The notes beneath the pieces are model-generated. The model ran no database searches, had not been told where the DNA came from, and worked only from the letters and a program-made list of their open reading frames with translations. Below, piece after piece: positions 1-64,000 of a stretch of DNA of 64,000 bases. The translations under genes were made by a program, and so were the position numbers. The stretch is from Bilabrum cf. latius. Its lineage: Eukaryota. Each line of letters begins with the position of its first letter. Position 1 is the first letter of the stretch. The stretch is from assembly GCA_965178125.1 (NCBI GenBank), contig OZ237746.1, positions 124,001 through 188,000 on the forward strand, in the 5' to 3' direction.

Positions 1-1572
1 GGTAATCTTTAGCCCAAGGAACTCAATCACCTATGTTGGAAAGGTAAGTTTGCTAGGCTATATCCTCATGCCAATCCCCCGCGCTACAAGCACGGCACAC
101 CACAACAACTACATAGTGCGGGCCTCCGTACGTGCTGACAGAAAGCCATCATCAATGTACCCAAAAGCCCAATGTGCGGTGCGCAGTCGCACCCCCGCTA
201 AACACTCTGCCAACACTACTGATGCGACAAAACAGCCCATTCTGCAACCAAACGACAAGACCACAAACTAAAACATGCTGCCACCCACTCCGCGAACTGC
301 CATCCATCGCTGCAGCCCCGGTGCCAGCGCTATACTATGATATGCCGCCTTGAAATCGAAGGCTGCCCCCCATTCGTGCCTGTCACGTCCCACGCGCTCT
401 GCTAAATGCCGAGCAAAATCACCATACCGGAAACGCAAGTCAAGAAATGCCTCGTTCGCGCCCGAGCGCTTCATATCCGTGACTAGGCGCTGCTTGCCAG
501 TCGTGTCCTCCCGCTGCACCAAGCGTGGTGTCTGACCCTCCCGCTGCTGTACCTCGATTGCGGTCCTCTTGGCAACGAACATAGGCGTCACCTAGACCGC
601 GGCGCCCTCCACCGGTCGAATCTTGCCTGCACTCGCTGCTGCTTCCACGAACGGGACTACATCCTCCTCGTCCGCCGGCAAGTCCTTCGGGTCAGCCCGT
701 ACCGGCTGCGCCCCCAACACCTTCAAGACTGCCTCCGCCCGAAGCCCATGTCGTGCCAGTCCAACAAACCCCCGGCCCGCTACACAATCGGGCTCCACTG
801 CGCCCCGCGCCCCGCAGCGTCGACAACGAGCCAAATGTGCCTGCCATGCTCCACGAGGTGACAGCGTACACGGCTAGCGTGCTGCCCATCGCTCCCCCTG
901 CTGCAGTTCGCCCCTACGCTCCCAGTGTGACAACGTTCCATACCAGACGTCCAAAGCAGATGATGGTGCCTAGCCCGGTGGGAATGACCGCAAGTCAATC
1001 TTGTCCCGCTTTGCCAGGCATCGTGCCCAAGCCTACCACATCCCGTCCGCACCCAATGCTGACGGCGCATCCCCAGTCATCCCCGCTCCCGCATCACCGT
1101 CATTGTCCACAGAATAGCCGGCTGCTTCCATCTGCACCTCGTGCCATCGTCTCGAGGGGCCTGCAGATGCAACCTAGTCCAACAATTCGTCCGCGTGTTC
1201 CATGATGTCCGTCACAATGCACCGCCCATCCAGTGTCCGCAGGCTCGGCTCACCACGCTGTAGGGTCGGAGTCTTCTGCTGAGCCAGGATTTTTTGCGCT
1301 GCTTCCGAAGATAGTGCACATGCCTACACTACTGCAGCCCTTCCCCTGGCTCGGGCCGCGTCACCCATTCCCCGCTAGTCGGCCACTTCGTCTTGGGGAG
1401 GTACGGGGCTCCGCCTACGTTTTGGGCCCCGATGTCGTCCCTTTTTGGCGCTCTGACTCCTGCTGCGACTCTTGTCCACCCGCACTCGCGCTACTGCTGC
1501 TGCTGCTGCTGCTGCTGGCCTTCGCTGACTACCGTTTTGCCGCTGCCCCCGCTCCTCCAGCTGCGGCCCCAT
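1..1572 (-). CDS. Retrotransposon pol ORF2, reverse transcriptase domain (partial, TAG=Gln)
   Basis: The frame has no TAA/TGA from 1626 down to 1; the first ATG is at 1572. In-frame TAGs occur at 1375, 1324, 1174, 1033, 970, 874, 592, 268, 109, 58 and 31. The catalytic YIDD is at 148-159. Confidence 0.88.
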
Positions 1573-3901
1573 GCTCCTTTGCCACCCGCTTCGCTCGCTC
1601 CAATGCTGACTTGTCTATCGCGGCTGTCACATCCTCCCACGCCATAGCGCTATGGTTGCCTGCCGGATTCAGTCCCAGTAATTCCCACGTGGGCCCCACC
1701 TGAGTCTGCGTCATCCGCAGCGGGGTCTCGTTCTCGCTCCGCAACTACCACAGTCGAAGCACCGCAGGAGTATCCATTCTCCCCACTGGTGCCACCCTAT
1801 GTATCAAAATCATGCGCAGAGCAGTTGCTAACACGAAATGCTGACCCGTATTGGCTGTGTCCCCGTTGCCTCCACCTGCCGTGCGGACTGCTGCCGCATG
1901 AAGGACCATCCCTAAGCCCAAGAACATTCTTCGCACTGCAATCTCCAACGCCTCGTGAAGCTTGCTCATTACTGCCCTGGCTTCCGCATGCTTATCCTGG
2001 TGCAGCAGTGTCGCAAGTGTGATAACCACCTTCAGCAACGACGTGCTCCCTGCCACGACCCACTCGAGCGCCCCACACACCGATCTGGTCAATATCGTGG
2101 GTAATCGAAAAATGTTGCCTTGTTCCAGTTCTGCCACTCCCGACAACACGTGCTACCCGCACTTACTCGCAAATTGCCTGATCCCGTCCGGCATGAGCAA
2201 ATCACCCGCCTCCTCCAGCACCGGTGCCACATGAAAGCTGCGGCCAGATCCTGACTCCCGGCGAAAACCAGCCGCACTCGCCATAGAAGCGAACATTATC
2301 TGCGCGGGGCGTTCAATCCGAAGTAACGAAATCTTTGCCTTGTCCGCACTCGTCAGCGCCACTGAGGCCAAGTCCTTAGCTCTCTCGCCTTCCTCCCCGA
2401 GTTCGGCCAAATACCGTGCACTGTCCCTAAATTGAAGCACCTCCTAAGACCGTACGGTGTCGTAGAACAAAGAGTCAACTCCCTTCGCCGTGGGAATGGA
2501 ATTATGCACTTCCTTGGCGCCGTCTCCATCGTCTGCTCCGACCTGGCCCTGGTATGGTGACTTCTTGCAGGCGCCGGCTGACGACTTAATCGCCTGGGTG
2601 GAGTGCTCGGGCCGGGCATTTAACTCAAGCGCAAGGGCACGGAGCAACTACAACGTACCATTGGGCTCACCCGATGCCATGGCCGCAACCGCCTGTTGAA
2701 TTCGCTTGTCGATCGCGTCACTCGCGGTCGCCTCTCCTGCTCCCGCGGATGCTCCCTCGACCTCTTGCTCGCGCCTTGCCGCCTTGGTGCGACGTTCCGA
2801 ATCCGCCACAATGGCCTCCCAGGGAGCTTGTGCTTCCCCCACCTCTTCCGCTCTCCCCCTTTTTCCCAGCGTTGCGCCCGAGATGGTGCCCATCGACGCC
2901 TGCGCCCCAAACACCGCGCTGGCACCGCGGCTTGCCGTTGGACCTCCCGCTGGTTTGCCACCCGCCCCAGCATCGGCCGCAGTCACTCCACCATGGCTGA
3001 ATCCGCCCCCAAAATCAAAGAGGCCCAGCTCGCTCGGCGGATGGCCTGAGGTAGCAGTCGCCCCTGCACCGGCCCCCCCGCTTGGGGCAGGCAGTTTCCA
3101 CCCAAACCCGCCACCGTCCATGATGCCCCGGCCCAGTGAGTGCGCTCCCATCGGCCCCCCGGCTACACGTTCAGGCCTTGACCCCGTGAATGGTGCTGTT
3201 GTTGATGCCCCGGATGGTACCGGGATCACCGGTGCTCCCCAGAGTGGGAGCACCCCATTGCTGCCCGTCGCATCTTGGTCTGAGTTTCCACCCGTCGCCG
3301 CGCTCGCCGACGAACTGCTGCATGTTGGCTTCGGCATCGCATGGATCAGCATGTTGGGCAACAGAGCATCGAACATTTCGTCGAGGAAGGGGATCGTCCA
3401 CGGTGCCACCCGGGCATAGCCGAACAGGGCCGCACGTGCTGCCCACGCTGCCTGCTGTGGCGTTACACCACTCTGTAGTGGTTGCTGCAGGCATTTCCAG
3501 AGCTCACCATGGTCCTCGGGCATCAGATCGTCCTTTGAGAACCCTGCTGCCACTTCCAGAGCGCCACGCAGGCCCGATTCCACGTCTGGCGTCGTGGTCG
3601 GTTTGAACACGCCCATAACGGCAGCCCCTGCGCCCAGGGAAGCGACCGGCGTGTGGCCGCGTACGCAGCTGCCCAACAGAGCCCGCTGCGCATCTGCCCC
3701 TTCTTTGTTTAGCATGTTCACAGCCTCGCGTACGACAGGCTCCGAGAAGCTCGACATGTGTTCAACAGCCATACCTTGAAACACATCGAAAACACCACCC
3801 ACAGCGTTCACCCTCCGCCTCACCGTTGGGGCCATACGAGTGGTCATTCGCGCCACGATCGCCCGGCTTTGCTTCCATTGCGCACTCTGCTGGCTGAGCA
3901 T
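1361..3901 (-). CDS. Retrotransposon ORF1, gag-like, ~846 aa (TAG=Gln)
   Basis: Track ORFs 2648..3901, 2444..2647, 2153..2440, 1745..2149 and 1529..1744 are one frame separated only by TAG, with a further TAG at 1415. The ORF ends at TGA 1361-1363. The gag call rests on its position upstream of RT. Confidence 0.7.
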
Positions 3902-5309
3902 TATTTCCTTTATCTTCTTCTGAATTCCCCTAAGTGAGAGCGCTGGTCTCGCTCAGCTCGTACTCGGAATTGATCCGATCAGTATACCACTATCGGCCCA
4001 AACATCACTGTACATGGATGCTCTGTATTCGTCAGTAGGGGTGCCATTGAATCAACCTTGGGCACACTGGCACCGGCAGCGTGTGCCAACGCTTGCGTTT
4101 TTGCACAAGCAACTGCATGCTCCCTGCGCCCTTGCTTGCCGTCCGAAGCCGACACACGACACTACTACTAGTAGATCAGTAAAAATCAGAGTGCTCCATC
4201 TCGCTCTCTTGTTGCATACGGCTGTAACGCCGCGTCCGACTTATCTTTGACTGCCGATCCTTCCGATGAAGGCATCTGGATGGGGGAATTGTATCCTCTC
4301 CGTTGGTGAGGCCAGCAACGTCTCTGAGATTGAGGTTGCGCGGTGGGCGCAGGACCCGCTCGAGGTGCAGGCTCAGATGCGACATAGCGACTCAGAGGAG
4401 AGACAAAAAAAAAAACGTTTGGAGAAGAGAGAGAGGGCGCGGTCGATGAGGCCGGGTTAGTGATGAAGCGCAGAGGCGGCGGCTAGGGGTGGGGGGGACG
4501 AGGGCAGAGTAGAGTGGGTGGTGACGGTTCACTGAGCGGGTGAGGGAGTAGTGAAAGAGAAGATGATTGGTGGGGTTATCGGGTTGATACGGCGGATTGG
4601 AAGGGGGAGGTACAGGCCGCGCAGGTGGAGGTACGGGCGTGTGTGTGACGAGTGACTCGAATCAGGGGGATCGGATCACCCGACCACATGCGGATGAGGA
4701 AGTTGGGAGGTCACAATTAGACTTGAGCGGCAATCAAGCCGCATGCTATTCGGGCGCTGAGGGGCAGCGCTGGCCAGTTTACGTGTGATCTCATACCCCC
4801 ATCCTATCCCCGAACCCCTACGGGCCCCACCGCCACCTTCCACATTCCTGCCCTGTCTGTGCCTCCCGCCTCATCCATCCCATCCACCTTGTCAACCTTT
4901 CCTCCACTTTATTTACCCCGCCTTTCCATTACCTCAATCACTCCTCACGACTATACGACTTGCCCAAGCGCTGCGCCGAAGACAAGTACTGGCTAAGGCT
5001 GCTGATGTATGTCTTTGCTTATCCTGGCTAGCGCGGAGGCTGACCTCTCTGTTTCCCATGTGTAGGCTCGAGCCGGAATGACACCTCGCTGGTCGACCGT
5101 AATATCACGCCAGTATCAGCTGAACGTTCGCGAACGAACAGCTAACGCTGCGACCCGTTGTCCCCCCCACTGCCCGGACCTCAGCCTTAGAGGTGCAACG
5201 CCCCTCACCCACGTAGTTCAGTTCAGAACAGGAAATTCGCCGAGCCACCCCGACACCCTACTAGCAATACTAGCAGCCCTTTTGGAAGGCCCTGGTGCCC
5301 GGCGACTTG

Positions 5310-5494
5310 AGGCGGGAGTACTGGAGCGGGACATGTGGCTCGACCGGGCCACGCGCGCATTTGCCGTGGACATGTCTCTGTACAGCGCGCAGACTAGGCT
5401 GCTTACGGTTGTTCGGATCATGTTCGAGTCCTTCACCACAGGCCACGTAGTCAAGTACGCCAGGATGTTTCCAGTGCCCGTGGCTCGGCTCTGA
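5310..5494 (+). pseudogene. Polycystin/PKD2-family cation channel fragment
   Basis: WLDRATRAFAVDMSLYSAQTRLLTVVRIMFESFTTGHVV resembles the PKD2 extracellular-domain motif W(I/L)DRxTRAxFxDFxxYNxNxNLFxxVRxxxEFxxTG. It ends at TGA 5492, and no transmembrane exons are recognisable nearby. Confidence 0.65.
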
Positions 5495-6119
5495 AGGCAA
5501 TAGGGTGGTGGAGTGGACGTTGCCGGGGGCAGCAGAGCGGCTGGAAACAAGGGTGTGGACGGATCTACTTTCTGATCAGCTGGTTTCCTCGCAAGCGAAT
5601 TGGCATGATGATTGGGGAATAGGTCGTGGAGAACTCTGGGTAGAATCCAGGATATTGAAGCCTGGCTGCCGAATGCGACCACTGGCAACCATGATGATAG
5701 GTCGCACGTGCCAGTGATTCATTCACGTTACATTTAAGCTGGCAAAAATGCCTCGGCCAGCACTCAGCTTTTACATTGTATCTCTGTAAGTATTAAATGT
5801 ACACTTTAGGCCATCTAAAACTTGACTTCCAAGTTAAGCAAGCGAGCGGACAGGGTCAAACGTACTCGCGCTGACTTCACAGGCTTGTGCCGTGTATGTC
5901 GTGATAAGTACGACCGTCGTTGGTGTGTGCTGTATATACTGAACATATGCTACTGACGATGCGTCAGTGCGCGAGAGCTTTGTGCTGTGCTTAGGGCCCA
6001 GCATAGCGCCAACTCGTCCCTGCAATATTTTCCGCTATAGCCCCGTCTTTCACAAAGCTCGCCAACGGCAGCAGTATCTATGCAATTGTCCTCGCGATGG
6101 ATTTCATCATGTGTATTTG

Positions 6120-9100
6120 ATGGTAGTGGCGTTCTTTTCCCATCGCAGACTGCTTGGGATATGTGCGTCAGCGTTGCCCAAGATGACGACGTTTCCAGAC
6201 CAGGCTGTCCTGCCGCAACAAGCTTCATCAACAGCCGTGCACCATAGTAGCGGATTTCTTAGTAATGCCTATGCACAGTGCGCACCCGGCAGGGGCTGCC
6301 GTGCAGACCGTGTTGGGCGTGCTCTTGGCAGCCCGAAGCCAGCGAGGCCAGCACCATACCCTGGGGACACAACAAGTTGCACGAATGCGATATTTAGTCG
6401 CAGTGCTACAGACATGAATAAATGTCATCACGAACATCACTAGCGCCAAATGCGGTCTACACCCGGGTGGATAAACTCGCCATTGCTCTCGCTCGGCAGC
6501 CAGAAAATTTCCCAGTCCGTTGGCGGATTCACGGAACCCCTGAATGCGTTTGACGAATTTGGGTCGTCCACTGCATTCATTGGTGACCTGGACCGGGACG
6601 GCATCGAAGACCTGGCGGTTGGCGTCAGCCAGGATGACGACGGGGGCGACAGCTAGGGTTCTGTGTGGATGCTGCGACTGCGATAGGACGGCACCGTGAG
6701 GTCGAATCAGAAGATCTCAGCCACGGCCGGGGGCTTCACGGGCGACCTGAGCCCGCAGGACCAGTTCGGCAGCTCCCTTGCCGCGCTGGGGGACCTGGAC
6801 GACGATGGGGTGCCAGACCTGGCCGTGGGAGCGCCAGGCAACACGGACAAGCAGGGTGGCGCGGGAGAAGGGGCAGTGTGGGTGCTGTTCCTGCAAGCCG
6901 ATGGGACGGTGAAAGGGCACCAGAAGCTGTCGCAGGACCACTTCGGGCGCCGCGCGTTCCTCCGCGATCTTGACTACTTCGGGTCGTCCGTCGCGGTGCT
7001 GAGCCGCTCCCACGGCGAGGAGGAGGCAATCACGCTGGCTGTGGGCTTGCCGGGGGCCAACACCCTGGGAGGCATCTGGACGGTCGGACTGCACCGGAAC
7101 GGGACCGTGAGCACGCTCGGACAGCTAACAGACGCGTACGGGAGATCGCTGGCAGCAATGCCGAGGCCCAGCTGGCACGGTGGGTCTACCACTAGTACTG
7201 GGTATGCGGCTCTGGCGGCGGGGGATCCCGAGTCTGACTTCGGGGGTCCGGATCAAGGGGCTGTGTGGGTGTTGTTTCTGGATGACAGGGGTGCATTCGT
7301 GCGCAGGTAGAACATATCTGGCGTTGAAGGCGTGATGCGGGGTGCCCTGCAGGACGGTGATCACTTTGGTGCCGCGGTGGCGGCTTTGAACGGCACTGAT
7401 GGCGATGACCTGGGCTTGACTGGCCTGCTGGTGGGCGCACCGGGGGATAGTGACGGGGGTGACGCCACGGGAGCTGTGTACGTGCTGACGGTGTTCGATT
7501 CGGGAACCGTGCAGTCCTACACGAAGCTATCGGCGACTAGGGGAGGTCTGTAGGCTCCCCTGGACGTGGGAAGCGCTTTTGGGTCCTCGCTGTCAGTCGC
7601 TAGCAACTGGACGGTGGATAACACGACTATCGTAGCGGTTGGCGTTCCTTTTGGCCGCGGTTCTAGCGACGAGCAGGGAGCTGTGTGGATCCTTAGGCTC
7701 AACTCGACGGGGCAGGTGGGCAGGTCGCCAGCGCAAGTCGGAACGATTTCGTCCCCGTTTGTAAGCGCGGCGGGGTTTCAGGAGCTGCCGGAAGAGGGAA
7801 GCGAGCTGGATGGGGCGCTGCAGGGGTCGTTTAGGTTTGGTTTTGTCGCTGCACTGGGGGATTTGGACCAGGATGGGGTGGAAGACATCGCGGTGGGGGC
7901 GCCTGGCGAACCTGTTGGCGGGGACGGCGGCGTGGGTGCGGTTTACGTGCTGTTCCTGCACACCAACGGCACTGTCAAGGCTTTTACGAGGATATCCAGG
8001 GGTGCTGGTGGCTTCACGCCCGACCTGGAACGGCAAGCAAGTTTTGGAATGTCGGTTACTTGCCTAGGGGATGTCAATGGCGACTCGATTCCAGATCTCG
8101 CTGTTGGTGCCTTCAATCATCGGGACGGAGATGCTTACAACCCTGGGGCCATTTGGATCCTGCGCTTGCATCGGACCGGGGCGGTATTGGGGTATGAGGT
8201 CATTGCTAACTCGACAGTGTGGCATCTCGCGAACTGGAAGGACGAATATACCCTCCGGGTAGGCATTGCTTCGATCGGTGACGTAGACGAGGATGGCGTG
8301 CCCGACCTGATGGCTGTCAAGCGCCATCCTCTATTCGTTCGGTACGGTATCTTGATATTTTTATTGCATGCCAACGGGACCGCGAAAGGCGTGTAGATCC
8401 TCAGCGAGAGCATGGGAACCTCTGCTGCCAACATCGGGGACCTGAACGGGGATGGAAGTAGAGACATCGCCATTGGCGACACCCAAGATTCTGATGGTGG
8501 TAGGTCCAAGGGTGCAGTATGGATCTACTTTTTGACTGAGAATGCCACCGTTCTCCAAACACAGAAGATCTCTAGGTGGAATGGGGGATTTGCAGGGAAC
8601 TTGCAGAACGGTGATCAGCTGGGCTATTCTCTTAGTGCTTTGCCAGACCTAGATGGGGATGGTGTTCAAGACCTGGCTGCAGGGGCATTCGACGGCTTTG
8701 ATATCAGCAAGCCAACAGCGAAAGGGGCAATATGGTTCATCTTCTTGAAGACCGATGGGACTGTCAAGACGCAGCGCGAGCTGACGGAAGCACAGGGTGG
8801 CTTCTCAGGGAACTTCAAACCAGGTACAGTCGGTCCACTTGGAATGTCGCTGGCCTCACTCGGCGATCTCGACGGAGACGGCTACCCAGATCTGGCCTTG
8901 GGGATGCCACTTAAGATCTGGTCACAGACTCAAACGGGGATGGTATCGGTTATACGCATCAATTCTACTGCCATGCTGCAGGTACAGCCCACTGTCTTGC
9001 CCACACTCTCGCCGTCACCCTCGCCTAGAACTCCCACCCCAACACCGAGCACGACCCCATCGGACCGTCCCAGGCTGGGATACTTACACACGCTCGGATA

Positions 9101-11764
9101 CTAGAAGATATCATCCCAATACGGTGATCTCCGTGCGCAACTCAGCCCCATGGGCACCTTCGGGTGGTCGAGCGCATCAATCGGGGACCTGGACGGGGAT
9201 GGCGTACAGGACCTGGCCGTTGGGGCCCCCCATGACAATGATGGAGGCAGAGACGTTGGATGTGTGCGGATACTATTCCTAACTGTCAACGGGACCGTCA
9301 AAAGCTATCAGAAGATATCTAACAGCGAAGGGGGCTTGGAAGGCTTGCTGCAGCAGCAAGACCGTTTCGGATATGCATTGGCTTCCATTGGAGATCTTGA
9401 TGGCGATGGGCTCAATGAACTCGCAGTTGGGGCAGTTGGGAATAGATTTGATACTGTAGGCAAGTGGCTGGGCGCCATGTGGATTCTGTTCCTGTAGCCG
9501 TCGGGGGAAGTCAGGCGGTGGCAAAAGCTAACCAACGACACGATCGGTCACTCGGTCAGGTGGAACTCTCGCCATCATCTGGGGGAATTCCTCGCTGCGC
9601 CAGGCGACGTTGACAACGACGGTGTCCCTGACCTGCTCGTTGGTCTTTCCTCTGTCAATACCTACCCCGATGACGGAGCCGTGTGGCTGATGAAGCTGTT
9701 TCGCAATGGTACAGCCAAGGCCATCGAAGTCCTTCCGGTCAGTTCTGTGCAGTCGCTCGCCACCATCGGCGACTTGGATCAGGATGGGAATGTTGATTTC
9801 GCGATTAAAACACTCGTCAACAGAACGGCAAACGGCTTGACAGGTGGGGCCACGATATTCTTTACCTCGGTGAACGGATCCATTGCAAGCAGATCCGAGA
9901 TCCGCCGAGAAGGGGACGGCTTCGACCAGCTGACATTCGTGTTCGGAGACGCATTCGCACCGCTGGGTGACATCAACTACGACGGCGTGCTCGACCTGGC
10001 GGCTACCTACATGTCAAGCTCTGACGGAGGTCCGAGCCGCGGTGCTGTTGCGTTGTTCTTCTTGAACATGAACGGGACGCTTAAGGGATACCAGGTGATA
10101 TCTGACACACAGGGCAACTTCGCCGGGACACTCAAGGACAGGGACTACTTTGGGTCATCAGTGGCGCTGATCGGAGATCTAGATGGCAGCGGGCTGCGGA
10201 CAATCGTCGTGGGAGCCTACTCGGACAGCGAGGACCAGCTTGCCACAGGGGCTGTAGGGGCTGTATGGATTCTTCGAATCAACGCTTCTGGCGTGGTGGG
10301 ATACGGTCCTGGCCCTGTGTCACCAACACCGTCAGCCTCCATCCCAGCGTCACCGTCGCCCAGTGCAAGCCCTACTCCGAGCATCACCTCTAGTGCCACC
10401 CCCTCTACCAGTATATCATCCAGTCCAAGTGTGGTGAGACCATTGTGATATAGTTCGACGCCTGGATGATCCATGCAAGTTGCAGGCTCTGTCCCAACTG
10501 CACGATCGGTGCTTGCCACAGTGCCACAGCATGCATCCAGATCCCCCTGCTTTCTTATCTACTGCTCCCTTAACTCCTGGCGCAGACCCCGTCTACCCCA
10601 CCATTCCCCATTCTGGTTCGCCCCGATGAGCTGCTCCCAAACCCCCTGAACCAGGACCGATCCACATTATGCGACAGGCCGACAAGCTTTGACGGCGAGA
10701 CACTTCCACTGCTGGCCGTCAACCTCCGGCTGGACCTGGCATCGGTAAACACGACCAGGTTCGGGTGCACGGAGGCGGTGGCGCTGGCTGACCTGGCCAT
10801 GGAGCTCATGGGCGTGAACGCGAGCAGGGCCGTGTACTTGACCGTGGTGGCAGAGATGGAGCCACCGCAAGGAGCGAGGGTTGGTATCGACCTGATGATG
10901 GCCGTGAATCGATCCATCGATGGTGTAGAGATGTACTACAGTATCGTGGACTTAGTGCAGTCTGGACAACTAGCCGATGCTGCCATTTCTCGCCTTGCGT
11001 TGAACGAAATTGTGCCTGGGGCAGGCAGCGATGCAACGAGCGACAGGCTGGGAGAAGCTGTTGTGGATGTGCTCCGATCTCAGGTGGGAAGGGTTCCTCC
11101 AGGGAAGCGGACAGCTACAAGCGGCGGCGGTGGCTCTGGTGTGTCGGCTGTTGCGATTGCGCTCATCACTGCGGGGCTGGTGATGGTATTGGCGTTCACG
11201 GTGGTGGCGGTATGGTGTAGGGGCGGGCTTGCTGGTGGTGGCGGTATGGGAGCTCGTCGAAGCACCAGCACGATGCGGCGGAGCGGGTGGACAGTGGTAG
11301 AGAGCGGATCCAGCGGGGGCTCGCAATTGTCAAATTCGTCGGAATCGGCTCAGTTCTATGCCACTGGCTCGGATAGGTCACGTCTCAGCACCAGCTCAGG
11401 TCAGTCAAACGGATCTGGCGGCACTATTTCCAGCAATGCCTGGCTCCGAGCAGCCTCGCAACCCTAGGAGATGGAGCTGGCTGGCGTGCTGAAGCCGGGC
11501 GCAGCGCAAGACCTGCGGAGAGGTGCAGACTCGAAGAGCCAGGTGAGGCCCCCCTCCGGTCGGGCCAGCCGGGCGGCGAGGGCGAGGAGGATGCGGCCTG
11601 CTGGATCCAGGGAGGAGGACTTGGCGGTAAGGGTACAGCGGCTGCGGCACGAGGCCGTGCAGCTGGAGGGCACAGTCCGGAAGGGACGTGAATCTGCGAA
11701 AAGGGGGGGGGGTCGTGTAGCCGAGCATACGCGGAGGGGCAAACTGACTGCAGCGAACGTATGA
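6120..11764 (+). CDS. FG-GAP (integrin-alpha-like beta-propeller) repeat type I membrane protein (TAG=Gln; intron 10434-10585)
   Basis: About 18 GDLDxDGxxDLAVGA-type repeats lie in one frame, broken only by TAG at 6441, 6654, 6684, 7308, 7551, 8394, 9102 and 9495, with one more at 11465. It has Ser/Pro/Thr linkers and a phase-0 intron GTGAGA...CGCAG. The TM helix AVAIALITAGLVMVLAFTVVAVW is at ~11145-11215, and the stop is TGA 11762. The start is uncertain (ATG 6120, 6183, 6413 or 6450). Confidence 0.88.
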
Positions 11765-11843
11765 GAGTCCATGCTTTTTTATTTCGTTTCGTACTAGAAA
11801 AGCTTTCGGGTTAATTCAAAATTTAGGATGTTGGGTCATCAAA

Positions 11844-14800
11844 TCACTGTGGCACGCCTGGACCAGAGCATTGGACCACTTCCTTGACAGTCCCACACAC
11901 AACCATGCCCTGCAGAGCTACGTCCATGTCGCAGGAGAATCCGGTACGCAGTGGGGTGACATCGAGAACCAGGTCGAACATCTAGAGCGACTCCCTCGCA
12001 GCCTCTCTGTGCAAGACACCCACTTCGCCTCTGGAGGCGCCCCACTTTGCATTCCCTAGACCTACGGAAGTGTTGTCTAGGAATTCGCTAAGTGTAAGCT
12101 CGCCGCCGTTCAGCGTCCTCTGCCTGGCCTCCATTCCCAAGAGGCCAGAGCGCGCACGTCTGGCTAGCTCCTACTCAAGCCACTGTACCCTCGCATTGGC
12201 AATTACACGCGCCTCAGCGAGTGGCAGGCCCGGACTCAGACCTGGGGTCATCGTCAGCGTATGCCAAAGCATCTCCTTGAGGGTATCCTCTGTCGGCGGC
12301 ACCAGCACCAGCTCTCCCACTGGAGCAACCACACCATCAGTGGCGGCGCTGTTGCTTGCCGATGGATCCGCGCTCCAAGATGCAGGACCTGTCACCGCCG
12401 CATGAGTAGTGCGCTACTTGAAGGGATCTTCTCTCCCACTCCGTGTCCATCGATCCGCCTCATCCTCCAAGCCCCCGTCACTGCTGTCGTCGCTCATCCA
12501 GCCCTCTCGAGGCCCTGACCCTCGAACCCGCAGCAGCGCGGCGCCCTCGACCGCTCCGGGGTCTCTTTCGGATCTTATTTGATCGCCAAATTCACTGTCA
12601 ACGATTGATTCCGCAACAGATCCACCCAGATCCTCGCTAGCCTCCTCGCTCCTGTGCACCCCATCCTGCTACTTGCCCTGGGCCTTCCGCCTCCGCTTGC
12701 CGAGTCCCAGCATCTTGGTCCATGGCACTGCAGTGCTCCTGGCTGCATCCCTGAGAGCAAAGCGATCAACAAGGAATGGCTCCGACAAGGGTGAGGAAGC
12801 GCTCTCGGAGCCCTGGCTGCTCGGGGACTGCACTGGGGGGGCTTGACTCGCCGCCACTGATGCTGCCGAGGAAGAAGATGACGAAGACGCCGGAACTGGA
12901 CCGCCTTGCCGGTGGTGTGTCCCGCCCTTTGTCCCGCCGTCCAGGTCATTTTCCAGCCGGATTTGGGCAAGTGAGGACTCCAGCTTGCCGTCGAGCTGCA
13001 CGGTCACGACGCCATCGCGCACCACTCGCTTGGCCTTCTGCAATGAGCCTGGAGGGGCCAAGGATGGCGCCCCTCTCTGACTCTGACTCGGGCGAGTGCT
13101 CGGACCCTCTTCTCGCTTTCCTGAAGTTGGGTCGGTGCTCTCTTGTGCAGCACTACGCGCGATTGCTTGGCTTGGTCTCTGGGTGAGATTACGAATCAGA
13201 GCAGCGGTTAAGGCATCAGCAGCGGTTAAGGCATCAGCAGCGGGCTATGCATCAGCGGCGAGCACTGCCTCCATAATCGCCTCAGCACTTGTTGTACCCG
13301 TTGCTTCGGCTCGCTGCTCCTCCTCGTCCTCCTCCTCGTCCTCGTCCTCCTCGTCCTCCTTCTCGTCCTCCTCCTCCCCATCATTGGTGGCATCACCGAT
13401 GGGCAGCCCACTCGGGTCAGTGCCAGCCACCTCGACCATGAGCTCCGGTGCTACGTGAAATGGGTCTCTGGTCCCCACGGTTATGTATCTGCTGGTGACG
13501 AACCTTCGCTCCGGCAGAGCTGAAGCAGGTGGCAGGGCTCGACTCAAAGCGCGGGGTGCTTCCTTGTCCTTGATGTCATCATGGTGTGTCCCTGTTGCGT
13601 TGCTGGTCGATCCAGCCAATGGTCGCGATGAAGCTGGACCAGGGGCAGCGGTCTATTCGCCGGACACTTGCAAGCCTGCTGCCTCGGCTGCCCGTTCAAT
13701 CATGCCAGCTAGCTCGGTATCCTGCATGGCCGGGCGAGCGTCGTGCTCCATTGCATCTGCACTGCCTGAGTTTGCCTTCGATGGCTCTGCAAGTGCGCCG
13801 ACCAAATCGCCATCTGCTGCGGCGGTCCGCTCGGTATCCCTCGTTCCTGGCACAGCCAGCTTCTGCCTGACCCGGGCCGCGGCACTGCAGTCCACCGGTG
13901 CGAGCCATCGCATGCCAGTCCTGGAAGGCACGAAGGCCCTCCGCATGTTGCCATCGTCGCAGGCCGACTTGTCCCTTTGCACCTGCAGGCCAACAATGAG
14001 GGCCCCTTTACTTCGCACAATGCTCCACACCTTCTCCCTCTGCTCGAACGTCAGGTGCATGCGGTCCACGACCAGCAATGGACCAGGTGGGAGCACGGCT
14101 CGATGTTTCCCTGTTTGGTCCGTCACACTGGCACTGGCACTGACACTGACACTGGCACTTCGGCTTGCAACCCTGATGGTCTGCCGTGCCCGAACCGGTT
14201 TCATCGAGACGGATCCAGCGGCATGAACAGCGGATGATGTGGCAGACCCCTATGCATCCCGCTGGTGCACACCCAGGCTCATCTCATCTTTCTAGTCATC
14301 CAACAACGAGCCAATCGAGTCTTTCGGATCAATTGGAATCTCCTCCAGCAGTCTTCGCTTCATCTGCTTGTCATCCAACTTTACCCCCTCGCTCTCTCCT
14401 CCCGACCGATCCATCAAGTCAAGCCGAGGGATAACCTCCGTCGGTTTGCCCTCTCCGCCCAACAGATCCATCACATCAAGCCCAACGACAACCTCGATCG
14501 GTTTGTAGCACGCCCTAAACACCTCCAGCAGCTCCTGCTTCACTCGGTGGAAACTGCCGCCCAGGTCGTCCTGGGACACGCGCACTGACCCGTGGCCCGC
14601 CCGCCGCGCGAGCCACCGCGCGATGGTGGACTTGCCGGCGCCCTGCCTGCCCCGCATGATCACCACCACTGGCGGGGACCTCACGAGCGGCACCAGATTG
14701 CGGTCGGCGCAGAACCCGGCAAACCATGGGGAGCAAGCCGTCTGGAGCTGACGGATGCATCCGTACACGCCGGGATGTCGCGGCACGGTGGGATGGACTG

Positions 14801-17800
14801 GCTATCGAGATGACGAGTTTTTGTCCGCCCCGTTCGTGTCTTTTGCAGATGCTCCGCTTGCAGCACTGCTTGCTCCAATTTCATCCATATCCTACTGTGC
14901 CTCATCGCTCAAATCGGTCTGGCTGCGCATCGCACGCGTGGTGGCAACCCGGTCCAGTGCACAGCTCGCCACCTCGATGGGGATTGACTCCATCCCCGGC
15001 ATAGCGCGGGGCAGTTGCTGTGAAGCGAGCGTGGCGCGCTTGGCCCACCACCGGGCGCTCTTTGCAAGCCTGTCCTGCCGCACACGGCCCAGCGCATGCC
15101 ACGCGCTCGGGCTGTACTTGGCCTGCAGCAGCCCGCAAGGGCTGGGCCCTGGAGCGTCTGGGGTGCCCGAGCCCAAAGTTGCCTGTGCCACGGGTGCTGG
15201 TTCTATGCCAGCACCCATCACTACATCGGTGTTGAAGAGGCCCCGGTTGCCTGGCATCGTCTTGGCCCCAAACGGAATTAATGGGAGGCGACCAGTGGCC
15301 TAGTCCTAGCCCTGGCTGGCGGCTTCCAAGTGACTGCGCTCCTCGCTGGGAGCATATGGCGACTCAAACCAGTGGATGCTGTCGCAGGCGGCATGCGCGC
15401 ACTCCAAAAACGCGATACCGCTTGCCTCTTCATCTGTGTTAGCACTCATCTGCTTCTTCCAGCCCTCCATCCCCATCGACAGCTGCCGCTCAAAGTGCCT
15501 CACTAACGTCTCCTTTGCCGTAATGCTGGGCAGCCTGAAGCATGCGTACTGCTTCCCGAGCTCCTCCAGCTCAGCTCTATTCAGCAATCGGCCTTTTTCA
15601 GGCGGAGGCCCCTGCTGCTTGGCGTTCAGATGGTTGGCTTGCACGCCGGCCATGCCCACCGGAACGGCCCCTTGCACCCCGCACACCGCGAGAAGGCTCT
15701 CCTCTCGGAATGTCAGGAGCTTGTGCTCCTTGCTGCCTAGAGCAGCTAAATGCTCCCCAAGGAAGTGCTCAGGGACGGTGAACCGCAGCCCTGCATTCAC
15801 GGCCATGGCTAGGTCGCCCGCGCTGTGGTCGTCCTGGCCGTCGAACCGCTTCCTGCCAGCGGCATCTCCCACGAAGATGCTGCGCTCGTGGTCCACTTCC
15901 AGCCCACCGGTCAGGGCATGGATGGCCATGCATGCCATCTGCCAGCACCCGAGGCCAGGCTTCCTGCACCAGTCGTACGATGGCGCCATCACGATTAGCG
16001 CGGGCAAACCCGCGTTGCGAAGCATGTCTCGGATGCGTGATAGCCTCCCCAGTATCTGTCTTTCTTTGTTCTCACTGTTGGAGCTGTGCGCCAACCCGCC
16101 CTGGTTGGTGACCAGCACCACTAGGGGCAGCAGCAGCACCTCATGTCCATCGCTTGCGCTCTCATCGTCATCGCCGGGCACAGGGCCACTAGATGCCGCC
16201 AAACCACAATCAGCTGCGGCAGGTGCAGGTGCTGTGCAGGAAGATGAAGAGGAAGTTGAAGAGACAACGGGCGGCCGCTGCTCGTTTGATCGCCCCAATG
16301 CGGCTCCCCTCACTCCCCTGCCATCTCCCTCTGGATTTCTCCTTCTCCACGCCGCCATTTCCACCGCCCTCTACCGGATTCTCCTGGCAATCGTCCTGAA
16401 GTTGCCGCCCTGGAACCCTCGCTCGTTGCGGTTGCTCTCCACCAGCGTCCCATCGATGTCCATGGCAAGCACCTGCACACGGCCCTGCTGGGGCACTGTT
16501 CCCCGGACCAGCCGCCACTTCGGCTCTGATCGTCCATCTGAGCAATACCTAACGGTGTGCCCGTATGCTCTGGCCTCCTGCATCCAGTCCTGGCTGGCGT
16601 TCATGTAGCACACGCCGCCCACGGGCCCGTCCGTGGAGCGCGCCTGCCGGTTGGTGGGTGTCCTACCCAGTACGCCGTACGAGATCCACTGGTCACGTGG
16701 GATGGTCATCATCGCACGGGCGACAGGTGACACTGGCGCCGTCGATAGGTCCAGAAACTCTGACTGTGCTTCCTTTGCTCCACCTGTGCTGGTCCCAGCC
16801 TGTGAGCCGGCAGCGGCACCATCGCCCCCTGCACCTCCCTTGTTCCCTCCGAGCACCATCCGGTCCCGCACATGGCCGTCCCCTGCACCTCCCTTGTTCC
16901 CTCCGAGCACCATCCGGTCCCGCACATGGCCGTCCCCGGGCCACCCCACGAACACGTCCTGTGCGCCGGGTGCTGGTCCCACCGGTGGTCTGCCTGCCTC
17001 CCCACTCACCCGCCATGCAGTTGGATCCAGGCAGCCATCAGCACCCACACTGAACCTGGACCTGGCCCTCCTCACGAGCACGCCGCAGCCGAGCAGCCGA
17101 GTGACCTCTGCCGCGGCCTCCTGTGGACTGGTCCCATGGGGCGACATGCAGGCCAGCGTCGGGGCCAGCATCCGAATGCTGCCCTTGTGCTAGACTAGAG
17201 AGGGCGTGATGACGGGGGCACCACTGGGTGCGGAACCGGAGGAGGAAGAGGAAGAAGAAGCTGTACCTGGAGAAATAGAGCTAGCCACAGCCGGGCTACC
17301 CATGAGTGCGGCCGATGCCGATGCCGATGCCGATGCCGATCCACCACCGCTGCTACGCATCGGCACGCTGGTACCGGTGGCCCCGGAGGCACCTGGCCCA
17401 GACATAGCACTTGACGCGCCAGCCTCACCAGACTCGTCATCATGCTCACCGTGCATAGGTGCAGGGAACTGCAGTGCTGCGAGTCGCAGCTGAGCGGCGA
17501 GGGCCGGACCGCTTGCTGCCTCGCACCACGCGATGCGCCTGGCTGTCCCGACCGGTGGTCTGTCGGCGACCGGCAGGGACAGGCCGGGGACCCAGGGAAC
17601 AGCGGGGGCGTAGTCCAGCCCGCTTGGATCCGGTGGGGGCTTTGCCTTCTCTTCCTCTGCCTTGGCTGCTTCGTAGGCTCGCGCTCTGGCCGCCTGCTTC
17701 TCTCTGATCCGGTCAGTCAGGCTTAGCTGGCCTCGTGATGAGGGCTGGCTTTGCTACAGCTGCTGTCGCTGGTGCTAGATCGCCACGGCAATTGCAGTGG

Positions 17801-18485
17801 CTTCCGCAGCGGCAGATCCGCGGAATGGCTGTGATAGTCCAGCCTATGATGCTTCCACGCGCCTCCGCTTGCTCGGTGACACCAGGCCGGGAGCCGCTGA
17901 GAGAGATGCAGCGCCGCCAGCAGCACCATTGCCCCCCTAGCCCTGGCCCCCCTGGCCCTGCTCACTGTCGCTGTCAGAGTCCAGGTCGATCACCAGGGGT
18001 CGCTTGTCACCTGCGTTGCTACCAATTCCAGCATTCTGCAGCTGCCCTGTGGCAGCGCCGCTTGCGACCTGTGGGCCCGCCGGTGCGCTGGTCGACCGAG
18101 CACTTGCTTCGGCCCCGCGATGCAGATCTGGGGGGCTCATGCCAGGCGCGAAATAACGATGCCGGTACTTGTCCCTGCTGACCACCTCTCCACGCCTGAT
18201 GCATTCGTCTATCCAGCCCTTTCTAACAATGTCGATTGGCCTGTGCGGCGGACGCAGCAGGCCGTCTGGTGTTGGAGGCTTACTTCGCATATACAGGTTC
18301 GCATGGGTTGCCTGAAGCGAGCTGTGCGGAGATACTACCACTGCAGACGCTAAAATCGTGATGTCTGGCGCCATCCGCCGCAAGAATATGCTTTTACGCA
18401 ACCTGGACTGCTTGTCAACGAGCGCTACATACTTTCGAACTGTGTTCTTTGAAAAAGCCTGATCAACCGCAAAGACTACGTCCAT
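11844..18485 (-). CDS. PNKP: BRCT plus polynucleotide kinase 3'-phosphatase (PNKP-like) protein, ~2213 aa (TAG=Gln)
   Basis: A single 6.6-kb frame runs from ATG 18485 to TGA 11844-11846 with ~18 TAGs and no TAA/TGA. It has a BRCT-like IVRKGWIDECI. HAD phosphatase motifs are MDIDGTL, VTNQGG, RKPGLG, FVGDAAGR and DHSAGDLAMAVNAGLRF. The kinase P-loop is MRGRQGAGKST followed by VSQDDLG. Confidence 0.85.
16826..16937. repeat. Tandem 54-bp duplication in the PNKP-like gene (GDGHVRDRMVLGGNKGGA x2)
   Basis: Identical units start at 16826 and 16880. Confidence 0.9.
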
Positions 18486-18843
18486 TCGATGTATATATCA
18501 ATTTTATAATGGATCTGATACACTCAGTCGCAAAGTACCCTTGTATGTGAAATGAATTGCAGTTGAAGCACACTTTGAATTCGCACTCGTCATCATGAAT
18601 GGTCGCTGGCTGTGGTCTGGTGGTCGGACGCCCCCCGGTGGACCCCAATCGGAATCTGACGAATGTCAAATACTTGTCAATGGCCAGCCAGACGAATATG
18701 GCACCAAGGTGGCGCTATACAGGCGAATTGCTCTTTCGTTTTGGTATAGAGCTGGCCAAAGCAGTCCGAGAGCAAAATCAAACTTTGTAGCGTGTTGGTC
18801 GCCGGCAACAAGGCACGCTAACGTTGTTCAAGCACAGGCTCCA

Positions 18844-21800
18844 ATGTCTGGCTCTGGTGACCTCGAAAAGTACTATGACAGATCCAAGATACCAAAACAT
18901 GACCCCGATAAGTTCAAGGGGAAAGTTCTTCGACCAGCGGTAAGGACGGCTGTCGCATCATGCATCGGGCATTGATTGGCATGCAAAAACGGATTTGCAT
19001 GGTCGCTGCCACTTTTCTCACACTGCAGACATTTCGGGCTTTCCTTAACGATTATCAAGTTTCTGTGGCCGAAGCCGCACAGAGAGCCGCAGTCGACCCA
19101 GCAATGCTGCAGCAATGGCTCACTGGTAAGATGCGCTGCAAGCGTACTACATCGACTGCTGTAGTACGCCTCGCCTTTCAGCCCCCGGCGAAATGCCGCA
19201 ACTTCGTTACGATGCGCCTAAGTATTTGCCATCTTTTCCGGCATAGCAATGACTGGCAAACGCAAGGCTTCGAGAATTGCTCGTGATACTTGTACCTTTT
19301 TCAGATTCTGTCGATCAACCGGCAGCGCTTTGTTCGCGATAATTTGGTTATCGCAGGCTCCATGCGGAAGAATCCGCAAGTTCGAAAGTTTCTAGTGCCG
19401 CGTTTAATCGCCTTTAAGTACGAGGAGCGGGAGTTCCGGAAGCGAGCGTTACAAGCCAAGCGAGAGCTGGGCCAGGCCGACGAGACGGAGCTGCAGCAGC
19501 ACCCGCAAATGGCGCACGTGCCCATGCATTCGCTCACGCACAGACCTAACCACATCGATGGAATCCAGTCTGGATTGGCCACGAGTGGCGGCCTCAGCAG
19601 CAGCGGGGGAGGAGCCAGGATGCAGCAGGCCGCCCTGGGAGCCGGACTCGGAAGCGCCCTTCTTGCGGCAGCAGCAGGTGGCGGGCTCGGGGGGAATCCG
19701 TGGGCGAGTATCACCGCAGGAATGGGGGGGCTTGCCCCCTGGTCGGGGTCTGTGACCCCGAATCTGCTGGGGGGTCGCACCACCCACCCGGGGGGTGTGC
19801 AGGTGGGTCCCCCTGGCTTCATGCAATCCATGCTCCCGCATTCGCAGGGAGCAATGCCGCCCACATCGGCGTACATGCAGGCCACCACCGCGGGCATGCA
19901 GCCCCGCCCGGACGTGCCGGACAGCAGCCGAACGAGCGGATGGGCAGCGAGCTCGCCTGCCTCCAGCCACGCCCCCTCTGCTGTCCCCCTGGAGTCGCAG
20001 GTGGTGGCCCCTGGTTTCCCCATGGTAAGAGCAGGGGATGGCAGCCGCCCTGCGGTGTCCTCTGCCGGGTCTACACACGCAGCATAGGTGGCACCTGGCA
20101 GCAGTGCTGGGGCTGGGGCTGGGGCTGCAGGTGCCAGCGGTGCTGCTTCAGGCGGTGCTGGCATGTCTGGCGCGGAGGGCCCACCCGCTCTGCTGCATGA
20201 CTACACCACCATGCTGCTGTGGAGGGCGCTGCATGCTGCGGACGGGGCGGGTGGATCGGGGAATGCATCGCACGGTGGTGCTGCCCAGGGCCGCAGGGGT
20301 CCCATCAAGAGGAGGAGGCTTGAGCGAAGGGGCGCCCGGGGAGCCTCCAGAGACCATGGGGATGATGAGGACAGCATTGATGTGCCGCACCACCACCACA
20401 TCCACGACCCGATCGGGGGGGAGGTGCTGATCGCAACAAGCTCGCAGGCGGCGTGGTGGGATAGGCGCGCACACGCCGCGGTCACAGCTCTGACCAGATC
20501 AGCGAGGATGGCGGCAGCTGCGGTGAGTCAGGTGTCAGGTGGCAGCCCCCCTCTGGTGCCAGGCGCACCTGCTGGGGCGAGTGCGACATCAGGTGCTGCT
20601 GCTCCAATGATCGGCTCCGACATCCCAGCCGGAACGGCGCAGCCCGCCCTGCCGCCTTCGTCTTCGTCCTCATCCTCTTCTTCACCGTCGCAACCTCTGG
20701 CCCAGCATGCCGCCGCAGAGGGGGAGAGGACCCTGCCATCCACGCTGCTTCATGGCTTTGAAGCACTCGCTAGAGCTGTGTTCAGGCTTCACGGTGGTGC
20801 GGGTACGCACGGCAGCAGCACCGCCAGAAAGGCTCCTCCAAAACCTGCCACCAGTGACGATAGGTTTGCAGCGGCTGGGTACGCAGCCTCCGCCCGCCGC
20901 GTGTCCCACCACCTGAGGCACTGCCTGCACCAGGCAGCAGAAGCGGCTATCGAGGCCTGCAGGGTGGAGAGAAGGGCGGTGGCGCAGCTGCATGAGGGCG
21001 GTGCCTTTAGGGACAACGGTGAGAGGGCCGTCGCCCAGAGCAGCAGGGATGGCAGAAGATCGGTGGCGGACAGCAACGGACCGTCCACTAAAACCGCCTT
21101 TGATCTGGCGGAGAAGCAGGCAGCTGCAGCCTGCGTGGCTGCTCTAGACTCGGCCTGTGCCGCTGCGTGCGTGTGCATCATGGAGGCGTCCGGGGTGCTG
21201 CAGGCGTGCAGGCAGTAGGAGAACAAGGGGAGCGGGAGGTCCATCCGGCTGCCTCCGCCCGAGGCCAATGCCCTGGTGCGGGAGTCGCTGTCTGTGGTTG
21301 AGGAGGTGGTGCTCTGCTGCGCTCGGCTGGCCAGGAGCAAGAACATGAGGAGGACAGCCATAGGGGCCGGGGAGAGTGGTACTAGTGCGAGCGAAGGGAA
21401 GAGCGCCGACGCACGTGGCGCCAAAACCAAGAACAACGAAACGGGCCCTGAGCAGGGCAGTGGCGAGCAATAGAGGACCGGCCCTGACTCCGCGCTGGAT
21501 ACGACCAGCTCATCCGCAAGAGGGAAGAAGGAGGCCCGTGCAAGCGGGGGCTCCTCCTCGTCGTCGTCTGCAGCTCTGTAGTGGTGGCAGGATCACGACG
21601 GGGGCGCGGTCGGGCTGGAGGAGCTTGCCATGGACGCGCCATGGCTGCCGACTGTCACCGACCTGATGCAGCACGACGCTCGCAGCAAGTGGGGGACGGA
21701 CTCTGGTGGCTCGGGTGTGGAGGGCAAGGGGACAGGCTCTGGTGGCTCGGGTGTCTCGGGTGTGGAGGGCAAGACGGCATCGGGAGCCGGACTAATGTCT

Positions 21801-24800
21801 CCGGGGGGCAGCAGTGTGGGCCTGCACAGGCAGCGGAACAGGGGCATGGTGGCTGCGGGCTCTAGACGGAGCAGCCAGCCCGACCTCAAGGCCCTGCAGG
21901 TGAAGGCCGACGTCGATAGAGAGGCGGCGGGCAGTCCCGGAGGTGCCAGCCGAGATGGCGGCAGTAGCCATGACAACGACAAGCCGCCGGGCGGGATCCG
22001 CATGTCGGTCAGCGAGGTGTCCTTGACCAGGAGCGAAGGACCGGGGGCCAGCGAGTCCGGGCTTGGTGATGGACGCGCTCCTGGAGACGGGGCACATGAC
22101 CATGCCCATGCCCATGCCCGTGATCAAGCTCAGGGGCCAGCCGCAGGACCAAGCCCGGACAAACAGGTGGGCATGGACATAGACGGCGGCGATGCGGGCT
22201 TCGATGGCGGCGCGGAGGGACACTTTCAGAGCATCGTGCCTCGCGACATGGGGCTGGGGCTCGCGGACGGGTCGAGCTTCGGACCGGGGCATGCTCGACG
22301 AAGGCCCCCTTCGCCCACGTTCTCGCAGGTGTCTCAGCTATCGGGCCGCAGCTCCAGCCGGCTGTTCCAGTTCGAGTGGCTGCCGTTCCAGACAGAGAGC
22401 CAGGGCGGCGGCTCGAGCGTGTCTGCCGGGCGATCGACCGCGGAAGCGAGCTCGAGCTCGACAGGCCCCCGGGTCCCAGCGCAGGTGACCCAGCTCTTTG
22501 GGGCGGAGGACCAGCCCGCCTTGATGCAAGCACAGGCGCAGGCTGTAGGAGGGGGCCAGTCAGCGGATCTTGCCGTGAATGCGAATGCAGTCGCACAGAG
22601 GGGCGGTGTGGGCCAGGACGACGAGTCCTGGGACGGCCTCTCCTTGCCGTCGCAAGCAGCCCCTACCGCTGCTGCTGCCGGTGCTAGTGCTGCTAGTGCT
22701 GCTGGTGCTGCTGATGGTGCGGGTGCGGGCGCTGGTGCTGGTGCTACACCTCTCGAATCGCCCAACGCATCTGCACCCGCACCTTTGCACGAGTCTGTGG
22801 CCTGGCGCCTGGTGGCCGTGGCCTCCGTCGCGTGGCGGGCCATGCGACAAGCAGCCGTGGCAGCACAGACCAGGGCCAGCCAGACCGTGTGCCTCCGGGC
22901 TGCCGTGGACGCCGCGGTGATGGTCCGCTCTCTGCTGCAGGCTCTCCCCGTGCCCCTCCTGCTGCCAGTACCCAGAGAGGCCGCCATGCAGCTGGTGCAT
23001 CCATCGGAGGAAGGCAAGCTGATGGAATCGGGCGGCGAGGAGGGGAGCGCCAAGATCGGCGACAAGCGCGCCCGGGACCAGGCTGCGGGCGACGGTTCGA
23101 GCAGCAGCGACTCTGCCAGCATCAACAGCACAGGCGCCGGCCTGCGGCAGCGGCTGTCCCTCTCTGAGCTGAGGCAGCTGTGGGGCCACCACCACGTCAT
23201 CGTGCACCCGCAGGTGGTTGCAACCGAGTGGGTGCACTCCAGGCCGCTGCTGCGCTGCGCCGAGGGTCTCATGGGCCATCGGGCAGGCTGGGAGGTGCAG
23301 GAGGCTGCTGGCAGGCTGGCCCCGCTGGGAAGCCGGGAGCACTTCCACCCGCGGCAGTACAGGATCTCAGGGCCCAGGAAGGGAAGCTCGGGGAACAAGG
23401 GGGGTGGAGGCAGCGGCGGCGGCCGGGGAACAAGGGCAAGGGACATGTTCCGCAACGCCGCGGTGGGCCACTTCGCCCCCGGCGAGCTGCCCCCCGGTGT
23501 GCCGGGTGCAGCCTTCGTCCTAGCCAGCCGACCTAGAGGGGAGGACGGGCACCAGCAAGGACAGGGGCAGGGGGAGGGGCAGGGGCAAGGGAGTGGAGGC
23601 ATGAAGAGGAGCAGGTCTGGGAGCGACCTCGCCGAGCAAATGGGACTGTCGAAAGAGGCCTCGAGGCTGGACGCCCTCGTGTCCATCGCAAGCATAGAGG
23701 AGCCCGCGGGGGGACAGCGGGGCAAGGGTGGGGCGGGGAGCGGCGCAGGCAGCAGCAGCGGCAGTCGCCCGAGCAGCCGACCGGACAGCAGCGGCGGCTC
23801 CCGATCCAGGAGCATTTCCGGCTCCGATTCCTCGGATATGCGGTTGGGCGACTTGGGTGCTTCTAAGCTTGGAGGAGGCACGCCCCGGTCTGGAGACTAC
23901 CAGGGACTGCAGCGCACTGCGGCGCACAATGGGGGGCATGTTGGGGGTGCTGTGGCCTCGGGTGGTCTAGTTGTTGGTACCGGTGGGGGCATCGGTGTAG
24001 CGGGTGCTGGCACGGGCTTGGGACCGTAGGAGACTGCACCGATAAGCGCCGCGGCAGGTGCTGCGGCAGGTGCTGGTGCAGGTGCTGTAGCAGGTGCTGG
24101 TGCAGGTGCGCACAATCAACTGGCCGCCCTGCTGCAGGCAGTGGGTGCGGGTGCAGGCGGTGCAGCGGGCGGACTGAGCCCAGCTGCCCTCGCTGCCCTC
24201 GTGGATGTCCAGCACCAGGCGGCCCAGCTGTACCACATGGACGCTCTCCCACTTGGCGGGGGACAGCGGCCTCGGAGCGGGTCCTATGTGAGACAGGGGG
24301 CGGCAGGTGGGGCTGCGGGTGCCGGCGTGCTGGGTGCGTTGGGGATGGGAGCCGGGGCTGGACTGGGGCTCAACGGCATGGCGCTGCTCTAGCTGCAGCA
24401 GCTGCAGCACCTGCAGCAGCTGCAGCGCATGAAAGAGGCCCAGATGCATGCCGCCATCTAGTCGCAGGCGCAGGCGCACGCGCTGTCCATGCAGAGGGGG
24501 GCGCCGTAGGGTGCAGGGCATGGTGGTGCAGGCACGAGCACCAGCGGGGGTGGAGCGGCGACGTCTGCCAGTGGGGCCGTGTATCCGCCGGCAATCGGCA
24601 GCGGTGGCTTTGCTCCTCTCGCGAGCTCAAGCAGCAGCAGCAGCAGCGGTGGTTTTGGGATGGGTGCGCTGGCAGCTGCTTCCATGGCTGGCAGTGGCAG
24701 TGCTAGCGGCGGGCCCCCTGCGTCCACCAGCACTGCCACTGCCAGTGGGTGGCCTGGTGCTTCCCAGGCTGCCAGTGGATTGGGTGCGAGCTCTAGCCTC

Positions 24801-24878
24801 GGCATGCCGGCTTCCGGCGGGGTGCCTGCGAGTGGGCCGGCGGGTGTCCCTGGTTCTTTCCAGCTCCCGGCTTAGAAC

Positions 24879-24918
<40 letters not shown>

Positions 24919-25121
24919 TCGCGCAGTTGTAGCAGCTCCTGTCGCAGAATCCCGGCCTGCTGGCCCTCCGTGGACATTTCTTTGATGAAGCAACGAATGC
25001 CACGATGCAGGCTGGCATGCAACGCAGGGTGCCGCCCAGTGGCAGTGCGAGTTTTTCGGCTGGAGGGAGTGCGCCTGCTAGTGGTGCAATATCCCAGAGC
25101 ATGCCGTTCCAAGGGCAGTGA
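18844..25121 (+). CDS. Large low-complexity protein with N-terminal XRE/lambda-repressor-like HTH and C-terminal poly-Gln; putative transcription regulator (TAG=Gln; introns 18940-19028, 19164-19304)
   Basis: Exon 2 encodes FLNDYQVSVAEAAQRAAVDPAMLQQWLTGK. Frame 19305-25121 is broken only by ~10 TAGs, several inside Gln-rich runs. The stop is TGA 25119. The second donor site was chosen to keep the frame. Confidence 0.72.
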
Positions 25122-25349
25122 AGCGGCGGCATGCACTGATCTGGAATGCATGCATTTAAAAAACAAATAAACGAATGGCGAGCCAAACGATCCGTACTAC
25201 TAGTAGACGGTCTGCCATGGCCCAAGTTGATTGACGCAGATTTAACGTACCCGGCATCGGGCACAGCTCCATTACAAACAAAGTGACAATTCGAACGATG
25301 CTCATGCAATGGCCTAGTCTGCCGCGGAGGCACTGGCAGCCGGTCCAAC

Positions 25350-26967
25350 TCACGAGCCCCACCCGCCAAAGATGGCACTTACCTGGCTGCCACCACCGCC
25401 AGTTTGCCGCAGCACCCGTGTGGACGGCCGCCCAGTGACAGTCCCTGCCTCATTCTGCGCCGAGCCTCTCGCGAATTCGGACGAGGAATGCCCCCTGCGC
25501 GCCGACGCCACACCTGCCGCAGGCATCGCGCCCCCCGCACCGGTGGCTGAGCCACCGACCCCACGCCCAGTCGCTCGCCCTAGCTGCCCCGCTTCCGTCA
25601 CACCCGACGCACCCCTGCCGTCGCCACCATCACTCGTCACACCACCGTTGGTGGAGCCCCCATACCCGAGTGCATCCGCCGCCTCGCTGCGAGCCTCTGC
25701 CAGGTGACGCCGGCCCCCAGACGCTGCACTACCGGCGGTGGTGCCCGCCGCCGCACTCGTCACACTGCTGGTATCGGCAGCTTGGTGCCGACGGCCCCTG
25801 TGAACCCCTGCCCCACTGGCCACGCCCGCCACGCCAGAGTCAAGCGGAACTGCCTGTGCCGGAGCCTGTGCCGGTACCGGGGCCGGTGCTGGTGCCGGTG
25901 CCCCCCCCTGCCCCCCGTCTGATGCCCCCGCCGCAGTACCCGCCGTCTATGCTCCTGGATCGGGACGCGTCCGTGCACTACCGCGCGATGCACCCTAGCC
26001 CGAGCCGCTGCCAGCCGCAGGCATGGAGGCAGGGTCCAACCGCTAGGTCCGGGCTCCGGCTCCTGCTCTTGTTCCCCGGCGAGTGACTCTGCCTACCCCT
26101 TGTTCCCTGGATTCTACGGCCCCATTAGCAGCAGCAGTAGGGGTGCCCTGCTCGGCCCCAAAGGCCAGGGCGGCCGCGGCGCCGCCCCCCCTCTGCCTCT
26201 GCACGGCCCTGACAACTGCGGGGGAAGGCGGCTTGCGCTGGGCCGGGTCCAGGGAGGCGACGGGGTCGCCGATGGAAGCCGGACCCCCCGCTGGACCACG
26301 CGCCGGTGCACGGCCTGCCGCGGGCTATTCGGGGGTGGGCGCTTGTTGCGGCTTTGAACCTCCCGCGACCTTTTGCCCGGAAGAAGTACCATTCGAAGCG
26401 ACAGCACGAGTGGAACTGGCAGCTGCGGCTGTACCAGTGGATTCCAAGGTAACAAAAGACTGGGGTAAGGCAATCGGCTCCGCAGTAGTCGCTGCAGCAG
26501 CCCGAAACAAAGGCGCGTGCTCCTCGTAGTAGCAGTAGTCTGTTGCGGCCGACCGAAACGCAGTGGACTAAACATCAACCGTTCTGAAGGACTTCATTGC
26601 ATCTTTCTGCAATAAATCAGCTACTGATGACTGCGACACAAACGCACTGCCGCTTGCGCTTGCTTGAACTGCAGCGGCGGTACTTCCAGTTCGTGCAGCA
26701 CCGTTAGCTGCTCCGCCACGTTCTGGAATGCTTGGCGGAGCAACCATTCTCTGCGGGTTCAAATAAAGTAGCTGCAAATCCGACAGTATATATTGATGCA
26801 GCGTGACTGGCTCGCGCAATGAACTGCTGGCTAGAATGGTCGGACGCGGCAAGCCTCACCTTGCTCTGCTTTCTTGGATGCCTATCCGATCGTGTTTGGT
26901 CGCCATAGCCACCAAATAAGTCTATTGAAGACCCTCCACCGGGTGCCTTCCTAGTTCTAGTCTACAT
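25350..26967 (-). CDS. SPIRAL1/Jupiter/HN1-like PGG-motif protein, putative microtubule-associated (TAG=Gln; intron 26751-26859)
   Basis: The N-terminus is M[TAG]TRTRKAPGGGSSIDLFGG and the C-terminus is QNEAGTVTGRPSTRVLRQTGGGGSQVSAIFGG. The intron is phase 0 (GTGAGG...CCGCAG). There are 6 TAGs, and the stop is TGA 25350. Confidence 0.7.
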
Positions 26968-27568
26968 GGCCGCGCTTAGTGCAGGAATGCATGCTGTCGT
27001 GAAGCGCTTCTGAAACCACACGCTACTCGAGTCTCCCAAAGAATCTGATGCGCCTCGTCGTGTCTGCGGGTGCAGCATCACCCATCGTGCGACCTCGAAT
27101 CGTGACTGCGGTTGTTGGGCTGTACCCACCGGTGGTTGCCAACGAAGCCGCCGGTGGCAGTGGCAGTGGCATCGCATCCGAGTTGATGTGATGCGACACA
27201 GGTGGTATCACGCTAGTGGCTTCCTTGTGCTGGAGGGGGATGCTGAATTTGGGTAAGGCATGCCCACGTCGGTGTTGGGGTCGATTCATGCCCCCGTCCT
27301 CTGCGAAGCTTGCCCGACGTACCAGTTGGGCCACCCCATGTGCGCGGGGCTGGGGATGATTGGGTGTTGGGGGGCGGGGCACTTGCCGCGCTACGAGGGT
27401 TGTGGTATTGTTCAGTGTCGCAACTTGACATGTTTCGGAATTGTTTACTTTCATGGCCGGCGGCGGCCCGGCCGGGCCGGCCAATCGAGCTGAACGAACG
27501 TTCCACAGGAGCTCGGTGGAGTCGTTGCCGACGGCACCAGATTTGCCCGTCCTGCGGTCCAGTGCAAG

Positions 27569-30500
27569 ATGCTTCCGTCGATTTTGCGAGCGTACGAAAG
27601 CGAACTAAGGTAGCAGTCCATATCGACGTTGCATCCATTGGTCTTGGATCAGCTTAAGCTTCTGCAAGATTCTGTCTCGGTGAACGACGGCGGCTCGATC
27701 GCACTCCCGGGCGCTCACATGTCATAGAGAGATGTATCGGGTCTGCTTCGAGCAATGAAAGGGTCCTAGGAAGGCCTATGGCTGGCGTACCTTGACCTGT
27801 CTCGGAATCCGCTGCGTGAGTGAATCGATACGCACTTGCGCCACCGCCTGTCGAAACCCCCACACCTAAAGCTTGCATGCTGCGCGTTTATCCCTCGATT
27901 GCATAGTTTGCACGACAAGAGGTTGCCAACACGTAGCGTAGCGCGACTGTAACCGTGTGGATACGTCTAGCACCACGCACTTCTCCTCAATCCGGCGATC
28001 CTCGCAGCGACTCGAGCTGCCAAGGTGCTCAACCATTCGCTGGCGAGTGCTCGCTTCCATCTGAGGCACCTCGTGCTGCACGATTGCGGGCTGAACGACC
28101 AGCAGACCGCGGGCATCGCCCAGGCTGCCGGCCGCCGCCGCCCCGCCGCCCTCGAGACGCTCGACCTGAGCTCCAACCCCATCGGGCCAGCCGCCGTGCG
28201 AGCCCTCTGCGATCTGGTCGCGAGGCCCCCGCGACAGGAAGCAGCCACCCTGCAGGACAGGCCCCGGGGCGGCCTCCTGCGGCTGTGCCTGGACAACTGC
28301 AGGGTTGGGGATCAGGGCGGGTGCGCCCTGGCCGCTGCACTGGGGGGTGACCCCACGGGGGGCATGGGGGGAGAGGGCCCAGGGAACAAGGGGGCTGCTC
28401 TGGCGCAGGCAGCTGGCCAGCCCGGGTTCGGGTCCAGCACGGAGAGGCCGTCGTGGGCGGGTGTCGTGGACGGGAGGGGCCAGCAGGGAGGCAGGGCCAT
28501 CTTCGGGAAGTCGCTGGGTAGCAGCGGGGGCGGAGGGGGAGGGGGAGGGGCAGGAGGGGACAAACGCAGGGGTAAAGGTGCGGCGAGTGCATCCAAGCGG
28601 CGGCGCAGGGCCGGTTGGCGGGGAACAGGGCCGGTGACAGACCAAGCGGGGGTGGGTGTGGGCATGGGTGTGGGCATGGGTGCCGTGTCCGGGGGGACTG
28701 AGGGTGGGGGCGCGCCTTGTTCCCTGCGATGTCTGGGCATGCGGGCATGCGGGCTGGGCACAAAATCTGCAGCCGCATTTGCCCGTGCTCTGGCCACTAA
28801 CGGGCGGCTGCTGTTCCTGGGGCTCGAGTTCAACAGCCTGCCCCCCGCGAGAGCCAGGGCCATCGGGGAGGCCCTAAGCCGGAACTAGATATCCTACCGG
28901 GCCGAGGCGGAAGATCGCGAGGAAGATCGAGAGGTGGCCAAAGCCACAGAACAGGCGACGATGGGCTTGCGGCCCGGATCTGCACCGGTGGGTGCAGGCA
29001 AGGGGGCGGTGGCGCAGTCCTCTACACGCGCCTCGGACGCATCCCGCAGGGCGCTGATTGCCTCTCTCAACAGCAAGGCCATGAGTGGGGCTGGGGCTAC
29101 GACTGGGGCAGGCGGAGATGGTGTGACGAGTGGAGTGCCTCCCCCGCTGCCCCCCGCGAGCGTGTTTCAGTACCCGCAGACACCCGAGGCACTGCTGGCC
29201 GGGGATCGGGCCATCCGGGGGGAACAGCAGGCCGGGGAACAAGAAGAGCAAGGCCGCCCGAATACGAGGAAAGGCAGCAAGGAGGGCGCAGCTCGGTCTG
29301 CGAGGCATGGTGGTCGTGGTCGTCAGCAGGACGAGGACAAGGACGAGGGCCAGAACCGGGGCACTGAGCACAGGGGGCCGAGCGGGGGTCGCAGTGAGGC
29401 CTCGCCTGCAGCAGGGCAGGTCTAGATCCAGCCAGGGAGTACAGGCAGAGGCGGCGGGACCGGCAAGGAACAGCACGGGATATGTACTGGTGGCAGGAGC
29501 ATGTCGAATGGGCCGCAGCTGGGGCGGTCGAAGGGCGAGAGCGGCCGGTTGGTAGCTCACATGACCCCGGTTCGATCCCCGATGGGGTTGGACGGTTCCA
29601 CTGGTAGAGAGAAGGAGAAGGAGAAAGAGTCTCAGTCATCTGGCATGTCGGGCTCAGGCGGTGGCGGGTCTGCAGAGCTAGGGAACACTGGAGGGTCGCT
29701 GGGGAACACGGTTGCCTCAGTGCTGGCTGAGCAGTTCGAATCGGTGAGACGGTCGATGGGCAGCGGCAATGGCAAGGACAAGCCCAGCGAGAAGGATGGG
29801 GGGAAAGGCAACCGAGACGCAGGGTAGTGGCGGGAGCAGAGGCATGGGGACGACGAGCCTAGGCACAAGGCCCCCTTGCCATCCCCCCTGCCCCAGTTCC
29901 AGAGGAGGACATCCCCCGCTGGAAGTGCGCGCGCCACCACTGGCAGAGGATCAGGATCAGGACTGCATCCGCACCACGCGGGCGCGACGTCCTCGTCCTC
30001 GTCCTCTTCTTCACTGCGTGCCAAGGCCAGAGAACACGCGGATAACCTGGCCAAAGCCGAAGAGAGGGGCAGGGCCGCCATGGCGAAGCAGGCACGGGAC
30101 CAGCGGAGGCGTGACAGGGAGCGGTCGGCCAAGGGCAGGCGCAGGCAGATGGCGCGGTCCATGGGGCCAAAGGGGGGGGATGGTAGTGGTTCCGCAGGCG
30201 CGCTGGCGCCGCGCACTCCCCGCACGGCCGCCTTTGCCGCGGCCAGCACTCCGGGGGCTCGGGCCCTCGGCGCGCTGGAGAGAGCGGAGGCCCTCGTGGG
30301 GAACAAACCAGGGAACAGTACCAGACGAAGGCGACGATCTGCCGGGGGCAGCGTAGGCAGGAGGCACTGGCACTCGCCCGGTCGGGACAGCGAGAGCGAG
30401 AGCGAGGGGGAGAGGGATAGGTGGGCCCAGGACGAGGAGGCGCGACGGGATTTCGAGCGGTGGCAGCAGCTGCGGAGGGGCGGGAAGGGGTCCCCGGGCG

Positions 30501-33500
30501 GTGTGACGAGTGATGGGGACGACATCTCGGTGCACACGGGCGGCGGTAGGACGCCGGGCGCTGGCAGTGGGCGGGTGCGGGCCGGCCATCAGCGCCAGGG
30601 CAAGGCATCGTCAGAGGCAGATCCGGCGGGTGCGGGGCTGTACGCGGCCGTGCGACGAGAGGCAGAGGGCATTTTGCAGGAGCTGGAGGAACAGGCGAGA
30701 GAGCTGGCGGGGGCGCTCGTGACCAGCAAGGGGCAGGGGCAGGAGCTAGGGCAGGGGCAGAATCGCATCGAAGACGCTCTCGGTGGCCCTAGTGCAGTGG
30801 CACGCGATGGCGACGGCGTGCATGCACACCCAGCCAGCACCCCAGCGCCTATGACCCCCGCTCCTGTCACCCCCGGCCCTTACACCCCCGGCTCCATGCT
30901 ACCCTCACAGCGAGCAGCCCAGCTGGCCAGCGCCTCTAGGGCCGCCATCGCCGTGCTGAGGAGGAGCCACGTGGCGGTGCTTGGCGGGAGCGGGAGCGGG
31001 GGTGGAGGCGGCCCGCAGCTGCCGGACGCTGGTCTGAACAACAGTGGCTTCGAGGCTGGATAGGTGCATCGCACTGCAGCGGTGCAGGAGGTGCTCGTGG
31101 CCCGCGGTGCTCTGGCCGCGGCTGTGGCCCGCACCGAGCAGGCAGCGCAGGTTCAATCCCCAGAGTCGTCCCAACGGTCCGTCGCGTCGCCCCTGCCCCT
31201 GCCGCACCCTTCGACGCATGCAGGCAGCGGTACTCGCAGCAATCGTCACAGCGGTCTGCAGCAGGGATGGAGCCCGCGAGACTCGGTGCGGCAAAGCGGA
31301 ACTGGCGCCGCGCGCGACAGGTCTGATCCCTCCCGGCACGACACTGCCCCATCGCGCCCCTCCTCGCCCCCCACTGTGGAGGCGCCGTCCCCGCAACCCC
31401 TGGGTGGCAGTGGGGGTCACGGCAGCCCCTTCAAGCGGGGCGCAGGGGGTCAGGGAACTGTCCCTCCCGCGGGCCCCAGCAGCAGCATCCTTGGCAGGGA
31501 ATCGGAAGAGGAGCTGCAGGGTCAGGAGCCCAGCGAGGAGCAGCGCAAGCTGGCGGAGAGTGTAGGTCAATTGCGCCGGGCGGGTGCCCTGGGCGGCTTG
31601 AGTTCGTCTAGCGCGAGCGTAGGTCCTGGTGCTGGCGCTGGTCCTGGTGCCGGTCCTGGTGCTGGTGCTAGTGCTGGCGTGGACTCCTCGGTCAACAGGT
31701 AGGGGCGCGGGTGGAAATCGCTGGCTGCCATCCGGGCGGAGGAGGACTCCGCCAGAAGGGGAGGTGGTGGGAGCAGGGCTGGAGTGGGGCGGGGGAAGCG
31801 GGGGGCTGCAGACGGGCTGGAGGGGACGCAGGGAACAGCGGAGGAAGCGGCCGCGGCGGCCCTCCCTGGGATGGTATCAGCGGTGGGGCGGCGAGCCAGG
31901 GAGCGGGCGAGGCAGCCGCACGTGCTGCAGCAGGGAGACAGGAGCAGGGACTTGAACAGGAGCAGTGGCCAGGACATGGGCAAAATGCCCCGTGGTGGCA
32001 CGATGGGGAGCAGCACAGGCCAAAGGAACACCGAGCTGGGGACTGCCGCATCTGCGCCGGTGGTGCCTCCTGTTGCCCCTGCCGGTCTGGACACGTCCGT
32101 GGCGTCGCACCCCGGGGAGGGTCTGGTGCAGCGCACTGCAGGGATGAGTTTGCGGGAGCCGCAGCCAGCTTCCCCGCCGCAGGCGCCCTTCGGAGCAGCG
32201 GGTGCATCGCACGGTGGCGCGACCAGGGGGTATCCGGGGACTCCTGTCCCCGGTTTCAAGAGCACACCCGCCCCGCCCACTCCACTGCCGGTCGACGGCA
32301 GCGGTCCTGCGGGTGCACTGCACGGTAGTGCTCGCTCCCTCATCCCGTCTCCGCCCTCCCAGCCTGCGCCCGTCAAGCACTCGCCCAAGCCCCGGCCCAA
32401 GAAGTCGAGGACCAGTGCAGCCGGGTCAGGCGCAGCACCGCAAGGCACCGCACCGCCTGACCCAGCCCCCACCTCCCAACGACCCCGCAGCCTTGTGGCT
32501 CCGATCCAGGACCCGAGGCGGCTCCGGTACCCGAGGCGCAGGCCCGCCGCCACGCACCGCGAGACGCACGGGGGGGTGGGCCTGGGGGCGCTGGGGGCGG
32601 CGCCTGCCCTGCCGGCGCGCGCGAAGTTGGGTGCATCGCACGGCAGCGCAGACATCGAGGTGCGGAGCGACGATGATGCCGATGCGGTGCCGGGTGCATC
32701 GCACGGCGGTGCACTTCTGGGCGAGGACGAGCAAGGGCAGGCGGTGCTGCAGGAGGCGGCTGCGCGGCGGCAGGCGGTCGATGATCTGGTGGCAAGCGGG
32801 ATATTCGGGCCAGGGGCCGTGACTGCGGTGCAGCTTGGTGCTGGCAAGGCGTCGGCAGCAGCAGTAACGGCAGCAGCACCAGCACCAGCAGTCAGCGGGT
32901 CCAGCGTTGGGACAGCCGGAGGCAAGGGGAGCGCAATTCAAGCAGAGACCAGAGGCACCGGCCCTGCATCTGGCCTAGTCCCCGCTGAAAGCAAGCCAGC
33001 CCACCCCGCACCTGCACCTGCCACTGCCACCGCCACTGCCACTGCCACTGCCAGCGATGCAACAGGGCCAGCCACTGCCAGCGCGAGGCCAACCCCCCGC
33101 AGCCCGGGCCAGCCCCGGGGGCTGCCAACCCTCAGGAAGCCCTCGCCCCCACGGAGGGTCAGGGCCCCCGGGAACAGCTTGGGTGCACTGCACGCAGGTG
33201 CGCGGGGGAAGAGAGGGAGTGCTGGGGGCGTCAGCTCCGGCAGTCGAGATGCACCGCACGGTGGTGCATCCGGTGCGGTGGAGGACGGCCAGGGCCAGGC
33301 TGGGCCCAGTGCACAGGGCGGTCGTGCCAACGGCCACAGCGGTGTGACGAGTGCGCTGCACGTGCGGCGGCCGCCGCTCGAGGCCAGCACGAGCCAGGAG
33401 GCGGGGGGCGCTCTCAGGTCGGCCGTGTATGGCGTGACTCCGGTGGGGTCTCCGGACCCGGTGCCGGGGGGCTAGCGGAGGTCAGGGGCGGGGTCCGGTG

Positions 33501-33631
33501 GTGGCAATGGATCTCCGAGCAGGGATGGCAGCTTGAAGCGGGCGGGGGCGGGGGCGAACCTGGTGGAGCGACTCGGCCAAAGGGAGGTCAGGCCGGCTGG
33601 GGGCCGTGGACTTGCGGGACACGGTCGCTGA
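27569..33631 (+). CDS. RNI-like leucine-rich repeat protein with long disordered C-terminus (TAG=Gln; intron 27816-28007)
   Basis: LRRs are LAYLDLSRNPL, LRHLVLHDCGL, LETLDLSSNPIG, LLRLCLDNCRVG, LRCLGMRACGLG and LLFLGLEFNSL. A phase-1 intron GTGAGT...CGCAG joins the frames. There are ~9 TAGs, and the stop is TGA 33629. Confidence 0.82.
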
Positions 33632-33911
33632 GAGGATGTAAAACGGGAGTGGAGCACCCACGGCCGCGGCGGACGGTCTACGATAGCGGTTGTAAATGTG
33701 CCTGGCTCTTCTGGTTGCGGCGCCCCACCAAAATTGACGGAACCGGCACTAAAGCCACTTGCGCGGCGCCGAACTGTGATTTGAATTATTCGTGTCACAC
33801 AAGCATTGATATTTTGGCGCGCACTGTAGCCTTGTTGTTGTAGCAGTCGAAGCAGTCAAACGAATCTTCCAGCGCCACGATACGCATAGGCTCGTGCGCA
33901 TAGTTGGCGGA

Positions 33912-35552
33912 ATGTCGAGCGATCGCGAATTTATAGAGTCCGGCGATTCTGGCTGCGACGTCGAAGATACAACGCAGGTTCTGCAGAACAGGCGCAACCA
34001 GAGCAACGGTGCCTCTTCAGGACGACTTTCTTACGTAGATGCCCCGTAGCGCCTAGAAGTATCGACTGGATTGGCCATTCTCTCTTTGCCACTCCCAGTC
34101 TGGGGCCGACCGGTCATCAAACCAACGCGATTCATGCAAAATGGCGCTCCGCGCCCGGTCCATGCCCCTCATATAAAGGAACAAATAGGCAGGAAGCGTA
34201 AACGAGTGCGCTCTCCCGCCAAGGCATCTGTGGCTGCAGTACAGCACATGCCAACGTCTGGAGCAGCTGCCGCTGCAGCCATGGCTGCATCACAAGCCGC
34301 CGCGCACGCGGCCGCCAGTAATACGGTGGCCCAGTCAGCGGAAATGCAGTCTAAGCGTGCGCCACCCACTGATTTAAGCAGTTCTGGGGTGCCTAGTCCT
34401 ATGAACTTAGCGGCAGTCGCACTTGCCGCCAAGCGGGCCGCGCAGCAGGCAGCCGCACAGCTTTCAGTGGCTGCCAGTGCCAGTGCCATTGATGGCTCGG
34501 CCGGCCTGGGAGCCCCACTGTACCCAGTGATTACGCATGCAAGCAGTAGCAGTAGCAGTAGTGCCATCAGCGCAGCAAGCGCCAGCGCCAGCGCCTCTGG
34601 AAGCACCAGCGCCAGTGCCAGCGGTGCAGCAGGTTCCGCTGCAGGCGAAGACTCCCAGGCCCCCAAGCGACGACGGGTAGGCGGCTCTCCCAGCGGGGGC
34701 CAGCACCAGTGCCCCCACTGCGACAAGAGCCTTTCCTCCGCTGGCACCCTCAAGTCGCACATCGAGGTCCAGCACCTTGGCATCAAGCGGCACAAGTGCC
34801 CCCACTGCGAGAGGCGATTCGGGCAGAAGGTCCTGCTCACGGCGCACCTCCTGTCCGCGCATCAGGTCGGAGAGGGCCATAGGTGTGACGAGTGCGACAA
34901 GGTGTTCGCGGACAGCAGCGGGCTAGCGAGGCACGTCCGGGTGGTGCACCTAAAGGTGCCCCGCGTGAGGAAGGACCACGACCCATCGGCCCATGCTGCA
35001 GTGGTGTGCGAGCAGTGCGGCAAGCGGTTCCCAAGGCTGGACCGGCTCAAGCGGCACATCAAGACCGTGCACGAGCAGCAGCGCGACTTCGAGTGCGGCG
35101 TGTGTCGCAAGCGGTTCGCCAGCCAGTACCACCTGGACCGTCACCTGCTGCAGGTACACGCCTGCGACGTCTGCGGGGAGCTGTTCGAATCCGGGACACT
35201 CCGAGCGCACATGGTGAGCGCGCACTACTGCGAGTTCTGCGGGAGGTGTTTCAAGGCGGACCGTGACCTGTGGGAACACAAGCGCACCGACTGCCACCTC
35301 GGGGGGGTTCCGGGGGGGAGGAAGTGCCACGAGTGCGGGGTCACCGCCACGACTGCGATGAAGATGCTGGCTCATATGCGGTCGAAGCACCCCTAGGATG
35401 CAGGGAACAAGGCTGCTGCTGCTGCGAGCAGTGCAAGTGGGGGTGCCAGCCTGGGTGCCAGCAGCAGTGCAAGTGGGGGTGCCAGCCTGGGTGCCAGCAG
35501 CAGTGCGAGTGGGGGTACGGCGAGCGACCAGAAAGCGAGGGAAACGACGTGA
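33912..35552 (+). CDS. C2H2 zinc-finger protein, ~8 fingers (TAG=Gln at 34047 and 35394)
   Basis: Repeated CxxC-x12-HxxxxH units such as CPHCDKSLSSAGTLKSHIEVQH and CEQCGKRFPRLDRLKRHIKTVH. Runs from ATG 33912 to TGA 35550. Confidence 0.9.
35427..35516. repeat. 36-bp tandem repeat (~2.5 copies) encoding SSASGGASLGAS in the zinc-finger C-terminal tail
   Basis: Unit agcagtgcaagtgggggtgccagcctgggtgccagc. It preserves frame and lies downstream of TAG 35394. Confidence 0.85.
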
Positions 35553-35738
35553 CGTGGGAGCCAGTTGCTTGCAAATATCCAGATCAAATGGACGGCTCAG
35601 GGGTCGTAGTTGTTCCGGCCCGGGATTCCTTTTTGTTGTGTGACGATTGCTCGGCGGTTCTTTTTGCCAAATCACAATTGCCTCGTATCGCAAGCTACTA
35701 GCAGAGTTGTTTGGTATCCTAGTGTAAATTGTACAATC

Positions 35739-37448
35739 ATGTCATTCAAAGGGACTTGGATCGATGTATTTGCCGATTGGGTCCAGGAGCCAGGAGCAAG
35801 AGACAAGGGACTAAAGACTGCGCAGTATGTAATAAAACTTGCACTTCTGCAGGCTGGTGCTTGCAAAGACGTCTCCCGGGGCGAGTTTGCTATGAAGTCG
35901 CCGTTGCATGCTATTGCTGCAGCGACGGGGTCTCCTGCGGCTGCCGGAACAATGGCAGTAGCTATCCGCAGCCAGGAAGGCTGGATGAAACCGATGGCCT
36001 CTGCGATTTCTATGTCGAGAAAGGTGGTCCTTCTAGGCGACAGTATCGGTGACTTTGTTGATACGGTTGAGGCTGCAAGAGAGTTCGTGGCATCGCCATC
36101 GACAAGTGCTGGACTTGCGTTGCTGCGGGCAGCTGGAGATCTTGCCTGTGATGCATGCACTGAAGCTGCCACTATCGCGAAAATGACTGGGAGGAAATCC
36201 GTGAGACTTTTATTGTGTTCATCATTTTAATGCAGCTCCCTCAACTTCCGCGTTCACTTCCGCATGGCTCGGCCAACCCACAGCTCTACCCTGCGCATTG
36301 CTTCTCTTTGCTCACAGGACCTGCCCGACTGGGTGGACCAGGGCAGTTGCGTGGGGTGGTCCGTTGGACTGGCCTTCAACGTTGCAAAGGGCACTCGCAC
36401 GCTGCAAACGCTGCTGGCTCGCGAAGGGCCAGCCTTGGCAGCTGAGCGCCGCGAGCTGGTCGCAAGGCGGGCGCGCTTGCGACGAACGGGCCGAGCACCT
36501 GCTCCGGGCTCCGCGCCGCCGACCGCCCCGAGAGTGCCCCATTCTGCAGCCCGGTCACAGCACTCGTCACACATCGATCCGTCCGGAAGGTCCACCCCGC
36601 TGGGGACCCCCTCGACCGCCGGTGCTGCAGGTGAAGGTGCATCGCACGGAGGTGCAAAGGCGCCGCCCGGCTCGGGGCAGACTAGCAGCCCCGGTGCGCC
36701 GCTGATTTGGCCTGCAGGAGCCACGCAATAGGCCGAATCGAAAGGGGCTACTAGTCCACAGCCACAGCCACAGCCACAGCCACAGCCACAGCCACAGCCA
36801 CGGCCAGGTGCAGGTGCAGGTGCAGGTGCAGGTGCAGGTGCAGGTGCTGGCACGCCGGAAGTGGCGTCTGGGGCAGATAAGTAGGGCGCGAACGGGCATG
36901 GCGCACTCGTCACACGCCCTCAGGGCCTGCTGTCGCCCGGGAGCACGTGCGCCTGGGACGATTTGGAGACCGACGAACGTTCGCTGCGGTCCAGGGAACT
37001 CGCCCACGCGGCTGCGTTGCGGGTCGCGATCATGGGGTTGGTGAAGGACCTCTGCGACCTGGCGCAGGCACTCCCGGGGGCGCTCGACCTGGATCTGCTC
37101 CCCCCTTGGCTGGACGTGGGGGTGGGGCTTGCCTCTGCGGTGCTTGCTCTCTGCAAGATCGGGGTAAAGAGGGGGGAGAGGGAGAGGGAGAGGGCGAGGG
37201 CTGAAGAGGAGGAAAGGAAGAAGAGGGAAGAAAATGGCAAAGAGGATCGGTGGATGAGGGGTGCCGCTGGAGGGAAGGGAGTGCAGGCAGGAGGAGGGGC
37301 TGTCACGGGGCCCCCTGCCAGCAGTGCAAGTGGTGCTGCTGCCAGTGGGTCGAGTGGTGGTCCCTCTGTCGGTTAGAAAGTTGCCGGGACTGGCGTTGTC
37401 AGGGCCGAAGATGATGCAGCGAGTGTTGGAGGAACACCATGGCACTGA
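35739..37448 (+). CDS. PEX11: Peroxisomal biogenesis factor 11 family protein with low-complexity insert (TAG=Gln; intron 36201-36317)
   Basis: N-terminal ARDKGLKTAQY and ISMSRKVVLLG; C-terminal LVKDLCDLAQALP...VGLASAVLAL. TAGs at 36729, 36882 and 37374; stop TGA 37446. Confidence 0.75.
36755..36846. repeat. Adjacent hexanucleotide microsatellites (CCACAG)n and (GGTGCA)n encoding (PQ)n and (GA)n
   Basis: Directly visible, in frame within the PEX11-like gene. Confidence 0.9.
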
Positions 37449-37671
37449 TTGCAGGTAGGTGCTCATCGTGCTGCCCGCCGCAACCGTCGGCCCGGCGTGT
37501 TTTGAAACCGGAACAAGGTGCTGATCTGTGCGCGTTCTTCTTTTTGCCCCAAACACATCGGTGCTCTATATATCGGCCATAAAAGGTGCTCCTTGGGTGT
37601 ACTTGGTATACAGTTCAGCGAGTGTATCGGTCTGATTTAGCTTTTCGCAGAGCCATTCTAAGGTTCTTGCG

Positions 37672-40389
37672 ATGATAGCTGCCCTGATCTCGCTGAATCC
37701 CCAGTACCCAACAGTCTACATATCAGAAAGCCAGCGGAAGCTTACCATTGGAAGAGGCACGTCATGTGATATTATGATAAAGGCTGCCGAGGTGTCGAAG
37801 GAGCATTGCACATTAGAGATACAGCAGGGAGGGAGATCTCGTCGTTCTGCAGCCTCATCAAATGGAGCCGGCGCATCAAAGACCCCTAAAAGCCCGGAAG
37901 CAAGCCCGCGCACTCCCTTGCAAGTACCTCAATTGAGCTTTTGGTTGCAAGATCACTCCCGAAACGGGACCTTTGTAATCCAATGCGAGCGTGCCGCGGC
38001 GTCAGCGCCCCGATCACGCCCCCATGCCACCGGAGCACCTACGAAAGGCAGCACGGCGCGAGCCGGCGCATCTTCGCCGTCGAAATCTGCAGTTAGCTCT
38101 GGCAGTTCGTCGGGCGCGCCGCAGACCCCACGCACGCCGGGGATCCAGCCGGCCACTGGCACGCCCCAGGCGGGCGCCTCAGGAGGCTCGCTGGAGGACG
38201 ACAGCCCCCGGCCGGGCAAACCGTATCTCGTGAACCACGGCCGGCTGCAGCTGTTCGATGGCGATCAGCTGAGCATCGCCATGCCCAATAGCGGGCGGGA
38301 CATTTACACCCGCAAGAGCGCCAGCTACGTGCTGCGTGACATGCGCGCAGCCCCCCGTACCTCCTTCCTGCGTGCGGCCAGCAGGGGCGCTCTCAGCACC
38401 AGGTACAGGGTGGGCAAACCGGTGGCCCGTGGGTCCTTCGGTGTTGTGTACGACGGGCGGTAGGCGAGCACGGGGCGGCGCGTGGCGCTCAAAGTCATCC
38501 GCAAGAGCAGGAGCCAGCAGATGGGGCAGTCAGTCCAGGAGATCTTGGCAGAGGCCCAGGTGCTTGCCCAGCTGAGGCACCCTTGCGTGGTGGCCTTGCA
38601 CGAGGTGGTAGACTGCGGAGATCTCCTGGTTCTGGCCATGGATTACGCCACTGGTGGAGACCTGAGCATCCTCCTCCGCAAGTTCGGCAGGCTGCACGAA
38701 GGCGCTGTCAGGGCCATCACGTACAACATCCTGGAGGGGCTGGCCTTCCTCCACGGCAGGGGGTGCCTCCACAGGGACCTAAAACCTGCGAATGTGCTGT
38801 TGATGGGCGGGCCCATCGCGGAAGAAAACGAGCAGGCGCTACTGCGGGAGAGGAGGCAGAAAGCGAGGGCCACAGCAGAGGGGAATGCGCCCTCCATGGA
38901 CTCCATCTCATCCTCGTCGGAGTTGGAGGGAAGTTCCTCTTCGTCCGCCTCGGGCCACATGCGCATGACGGTCATTTGCAGGGACGAATCGGCGCCACAG
39001 AGCATAGGCTCGCTGGACGAGGACGGGCTGGGCCCTGAAGCCGGGGCCACTGCGGGGTCACGGCGACCCGCATCATCATCATCGTCGTCAGCATCGTCTG
39101 CCTCTTCATCGATGCAGCCATCCATGGCTGGCCTCGGTGTGCCAGGGGCAAGTGACAGCGCCCGCTGGGGCCCACCACCTGTGTCCACAGTCGCCAGTCC
39201 ACTGCGGGGTTCCGTTGATGCAGAGACCGGGGAACTGCTGGGCCCCATGGGCGTCGGCAGCGGCAGCTCGGCCGGCTCGGGGCATTCACCCGCGAGCAGC
39301 GACGGGGTGACCGTCACTCTGCCCCACTACCTGCCCGACATGCCCCGGGCCATGCTCAGCGATTTCGGCCTATCCACCGTGCTGGGCCAGGGAGAGATGG
39401 CCCGAAGCCATGTAGGCACGCCGGTCTATCTGTCCCCGGAGCAAATCGCGCACACGTGTCTGGGGCTGGGCAAGGGCTACGGATGGCCGTCGGACATGTG
39501 GGCCACGGGAGTGATGATCTACCAGCTGCTGACAGGCAGGTTGCCGTGGGACATCCGAAAGGGGGCCCGCCCAGTGCAGGCTCAGATCCTGGACTGCTAC
39601 AAGCGGCGGGCCCCGCCCTCCCTGTCCTACCCATCAGACGTCTCTCGCAGCGCCAGGGACCTGATCCACCGGTTGCTGTCGATGCCAGCAGAACGGCCCA
39701 CTGCTCAGCAGGCCATGCAGCATGCGTGGTTTAAAGTGGGGACGACCAAGCAGGGGGGCGGGCTCAAAGGCAAGCCAGACGGTGGTGCTGCTGCGGCTGC
39801 TGCGGCCTCTTCCTCACCGGGCACGATCGGGGGCAGGCTGCGTGTGACGAGGAGCGAGAGTCTGACCATGAGCAAGGACCGGACGGTGGAGCACCCCGTG
39901 GCGGCCAAGGCCAAGATGGTCGCGAGGCAGGCAATGCGGCAGGCCAAGAAGGAGAGGCAGGGCTAGAGACAAGCCGCGAAATCGCCGCTCAGCGGTGCAG
40001 CAGGCAAGCGGAGTGCAGACGCTCGAGCCGCCAGAGCTGGTAAAAACGCGATGGGGGGTGGCAAGCCAGCGCAGGCCAGGGCAAGCAGCTCCAGCCCGAC
40101 CGCTCTTAGCCCGCTGTCTCGATCTCCTGTCCTTGGAGGCACCAAATCACCGGTCCGTAGAGAGTCTCCTGCCGGGTCTCGTGAGACGAATCGAGGTGCA
40201 CCATCCGTACCACCTCGGGCTGCCCTTGGATCCAAGAGGCCCCGGGGGCAGGTGCCCATGGAGCCGGGGTCGATTGCCGGGATGGCACCAGCAGGGGCTG
40301 AGAATGGAGCAGCACGAAACCACAATGACGGGGCGATGCCCATGCAGGACGCGTCCATGGCCAGCAAGCGCAGGCGCAGGAACACGTAA
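37672..40389 (+). CDS. FHA-domain Ser/Thr protein kinase (CHK2/Rad53/Mek1-type architecture; TAG=Gln at 38461 and 39964)
   Basis: FHA motifs TIGRG, VSKEHC and LQDHSRNGTFV. Kinase motifs ARGSFGVVY, VALKVI, HRDLKPANVL, SDFGLS, GTPVYLSPE and DMWATG. Ends at TAA 40387. Confidence 0.92.
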
Positions 40390-40749
40390 ATAAATCCATG
40401 ATGGCGCACGGACGCGCTGGGCTTCAGGTGAAACGGCGGTGATTTAATGAGATACGCTTGTTTTATCATCCAAAAAATGGAACATGTGGATCTGGGTATC
40501 TCGTGTGATCTAAGGCGCATCGGGTCGCGATCTGATCTGGACCCAGCGGGTGGAGCTGATGGACATTTTCCCAGCAGTCGGCCTGATTGAAACCAAACTG
40601 CCTGCATTCATAAGCAAGCGTACACTTTGAGTCCAGAGCCAGCGCATGCCACGGCAGCTAGTGGTTCGATTGGCGGCAGCGTGACCCATCTGAAAGGTAG
40701 GCGAGAAAACTTGCACATGCACTGTGACGGCGCAAAAGTACAGTTTTCT

Positions 40750-40835
40750 CGACAGCTGCAGGATTCGAACCTACGCGTGCACTCAAGCACACTCGCTTAG
40801 CAAGCAAGCGCCATTAACCACTCGGCCAAGCTGTC
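40750..40835 (-). tRNA. tRNA-Ser(GCT)
   Basis: Cloverleaf with acceptor GACAGCT/AGCTGTC and discriminator G, D-arm GCCGAGTGGTTAATGGC, anticodon arm CTTGC-TTGCTAA-GCGAG, a long variable arm, and T-arm GTAGG-TTCGAAT-CCTGC. Confidence 0.95.
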
Positions 40836-41424
40836 ATGCCCCCATGCCAATATTCTTGCATACAACCTCGAATATGGATTCAAGGTTGTATGCCTCCCCA
40901 GCGGAACAGTCACTGTCAACCTACTCATCCCCACCTGGATACCCGACTGAAGCAGCCGCGCGCCGTGCAAAACGAATAGCTGCGCCGTAGTAGTCCAAAT
41001 GCAATCGACGTGGGAGACTTTTCTGTTCAGGTGCGGACGGGAGAGCTAGCCCTTCAGTCATGTATTCTGGCGGGATGACACCGCAAAGGGTACCAACATA
41101 CCACGTAAAGATAATTCAATTGGATAAAATGTCAAATCTAGTATCAGACGCAGCCAGCGATAGTTCGATTACTATACGGCCTGCAATGAGATTTTGGGCC
41201 GGATCTGGAAATGACACAGCACACTACTGACGGCTAAACACAAGTAGATGATGAAACAGTGAAACAGTCACCGCCATTAATCCAGTTGCATCGCAATGAA
41301 TCGTTGATTACCGCCAGTTTGCTGAAAACAGCAGCTGACTTGCCCGCACGTGCAAGTGCACTGCACTGCAGCTACAGATTGTCCAAGACCTGTCGTGATA
41401 TCGGGCCCATTTCACCTGGAAAGT

Positions 41425-43616
41425 ATGGCCTATGCAGTTGATACAAGCGATAAATGCTATTTAGTTTCGGAGGTATGCTATGTTGATGGCTGGTTGTGGC
41501 CGGTACCAAGATAATAGTAGAATCGCAGTCGCATTCACTTGCTGGTAGTTGGTTCCCGTTCTCGCAGCTTGATATCCTGCTACAAGATCTGTTTGCAGGA
41601 AACGTCTCGTACATGACAATCATGAGTCATTACATGTCCCCGGAAGCGCTTAGAAACTTTGCACGAGGAGCTCAAGCGAACTTGATCAAGGGAACGTACT
41701 CACTGTATGCTACGCGCCTTTCCAATGAGTATGAGGAAGCAGCAACAGAGCTTGTCGGCGCCGCAAGCTGCATGCCTGATCTTAGAAATGTATCGTTGCA
41801 GACTTCAAGTGTATCTGAGGAAGCAGACAGAAAGCTTGCGCGACTGATCCAGCGCCACAAGCGGCTCTTCCACCTCGAGTGCGGCAGGAGCCCCTCCCTT
41901 GGCTTTGTGAGGGAAGCCCTGCGGCCAGACGTGTCGCTCCGATCATTGCATCTGCACGGGCTGAATGAAGAACACGAGGCCGACATGCACCTGGTGGCGA
42001 GCTGGGTCGCTGCGGGCTGCTCGCTCGTGTCGCTGGACCTGTCAGGCAGCCCAATCGGAGACAAAGGGGCGGCTGCACTGGCAGGGGCTCTGACACCCGC
42101 GACTAGCGACAAACCTACGTGCCTGCACCGCAGATCGTACATCAAGTAGCTTAAACTAGGCAAATGCCACATAGGTGCCGCTGGGTTCGCCGCCATCGGC
42201 AAGTGCCTGGGCCAAGACCCGGCAGTGGAGTGTCTCTGGCTGGGACACAATAGCCCGGGTGACGAGGGGATGGCTGGATTGGGAGAGGGGCTGGCATCCA
42301 ACTGCACTCTGCGGTATCTGTCGCTGCAATCAATCAGAGGGTATGGCGAAATCGGTGTGAAGGGGCTGGCCGAAGGCATCGCAGGCTGCAGGTCACTAAC
42401 TGGCTTGCACATGCACGGGTGCTGCCCCGAGGGAAGCAGGATTGGAGCCATTGCGGATGCTATCGGAGGAAGTGCGATCCGCAGGCTGGATCTATCTTGC
42501 ATCTTTGGGCAAAGCAGTGAGTGGCGAAAGCACGGGTCTGTCCCTCGATTGTGCGATGCACTTCGGACGAGCCTGCAACTTTAGTTCGTCATGCTGGGCG
42601 AATGCGACTTAAATGGAGGCTTAGGACTTTGCATTGCAAAAGCAGTCGGTCGCAGTGGATCCATCGGGCGCTTTCTCTAGTACTATTTCCATGCTCCGGA
42701 CCCCAACAACGAGCTTCGGCAGATAATTCCAGAGTGCATGAGACCAGGGTTCGATAGGCCACTGCTCCCACATGGCATCGATAGATTGTACTAGCTACAA
42801 GGACAAGACGCGCTGCTTTCCCTTGAGGATAGACGTGCCCTCCTGCCCCGCAGGACTAGGGCGCTGCGTGCAATCCAGTGGATCGAGGCCACCCATGCAC
42901 CCACTCCTTCTGGCCCTCCATGCTGCCTGCGCGCGTCATGCATGCTGCACCTGCTGTCTCAAGGGGAGCCCATCGATCCCGATGCGGTGGGGTGGTATGC
43001 ATGCAGTGCACTGCAGCAACTGGGTAGCCGCATGGAGGACGTGGTTGTGCTGCTGAGCTCGATGCTGGACATGACAGAGGGCATGGGCAGGGCCGAGCCG
43101 GAGCCGTGGGCCTACAACGAGAATTCTCCCCGGCAGCTATTCGAATATTCTGACCAGGTCGCAGAGAGGGTGCCTTGGGCTCCTCTGCTTCGAGCACGTG
43201 TGGGGAATGGGGTGCGGGGAGTGGTGGGGGCGGCTTGGGGGGAACTGGCCGGAATGGACGCAAGAGATGGTGCACTGCATTGTAAGGAAGATGCTGGCGC
43301 TGCAATACCGGTTCCTGATACAAGACGGCGCATGGCCGTGCTTCGTGCAGTGGTCAGGCTCGGGCGTGATCTGCTGCTGCGGGATGCCAAGCACAGGCAG
43401 GGGGGTATGGTCCGGTGGAGGCGGGCTGGGGATGCCAGGCGAGATGCAGGGCTGGTGTTGCAGGCTGCACGAGAAGGGAGGCCGCTGGAGCTGGGGCAGC
43501 GGCTGGTGCTGGGCGCACTGGCAGGTGGGCGAGAGCTGCTCGATTCGGCGCTGGAGGCAGCTCGGGCGGGAGGTCATGATGAGTGCGTGAAGGTGCTGTC
43601 ACGATAGCTTGGATAA
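41425..43616 (+). CDS. RNI/NLRC3-like LRR protein, paralogue A (TAG=Gln; intron 41473-41567)
   Basis: LRRs LVSLDLSGSPIGDKGAAALAGAL and VECLWLGHNSPGDEGMAGLGEGL. It is colinear with paralogue B only if TAGs at 42147, 42582, 42678 and 42792 are read through. After TAG 43605 it ends at TAA 43614. Confidence 0.85.
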
Positions 43617-43776
43617 GGCAGGGGGTTTTCATGCAGCTACTGGGAGCCGCAAAGCAGCACTTGCACTTGCAGTCACAATCGCTCCGAGTTCATGAAAGAT
43701 CCATTTCGGCTGTGTGCCTACATGAAAGATTGATTCAACACAACCGCATGGATAACCCCTTTGGATGTGGAGTGTT

Positions 43777-46243
43777 ATGCAACAACTCGTGGTCTTAGTT
43801 GCAGTACTGGCACACGCGGGGCTGGGAGCAAGCATCACTTGGATCAGTGGGGCAATACCGAACGAAACAGTTCTCGTTCAAGGCACCGGCTTGCAGGATG
43901 TGACTGCAGCCCGTCTATTCTACGTATCGTCGGTTGGCGAAGTTTACAACGAAACCCTACCTTTATCGATTCCTGCTGCACGTAGCGGAACTAGCGTCGC
44001 AGCTACATTGCCAGCAGCCTCTGGCGTATTTTCTGTTCAGCAATCTCGGTACCGGCTTGATCTTTTGCAGAACGACAACACCTCAGTTGTTGCATCAATA
44101 TCAGTAAATGAACCGGAGCTTTGGTGGATGGTCGGTGAGTTTGCTTCGGCACGACGAACCCAAACTAAGAAAGATCGTAGAGTGTGAAATTCGTCGAGCA
44201 GGTCTTCGCGCCATTTATATCGCAGGTGACATTAGTCTTGGATACGATTCATTCCCATCCACTGTCGCCAGAGTACCCCAAGCCAGCCGCGGTGGGTATA
44301 TTCGTATTTTCGGCCGCTTCTTGGCGTTCGGGGCAAGCGGCTGCGCCAATGCTCTAAGACCAGGCAGCCACAATACCACGGTGCACTTCAATCATGTTCA
44401 AACCGGCACAAAGATTAGCATCCCTGCCAAAAACGCGTCGTGCTTCGAGGCCTGGGCCAATTTGGAGGGCATGCCCTGCGGGACCTACCAAATCACCGTG
44501 TCCACAGGGTCCCAGCTCCCGCCCCCCTCACCACATCAAGCAAACATGACGCAAGGAACAGAGGGCGTGAAGCGCATGCTATTGGTGGAGGTTATCGAGG
44601 CGCATCCATTTCCCGGCGCAGTCTATGACGTGGATGCCCCGCCGTACAGCGGCAACGTGACCGCAGCTCTCACTGCTGCGGCAGTCGGCGGCGGGGGCAC
44701 CGTGCAGCTGGGTCCCCACAGGTATACCATGGGAGACCAAGAAACGCTCCTGATCCCGCCCAGCACCGTGCTTCAGGGCAAGGGCAGCCAGGTCTCGGTC
44801 CTGAGCTGGGACAGCAACACCCAGCGACCGGTCGCGCCGCTTGTGTCGGCGCAGAACTGCACCATGGTGTCGCTCAGGGACCTCGCCATTCAGTCTACTA
44901 CCCTGACCGCACAAGCCCTACAGATAGGTCCGAACTGTACCGGTGCCACTGTGGCACGCGTGTCTGTGCAGAGCTCCCCTATATACACTGGCATCTCCGT
45001 GCAGAACACGCTGCGGATCACGGGGGCCCAAGATGTCAGCGTCTCCGACTCGGTCTTCAACCACTCTGGCACGTGCGACGACTCCTACATCCTGCAGACC
45101 TCCGTCCAGACGGAGCTATCCGCGGGCGTGGCTCTCCTCCGCAACGAGGTGCGCAGCGGGTGCCCCGGCTTCAACTTCATGGACACGCCCAGGATGATCG
45201 TGGAGGGCAACTCCTTCTTCACGCATGCGCCCAACGTTTCGCTCGGGAATGGGGCCGCCACCTACAGCTCCGATAGGCCTGTCTTGAGGCACCTTTTCAT
45301 CGCTAGGAACAGCTTCATAGGAGCTTCCCCCAATGCGTCGCAGGCGAGACACGAGACATTTACAACGGACGCGGGCAGCGGCCTGTATGCTGGATTCGCC
45401 TCCTCGTGCGAGGCCGTCGATGGCCCGGCGGGAGTGCCTGGGTTCATCACGCGCCTGCGCTTGCCTGTGAATCCATTCAAGCTGCAGACCAACTGGAAAT
45501 CCGCAGTGGGCAACCAGTTCATCGCCATGAACGGGTCGCTGGCAGGCACGGAGGCCGTTGTGCTCGGCGCAGGAAACGACTCGGCCGGTTTCTTCCTCGA
45601 CCTCGACAGAGTGCTGCCACAGTGCCCGCTACCCGCCGATGCCACTGGTGGCGGCACGGCCTTCGGAGTGGGCCCGAACCGCCGCACGCTGCACTTTGTT
45701 GGCAACACGATCGAGCGCGGTACCGTCGTGCAGCTGTATTCGATGGCCATTCGCAATGCCGTATCTCACAACGTTGGGCATCGCATGACGGACGATTTCC
45801 ACTCGGGGCATGGAGGTTTCATGGCGTGGGGCGAGTGCTATTCGGGCGGCATTCAGCCCTCCATGTACAATGAGTTTGAGGGCAACCAGCTGTTCGGATC
45901 CAACGGTGTGCGGGTCGCCACGGGCGGCACCCGTTGCACCAAGGGAGCGTACAAAGGCTTCGACGTGGACGCGCCGTTCGTCCGGGGGATCGTGGTCAGG
46001 AATACCACGCTGCAGGGTGCCCTGGATCCCTTGGATCTGGATGCCGCGACTGCCCGCACGAAGCATCGAGGTGGAGTGACCCAACGGGGTTCTGGTGAGC
46101 TGTGCGGCTGGGCCAACGTGACTGGCTCTACCTCGGATGTGGTGCTGGAGCACGTCCACGCGAGCGAGTGCCCGTTTGGGCAAGGCGCCACGGGCGCGTT
46201 CGTGGACCGCAGCACAGTGACTCAGGCTGTGTTTCGGCCGTGA
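43777..46243 (+). CDS. Secreted right-handed beta-helix (pectin-lyase-like fold) protein, putative polysaccharide-active enzyme (intron 44135-44225)
   Basis: Signal-like MQQLVVLVAVLAHAGLGA, then AALTAAAVGGGGTVQLGPHRY...PPSTVLQGKG (pectate_lyase_3-like entry) and repeated xIxxNxF strands. The intron is phase 1 (GTGAGT...CGCAG). Ends at TGA 46241. Alternative ATG at 43765. Confidence 0.75.
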
Positions 46244-46626
46244 TGTACTGGTCTGGACTATAGCCTTGGCCTGCGTTGGCGCGGTGAACCCCAGTGGAAG
46301 TGAAAGCGAATGGGAATGCCTTCCTTGTGTTTGACACTCTGCCTGACGCTCGAGCAAGCTAGCCAGAGCTGGATTGCATGTTCAATCCGGATACAGTGAG
46401 TATTCGATCTGTAATTCCTTTGAAAGCATTTCTGGTCCCCCCACCCTGCCACAAAGCTGTGTGCCGGACTCAAAAGACTACGCTACCCAACATATGGTCG
46501 GATTTCAAAGTGCCGTAGCAGACGGTCGCAGCTGATCCGGGGCATGAGTTGCGGCGCAGCTGACCCCATCCCGGGGGGATAGGGGAGGTTGTGGCTGCGA
46601 GCCCCATGTCTGTCCGGTCCAACGTC

Positions 46627-47025
46627 TCAGGCCAGTGCGGCCCGCAACTCCTCCATCCTGCCCAGCGCCTTTCCAACCTGCACCCGCCGCACCGGCTTCA
46701 GAAGCACGTCCTGCGCCCCGCATTCCCGGAACAACGCCTGGTCCTCGGGCAGCGCGTTGCCCGTCACACCCACGATCGGCACCCCGCTGATCCGGTGGTC
46801 GCTGTCCTCGCGCACGGCCCGCGCCATCTCGGGCCCGGACATGCGAGGCATGGAGAAGTCCAGCAGCACCAGGTCGGCGACCAGACCGTGGGCCTGATCT
46901 CCCATCTGCTGGGCTCTCTGCTTGAGCACATCCAGCCCCTCCTGCCCATCGCTAGCCTGCAGCACCTGAATGGATCGATCCGCAGATCGCACCATGCGTG
47001 ATAGGAAGAGCCTGTTGGGCTCGCC
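46627..47025 (-). pseudogene. Response-regulator receiver (REC) domain lacking its first acidic strand; probable fragment of a hybrid histidine kinase
   Basis: ASDGQEGL, DLVLLDFSMPRMSGPEM, PIVGVTGNA and GAQDVLLKPV are intact. The upstream frame reads RLNGEPNRLFL instead of VVDD and hits TGA at 47101. Confidence 0.6.
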
Positions 47026-47362
47026 GTTGAGTCGGCAAGCGCTTGCCCGGATGGGCAGTCTCGGGTGATTTAGGGCACAAACTACATCCGATACACCACC
47101 TCATGCAACGGAATTGCGCAGCCTTCGCAGCCCCTCTGGTAAGATCCAGTGCCTCTTCGTCATTAATGGCGCCTGCGCAACGATCGCCCCGAGTGAGCAG
47201 TCCATCCGGCACTGCACCGGCGAATTCTCTGCAGCACCGCGCGTGGCACTTCCCATCCGCGGCTGAGCTGCCGGTGTAGCCTGCAGCTAATACAATTAAC
47301 CCAACACCGGGACGAAACAGCTTCAATCAACATGTCCTGCCTTCGAAAGTAGCCACCGGGCA

Positions 47363-49558
47363 TCACGTATGTCCAGCAAGCACCTTCACGCACTCATCGT
47401 GACCTCCCGCCCGAGCTGCCTCCAGCGCCGAATCGAGCAGCTCTCGCCCACCTGCCAGCGCGCCCAGCACCAGCCGCTGCCCCAGCTCCAGCGGCCTCCC
47501 TTCTCGTGCAGCCTGCAACACCAGCCCTGCATCTCGCCTGGCATCCCCAGCCCGCCTCCACCGGACCATACCCCCCTGCCTGTGCTTGGCATCCCGCAGC
47601 AGCAGATCACGCCCGAGCCTGACCACTGCACGAAGCACGGCCATGCGCCGTTTTGTATCTAGAACCGGTACTGCAGCACCGGCATCTTCCTTACAATGCA
47701 GTGCACCCTCTCTTGCGTCCATTCCGGCCAGTTCCTCCCAAGCCGCCCCCACCACTCCCCGCACCCCATTCCCCACACGTGCTCTATGAAGTGGAGCCCA
47801 ACCGATCTTGAAGATACACAAATCACGGATTTCTCCTGGTACGCCTTCATCTTCATGCCAGTTGCTCGGCTCCGGCTCGGCCCTGCCCATGCCCTCTGTC
47901 ACGTCCAGCATCGAGCTCAGCAGCACAACCACGTCCTCCATGCGGCTACCCAGTTGCTGCAGTGCACTGCATGCATACCACCCCACCGTATCGGGATCGA
48001 TGGGCTCCCCCTGAGACAGCAAGTGCAGCATGCATGACGCACGCAGGCAGCATGGAGGGCCAGAAGGAGTGGGTGCCTGGGTGGCCTCGATCCACTGGAT
48101 CGCACGCAGCGCCCTAGTCCTGCGGGGCAGGAGGGCCCGTCTATCCTCAAGGGAAAGCAGCTCGCTTTTGGGGCCTTGTTCATGCAGCTGCGAGGTACGA
48201 TTCATTCCATTGATCGGTCCTCGCGGGTCTTGACCCTCAAAGGAGCAGTCAGGCAGCAGGCTTTTCCATCCCCCGGGCGGCGGAATGCCCCCCGAGTGCC
48301 CGAGCTTTACCGCGCGTATTGACGCGCTGTTGGCGACGGATTTGACGAGGTGTAGTACCATTTGGTTTGCGATCATGAGCTGTTCAACCTCGAGAATTTG
48401 AAGAGACAGGCTCTTCTGGATCGCGTCGGTCAGCCGCGGGACCGACCCCTGGGGAATCGGGGACCTGACCCTGCTTATGCCAGATAGAATCACCTTGCGC
48501 AAGCTGCTGCTGCCTATCGCATCTGCAAGCGCTCCGAACCTTCCGTCTTCCGCCCTCATCCCGGCCATGTCCAGGTTGACCAGGGAGCGGCAATGTTCGA
48601 TGCCGGCTGCGAGAGCTCTCTGCGACGACTGCGACGCGACGATCGCGCAACCTTGCAGCGACAGATACCGCATAGTGCAGTTGGATGCCAGTCCCTCTCC
48701 CAGAGCTGTGATACCCTCGTCACCCGGGCTGTTGTCCCCCAGCCAGAGACACTCCACCGCCGGGTCTTGTCCCAGGCACTTGCCGATGGCGGCGAACCCG
48801 GCCGGCCCGATGCCGCATCTTGTCAGGATTAGCCTCCGAATGGCCACGGGTCGATGTGATTGCGGAGCATTGCTGTGCCTGGGCGTCAGAGCCTCCGTAA
48901 GAGCTATTGCTCCCGGGTCACCGATCGAGTTGATCGCCAGAGAGAGTGTGTTGAGGTTGCAGCCGTTCGAGATCCAGTCCGCCAGGCGCTGCATGTCGGA
49001 AGGCATGCTGCTGCTCAGTCCGCTCAGTGTGATCGATCGCAATGATGTGCTCGGGTGAATGCCTGCCTCGGCGAATCGAAGTGAAAGTGTTCTTGAGCAC
49101 TGCAAGAGCTTGATGCAGTCGTGCTACCGTATCATGCATGCCAGCGCCGCATCAAGGCATTTTGATATGTTGCCGGTAAACTGCAGGCACTTCAAGTACT
49201 TGAAACTTGTTAATGACAGAAGAAAATCAGCGATTCCTTCCTAGAACTCGGCCGCTTCTGGGGCATCTAGCAACTTGAAGTGGATCCAATTCAAGCCAGA
49301 GAGCCGCTACGATCGCGCACGGAGTGCGAAGTCATGAAGCAATTCCGGCGTCCAGCCATCCCAATGCATAGTCATGAAGCCTATCTTGCCTGCAATTAGG
49401 TCTGCAAGCAGCTCGGTCATCTGCGATGTTGCTGGCTTGAAAAATCGAGGTCGAGCATTGTATTGTCCATTCTCGTGGTCTAGCAGATCCGTTCTGTCTC
49501 TCACCTGTGAACTAGTATAATCTTTATAGTCAGCTTCTACGGCGCATTCCGCTGCCAT
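47363..49558 (-). CDS. RNI/NLRC3-like LRR protein, paralogue B (TAG=Gln; probable in-frame intron 49421-49504)
   Basis: ORFs 49307..49558 and 47363..49105 join through TAGs at 49307, 49241 and 49124. The intron position matches paralogue A. Ends at TGA 47363. Confidence 0.85.
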
Positions 49559-49848
49559 GCCGGTTTACGGTAAGGTGTATGGCGTCGTCACTCAGCATTC
49601 CCGATCCAGGCTTGGATAGCGCCATCGTGCCGTGCAGTTGCCGTGCAGTTGCCGTGCAAGCAGCCTGAGTGTGGTTGTTATTAGGCCTAAATCAAGATTC
49701 GCTCGTTCGTTCGTTGTTTGCATCTTGCAGAATCTACGGGTGGCAGCAAGAGCGAACCCCCTCCCCGAGTGGCACTTTTTCGCGTACAACCCACAAGACG
49801 GCGATTCAACACCACTTCAAGCACAACAAACATATCGAGCGAGCGACC

Positions 49849-52149
49849 TCAGTCGCCCCCAAGCCTCGTCAGCGCTGCCGCCACCCGAAACCTCGACAGA
49901 GCCGCCTTTCGCGCCCGCGTGAGCACCAGAATGGCCAGCTCAGTCGGGACCCGGACGTGCCTGACCATGTGCGGCTGCAGCCAGCGCCTGTTGCCACCAG
50001 CGACCCAACCCTTCTATTGATCACAGCCTGCAGGAGCCTCACCCTTCTCCTCGGCACCGACAACAGCGCACCGCTCTCGGTCCACGAGCGTCTCGCGCAC
50101 CAGGTACTTCATCACCACGTCACACACGCGACTCACCGCGCCCCCCACGTGTGCCCTGGCGAACTTGCTGCGGACTACCTGCGCGAGGACATGCATGGTA
50201 CCCCCTACCATTTCTGACGGCAGCGGTTGAGTGCTTGGCTCTTTTGATTTCGGCACATAGGCACATATGTCCATCTTCGCCAGCTCCAGCCCGATGATGC
50301 TGTGCCTGTACTGACCCTCATCCAGCCCCGGCACAAGGCTCGGGGGCATGGCCTCGCTGTTGAGCACCCAGTAAGGAGCGTGCGTCCCGTCGCAGATGAC
50401 CCTCCCCATGACCAGCAGCGCCTCTTTATCCAGCGTGGCGGCTGCATTGGCAGTGAATCGTCGCACCACGTCGTCACATATGTCTCCCATCCCCGCCCAC
50501 AGTGCCTTCCGCAACAGCCCTGACCGAGCCATCGTGCACGCAAGCCGCTTGCGGGCGGGTCTGCGTGCTGTAGTGCCTTTGCCCAGCACTTGGGCAGCGG
50601 TGGTCAGCACCTTGACGCTCCAGTCTTGCACGGAAAAATGGGTGGAGTCGCCCGTGCGGAATCGACGAGAGGGGGCCGATGCGGCAGACTTGGTCAAGAA
50701 ACCGCGGATGAAGCTCGTGTGCTGATCGTCTAGGATCCCTCCCTCACTACTCGCAGGGGTCAAGTCCGCATCGCCAGGGGTCTCGCCTCCGCTTGCTGCC
50801 AGCGGCTAGGGCTTGCCGTACGAAACGACCTTGCACGCGTCTTGTAGGAAATCTCCCAGCACCATCAGCAGGTCCACATGGCGGCACATCGCGTCGCTGG
50901 AATAGTCCCACGCAGGGCCCGAGTAGTTGTGCAGCCAGCTCAGCGCCTCCTCCAGCGCGCTCTTCCGCGTCAATGCCTCCAGGCTGTGGCCCCGTTCGAG
51001 GTGCGATACTCCGCCCCGCAGCGCATCAGCCACCACATCGCACGCGAGGTCGAAGAAACCGTCCCTGGCCAGGCAATCCATGTACTTCTGGACGGCCTCT
51101 CGCCTCGTGTGGATGAGCATGCCGCACACTCGAAGCACCGATGCGCGCACCCGCATGTCGCGGTGAGGCATGCGAGCAACGTGAATGAGAGCGGCGGTGT
51201 ATCCGCCCGTCAGCAGCTCCCGCACAATGGCCGGGTCCTTGGGCTGCTCCAGCGCGCCCGAGGTCATGTTGATGATGTTCACGAGAAACCGCTCGTCCAG
51301 GGCGAAATCGGCACCGGGAGTACCATTCGGGGTCGTAACGTCTGCTTTAGGTTGGCCTGGACCGGCTCTTATCCCTGATTCTCCGCCAGCGCCCGAGTGG
51401 GGGCCAGCCCCGGCTTGCTCGCCCTCGGAGGCACTGCTGGCAGTAACAGCAGCGTGCACGGCAGCCCGGAGGTGCTTGGGCACCCGCGGGCGGAATGGCT
51501 TCGCTCTCGGGGCGTGCGACATCCAGGAGCACTGGGGCGACTTTCCGTTATCTTTTTGTACGGGTTGCGTGGGCATAGACATTCCAAACATACCTGCAGG
51601 GTCAGGAATGTCGGCCGGGATAGGCTGCTTAGGCAGCCCGATGGATTCGCGGGCTCGGCCGGCTGCATCGACGAGGGCAGCCGCGTTGATGATGGACTGG
51701 CCCAAGTATCGACCGGCCTTCACTTTCCCATACTCCTTCGAGAACCACGGTGCACCCTCAATGTACCCGAGCACCAGTGTAGCATCGATCGCGGCACGCG
51801 GACTCTTGGCGATGTTCTCCACTATACCAAGCAGTTTGGGCAGCAATTGGCGTTTATTGAGCAACTGCTGCGCCGCATAGTCCATTTGGCCGGAATATGT
51901 CATGGTTGTTATGGTTCGAAGGGCTGACCGCAGGTCTACCACTGTTGCTGATGAATCAAACAGCGTTCTGGAAGCCTTGGTAGTTGGAAGTGGCCCATGC
52001 TTCCCTAAACCCTATCCTTGCATAAGCTTTTCGAGGTCTTTTGAGCTTCCAGGCACGTCATTGTCCGCAATGAATCCAAACTGTACGTGCGCAGGTGGTA
52101 TTTGCACGTGTCGCGGCTGCAAGCCTACGCACAGTGCATGCAGCCTCAT
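49849..52149 (-). CDS. Uncharacterised, probably alpha-helical (armadillo-like?) protein (TAG=Gln; start uncertain)
   Basis: The frame is open from 52182 to TGA 49849, with TAGs at 52012, 50806 and 50014. No diagnostic motif recognised. Confidence 0.6.
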
Positions 52150-52632
52150 CGGATCGGCTGTTGTGATGCGCCTAAATAAAACTCAATATGGTGGTCAATG
52201 GCGAAGCGAGTTAGCCTGTCAAGCAAGCTGATGTGTCACAACACTGACTGGGGATCATTCAGGGATCGACAGCTGGGATTTTTGTCGAATTTCGTCGAGT
52301 CGACAGATTTTTTTGATTTTTTTGTTGAATTTTACACGAAAATGTTGTTTGGAAAAAAAAAAATCGACGTGTCGAAAATTCGACAGATCATTTTTTGGGG
52401 GGGGAGGGGGGGGGGGGAAACATGATGCTGGGCTCCGTGAGGCATCGCTAGCCCAGTGGGCGCCAGAATCTCGCTCATCGTTTCAAACTAGATCTAGTAG
52501 GTCCGCGGGTTCCCTCACCCCCTTCTCGATCCCTTCACGCCTCTGCAGCTACGATCCACGTACGCTGCCACGGATTCGCACACGTGCAATCAGCCTGCGA
52601 GGTGTGAGCTCTGTCTCGGGGGGCAACATCCT

Positions 52633-52782
52633 GATGTTGCTGTGCCTGTACTGACCCTCATCCAGCCCCGGAACAAGGCTCGGGGGTATGGCCTCACTGT
52701 TGAGCACCCAGTAAGGAGCGTGCGTCCCGTCGCAAATGACCCTCCCCACGACCAGCAGCGCCTCTTTATCCAGTGTGGCGGC
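52633..52782 (-). repeat. ~150-bp near-identical direct copy of coding segment 50293-50442
   Basis: tgctgtgcctgtactgaccctcatccagccccgg...cctctttatccag occurs at both sites (offset 2340) with a few substitutions. Confidence 0.92.
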
Positions 52783-53285
52783 GGCGTACATCCACTAGTC
52801 CTGCGGCGTGGAGGACGGTTTGCCCGAGCTACCTGCCGTCCTTGGAGGCAACACAGTCATGCACAGCCCCCGTGGTTTGCAGTATCGAGTGGAGTCACCG
52901 CCGGCTTTACCTCCAACTGGCACGTGCATGGTCGCCTCCCTGGAAATTTATGTGGCAAGTATCTGTTCTGAAATGTACAAGAGTCTGGATATTTTTGAAT
53001 TTGTAGTCCGCCGGAACTGCCTGCCGCCGGCGAGCACGCACATGGAATGCGCTGTCCATCTCAAGTCAAAGCGATTAATGCAACAACTTGATGCCCTGGA
53101 TGCCCTCAAGCAACTGCTTGCCTGTCATCGTCAGCTGCGTTGGCTAGTACCCAGCAGCTCCACTCGACTGGATGACTAAACTGCAGGGTGATTCCCATGG
53201 CTTGGCACCTCGTCCCCCTGTGGCATTGACTTCGGTCTACAGCAACACCGTCATCCTCCCAACAAGAGCGACGAGCCAGTGGCGG

Positions 53286-53573
53286 CATATCGTCTCCCGC
53301 CTGCAGCCTTGAGCATGGGGCTGATGCATATCGTCTCCCGCCTGCAGCCTTGAGCATGGGGCTGATGCATATCGTCTCCCGCCTGCAGCCTTGAGCATGG
53401 GGCTGATGCATATCGTCTCCCGCCTGCAGCCTTGAGCATGGGGCTGATGCATATCATCTCCCGCCTGCAGCCTTGAGCATGGGGCTGATGCATATCGTCT
53501 CCCGCCTGCAGCCTTGAGCATGGGGCTGATGCATATCATCTCCCGCCTGCATCATTCAGCATGGGGCTGATGC
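53286..53573. repeat. 41-bp minisatellite, 7 copies
   Basis: Unit catatcgtctcccgcctgcagccttgagcatggggctgatg at 53286, 53327, 53368, 53409, 53450, 53491 and 53532 (last copy degenerate). No spacers. Confidence 0.95.
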
Positions 53574-54015
53574 ACGGCATCGTCCAACTATGCTTCTCGC
53601 CTTTCCCGTGTGGCCGTACAGTAGTAGCCCAACAACCGGCTGAAGACACGATAGGCTCCATGAAGCAGGCAGAGAACAACATGTTGCCAGCAAGTCCCGA
53701 CTAGCTGCCTACGATAGATCAGGAGAGCCAGGAGTGCTGGGAGAGCCAGCGACTGCTCCACTGAACAGGACAGTGCTGGCAGGAGGGGACAGACGTGAAG
53801 ACGTCTGCCAGCAAGCTCCCTGCCTGCCCCGCCTGCGCACGCCGCATGCCGACGTTCCTTGCATCTGCGCACTCCACTGCTGCCATTGGTCATGGCGCAT
53901 TGCTAGGAACCGCTGGCACGCACTGCAGGAAGCCTGTATCCAACCTCAACGCCCCACTAGTACCAGCATACCTAGCACCACCCGGGGCCTGGCCTGCAGC
54001 CAGACCAAATCGCAG

Positions 54016-54683
54016 TCACTGCACGTACACGAGCCAGCCGAGCACGATGTAGAACAATACTGCAGGATAAAGCACCAGCAGGCGGCGGCGCTCCTCCACA
54101 GTGGTCTGGAGGAACACGAGAGCTGCCCTGCTTGCCCACGTGATGGCGGCCAGCGTGCAGATCGCCCGGAACACGCCGTTGCTCCACAGGGACCCTAGGA
54201 CCGCGGCGATGACGAGCGGGCAGGAAGCGTAGCCCAATATGCTTACGGTCTGAAAGAAAGACTGCTGGCCGCCCAGCAGCTGGGCATTGAGAGTGATCAC
54301 AGCGCTGCCCCCCCACATGAGCATGAACACGGAAGTGAACACAAGAGATGACTGCTCAGCCGATGCTCCTAACGACAAGGTGCTGCGCGAAAGCGAAGCA
54401 TGTTTATTATGGGAGAGCGGACATGACAAAGCTTAGTCCCCTGACGACAGCAGGCATGGGTTTTCTTTTCTTACATCGACAGAATCAAGCACAAGATGAG
54501 CGGGCCCCACAGGTCCCAACTGCGCAGCCTACCGATCTATTCCTAGCTGTTTCCCACTCCAACTGGAACCATGACTAGCTTGACTTTTTCGTAAACGACC
54601 ATGAGGTCTCTCGTGATCGTCGTGCACACTGGTTCGTCGAGAGTCCGCAACGTGCTGTTGCTCGTATTCCCCACTGAATCCAT
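54016..54683 (-). CDS. YIPF6: Yip1-domain Golgi membrane protein, YIPF6-like (TAG=Gln at 54543 and 54537; intron 54383-54474)
   Basis: Motifs TLDEPVCTTITRDL, LRSWDLWGPLILCLILS, VITLNAQLLGG, SFFQTVSILGY and RRLLVLYP. The intron is phase 2 (GTAAGA...CGCAG). Ends at TGA 54016. Confidence 0.92.
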
Positions 54684-54854
54684 GGCTGGGCCCTCTGGAA
54701 TCGCTGCAGCTGCCGCCATGAGCTCAACAAGTAGATTGGCTCTGGCACTGAAACGCTTTTAGACGAGGCGTACAGGTGGGTGGGAAATTTCCCCAAACGT
54801 TTCAACGCGAGGCATAATGCAATTCGATCGGAGTTGGCGGGCCAAAAATGCGCA

Positions 54855-57263
54855 TCACGAATCCGGTGCCTTGTGCCCCCTTCTGGCGTGGCCACGCCCG
54901 ACCAACCCTCTGCTCCTTTCTTCCAGCAAGTCCCCGCCTGGCTCCATCCCGAACGGAGCCGCAGCCAGCCCGCGCTCCACATCACCCCTAGGAGCATCTT
55001 TCTGGCCCCGCAGCGCCCTCCCCCCACTGGCACCTTCCTCCTGATCAGCACTGCCACCTTCATTGCCTTGCTCCCCGTCCGCCCCCCCCTTCACCTCCTT
55101 CAAGTACCCCCCCTTGAGCGTGTATCCCTCCCACACCACCGTCTGCACCAGCACGCAGGCCACGGGCACCAACAGGAGCAGGGCCCAGATCGTGACACGC
55201 ACCGCCGAGGCAGCACCGACATCCCCCGAAAGGAGCACGCTCACCCCCACCACCCCCCCCTCCGCCCCCCCCCCATCCGTCCCGTCTCCCCTAAACCCAT
55301 GCGCCGCGTGCGCGTGAAGAGCCGCCCCCGCGCTCGCGTGCCCAGTGGCTGGATCGCTAAACACCATGGAGTGGTGGGTCCTGTCCATACCCTGGCCCGC
55401 CCCTGCACCCAGCGCCCGCTGCACATCCTCGCCGATCGCCATACCCCCCTCGCTGCCGCTGCCGCTGCCGCTGCCGCTGCTGCTGCTGCTGGTGGGCCCC
55501 ACCCCCATGCCTAGAGTGACCCCCTCCCCCTCCACCTCCAGGTCCATCGGCACTCCCTCTTCCCCGACGCCTTGTTCCCTGGCCATGGACAGCGCAAAGT
55601 ACCCCAGCATGGGTGCGAGCGACTGGGAGAACTTGGAGGCGAAGGCGGCCGTCCCAACGATGGAGGCGCTCAGCTGTTGGGGCCTATCGTTGAGGAACAC
55701 GTCCTCGTCCACAAGGTCGCTCAGGATCAGGGGACTCAGCCGACACACGCACTCACTCGTCACACGGTTCAGCAGCATGAACACGCAGACGGCCCATGGC
55801 GGAGGCAGGGCCACCGCTCGGGCCACTCTGCCCATCCCCATCCAGTCCCACGAGGTGGCCAAACCGGACCAGGACCCTGCACCGTTCGAACCCCCAGCTC
55901 CATCGGGGGAGCCCACCTCCAGACTGCTGGCACCGTCCTCCTCCCCCTCCCCCCCAGCGGCGGCGGCGGCCCAGTGCAGCAGCCCCCCGCTGGCGAGAGC
56001 AGTGGCCAGCACCGCGCCGCCCAGCAGCACCAGCCGCAGCCGGAAGATCCGTGCGAGCACCCAGTGCAGGCCGTTGCTCCGGATCCATGGTGTGACGAGC
56101 ACGGTGGCGGCGTGGGGCAGCAGGAAGCTGGCCGACACTACCATCCCCCTGGCGCTGGCCGACACCCCCCCTGCAGCGAGCGCGTCCATGAAGGGGGCGA
56201 AGAAGTGCTTCTCGAAGGTGCAGTCGAACACCTGGATGATGCTGACGAGTGCGAAGAGCAGGAAGTTCCTGTGGCCCAGCAGCTGCCTGGCGAACACCAC
56301 CACCGTGGGCTGCTGCTGCGCGATGGCATCTGGCCCGCCGACTGGTGCACTGGTGCCGTCTGCAGAACCAGAACCATCGACTGCACCAGCACAAGCACCA
56401 GCACCAGCGCCAGCACCAGCACCAGCACCAGCGACCGGCGGTATGAGTTTGTCCTGATCGCTCGGTGCGACAGCTCCAGATTTCTTAGAGGCGGCCTTTG
56501 TGCCACGATCTGCTGAGCCCTTGGTCCTGATCCCACCCTCCATCCCCGCCGCCGAGGCCCAGAACACCAGGGTGCAGCCCATTGCAACCGCCAGGCACAG
56601 GGCCCTGAAGTTGCCTAGATCCTCGGGATCCCAGGCGATGTGAGCCGCCCAGGACGTGAGCGATCCCACTGCGGCGCAAATGGCCGACCACATATTGGCC
56701 CTGGCCCTGTCACCTGGGGTGCGCGTGACCTCTGCCAACAGGGCGCCGTGATTCACCTCTACGAGAGTGAGCAGTCCGTCGTACAGGCACAGGGCCAGCA
56801 GGAAATGCAGGCCCGACCACACGCGCGCCGAGGATAGATCACTATCAGCTGCGCCTAATAATTTCCCGGTTGCAAATGCCAGCGAGCCGAGTGACGTGGC
56901 GGAGCTCGTCGTCTCCGCATCCCCAGCTGGCGACTGGGAGCGGCCCCACGCGCTGGGCCACGGGTACCATGTCAGCACAAATGCCGCACTCCACAAAAGA
57001 CCGCCCCATCTTATAGCATCTGTGCGCTTGCTTTTGCCAGATAATACTCTTTGGTCCGATATCCATCCGAATATCGGATCGTTCACCGCGTTCCAGATCC
57101 CGAACACGATCTGTACGCAATAGAACCACCAACTGCTGACTAATGCGACGCTTGAGAATAGCTCCAGATAATACGTCACGAACAAATTATTCAACGCTGA
57201 ACTAGCAAACATGGTTGCCCCGAAGGCTACCGATGGGAGCAACTTTCCATCCATGGCACTCAT
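54855..57263 (-). CDS. MFSD13A: MFS transporter, MFSD13A/TMEM180-like
   Basis: NNLFVTYYLELF, FGIWNAVNDPIFGWISD, LCLYDGLLTLVEVNHGALLAE and LSDLVDED, with multiple TM helices. Uninterrupted 802-aa ORF ending in TGA. Confidence 0.85.
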   Translation of the reverse strand: MSAMDGKLLPSVAFGATMFASSALNNLFVTYYLELFSSVALVSSWWFYCVQIVFGIWNAVNDPIFGWISDQRVLSGKSKRTDAIRWGGLLWSAAFVLTWYPWPSAWGRSQSPAGDAETTSSATSLGSLAFATGKLLGAADSDLSSARVWSGLHFLLALCLYDGLLTLVEVNHGALLAEVTRTPGDRARANMWSAICAAVGSLTSWAAHIAWDPEDLGNFRALCLAVAMGCTLVFWASAAGMEGGIRTKGSADRGTKAASKKSGAVAPSDQDKLIPPVAGAGAGAGAGAGACAGAVDGSGSADGTSAPVGGPDAIAQQQPTVVVFARQLLGHRNFLLFALVSIIQVFDCTFEKHFFAPFMDALAAGGVSASARGMVVSASFLLPHAATVLVTPWIRSNGLHWVLARIFRLRLVLLGGAVLATALASGGLLHWAAAAAGGEGEEDGASSLEVGSPDGAGGSNGAGSWSGLATSWDWMGMGRVARAVALPPPWAVCVFMLLNRVTSECVCRLSPLILSDLVDEDVFLNDRPQQLSASIVGTAAFASKFSQSLAPMLGYFALSMAREQGVGEEGVPMDLEVEGEGVTLGMGVGPTSSSSSGSGSGSGSEGGMAIGEDVQRALGAGAGQGMDRTHHSMVFSDPATGHASAGAALHAHAAHGFRGDGTDGGGAEGGVVGVSVLLSGDVGAASAVRVTIWALLLLVPVACVLVQTVVWEGYTLKGGYLKEVKGGADGEQGNEGGSADQEEGASGGRALRGQKDAPRGDVERGLAAAPFGMEPGGDLLEERSRGLVGRGHARRGHKAPDS

Positions 57264-57566
57264 TACGAAGGTGATTGCCGTATCAGCTGTCCATAGCGTT
57301 TTGCAGGAGGAAACTTTTTGACATCTTATTTGAAGCTATCGTTTAGGCTGTACTTGAGTCGCTTTTCATTGGATTGGCGGGGGAGCCAGAATCGCAGGTG
57401 ATAAGGTGCAGTTTATGTACACCAAAAACAATATTGAGCGGAGCACCGCCGAACCGTATACTTCACTACAGAAGATAATCGATTTAGACCGCAACCAAGA
57501 AGGTTTAGACGTTTGCTTTAAGAGTCAGTTGAATTGTAACTCCAACTGAGTGCCTCCAAAGTCCGT

Positions 57567-60500
57567 ATGGCGGAACAAGCCGCAGGCGGCCCAGATGCCG
57601 GAGCTCGACAGCAAGACGCCGTGAAAACTAGCGACTAGCAGGCCTAGACGTCGTTCTAGCGCTTTGTCGCGGCATCCCAGAGAGGGCTGTTTGGCTTGGG
57701 ATTTATTCTCGCGAAGGATTTCAAGGTGAGCTGCATAGATATCGCCATGGCTAAGCGCGGGATTGACATCGGCAATATAAACGCCAGCCTTCCGCTTTCT
57801 CTCTTGCCCTGCATTTGGCGCAGCCCGTCACGATAATCCTTATTGTCGGGTATATGTTCGACCTTGGATAGCTTCTTTCGTTCCCGCTGAGCGATGACGA
57901 TCGCATGCCGTGGAGCAAATCTCCAGGATTGGGTACGGTAGCATCAAGTCTGACGTTCTTAACTCGTGCTATTTCGGCAGACGAAAATCCAGCAGCATTT
58001 CTAAGCTTGCTAGTCGTTGCATTTCTGTGGGTAGTGTCCTATTTAGGGCTGGCCTACAGCGTTGCCGCCCGGTTCAGCGAGGACGGCCCTCAGTCGGAGA
58101 TTGCTCTAAGGACACTTCGCATAATGACGTCTCTCTCCAGCGGGCCACTCTACATCCCAACATCCACCGTAATTCTGCAAGGCATTGCTTGTCAGAACAA
58201 CAGCTGGCTCAACACCGGGCTGGAGTGCTCCGGAGCGGGCCACATGGTTATCGCCTTTATTCTTTCCACCGGTCTACTGGGGTTCTCTGGACTTGCTATC
58301 TTCGCATCCCTGATCTGGGTGGACCGCTCCCCTGCCAGCCTCAACTGGGGGGCAAGGCAGCACGGGAGGTACGACGCAGCCATGATCCTCACCAAGCTCA
58401 TCCTCGGGTTTTGCTACTCGGTGCTCAACCACCAGCTGGTGGGCACCGTGTTCATGGCCATTCTCCTCATGGCCGTGGGGCTGGGCCAGGCATACCTGTA
58501 CGCATTCGTCCCGGTGTTCGTGCAGCGAGACATCAACGCGATGTACTCTGGGGGAGGCTGCGCCCTGTTCTTCGCATCGGTCTGTCTCCTCATCGCCCAG
58601 CTGCTTGGGCCCGAGCAGGCCTACCTGTGCGTGTTCCTCGGGCTGCCCGCGGTGTTCGGCCTCGGGTTCTTCGCTGCCAGGCGCAGGCTGGACCTCATAG
58701 GGAGGGGCCACATCAGGCAGTGCTAGTCCCTCGCAGACGTGCACGTGTGGGCCCGCCGCCGGATGCAGAGGTACGCCGCCCTCAAGCACCTTTCCGAGAG
58801 GAGCGGGGTGCAGCAAGGGGGGGACTCGGACGGGGCGGCCCAGGCATCGGGCACGGACGGAGCAGCATCTGCCGCGAGGATCGGGTGGAGCGGGGACGCT
58901 GCGGCCGACGCCGATGACGACATGGCAGGCGACAGCGATGGCATGGGGGCCGGCGACGACGGCGCCACTGCCAACGACGACACCAGCAGCGTCGCGTCAG
59001 GCAACTCCCGCCCCTCCCACGCGGCGAACAGGTCCATGTCCACTGCGCGCCGCCGCAAACAACCAGCCTCCGCGAGCCGGTACGCCAATGGGGACGACTC
59101 TATGAACTCGCTCGTTAGGGGCGTCTCTCTTCAGGTGGCCGACCAGCTCAACCCCGAGGACGTCAAGGCCGAGCTCAAGAGGGTCAAGGCGGAGGCAGAG
59201 AGGGGCTACCAGTACGGGATGGAGCGGTTCAACCGGGACGAGATGGCCTTCATCCAGTACGGGATCTTCATCCGGTACTTTTCCAAGTTCAGCTTCCTGG
59301 AGTGCATCGCGCTGAGCAGGGCGCTCAAGCTGAGCCCCAGCATGGACTCGAGGTTTTACAGTGAGATGAATGAGGAGTGCGGTGTGTTGCATTGCATCGT
59401 CTTGTCGCCTTAAGGATGCTGAGAGCTGCAGAAGTCCCGCAACACCCGAACCAGGCCTGAGCTGCTTGCAGCGCTACCTGCGTACGCACTCGTTGTAGCG
59501 TCCACTCCTCCTTTGATCCCCCATTTCTCTATTGCCCATCCATCGCAGTCTTCACTCGGATCCGCGCGCTAAGGGAGTCGGACGGCAGCGGGCTCAGCCC
59601 CGTGGACCGCGTGCTCTTCGACGGCGCGTTCAAGGAGGTCATGCAGATGCGGCTGCATGCCTACAGGCACATGGCGCGGCTCTGGAACACGCTGAGCGCC
59701 TCCCAGCCGGACATTGCGGACATCCTGCAGACGGGCATCGCCATGAAGTCCACGCTCGAGAAGATCGATGCGTCGTTCCGCAGGCTCATGAGCCTAAACT
59801 CAGAGAGCACCGGGGTGCTGCGGGCACTGGCCGCCTACCTGATCGACCTGAGGTCCCAGCCCGACCGCGCCACGGAGCTCTTGAACAAGGCCAACCGCAT
59901 CGAGGACTCGTCCAGGAAGCAGCGCATGAAGCTCGTGCAGAACGTCGAGTTCGGAGCCACGACCCAGGCCTAGTCCATCCTCGAGGACGGTGCAGCGATC
60001 ATCACCATCAGCGGGGCGGCTTCGATCGGCAGCACCTCCAAGCTGGGCGAGATCGTGCACGTGACCCAGTCCGCCTCGAGGCTGTTTGGGTACGGGGCGC
60101 AGCAGCTGCTGGGCCAAAACGTCGCTGTGATCGTCCCCCCGCCAATCGATGCCGTGCACAACCGGCTCATCTCCGGCTTTGGACGCAGCCGCACTTCCAT
60201 GGTGGTGGGCAGCACTCGGCTGGTGTTTGGCCAGCGAAAGTCGGGCGAGATTTTCCCCATGTGGCTGCAAGTGTCAGAGGCCCCGCCGGACGAGCGGACC
60301 GCGGAGCCAAGGTTCTCGGCGGTGCTGCACGAGGTGGTGACCCAGCAGGACTTCATCGTGTTTGGCGGCCCGGAGCTGCAGTACAAGGTGTTCGGATGCA
60401 GCTCTCGAGCCCTCGAGATGCTGGGCATCGAGTCGGAGACGCTGCAGACCGAGGACATCAGCATGGCGCAGTTCTTCCCGTCCATCGACTCCACCTACAA

Positions 60501-63500
60501 CGAAGAAATCCCGCTGAACGAGGAGGACATTAGGGCCATTGCCGCTGTGCCCGTCGTGCAGGACCTGGAGGACGTGCTTGGCTCCATCCGTACCCGGTAG
60601 CAGGCAGCCATGCGCCGCAGCCAGGCGCAGGCAGAAGCCCAACGTGCTGCGGCTGCGCCTGACAGCAGGGATACTCTCGGCGATGAGGGGCTCCCCAGTG
60701 CAGCTGGAGGTCGTGCCGCCGCTGCTGACTTGGCAGGGTTCGGCGGTCTGTCGGGGTCGATGGACGCGAGCGGAGCCCACCGCGGCCTTGGCGGCAGTGC
60801 AGTGCACCCTGGCCTGGCGCCCATCATCGGGGGCAATCGCACCAGGGATGTGCGTGCTCTGGGCCACTCGGTCGGGTTTGCTTCGTCCCCGAAGAAGGCG
60901 GAAGCGGGAGGCGCGGGCCATCGCGACAGGGCAGGCAGTGACGAGTCCAAGAGCAGCAGCAGGCGCAGCAGCACCAGCAGGAAGAGGGGAGAGATGAGGA
61001 CTTCTAGGCACGACCAGCTCGCCGCTGCCATTGCCACCTGCAACTCTGCGCTAGCACGGCCGCTCAGGCAGCAGCGCAAGCCGGGCATCATCCCCGTGCG
61101 CGTGCTCGGGGTGGACAAGCTCATCGTGGGGAGCTGCCAGCGGGTCATGATCAGGGAGGTGCCGACGTTCTACGTGCTGCGCTACAATGCATTGCACTAT
61201 AGAATTCGGGACGACCACCACAGCGACACTGTGAGCGAGGCTGGGCACAGGTCGGTGAGCGGTGACCCGCGCTCGGCACCAGGAAGCGCCCCCGGCAAGC
61301 GCAGGGCCTCCAGCAGCTCCCAAGCATCCCATTCCATGGCGAGAAACCAGATGGGGATGCAGCCGAGCTCATCGCCAGCCAATTTCCCAAGAGCTAGGTC
61401 CCAGCCGCTGGTGAGCCGATACAGCAGCGGTGCGTGGAATGCCCGCACAATGTCCAAGCAGTCCGCGGCCTCGTTCACTGGCATTGAGGACGGCCTGCCC
61501 GGGCACCCTATAATTGCTGGGATGGATCGCGACTCGCCTTCGTCCTCGGTGGCAGAGGGCCCGCAGCCAATCCCAAGGCGTCTTGCGGGAATCCCGGACA
61601 GGGACGAGTCGAAGAGCAGCGAACTGCCAGCAGACTCTCTGATGGCGGTGCAGGTTCACGGGGAGCCAACCGATGGCGATCTGGCGGTAGGAGTGCGCCG
61701 CACCGACAGCATGAGCCAGAGCAAAGACGACGAGGAGGGAGATGACGACGAGGACGACCTCCTGGGTGACCTCGACGACGGCGAGGACGAGGAGGGGGGC
61801 GCAACAGGAAGCAAAGAGGATCTTGAAACAAAGGAGCAGTCACGAGGCGACGCTGACATGGAACAGGCCGCGCGTGATGAGAAGGACGCCGATCCTGTGC
61901 CGAGTGATGTATCAGTCAGAGGCACTGAGGCGCGAGAGCGGCCCTTGAACAGCAGCGATGAGGGCGATACTTCTCCCAGGAGCTTGGCTCGCGCCGGTGC
62001 CGTCGTACACGAGGACCAGGGCAAGCAGCTAAAGGCGCCCGAAATGGGCAAAACAGAGCCTAACCCATCGGTCCAGCCACCCGCCAAGGGCAACCTCCGC
62101 AAGTAGGTGTCTATGGGGCGCGGCATCCTCAAGTCGGGGGGCAAGCAGTCGCGGGCGGGGTCGCATCCACCGCTCAGCAGGGGCCGCTCGTCGAACGCAA
62201 TCGGGAACGCCGACGATCGCACGCAGTTGCAGCACCAGCAATACATGCCGCCTGCTCTCGACTCCGGGACAGACCTCGATGGCAATGCGTCGATGCACTC
62301 GGGCACTGTCAGCTTCAAGGATGGGGCGAACCAAGTGGTCGTTATCGACGCCGCGGGAAAGAGCAGGAGCTTCCACAGCGGCACAGGCTCCACCCGATCC
62401 ACCATCGCCAGGATCCACCAGCTGTCCCAGGGGGCGGTGGAGCCAGAGATCCGCTCCATCCGGATCGTTCTCCTGGTGCTGGCAGTTGCTGTCCTTGCCC
62501 TTGGAGTTGGCATCGTGCTCTACATCCGCAACGTGGTGTCCCAGATTGGGAACAACTCGGCCTCCGTGTGGATTGCGGGGCAGAGGCGGAGGGCCATGCA
62601 GACGGGCATCGATGCCGTGCTCTGGATGAGCTTCCAGACCTTTGACGCAAACGGCACGGTGACGGGAGCGTCGAGCGTGCTCGACTCGATCGAAGACACC
62701 GTCCGCAGGCTGCAGGTCGACAGGGTGGCCACCGACATGGAGCTGCACCGCCTGCTAGAGGGCGCTGGAGGGCTGCCAGTGGATGCTACCGCTTCCATGC
62801 TGGAGGAAATGCTACCAGAACAGGTTGCTCCGAGTGACCTGCTTGCCGGTCAATCGGAAGCGAAGCCTCGCCGCAAGCTGCAGTACAGCACCAGCGCCGA
62901 GACAGCCCTCATGGCCAGCAATGGGAGAGGCGCGCTGGAGCTGCTTCGGCTGATATCGGACGAGATGCAGATCGCGCAGGCAAAGCTGTTCGAGCTGCAG
63001 ACGGATGCAAAGGTGGGAGAGTTCGAGGGCGATTTCCGCACGGCCATGCGGCTGCCGCAGCAGGCGGGCGGCGGCACCATCTACGTGCCGCTCATCCAGC
63101 ACGTGCAGGAGATCGTCGCTGCCATGCGGAGGATCTCCCGGCTGGACCCCCAGAACATCACGGTGTCCCAGCGCGACGTCCTCTTCTTGAGCCTCAACTC
63201 TGAGGTGTGGGACATGGCCATGGGGCACTCTTTGGAGATGAGGTACGTAGTGTTCGCCGCTGTGTTCCCCAGAACCGTGCAGGAGGTGGTGATCTTCGGG
63301 GCGGCGGTGTTTATCGTGTACAATCTCCTGGGGTCCATCGTGTTCGCGAGGCTGTCCACGAGGCTGGGCAGCAAGGTGCGCAACGTGCTGCAGACCTTCT
63401 TGCTGCTGCCCCGCTCCACCGCTCGAAGGCTTGCAAACCGCTCCCAGAGGCAGCTCAACAAGGTGCTGAGGGAGATCAACAGCGAGCTCATGTCCGACTC

Positions 63501-64000
63501 TGAGGAGGAGAGCGACGACGATGACGCGGACGACGTGAACTCCGTCAACGGCGCCGGGGGCGAGTCCAGCTCGGTGCAGCTGGTGCAGGCGCGGGCTGCG
63601 CCTGGTCGGCGGCAGGACTCGACCACCCAGCTGCTGCACAACAAGGAGACCAGCTCGGATCGGAGCCTCCTCGCCAAGTCGTTGGGACAGGCGGACGACG
63701 GCAGGAAAATCGTCCAAAGCGGCTCCGAGTCCAACCTTGCCGTTGGCAAAGCAGCCGCCGCGCACGGGAGCTAGCCGGCAGCACCAGGCGCGGGCAAATC
63801 GACCCGTTCCTTCGGGTCTCGCCGCAGCCGCAACTCGAGGTGGTCCTCCCGCCGAGCCAGAGAAGCAGCCCTCGTGAAGGCCATGGCAAACCTCAGGGAA
63901 CACACAGACAGCTCCCAGTTCGTGCTCCGGTCCACCGCCTGGCTGCTGCTGCCCATCCTGCTGGTGCTCGGCTTCATCCTCTTCTTCGTGTTCTGGCAGC
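57567..64000 (+). CDS. Multi-pass membrane protein with PAS domain, TmcB/TmcC (tiny macrocysts)-like; partial (TAG=Gln; introns 57726-57823, 59361-59548)
   Basis: An N-terminal TM bundle and a TPR-like helical region are followed by a PAS domain (SASRLFGYGAQQLLGQNVAVIVPPPI...VFGQRKSGEIFP) and further TMs. About 9 TAGs; runs off the window. Confidence 0.8.

Follow-up and report, generated by a model that had tools for sequence, protein, structure and literature searches.

The window, by which we mean the whole 64,000-nt stretch of DNA analysed here, has a GC content of 61.9%, and the 18 gene models built on it cover 83% of its length. These models include eight GT..CAG introns of 91-192 nt, with splicing observed for two of the eight. 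Introns of the spliceosomal type, along with YIPF6 and a PEX11-like gene, point to a eukaryotic nucleus. The principal features and their in-frame TAG codons are as follows:

1..1626, minus strand: reverse-transcriptase ORF of a DIRS/Ngaro-like retroelement, running off the window (Pfam RVT_1, E 3.7e-9); 12 in-frame TAG
1361..3901, minus strand: putative gag-like ORF overlapping the reverse-transcriptase frame; 6 TAG, ends in TGA
6414..11764, plus strand: FG-GAP repeat membrane protein; 9 TAG; modelled intron 10434-10585
11844..18485, minus strand: PNKP-like gene (PNK3P and P-loop); 18 TAG, ends in TGA
19362..25121, plus strand: low-complexity Gln-rich ORF; 10 TAG, those at 24390 and 24930 within Gln-rich runs
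25350..26967, minus strand: two-exon gene; 6 TAG; intron 26859-26751, spliced in three runs
27569..33631, plus strand: LRR-like and low-complexity gene, for which the Pfam search gave no match; 9 TAG; modelled intron 27816-28007
34134..35552, plus strand: C2H2 zinc-finger gene; 1 TAG (35394)
35739..37448, plus strand: PEX11-like gene, Pfam matches below cut-off; 3 TAG; intron 36201-36317
37672..40389, plus strand: FHA-kinase gene; TAG at 38461 (kinase N-lobe) and 39964; ends in TAA
41613..43616, plus strand: LRR gene, paralogue 1; 5 TAG, the last (43605) three codons 5' of the terminal TAA
47363..49558, minus strand: LRR gene, paralogue 2; 3 TAG; TGA end at about the same place as that of paralogue 1
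49849..52149, minus strand: ORF with no assigned function; 3 TAG, ends in TGA
54016..54719, minus strand: YIPF6; intron 54474-54383; TAG at 54545 and 54539; TGA at the conserved C-terminus
57567..63999, plus strand: TmcB-like PAS membrane protein, running off the window; 9 TAG; two modelled introns

The gag-like ORF was without a match in a Pfam search, and its label would follow from the ORF1/ORF2 layout described in the available portion of PMC8547959. Scans of viral contigs with the reverse-transcriptase, LRR and gag-like sequences as queries recovered no relatives, and neither a PDB search with the reverse-transcriptase piece nor a scan of genome contigs with YIPF6 gave any. A genome-contig scan with an MFS gene recovered 12 distant prokaryotic transporter loci, which were set aside.

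In-frame TAG codons and their persistence in other runs

Over the 17,752 codons of the 18 models there are 98 in-frame TAGs, distributed over 15 of the models, a count that agrees with the roughly 90-100 given in an earlier sequence-only reading of this DNA. The same models contain no in-frame TAA or TGA, a zero that is partly circular since TAA and TGA set the model boundaries. Their 3' ends are TGA in 14 cases and TAA in two (at 40387 and 43614, both as previously located), with two more running off the window edge, so that the earlier statement that genes end mostly in TGA holds. That reading had also described nearly every gene as a single continuous frame broken by TAG only; this stands as regards the lack of in-frame TAA and TGA, but several genes need the introns modelled here. 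Reading through TAG fuses short standard-code fragments into long frames, which reading through TAA or TGA does not do. If TGA is taken as the only stop, each long frame gains at most one TAA, and the TAAs so gained are confined to modelled introns, gene ends and positions 5' of a start codon or an exon (coordinates judged by eye). Standard-code gene calling breaks the 18 proteins into 116 pieces with a median length of 82 residues.

For the genes with kinase, FG-GAP, PNK3P, RVT_1 and TmcB/PAS matches, the Pfam alignments span TAGs or start 3' of them. The PNKP-like frame, previously credited with about 18 TAGs, has 18 between 18485 and 11844. TAG 38461 lies, as had been claimed, between the G-loop and the VALK motif of the kinase, where it aligns without a gap to a His of MARK1. 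The claim that two TAGs interrupt a conserved part of YIPF6 survives in part: the TAGs at 54545 and 54539 are present, but the loop of exon 1 that contains them is variable, and the Pfam Yip1 match is in exon 2. Read as Gln, TAG makes up 11% of the Gln codons in the window, and the share of TAG declines with increasing GC3 (rho -0.82, n=16), the pattern expected of a minor synonymous codon.

Interrupted frames of this kind might in principle also arise from causes other than the code: a faulty assembly, U-to-C editing, tiny introns with TAG at their 3' end, or the decay of pseudogenes. In keeping with such causes, the density of TAG in frame (5.5 per 1000 codons, with 0 for both TAA and TGA) is close to that in the five remaining frames (6.1, with 2.6 for TAA and 12.5 for TGA). 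Pseudogene decay, however, would let TGA, TAA and frameshifts build up too, and the models have none of these. For tiny introns, donor-like motifs 5' of TAG are found in 7 of 98 cases, against 55 of 594 for CAG, and thus show no excess; alignments also pass through TAG free of gaps.

The stretch 33001-43000 is present in eight public runs of four studies, one of which may be the source of the window. Four of the ten runs listed, from the three other studies (X5 to X8), were compared over 23801-43750, with about 30 of some 2,000 pieces listed, and a TAG was counted as bridged where at least 31 aligned letters stood on either side. Among the pieces listed, at least 17 of the 32 in-frame TAGs of this stretch are bridged, all of them without alternative letters. 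Single-letter differences in unique sequence amount to three, and none of them is at a TAG or a Gln codon. The 109-nt intron 26751-26859 is skipped in X5, X7 and X8, and the 117-nt intron 36201-36317 in X5 and X7, the latter being retained unspliced in an X6 contig. The spliced contigs of X5 and X7 carry four TAGs, namely 26570, 26327, 26045 and 25997 of the two-exon gene 25350..26967, and two of these are found in X8 as well. The RNA label of these runs is a software guess, X5 being flagged as probably DNA and no run being recorded as RNA; nevertheless, contigs that cleanly skip GT..AG introns indicate transcripts. At the four TAG sites in spliced contigs the letters are TAG, and not the CAG that the earlier reading had named as a refuting result. 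As the evidence consists of contigs and not raw reads, rare variants are dropped from it and partial editing is possible. Still, the unchanged TAGs across three other studies, four of them in spliced contigs, make assembly artefact, editing and tiny introns unlikely, and we regard the non-code causes taken together as having a negligible probability. The same sequence turns up in runs of four studies that carry four organism labels between them, which, on the bicosoecid-like reading given below, would point to a flagellate already present in cultures.

The residue encoded by TAG

A metagenome scan with exon 2 of YIPF6 yielded two contigs, L001 and L002, at 91% amino-acid identity. L001 is the same as L002 over 3,220 nt and is not counted as independent. 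At the DNA level both are 70-79% identical to the window in the matched stretches. The four ORFs of L002 (YIPF6, a partial MFS, a partial PNKP-like and an FkbM ORF; 3,046 codons) hold 34 in-frame TAGs and no TAA or TGA, with TAG present in all four and ends of TGA in three cases and TAA in one; the PNKP-like homologue has 18 TAGs, as in the window, and TAG accounts for 24% of Gln codons. This codon pattern indicates that the code is common to two well-diverged species, and on the comparison of these sequences the code change is older than the split between them.

The identity of the residue was addressed with pairwise alignments, three between orthologues and one between the LRR paralogues. 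At a local identity of at least 0.4, Gln faces TAG in 5 of 10 columns, as against 22 of 2,067 for non-Gln codons (p 3e-8), an enrichment of the kind anticipated earlier, albeit in a small sample. Over all 1,666 columns Gln faces TAG in 7 of 23. Opposite CAG or CAA, Gln or TAG is found in 51 of 73 columns, which is above the 5 of 10 for TAG. Gln has the highest empirical likelihood at every identity threshold, and at 0.4 the log likelihoods are Gln -17.3, His -28.1, Lys -32.1, Ser -35.8, Glu -37.7, Tyr -40.9 and Leu -54.6. The cleanest sites are two L002 YIPF6 TAGs with 100% local identity, at which the window has CAG (54264 and 54108) and two further relatives, P0121 and P0136, have Gln; the two species thus exchange TAG and CAG with each other. 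Within the FG-GAP protein, TAGs 7308, 8394 and 9102 share a single repeat column, the commonest residue of which is Gln (hand tally over 18 blades: Gln 7, TAG 3, scattered others 8).

Some of these columns could be read as support for another residue, such as His, Lys, Glu, Leu, Ser or Tyr. Five of the ten good columns have residues other than Gln opposite TAG (A, H, S, R, R), and in the kinase column at TAG 38461 His is the commonest (His 47, Gln 39, Asp 26, among 120 mostly bacterial or unnamed homologues). Distant YIPF6 homologues favour Gln at none of the four TAG columns: the commonest residues are E (36) and T (46) at the window sites and I (66) and S (56) at those of L002, with one L002 column being I, V or L in 117 of 120 homologues. 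At that very position, however, the window carries CAG and the two further relatives carry Gln, and in the likelihood comparison Gln leads by 10.8 log units with Leu coming last. Accordingly, we consider a residue other than Gln to be very improbable.

The contexts cited in the sequence-only reading in favour of Gln, namely repeats, paralogues and poly-Q, fared unevenly. The FG-GAP repeat column bears it out, but the LRR paralogues have Gln in only 2 of 7 TAG columns, and adjacency to poly-Q is weak and does not discriminate, a Gln neighbour being about as frequent at TAG (11 of 98) as at Tyr codons (21 of 192) or TTG (21 of 200). In the reverse transcriptase, Gln is presumably the residue expected in a motif ahead of the LSFG-like stretch; this was not counted as evidence. 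A neighbour-profile classifier of TAG was uninformative, as it also did not call the positive control CAA as Gln.

UGA and UAA as the probable terminators

In a code with both UAR codons read as Gln, UAA would be expected within frames as well. With the expected count derived from the A/G ratio of the CAR, AAR and GAR codons, 30.8 in-frame TAAs are predicted in the window and 0 are observed (P 2e-12). In-frame TAA is also absent from L002, and the possibility raised earlier, that it might be as common as TAG, meets with a tally of 0 TAA to 98 TAG in the window models. A very rare UAA codon for Gln, with the two window TAA ends being read through, derives some support from the small number of TAA ends (three in all, two in the window and one in L002), and from the kinase gene, where an in-frame TGA follows the TAA end by four codons. 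It does not account for the zero count, and in LRR paralogue 1 the TAA coincides with the end of the other paralogue. Direct evidence that UAA terminates is nevertheless thin: of the three TAA ends, that of the kinase has TGA soon after it and that of LRR paralogue 1 has TAG 43605 shortly before it. We place this alternative slightly below that of a different residue, as scarcely probable.

A distinct possibility is that UAG is bifunctional, being read as Gln internally but ending translation near the poly(A) tail, in the manner of Condylostoma-type codes. Three genes have 23 codons or fewer 3' of the last TAG (LRR paralogue 1, 2; gag-like, 17; PEX11-like, 23), and these stretches do not score as coding. 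Moreover, LRR paralogue 1, if ended at TAG 43605, matches the length of its paralogue to within 2 residues. Against this, the terminal codon is TGA or TAA, and not TAG, in both members of each of the three orthologue pairs, and for 8 of the 13 closed genes with TAG the sequence beyond the final TAG has a clear coding score (log ratio >10). Bifunctional UAG appears improbable on the whole, although it is the strongest of the alternatives considered and UAG might act as a stop near the 3' ends of the three genes named.

The reading that best explains the data, and which we hold with high confidence, is a nuclear code that has UAG as a third, minor codon for Gln and in which translation is terminated mostly by UGA and rarely by UAA. 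This was the central claim of the sequence-only reading, and it is now supported by the codon swaps between orthologues, the repeat column, the zero in-frame TAA and the spliced contigs.

Proposed mechanism, placement and relation to known codes

By analogy with the established mechanism (available text of PMC5304391), a gene for tRNA-Gln(CUG) would have been duplicated, with one copy mutating to the anticodon CUA. The predicted CUA anticodon would pair with UAG and not with UAA, and eRF1 would have lost its affinity for UAG, as was likewise proposed for Iotanema with its T32G change (PMC5304391, same portion). The decoder would have to carry CUA because a UUA anticodon reads both UAA and UAG (PMC11687900, as excerpted). 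A single tRNA, Ser(GCT), is present in the window; no tRNA-Gln(CUA) was detected in the window or in L001/L002, and the eRF1 gene is likewise absent from these sequences.

With no rRNA genes within the window, placement was based on a single gene, YIPF6. The relative P0136, for which an atlas search returned the Yip1 family only, is 57% identical over the full length of YIPF6 to Cafeteria roenbergensis, the highest value among the 120 matches listed. In a quick tree of 102 rows, built without matches shorter than 150 residues, the clade and Cafeteria share an open fork (SH-aLRT 90). A more careful tree, made from 35 hand-picked rows, groups the window sequence, L002 and P0136 (100/98) on a long branch within a polytomy; measured by path, the nearest named YIPF6 in it is that of Cafeteria, a grouping without support, and Cafeteria does not figure among the 20 best BLASTP scores against the window YIPF6. 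Ciliophora and Fornicata, with no named row in either tree, were set aside by GC and stop usage only. A kinase homologue search recovered mainly bacterial or unnamed kinases and was uninformative for placement. Taken as it stands, the YIPF6 evidence tips the balance slightly towards the lineage being a bicosoecid or another stramenopile. The low-complexity style of the proteins is one that we take to resemble stramenopile/bicosoecid genes. Cafeteria roenbergensis/burkhardae (Bicosoecida), as portrayed in the accessible descriptions, are similar in having a GC-rich, intron-poor genome with Ngaro retrotransposons, but their GC is about 70% as against 62% in the window, and a non-standard code is mentioned there solely for the Cafeteria mitochondrion. 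Halocafeteria, in the corresponding source text, has 47% GC and no Ngaro, in contrast to the 62% GC and the DIRS/Ngaro-like element of the window. The organism is thus improbable as either the sequenced Cafeteria or Halocafeteria.

A literature survey by title and start of abstract, with subscription journals and supplements largely outside it, contained no nuclear stop reassignment in stramenopiles. None appears in the available portions of PMC6972860, PMC11412368, PMC6723347, PMC6492006, PMC8547959, PMC8345874, PMC12152300, PMC12574857 and PMC10089648, of the EukProt preprint, or of 10.64898/2026.07.28.741278. A survey of 265 non-ciliate MMETSP species likewise found no new code, according to the accessible part of PMC4967479. 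Standard-code calling fragments proteins, so lineages of this kind are easily overlooked in protein databases. We tentatively entertain, as a reading falling somewhat short of an even chance, that a small clade of bicosoecid-like flagellates with GC-rich genomes reassigned UAG alone, independently and in a way so far undescribed, which would be the first nuclear stop-to-sense change in Stramenopiles. If this is true, the predicted tRNA-Gln(CUA) and the eRF1 that tell UAG from UAA could be found and assayed in culture. Long contigs, spliced transcript contigs and a relative with the same code make the tRNA, the changes in eRF1 and the date of the switch directly testable.

Nuclear codes that separate UAG from UAA are very rare. 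In Iotanema spirale UAG encodes Gln with UAA and UGA as stops (Pánek et al. 2017, PMC5304391, available portion), making its codon table identical to that of the window, and the attribution of table 15 to Blepharisma is an error according to the same text. Iotanema is an anaerobic gut fornicate with a lineage-specific change, confined to it among fornicates in the available account (PMC9161772), and its genome was still unsequenced in 2017 (PMC5304391). Its gene ends are UAA in 104 and UGA in 15 cases (PMC5304391, as excerpted), as against 14 TGA and 2 TAA in the window. The earlier remark that UAG-only Gln is known from very few eukaryotes is correct for Iotanema but needs to be extended to the ciliates Hartmannula sinica, Trochilia petrani and Protocruzia tuzeti (PMC11687900, available portion). 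These three also have UAG alone as Gln, with UAG occurring in 78-91% of genes there and in 15 of 18 here. By contrast, the recoded phyllopharyngeans end 86.9-98.3% of their genes in UAA, a rare stop in the window, and GC in their class is 27-54%, as opposed to 62% in the window (PMC11687900, same portion). H. sinica and T. petrani yielded no suppressor tRNA, and neither PMC5304391 nor PMC11687900, in the text available, reports a cognate tRNA for UAG-only Gln.

The codon table itself is therefore already known, and what is new is the carrier lineage with UGA as main stop and high GC. On the basis of the 62% GC, the UGA main stop and the rare UAA, the reassignment probably arose independently of those in Iotanema and the ciliates. 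The same combination of 62% GC and UGA as main stop fits poorly with codon capture by AT pressure, and it is also a poor fit to the proposal that dependence on UAA keeps UAA a stop. The code in which both UAR codons specify Gln (table 6) is found in many ciliates, hexamitids, oxymonads, ulvophytes and Amoeboaphelidium. The window resembles it in having UAG as Gln and UGA as a stop, and differs in having no in-frame UAA where about 31 would be expected. As UAA is a rare stop here, unlike in the published carriers whose stop usage was compared, the lineage would, on the bicosoecid-like reading above, not be locked against a later capture of UAA, and it might be a living intermediate on the way from the standard code to the one with UAR as Gln.

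Code use in the retroelement and in YIPF6

At the window edge lies a mobile element whose two ORFs are in different frames and overlap by about 265 nt:

1-3901 (-): DIRS/Ngaro-like retroelement, with a gag-like ORF and an RT ORF

TAG makes up 18 of the 74 Gln codons in this element, as against 80 of 779 in the host genes (p 9e-4), and the retroelement is therefore adapted to the host code. One column of YIPF6 (window 54262-54264; 2581-2583 in L002, a metagenome contig from a related species with the same code) is occupied by I, V or L in 117 of 120 homologues and by Gln in the clade of the window and L002; inferring the code by profiles of distant homologues would misread it as hydrophobic. 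The MFS-YIPF6 order is common to L002 (1-11238) and the window. In L002, roughly 4 kb separates the PNKP-like gene from YIPF6, with an FkbM methyltransferase gene between the two; in the window the distance is about 35 kb.

Occurrence in public runs and repeated sequences

The sequence of window 33001-43000 was found in public runs from four studies under four organism labels, and differences from the aligned runs of other studies are near nil. This pattern fits a near-clonal flagellate that would inhabit cultures or samples of other organisms. One contig of the public run X5 differs from the window at 12 positions within 42224-42290, in the first of two LRR genes, which suggests a paralogous copy. 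The repeats of the window include:

41613-43616 (+) and 47363-49558 (-): two LRR paralogues in inverted orientation, with 793 bp in common (91.8%)
53285-53574: 41-bp unit repeated in tandem (7.1 copies, 97% matches), located in the gap on the downstream side of YIPF6
52627-52785: 159-bp copy (93.7%) of the ORF part 50287-50445, upstream of that ORF's gene

Other genes of the window

40749-40836 (-): tRNA-Ser(GCT), the sole tRNA of the window
46627-46995 (-): response-regulator receiver domain that stands alone, matched at E 1e-12 and free of TAG
57567-63999: TmcB-like PAS protein

In the two-exon gene at 25350-26967 (-), codon 2 is TAG. Its protein found no match in a Pfam search; similar Gly-Gly-Gly-Ser-rich motifs are present at its N- and C-terminal ends, and these we take to resemble repeats of the SPIRAL1/HN1 type.

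Follow-up and report, generated by a model that had tools for sequence, protein, structure and literature searches.

In-frame UAG codons in a GC-rich eukaryotic genomic window point to a code in which UAG is glutamine and UAA and UGA are stops

Long reading frames that contain TAG

The window, i.e., the whole 64,000-nucleotide stretch of DNA analysed here, has a GC content of 62%, few introns, and TGA as its main stop. Look-up of window proteins returned the descriptions 'bacterial-like beta-helix' and 'eukaryotic MFSD13A/TMEM180-like MFS', and a TmcB-like protein is also among the products; an exact look-up of two TAG-free window proteins found neither in the protein collection. The original prediction had picked out five TAG codons in glutamine-rich tracts and read TAG as a synonymous glutamine codon. 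Re-reading of the sequence located the quoted strings on both strands where they had been placed: on the plus strand CTC TAG CTG CAG CAG CTG CAG CAC CTG CAG CAG at 24390 and TAG AAC CAG CAC (CAG)11 CTC GCG CAG TTG TAG CAG from 24873, and on the minus strand ATC TAG CAC CAG CGA CAG CAG CTG TAG CAA, with its TAGs at 17777-17775 and 17756-17754. All five TAGs are in frame, within two very long frames free of TGA and TAA (Table 1). For the plus-strand frame no Pfam family was found at E up to 1; its flagged part, 24390..24932, has a coding score of 0.207, similar to gene cores.

Table 1. In-frame TAG codons, the frames that hold them, and TAA gene ends in the window
Feature	Position	Strand	Details
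TAG in reverse-transcriptase (RT) frame 1..1626	31..33	-	codon 532; Q in 25/44 homologues
TAG in RT frame 1..1626	268..270	-	codon 453; Q in 15/56 homologues, the commonest residue
TAG in FG-GAP protein, Q-consensus column	7308..7310	+	VRR-TAG-NIS against the QKIS consensus
TAG in FG-GAP protein, same Q-consensus column as 7308..7310	8394..8396	+
TAG in partial FG-GAP unit, aligned to the Q column	9102..9104	+	GY-TAG-KISSQ; weak alone (1.8 bits)
2217-codon frame	11844..18497	-	18 in-frame TAG, no TGA/TAA; polynucleotide kinase 3'-phosphatase-like (Pfam PNK3P, 3.1e-21)
Two in-frame TAGs	17754..17777	-	codons 241 and 248 of frame 11844..18497; AI-TAG-HQRQQL-TAG-QSQ
1944-codon flagged frame	19287..25121	+	10 in-frame TAG, no TGA/TAA inside, closing TGA
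In-frame TAG	24390..24392	+	codon 1702 of frame 19287..25121; LL-TAG-LQQLQHLQQLQ
In-frame TAG	24873..24875	+	codon 1863 of frame 19287..25121; followed by AAC CAG CAC (CAG)11
(CAG)11 poly-glutamine tract	24885..24917	+	read from sequence
In-frame TAG	24930..24932	+	codon 1882 of frame 19287..25121; QLAQL-TAG-QLLSQ
TAA ending FHA-kinase gene	40387..40389	+
TAA ending LRR paralogue a	43614..43616	+	one codon from the closing TGA of paralogue b

With the standard stops, the longest stop-to-stop frame in the window is 826 codons. Reading through TAG gives five longest frames of 2217, 1944, 1892, 1513, and 1501 codons, whereas reading through TGA instead, although it is the commoner triplet, gives a longest frame of only 1231 codons. 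At an out-of-frame stop rate of about 1.5% per codon, chance cannot produce TGA- and TAA-free frames of 1500-2217 codons, yet these contain 4-18 TAGs apiece. Taken together, 18 frames (17,601 codons) contain 92 TAG, no TAA, and no TGA in frame, compared with TAG 125/118, TAA 64/50, and TGA 290/243 in the two other reading frames of the same 18. UAG is therefore present inside protein-coding sequence (92 TAG, 18 frames), as it is in a code where UAG is glutamine and UAA and UGA are stops.

The coding signal continues past the TAGs. Over the 30 codons downstream (n=83), the mean codon log-odds is 0.152 in frame, relative to –0.125 and –0.176 in the other frames, and the in-frame reading scores best of the three at 62 of the 83 TAGs. 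The 30 codons upstream score 0.211, similar to gene cores, so that the score is slightly lower downstream than upstream (0.152 vs 0.211, p=0.009), an asymmetry that CAG does not show. It is exceedingly improbable that the TAGs go untranslated because they lie in introns (e.g., as YAG acceptor sites), in pseudogenes, or at assembly errors. The window does contain three real introns; one of them encloses an in-frame TAG (27968-27970), which lies before the first ATG of its frame, and a GTGAGA precedes the TAG at 24390 by 105 nt, a multiple of 3. However, the codons upstream of TAGs score as coding, and the candidate intron at 24288..24392 scores 0.33 with a GC of 0.73, as against ≤0.06 and 0.54-0.56 for the three real introns. 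Nor is in-phase GTGAG commoner upstream of TAG (12/78) than of CAG (57/493), and TAG as an intron acceptor was rejected on coding score, GC, and GTGAG frequency. Decay or errors would also have yielded TGA and TAA, neither of which occurs in the 17,601 codons, and the same in-frame stops are common to other copies of the retroelement.

Codes in which one codon is stop or sense according to context are those of Condylostoma, karyorelicts, and Blastocrithidia. Were TAG to mean glutamine inside genes and still terminate at some gene ends, this might explain the slight fall of coding signal after TAGs. In 8 of the 14 frames with TAG and a closing TGA or TAA, the last TAG stands 2-62 codons before the closing stop; some of the tails that follow it score as non-coding (–0.18, –0.03, 0.04), and the last TAG of LRR paralogue a is an equally plausible end of that gene. 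We nevertheless regard a dual meaning as unlikely. TAG is spread along the genes without positional preference (Fisher combined p=0.13; Kolmogorov-Smirnov vs uniform p=0.56), and its clustering toward gene ends was not significant. Random core segments score 0.190 (sd 0.051), and the pooled short tails (305 codons), at 0.139, fall no more than 1 sd below this; sequence that follows TGA/TAA scores far lower (–0.030). Since internal TAGs dip downstream just as last TAGs do, the dip is not a gene-end effect.

The residue at TAG codons

On sequence comparison, the amino acid at TAG is most likely glutamine. Alignment to relatives was possible at 12 of the 92 TAG sites, from two protein families only, and at 7 of these 12 the commonest residue is one other than Q (R, A/S, T, N, C, E, N). 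Glutamine is the commonest homologue residue at 4/11 TAG sites, relative to 5/34 CAG, 1/9 CAA, and 11/1335 other-codon sites, so that TAG differs from the other codons (Fisher p=3e-6) and not significantly from CAG/CAA (p=0.19); in the two usable families, UAG positions do match homologue glutamine. The summed log-odds for TAG were, in bits, Q 21.6, R 9.9, H 0.0, E –2.9, S –5.2, Y –22, and L –33. As a control, the same decoding recovered the right residue for 52 of 57 sense codons, and for 24 of the 28 with 5-20 sites, with CAA misassigned as R. Because arginine is the runner-up and CAA was misread as R, alignment alone does not cleanly separate Q from R.

Two proteins carry this signal. In the FG-GAP repeat protein, 3 of the 8 TAGs fall in a single repeat column with a Q consensus, the third of them in a partial unit; among 1518 units of 120 homologues, this column is Q in 59.7%, and it is Q in 6 of the 13 other units within the window. 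In the RT frame, the C-terminus of homologue fragment P0064 lies exactly one residue before the TAG at 268..270. The same pattern is seen more widely, in that 5 of the 6 RT-frame homologues with a C-terminus aligning inside the query stop one residue before a window TAG (P0064, P0006, P0010, P0014, and P0015), and at the TAG site where P0006 stops, P0004, P0007, and P0008 have Q. Compared with shorter proteins, the RT frame gave 4 matches only, all of them fragments between TAGs. Judged by these alignments, the truncated homologues are other copies that standard-code gene calling ended at the shared in-frame stop.

Other comparisons were less informative. Between the LRR paralogues, 2 of 8 TAGs stand opposite CAA or CAG, and the rest opposite N, E, R, R, L, and H in divergent stretches. 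In the kinase, compared with solved structures, the TAG (GR-TAG-ASTG) is opposite H of AMPK, at a variable and uninformative position. No homologues of the 777-codon frame 49849..52182 were found among 7999 scored candidates, and a self-BLAST of the window for DNA duplicates with a TAG/CAG difference showed no in-frame TAG inside any duplicate.

The codons around TAG were compared with those around the glutamine codons. Of all residues, glutamine shows the strongest enrichment within ±2 codons of TAG, with 28 occurrences against an expectation of 15.0 (p=0.0013) and a neighbour ratio of 1.87 beside TAG and 1.88 beside Q itself; the ratio for R is 1.21 (not significant) and that for S is 0.62 (depleted). 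The expectation that TAG would be enriched near CAA/CAG, checked here within the window, held modestly within ±2, where CAG/CAA occurs at 24/89 TAGs (15.2% for all codons, 27.1% for CAG itself), and failed within ±1, where there is no notable excess (9/89 vs 8.1%). As the near-Q enrichment of TAG is no greater than CAG's own, TAG tracks glutamine usage rather than driving it. At the position after TAG, the base distribution resembles that after CAG (p=0.82). Codon usage in the window is TAG 89, CAG 561, and CAA 154; if TAG is glutamine, it makes up about 11% of the glutamine codons.

It is very improbable that TAG is a sense codon for a different amino acid, i.e., for arginine, the runner-up, for serine as in Scotinosphaera, or for leucine as in the rhizarian exLh. 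Nuclear codes with UAG=Ser and with UAG=Leu are known (PMC11687900, PMC8271138), and arginine has +9.9 bits in the decoding, predominates in one FG-GAP TAG column (55% of 1666 units), appears at several RT sites, and is the residue with which the method confused CAA. Against this, Q is ahead of R by 11.7 bits, with Ser at –5.2 and Leu at –33; the neighbour enrichment is for Q and not for R, S, or L; TAG is one transition from CAG and is found inside CAG runs; and its +4 context matches that of CAG. UAG did not align with conserved Ser or Leu, as the two negative scores and the depletion of S beside TAG both reflect. The reading of TAG as a synonymous glutamine codon is thus supported by five independent lines, namely frame statistics, coding continuity, alignments, log-odds decoding, and neighbour and +4-base context. 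The poly-glutamine argument originally given for it is weak alone, and the case is carried by homologue evidence from outside the flagged tract.

TAA and TGA at gene ends

Among 14 gene ends, 12 are TGA and 2 are TAA. Since TAA ends 2 of the 14 genes and is never in frame, only TAG appears to be reassigned; the evidence for TAA as a stop consists of these two gene ends and its absence in frame. Thus, UAA behaves as a terminator and not as a sense codon (0/17,601 in frame, 2/14 gene ends), in what is a small sample. Read-through of TAA left the long frames unchanged, except for extensions from 1892 to 1935 and from 917 to 921 codons. That TAA was apparently not reassigned is a point the original prediction had missed.

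A code in which both UAA and UAG are glutamine (UAR=Gln, NCBI table 6) is found in many ciliates, in green algae of the Dasycladales, Trentepohliales, and Cladophorales, in hexamitin diplomonads, and in Streblomastix and Amoeboaphelidium. It is quite unlikely that the window uses this code and that TAA is merely scarce because of the high GC, even though TAG reassignment takes the UAR=Gln form far more often than any other in the accounts available (PMC5304391; PMC11687900). TAA closes two genes only, and these do not prove termination at TAA, since the kinase gene has a TGA three codons beyond its TAA. On the other hand, TAA is absent in frame from 17,601 codons but occurs 64 and 50 times in the two alternative frames, and from the CAA:CAG usage of 154:561 and the 89 TAGs about 24 in-frame TAA would have been expected. 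In addition, TAA read-through merged no long frames, and the TAA of LRR paralogue a lies within one codon of the TGA of paralogue b. The pattern of table 6, with TAA and TAG both in frame as glutamine and TGA as the sole stop, was not found. The window does resemble UAR=Gln genomes in that TAG is glutamine and TGA is the main terminator, as in ulvophytes (PMC8271138); it differs in that TAA, also glutamine there, is here absent from frames and closes two genes.

Proposed decoding of UAG and its relation to known codes

TAG is seen in frame, is tolerated, and occurs at positions where relatives have Q, and TAA and TGA are excluded from the frames. We consider it highly probable that the window belongs to a GC-rich, intron-poor eukaryotic nuclear genome in which UAG is an ordinary glutamine codon, UGA the main terminator, and UAA a minor one. 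In such a code the C-to-T transition from CAG to TAG would be silent, so that TAG would accumulate wherever CAG does, including (CAG)n poly-glutamine tracts; the TAGs in the flagged tract would be products of this silent change. The search of the window found no tRNA with anticodon CUA, the single tRNA being Ser-GCU, and no eRF1 gene among its frames. With both genes absent from the window, we infer the mechanism from other UAG-only reassignments (PMC5304391): UAG may be decoded by a tRNA-Gln with anticodon CUA, and eRF1 may have lost or weakened its recognition of UAG. The anticodon CUA is one mutation from tRNA-Gln(CUG) and pairs with UAG and not with UAA (PMC5304391). In the eRF1 of Iotanema spirale, the GTS motif carries T32G (PMC5304391). 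The window resembles the Iotanema type in that its TAGs are in frame at glutamine positions and that TAA and TGA each close genes without ever occurring in frame.

The code with UAG as glutamine and UAA and UGA as stops is formally NCBI table 15. The window, with 62% GC and 2000-codon low-complexity genes, is unlike ciliate macronuclear DNA. This code was first described in the fornicate I. spirale (Panek et al. 2017, PMC5304391), and later in Protocruzia tuzeti and two phyllopharyngean ciliate lineages (PMC11687900). Q-dominated sites make up 4/11 in the window; I. spirale has a similar share, 41% of 231 conserved positions, and its canonical glutamine codons reach 44% (PMC5304391). The species differ in their terminators, as 104 of 119 I. 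spirale genes end in UAA (PMC5304391) and 12 of 14 window genes in TGA. Scotinosphaera (UAG=Ser, PMC8271138) and the rhizarian exLh (UAG=Leu, PMC5304391) are like the window in that only UAG is reassigned and UAA is kept as a stop, but differ in the amino acid, for which the window gives Gln +21.6 bits compared with Ser –5.2 and Leu –33. In ciliates, reassigned stops enlarge Q-rich motifs (PMC10942620). The flagged tract is similar, in that a reassigned stop meaning glutamine contributes to poly-Q and Q-rich sequence. Those ciliates, however, are UAR=Gln, and TAG in the window is no more enriched near Q than CAG is.

By the accounts available, UAG and UAA nearly always change meaning together, the UAG-only cases are a handful, and most of these are known from transcriptomes or metagenome bins only (PMC5304391; PMC11687900). 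A literature search covering papers open without subscription returned no GC-rich non-ciliate with a UAG-only glutamine code besides Iotanema. Tentatively, and with the balance of judgement somewhat against it, the window may represent an independent, so far undescribed origin of the UAG-only glutamine code, in a GC-rich, intron-poor non-ciliate with TGA as its main stop. Annotation of the genome with the standard code would fragment genes, and public protein sets already include fragments that end exactly at TAGs, among the RT-frame homologues. If the independent origin is true, a lineage with a contiguous assembly would join the known cases, and the tRNA(CUA) and eRF1 changes that separate UAG from UAA could be read from it directly; inspection of the suppressor tRNA and eRF1 would bear on how the ribosome discriminates UAG from UAA and on the engineering of amber suppression.

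Open frames and coding signal across TAG

Stop-to-stop frames in the window reach at most 826 codons when all three standard stops apply; once TAG is read through, the five longest span 2217, 1944, 1892, 1513 and 1501 codons. When TGA, nearly twice as common as TAG, was read through in its place, the maximum was 1231 codons, and reading through TAA on top of TAG changed only two frames (1892 to 1935 and 917 to 921 codons). Read through TAG, the window (62% G+C) is packed with long frames bearing eukaryotic domains. Three canonical introns (GTGAGA or GTGAGT ... GCAG) link adjacent open frames in phase, have a G+C of 0.54–0.56 and lack coding signal. Given the eukaryotic domains and these three GT-AG introns, the window is nuclear DNA of an intron-poor eukaryote.

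Features of the window and in-frame TAG codons in the poly-glutamine contexts
Feature	Position	Strand	Remark
Retroelement with reverse-transcriptase (RT) frame	1..1626	-	domain match
FG-GAP repeats	5943..10448	+	domain match
GT-AG intron, 152 nt	10434..10585	+	joins FG-GAP ectodomain to transmembrane tail
Polynucleotide kinase 3'-phosphatase	11844..18497	-	domain match
In-frame TAG	17777-17775	-	codon 241 of frame 11844..18497
In-frame TAG	17756-17754	-	codon 248 of frame 11844..18497
In-frame TAG	24390-24392	+	codon 1702 of frame 19287..25121
In-frame TAG	24873-24875	+	codon 1863 of frame 19287..25121; then AAC CAG CAC and eleven CAGs
Eleven-CAG run	24885-24917	+	read in sequence
In-frame TAG	24930-24932	+	codon 1882 of frame 19287..25121
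GT-AG intron, 192 nt	27816..28007	+	joins upstream LRR exon to 1892-codon frame
C2H2 zinc-finger array	33810..35552		domain match
FHA + protein kinase	37636..40389		domain match
RNI-type LRR paralogue a	41487..43616	+	domain match
RNI-type LRR paralogue b	47363..49564	-	domain match
MFS_2 transporter	54855..57365	-	domain match; nearest Atlas clusters eukaryotic MFSD13A/TMEM180-like
GT-AG intron, 188 nt	59361..59548	+	joins two halves of TmcB-like gene
TmcB-TPR/PAS protein	59461..63999	+	domain match

The 18 frames taken as genes (17,601 codons) hold 92 TAG and not a single TAA or TGA in frame; the two remaining frames, over the same sequence, contain 125 and 118 TAG, 64 and 50 TAA, and 290 and 243 TGA. 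Codon usage was scored as log-odds, always training without the gene under test, over 30 codons on either side of each TAG. The in-frame mean per codon was 0.211 before TAG and 0.152 after it, the 30 codons after TAG scored -0.125 and -0.176 in the two other frames, and the gene's own frame was the best of the three downstream at 62 of 83 TAGs. The frames tolerate TAG, which stands where glutamine stands, and exclude TAA and TGA. The original prediction, that TAG interchanges with CAG in poly-glutamine tracts, was borne out on both strands: the quoted strings are present and all five of their TAGs lie in frame. The plus-strand frame runs for 1944 codons without TGA or TAA, and the minus-strand frame for 2217 codons. 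With a score of 0.207, the plus-strand stretch 24390..24932 resembles the cores of genes.

Intron acceptors, pseudogenes and sequencing errors were rejected as sources of the TAGs, the sequence upstream of them being coding. An in-phase GTGAG lies upstream of TAG (12/78) no more commonly than of CAG (57/493), and the sole candidate in-frame intron, ending at the 24390 TAG, was rejected (score 0.33, G+C 0.73).

As a separate observation, the score is lower after TAG than before it (p=0.009), likewise for internal TAGs, as in frames 11844..18497 -, 27953..33631 +, 59461..63999 + and 1..1626 -; CAG has no such asymmetry (0.230 vs 0.222). The two LRR paralogues are inverted to each other, and their 3' parts match over 793 nt with 92% identity. 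Between them lies a 711-codon TAG-free gene (44108..46243 +). Its closest clusters in the Atlas are bacterial beta-helix proteins of pectate-lyase-like type, and it may be of bacterial origin within the inverted duplication. A tandem repeat of 82-nt period (53285..53574; 96–98% identity) was also seen, as was a 159-nt copy (52627..52785), 94% identical to part of gene 49849..52182 and upstream of that gene.

The amino acid at TAG

Glutamine was the commonest homologue residue at 4/11 TAG sites, compared with 5/34 for CAG, 1/9 for CAA and 11/1335 for all other codons. When each residue was scored by log-odds at 12 TAG sites aligned to relatives, the sums were Q 21.6, R 9.9, H 0.0, E -2.9, S -5.2, Y -22 and L -33 bits. 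The same procedure was right for 52 of 57 sense codons; one of those it got wrong was CAA, taken for R, so that arginine as runner-up is expected for a glutamine codon. Among residues within two codons of TAG, Q showed the strongest enrichment (28 vs 15.0 expected, p=0.0013), a modest link, within the window, to the predicted glutamine-rich context; the ratio of 1.87 equals that beside Q codons themselves (1.88). The base following TAG is distributed as after CAG (p=0.82), unlike after CAA or the average codon.

Individual proteins were compared in the same way. Of the eight TAGs in the FG-GAP protein, which is built of 18 repeat units, two fall in the sole repeat column with a Q consensus (Q in 6/13 other window units and in 59.7% of 1518 units from 120 database homologues). 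A third matches this column from within a partial unit (GY-TAG-KISSQ), weakly when taken alone (1.8 bits); the leading residues in the columns of four more are R, A/S, T and N, and the eighth lies ahead of the repeats. The best relatives of this protein carrying a name are bacterial (Planctomycetaceae, Actinomycetia, Myxococcota), with 30–42% identity in the best local alignment and 27–99% of the searched region covered. Between the LRR paralogues, two of eight TAGs stand opposite CAA or CAG, and the remaining six, in divergent stretches, opposite N, E, R, R, L and H.

The retroelement (1..3952 -) has an 863-codon first frame (1361..3952) overlapping the RT frame, which runs off the window; together they carry 18 TAGs and neither TGA nor TAA. 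TAG makes up 2.2% of RT codons, several times the density in other genes. Among the 61 relatives found, Q occupies codon 532 in 25/44 and is the commonest residue at codon 453 (15/56); codon 523 has N 17, S 7, Q 5 and K 5 among 46 relatives, codon 506 is mixed, and codon 345 has C 2, R 2, P 2 and D 1 among seven. In five of the six RT relatives ending inside the query alignment (P0064, P0006, P0010, P0014 and P0015; 43–100% identical), the C-terminus lies exactly one residue before a window TAG. These copies were evidently clipped at that in-frame stop when genes were called with the standard code; at the P0006 stop site, homologues P0004, P0007 and P0008 have Q. Public protein sets hold near-identical fragments of other retroelement copies, cut at the same TAGs.

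Stop codons and gene ends

Codon counts were 154 CAA, 561 CAG and 89 TAG; by arithmetic, a TAA that also meant glutamine should then appear in frame about 24 times. The 16 closed frames end in TGA (13) or TAA (3). Because TGA 10446-10448 and TAA 59411-59413 lie inside introns, they are not gene ends, leaving TGA at 12/14 and TAA at 2/14; the TAA end of LRR paralogue a is one codon from the TGA end of paralogue b. Since TAA is absent in frame and ends genes, if few, TAG alone appears to be reassigned.

A dual use of TAG, as sense inside genes and as stop at some gene ends, could account for the last TAG lying 2–62 codons ahead of the closing stop in 8/14 frames. However, this closeness is not significant (Fisher p=0.13), TAG positions are uniform along genes (Kolmogorov-Smirnov p=0.56), and the pooled tails look coding (0.139 vs 0.190 in the core, sd 0.051; -0.030 after the stop). 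TAG may still end some genes, but dual use is not supported. The homologue columns, log-odds and context support the claim that TAG is a synonymous glutamine codon, sharpened here to a code in which TAG is glutamine and TAA and TGA are stops.

Mechanism and known codes

A tRNA-Gln(CUA), derived from tRNA-Gln(CUG) by one anticodon change, would read UAG but not UAA, and UAG recognition by eRF1 would be lost or weakened. A scan of the window returned tRNA-Ser(GCU) (40749..40836 -, between the kinase gene and LRR paralogue a) as its only tRNA, and no eRF1 gene within the 64 kb. Under this code CAG to TAG would be one silent transition, so that TAG would be scattered over CAG-rich tracts in proportion to glutamine usage and no more; hence the poly-glutamine pattern.

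In ciliates, base composition and gene structure are typically unlike those of the window. The window lacks TAA as sense, the defining feature of the common UAR=Gln code. The same tRNA/eRF1 scheme is argued for Iotanema spirale (PMC5304391), and UAG=Gln with UAA as stop is described there, in Protocruzia tuzeti and in two phyllopharyngean ciliate lineages (PMC5304391; PMC11687900); UAG is reported to be serine in Scotinosphaera (PMC8271138) and leucine in a rhizarian (PMC5304391). For Iotanema, Panek et al. give similar Q shares, 41% at UAG and 44% at canonical glutamine codons, but UAA ends 104/119 genes there (PMC5304391), whereas TGA ends 12/14 in the window. Our literature search turned up no account of a GC-rich non-ciliate with such a code, though one may exist. 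The code variant itself is already known, and the evidence supports the window as a further case of the code in which UAG is glutamine and UAA and UGA are stops.
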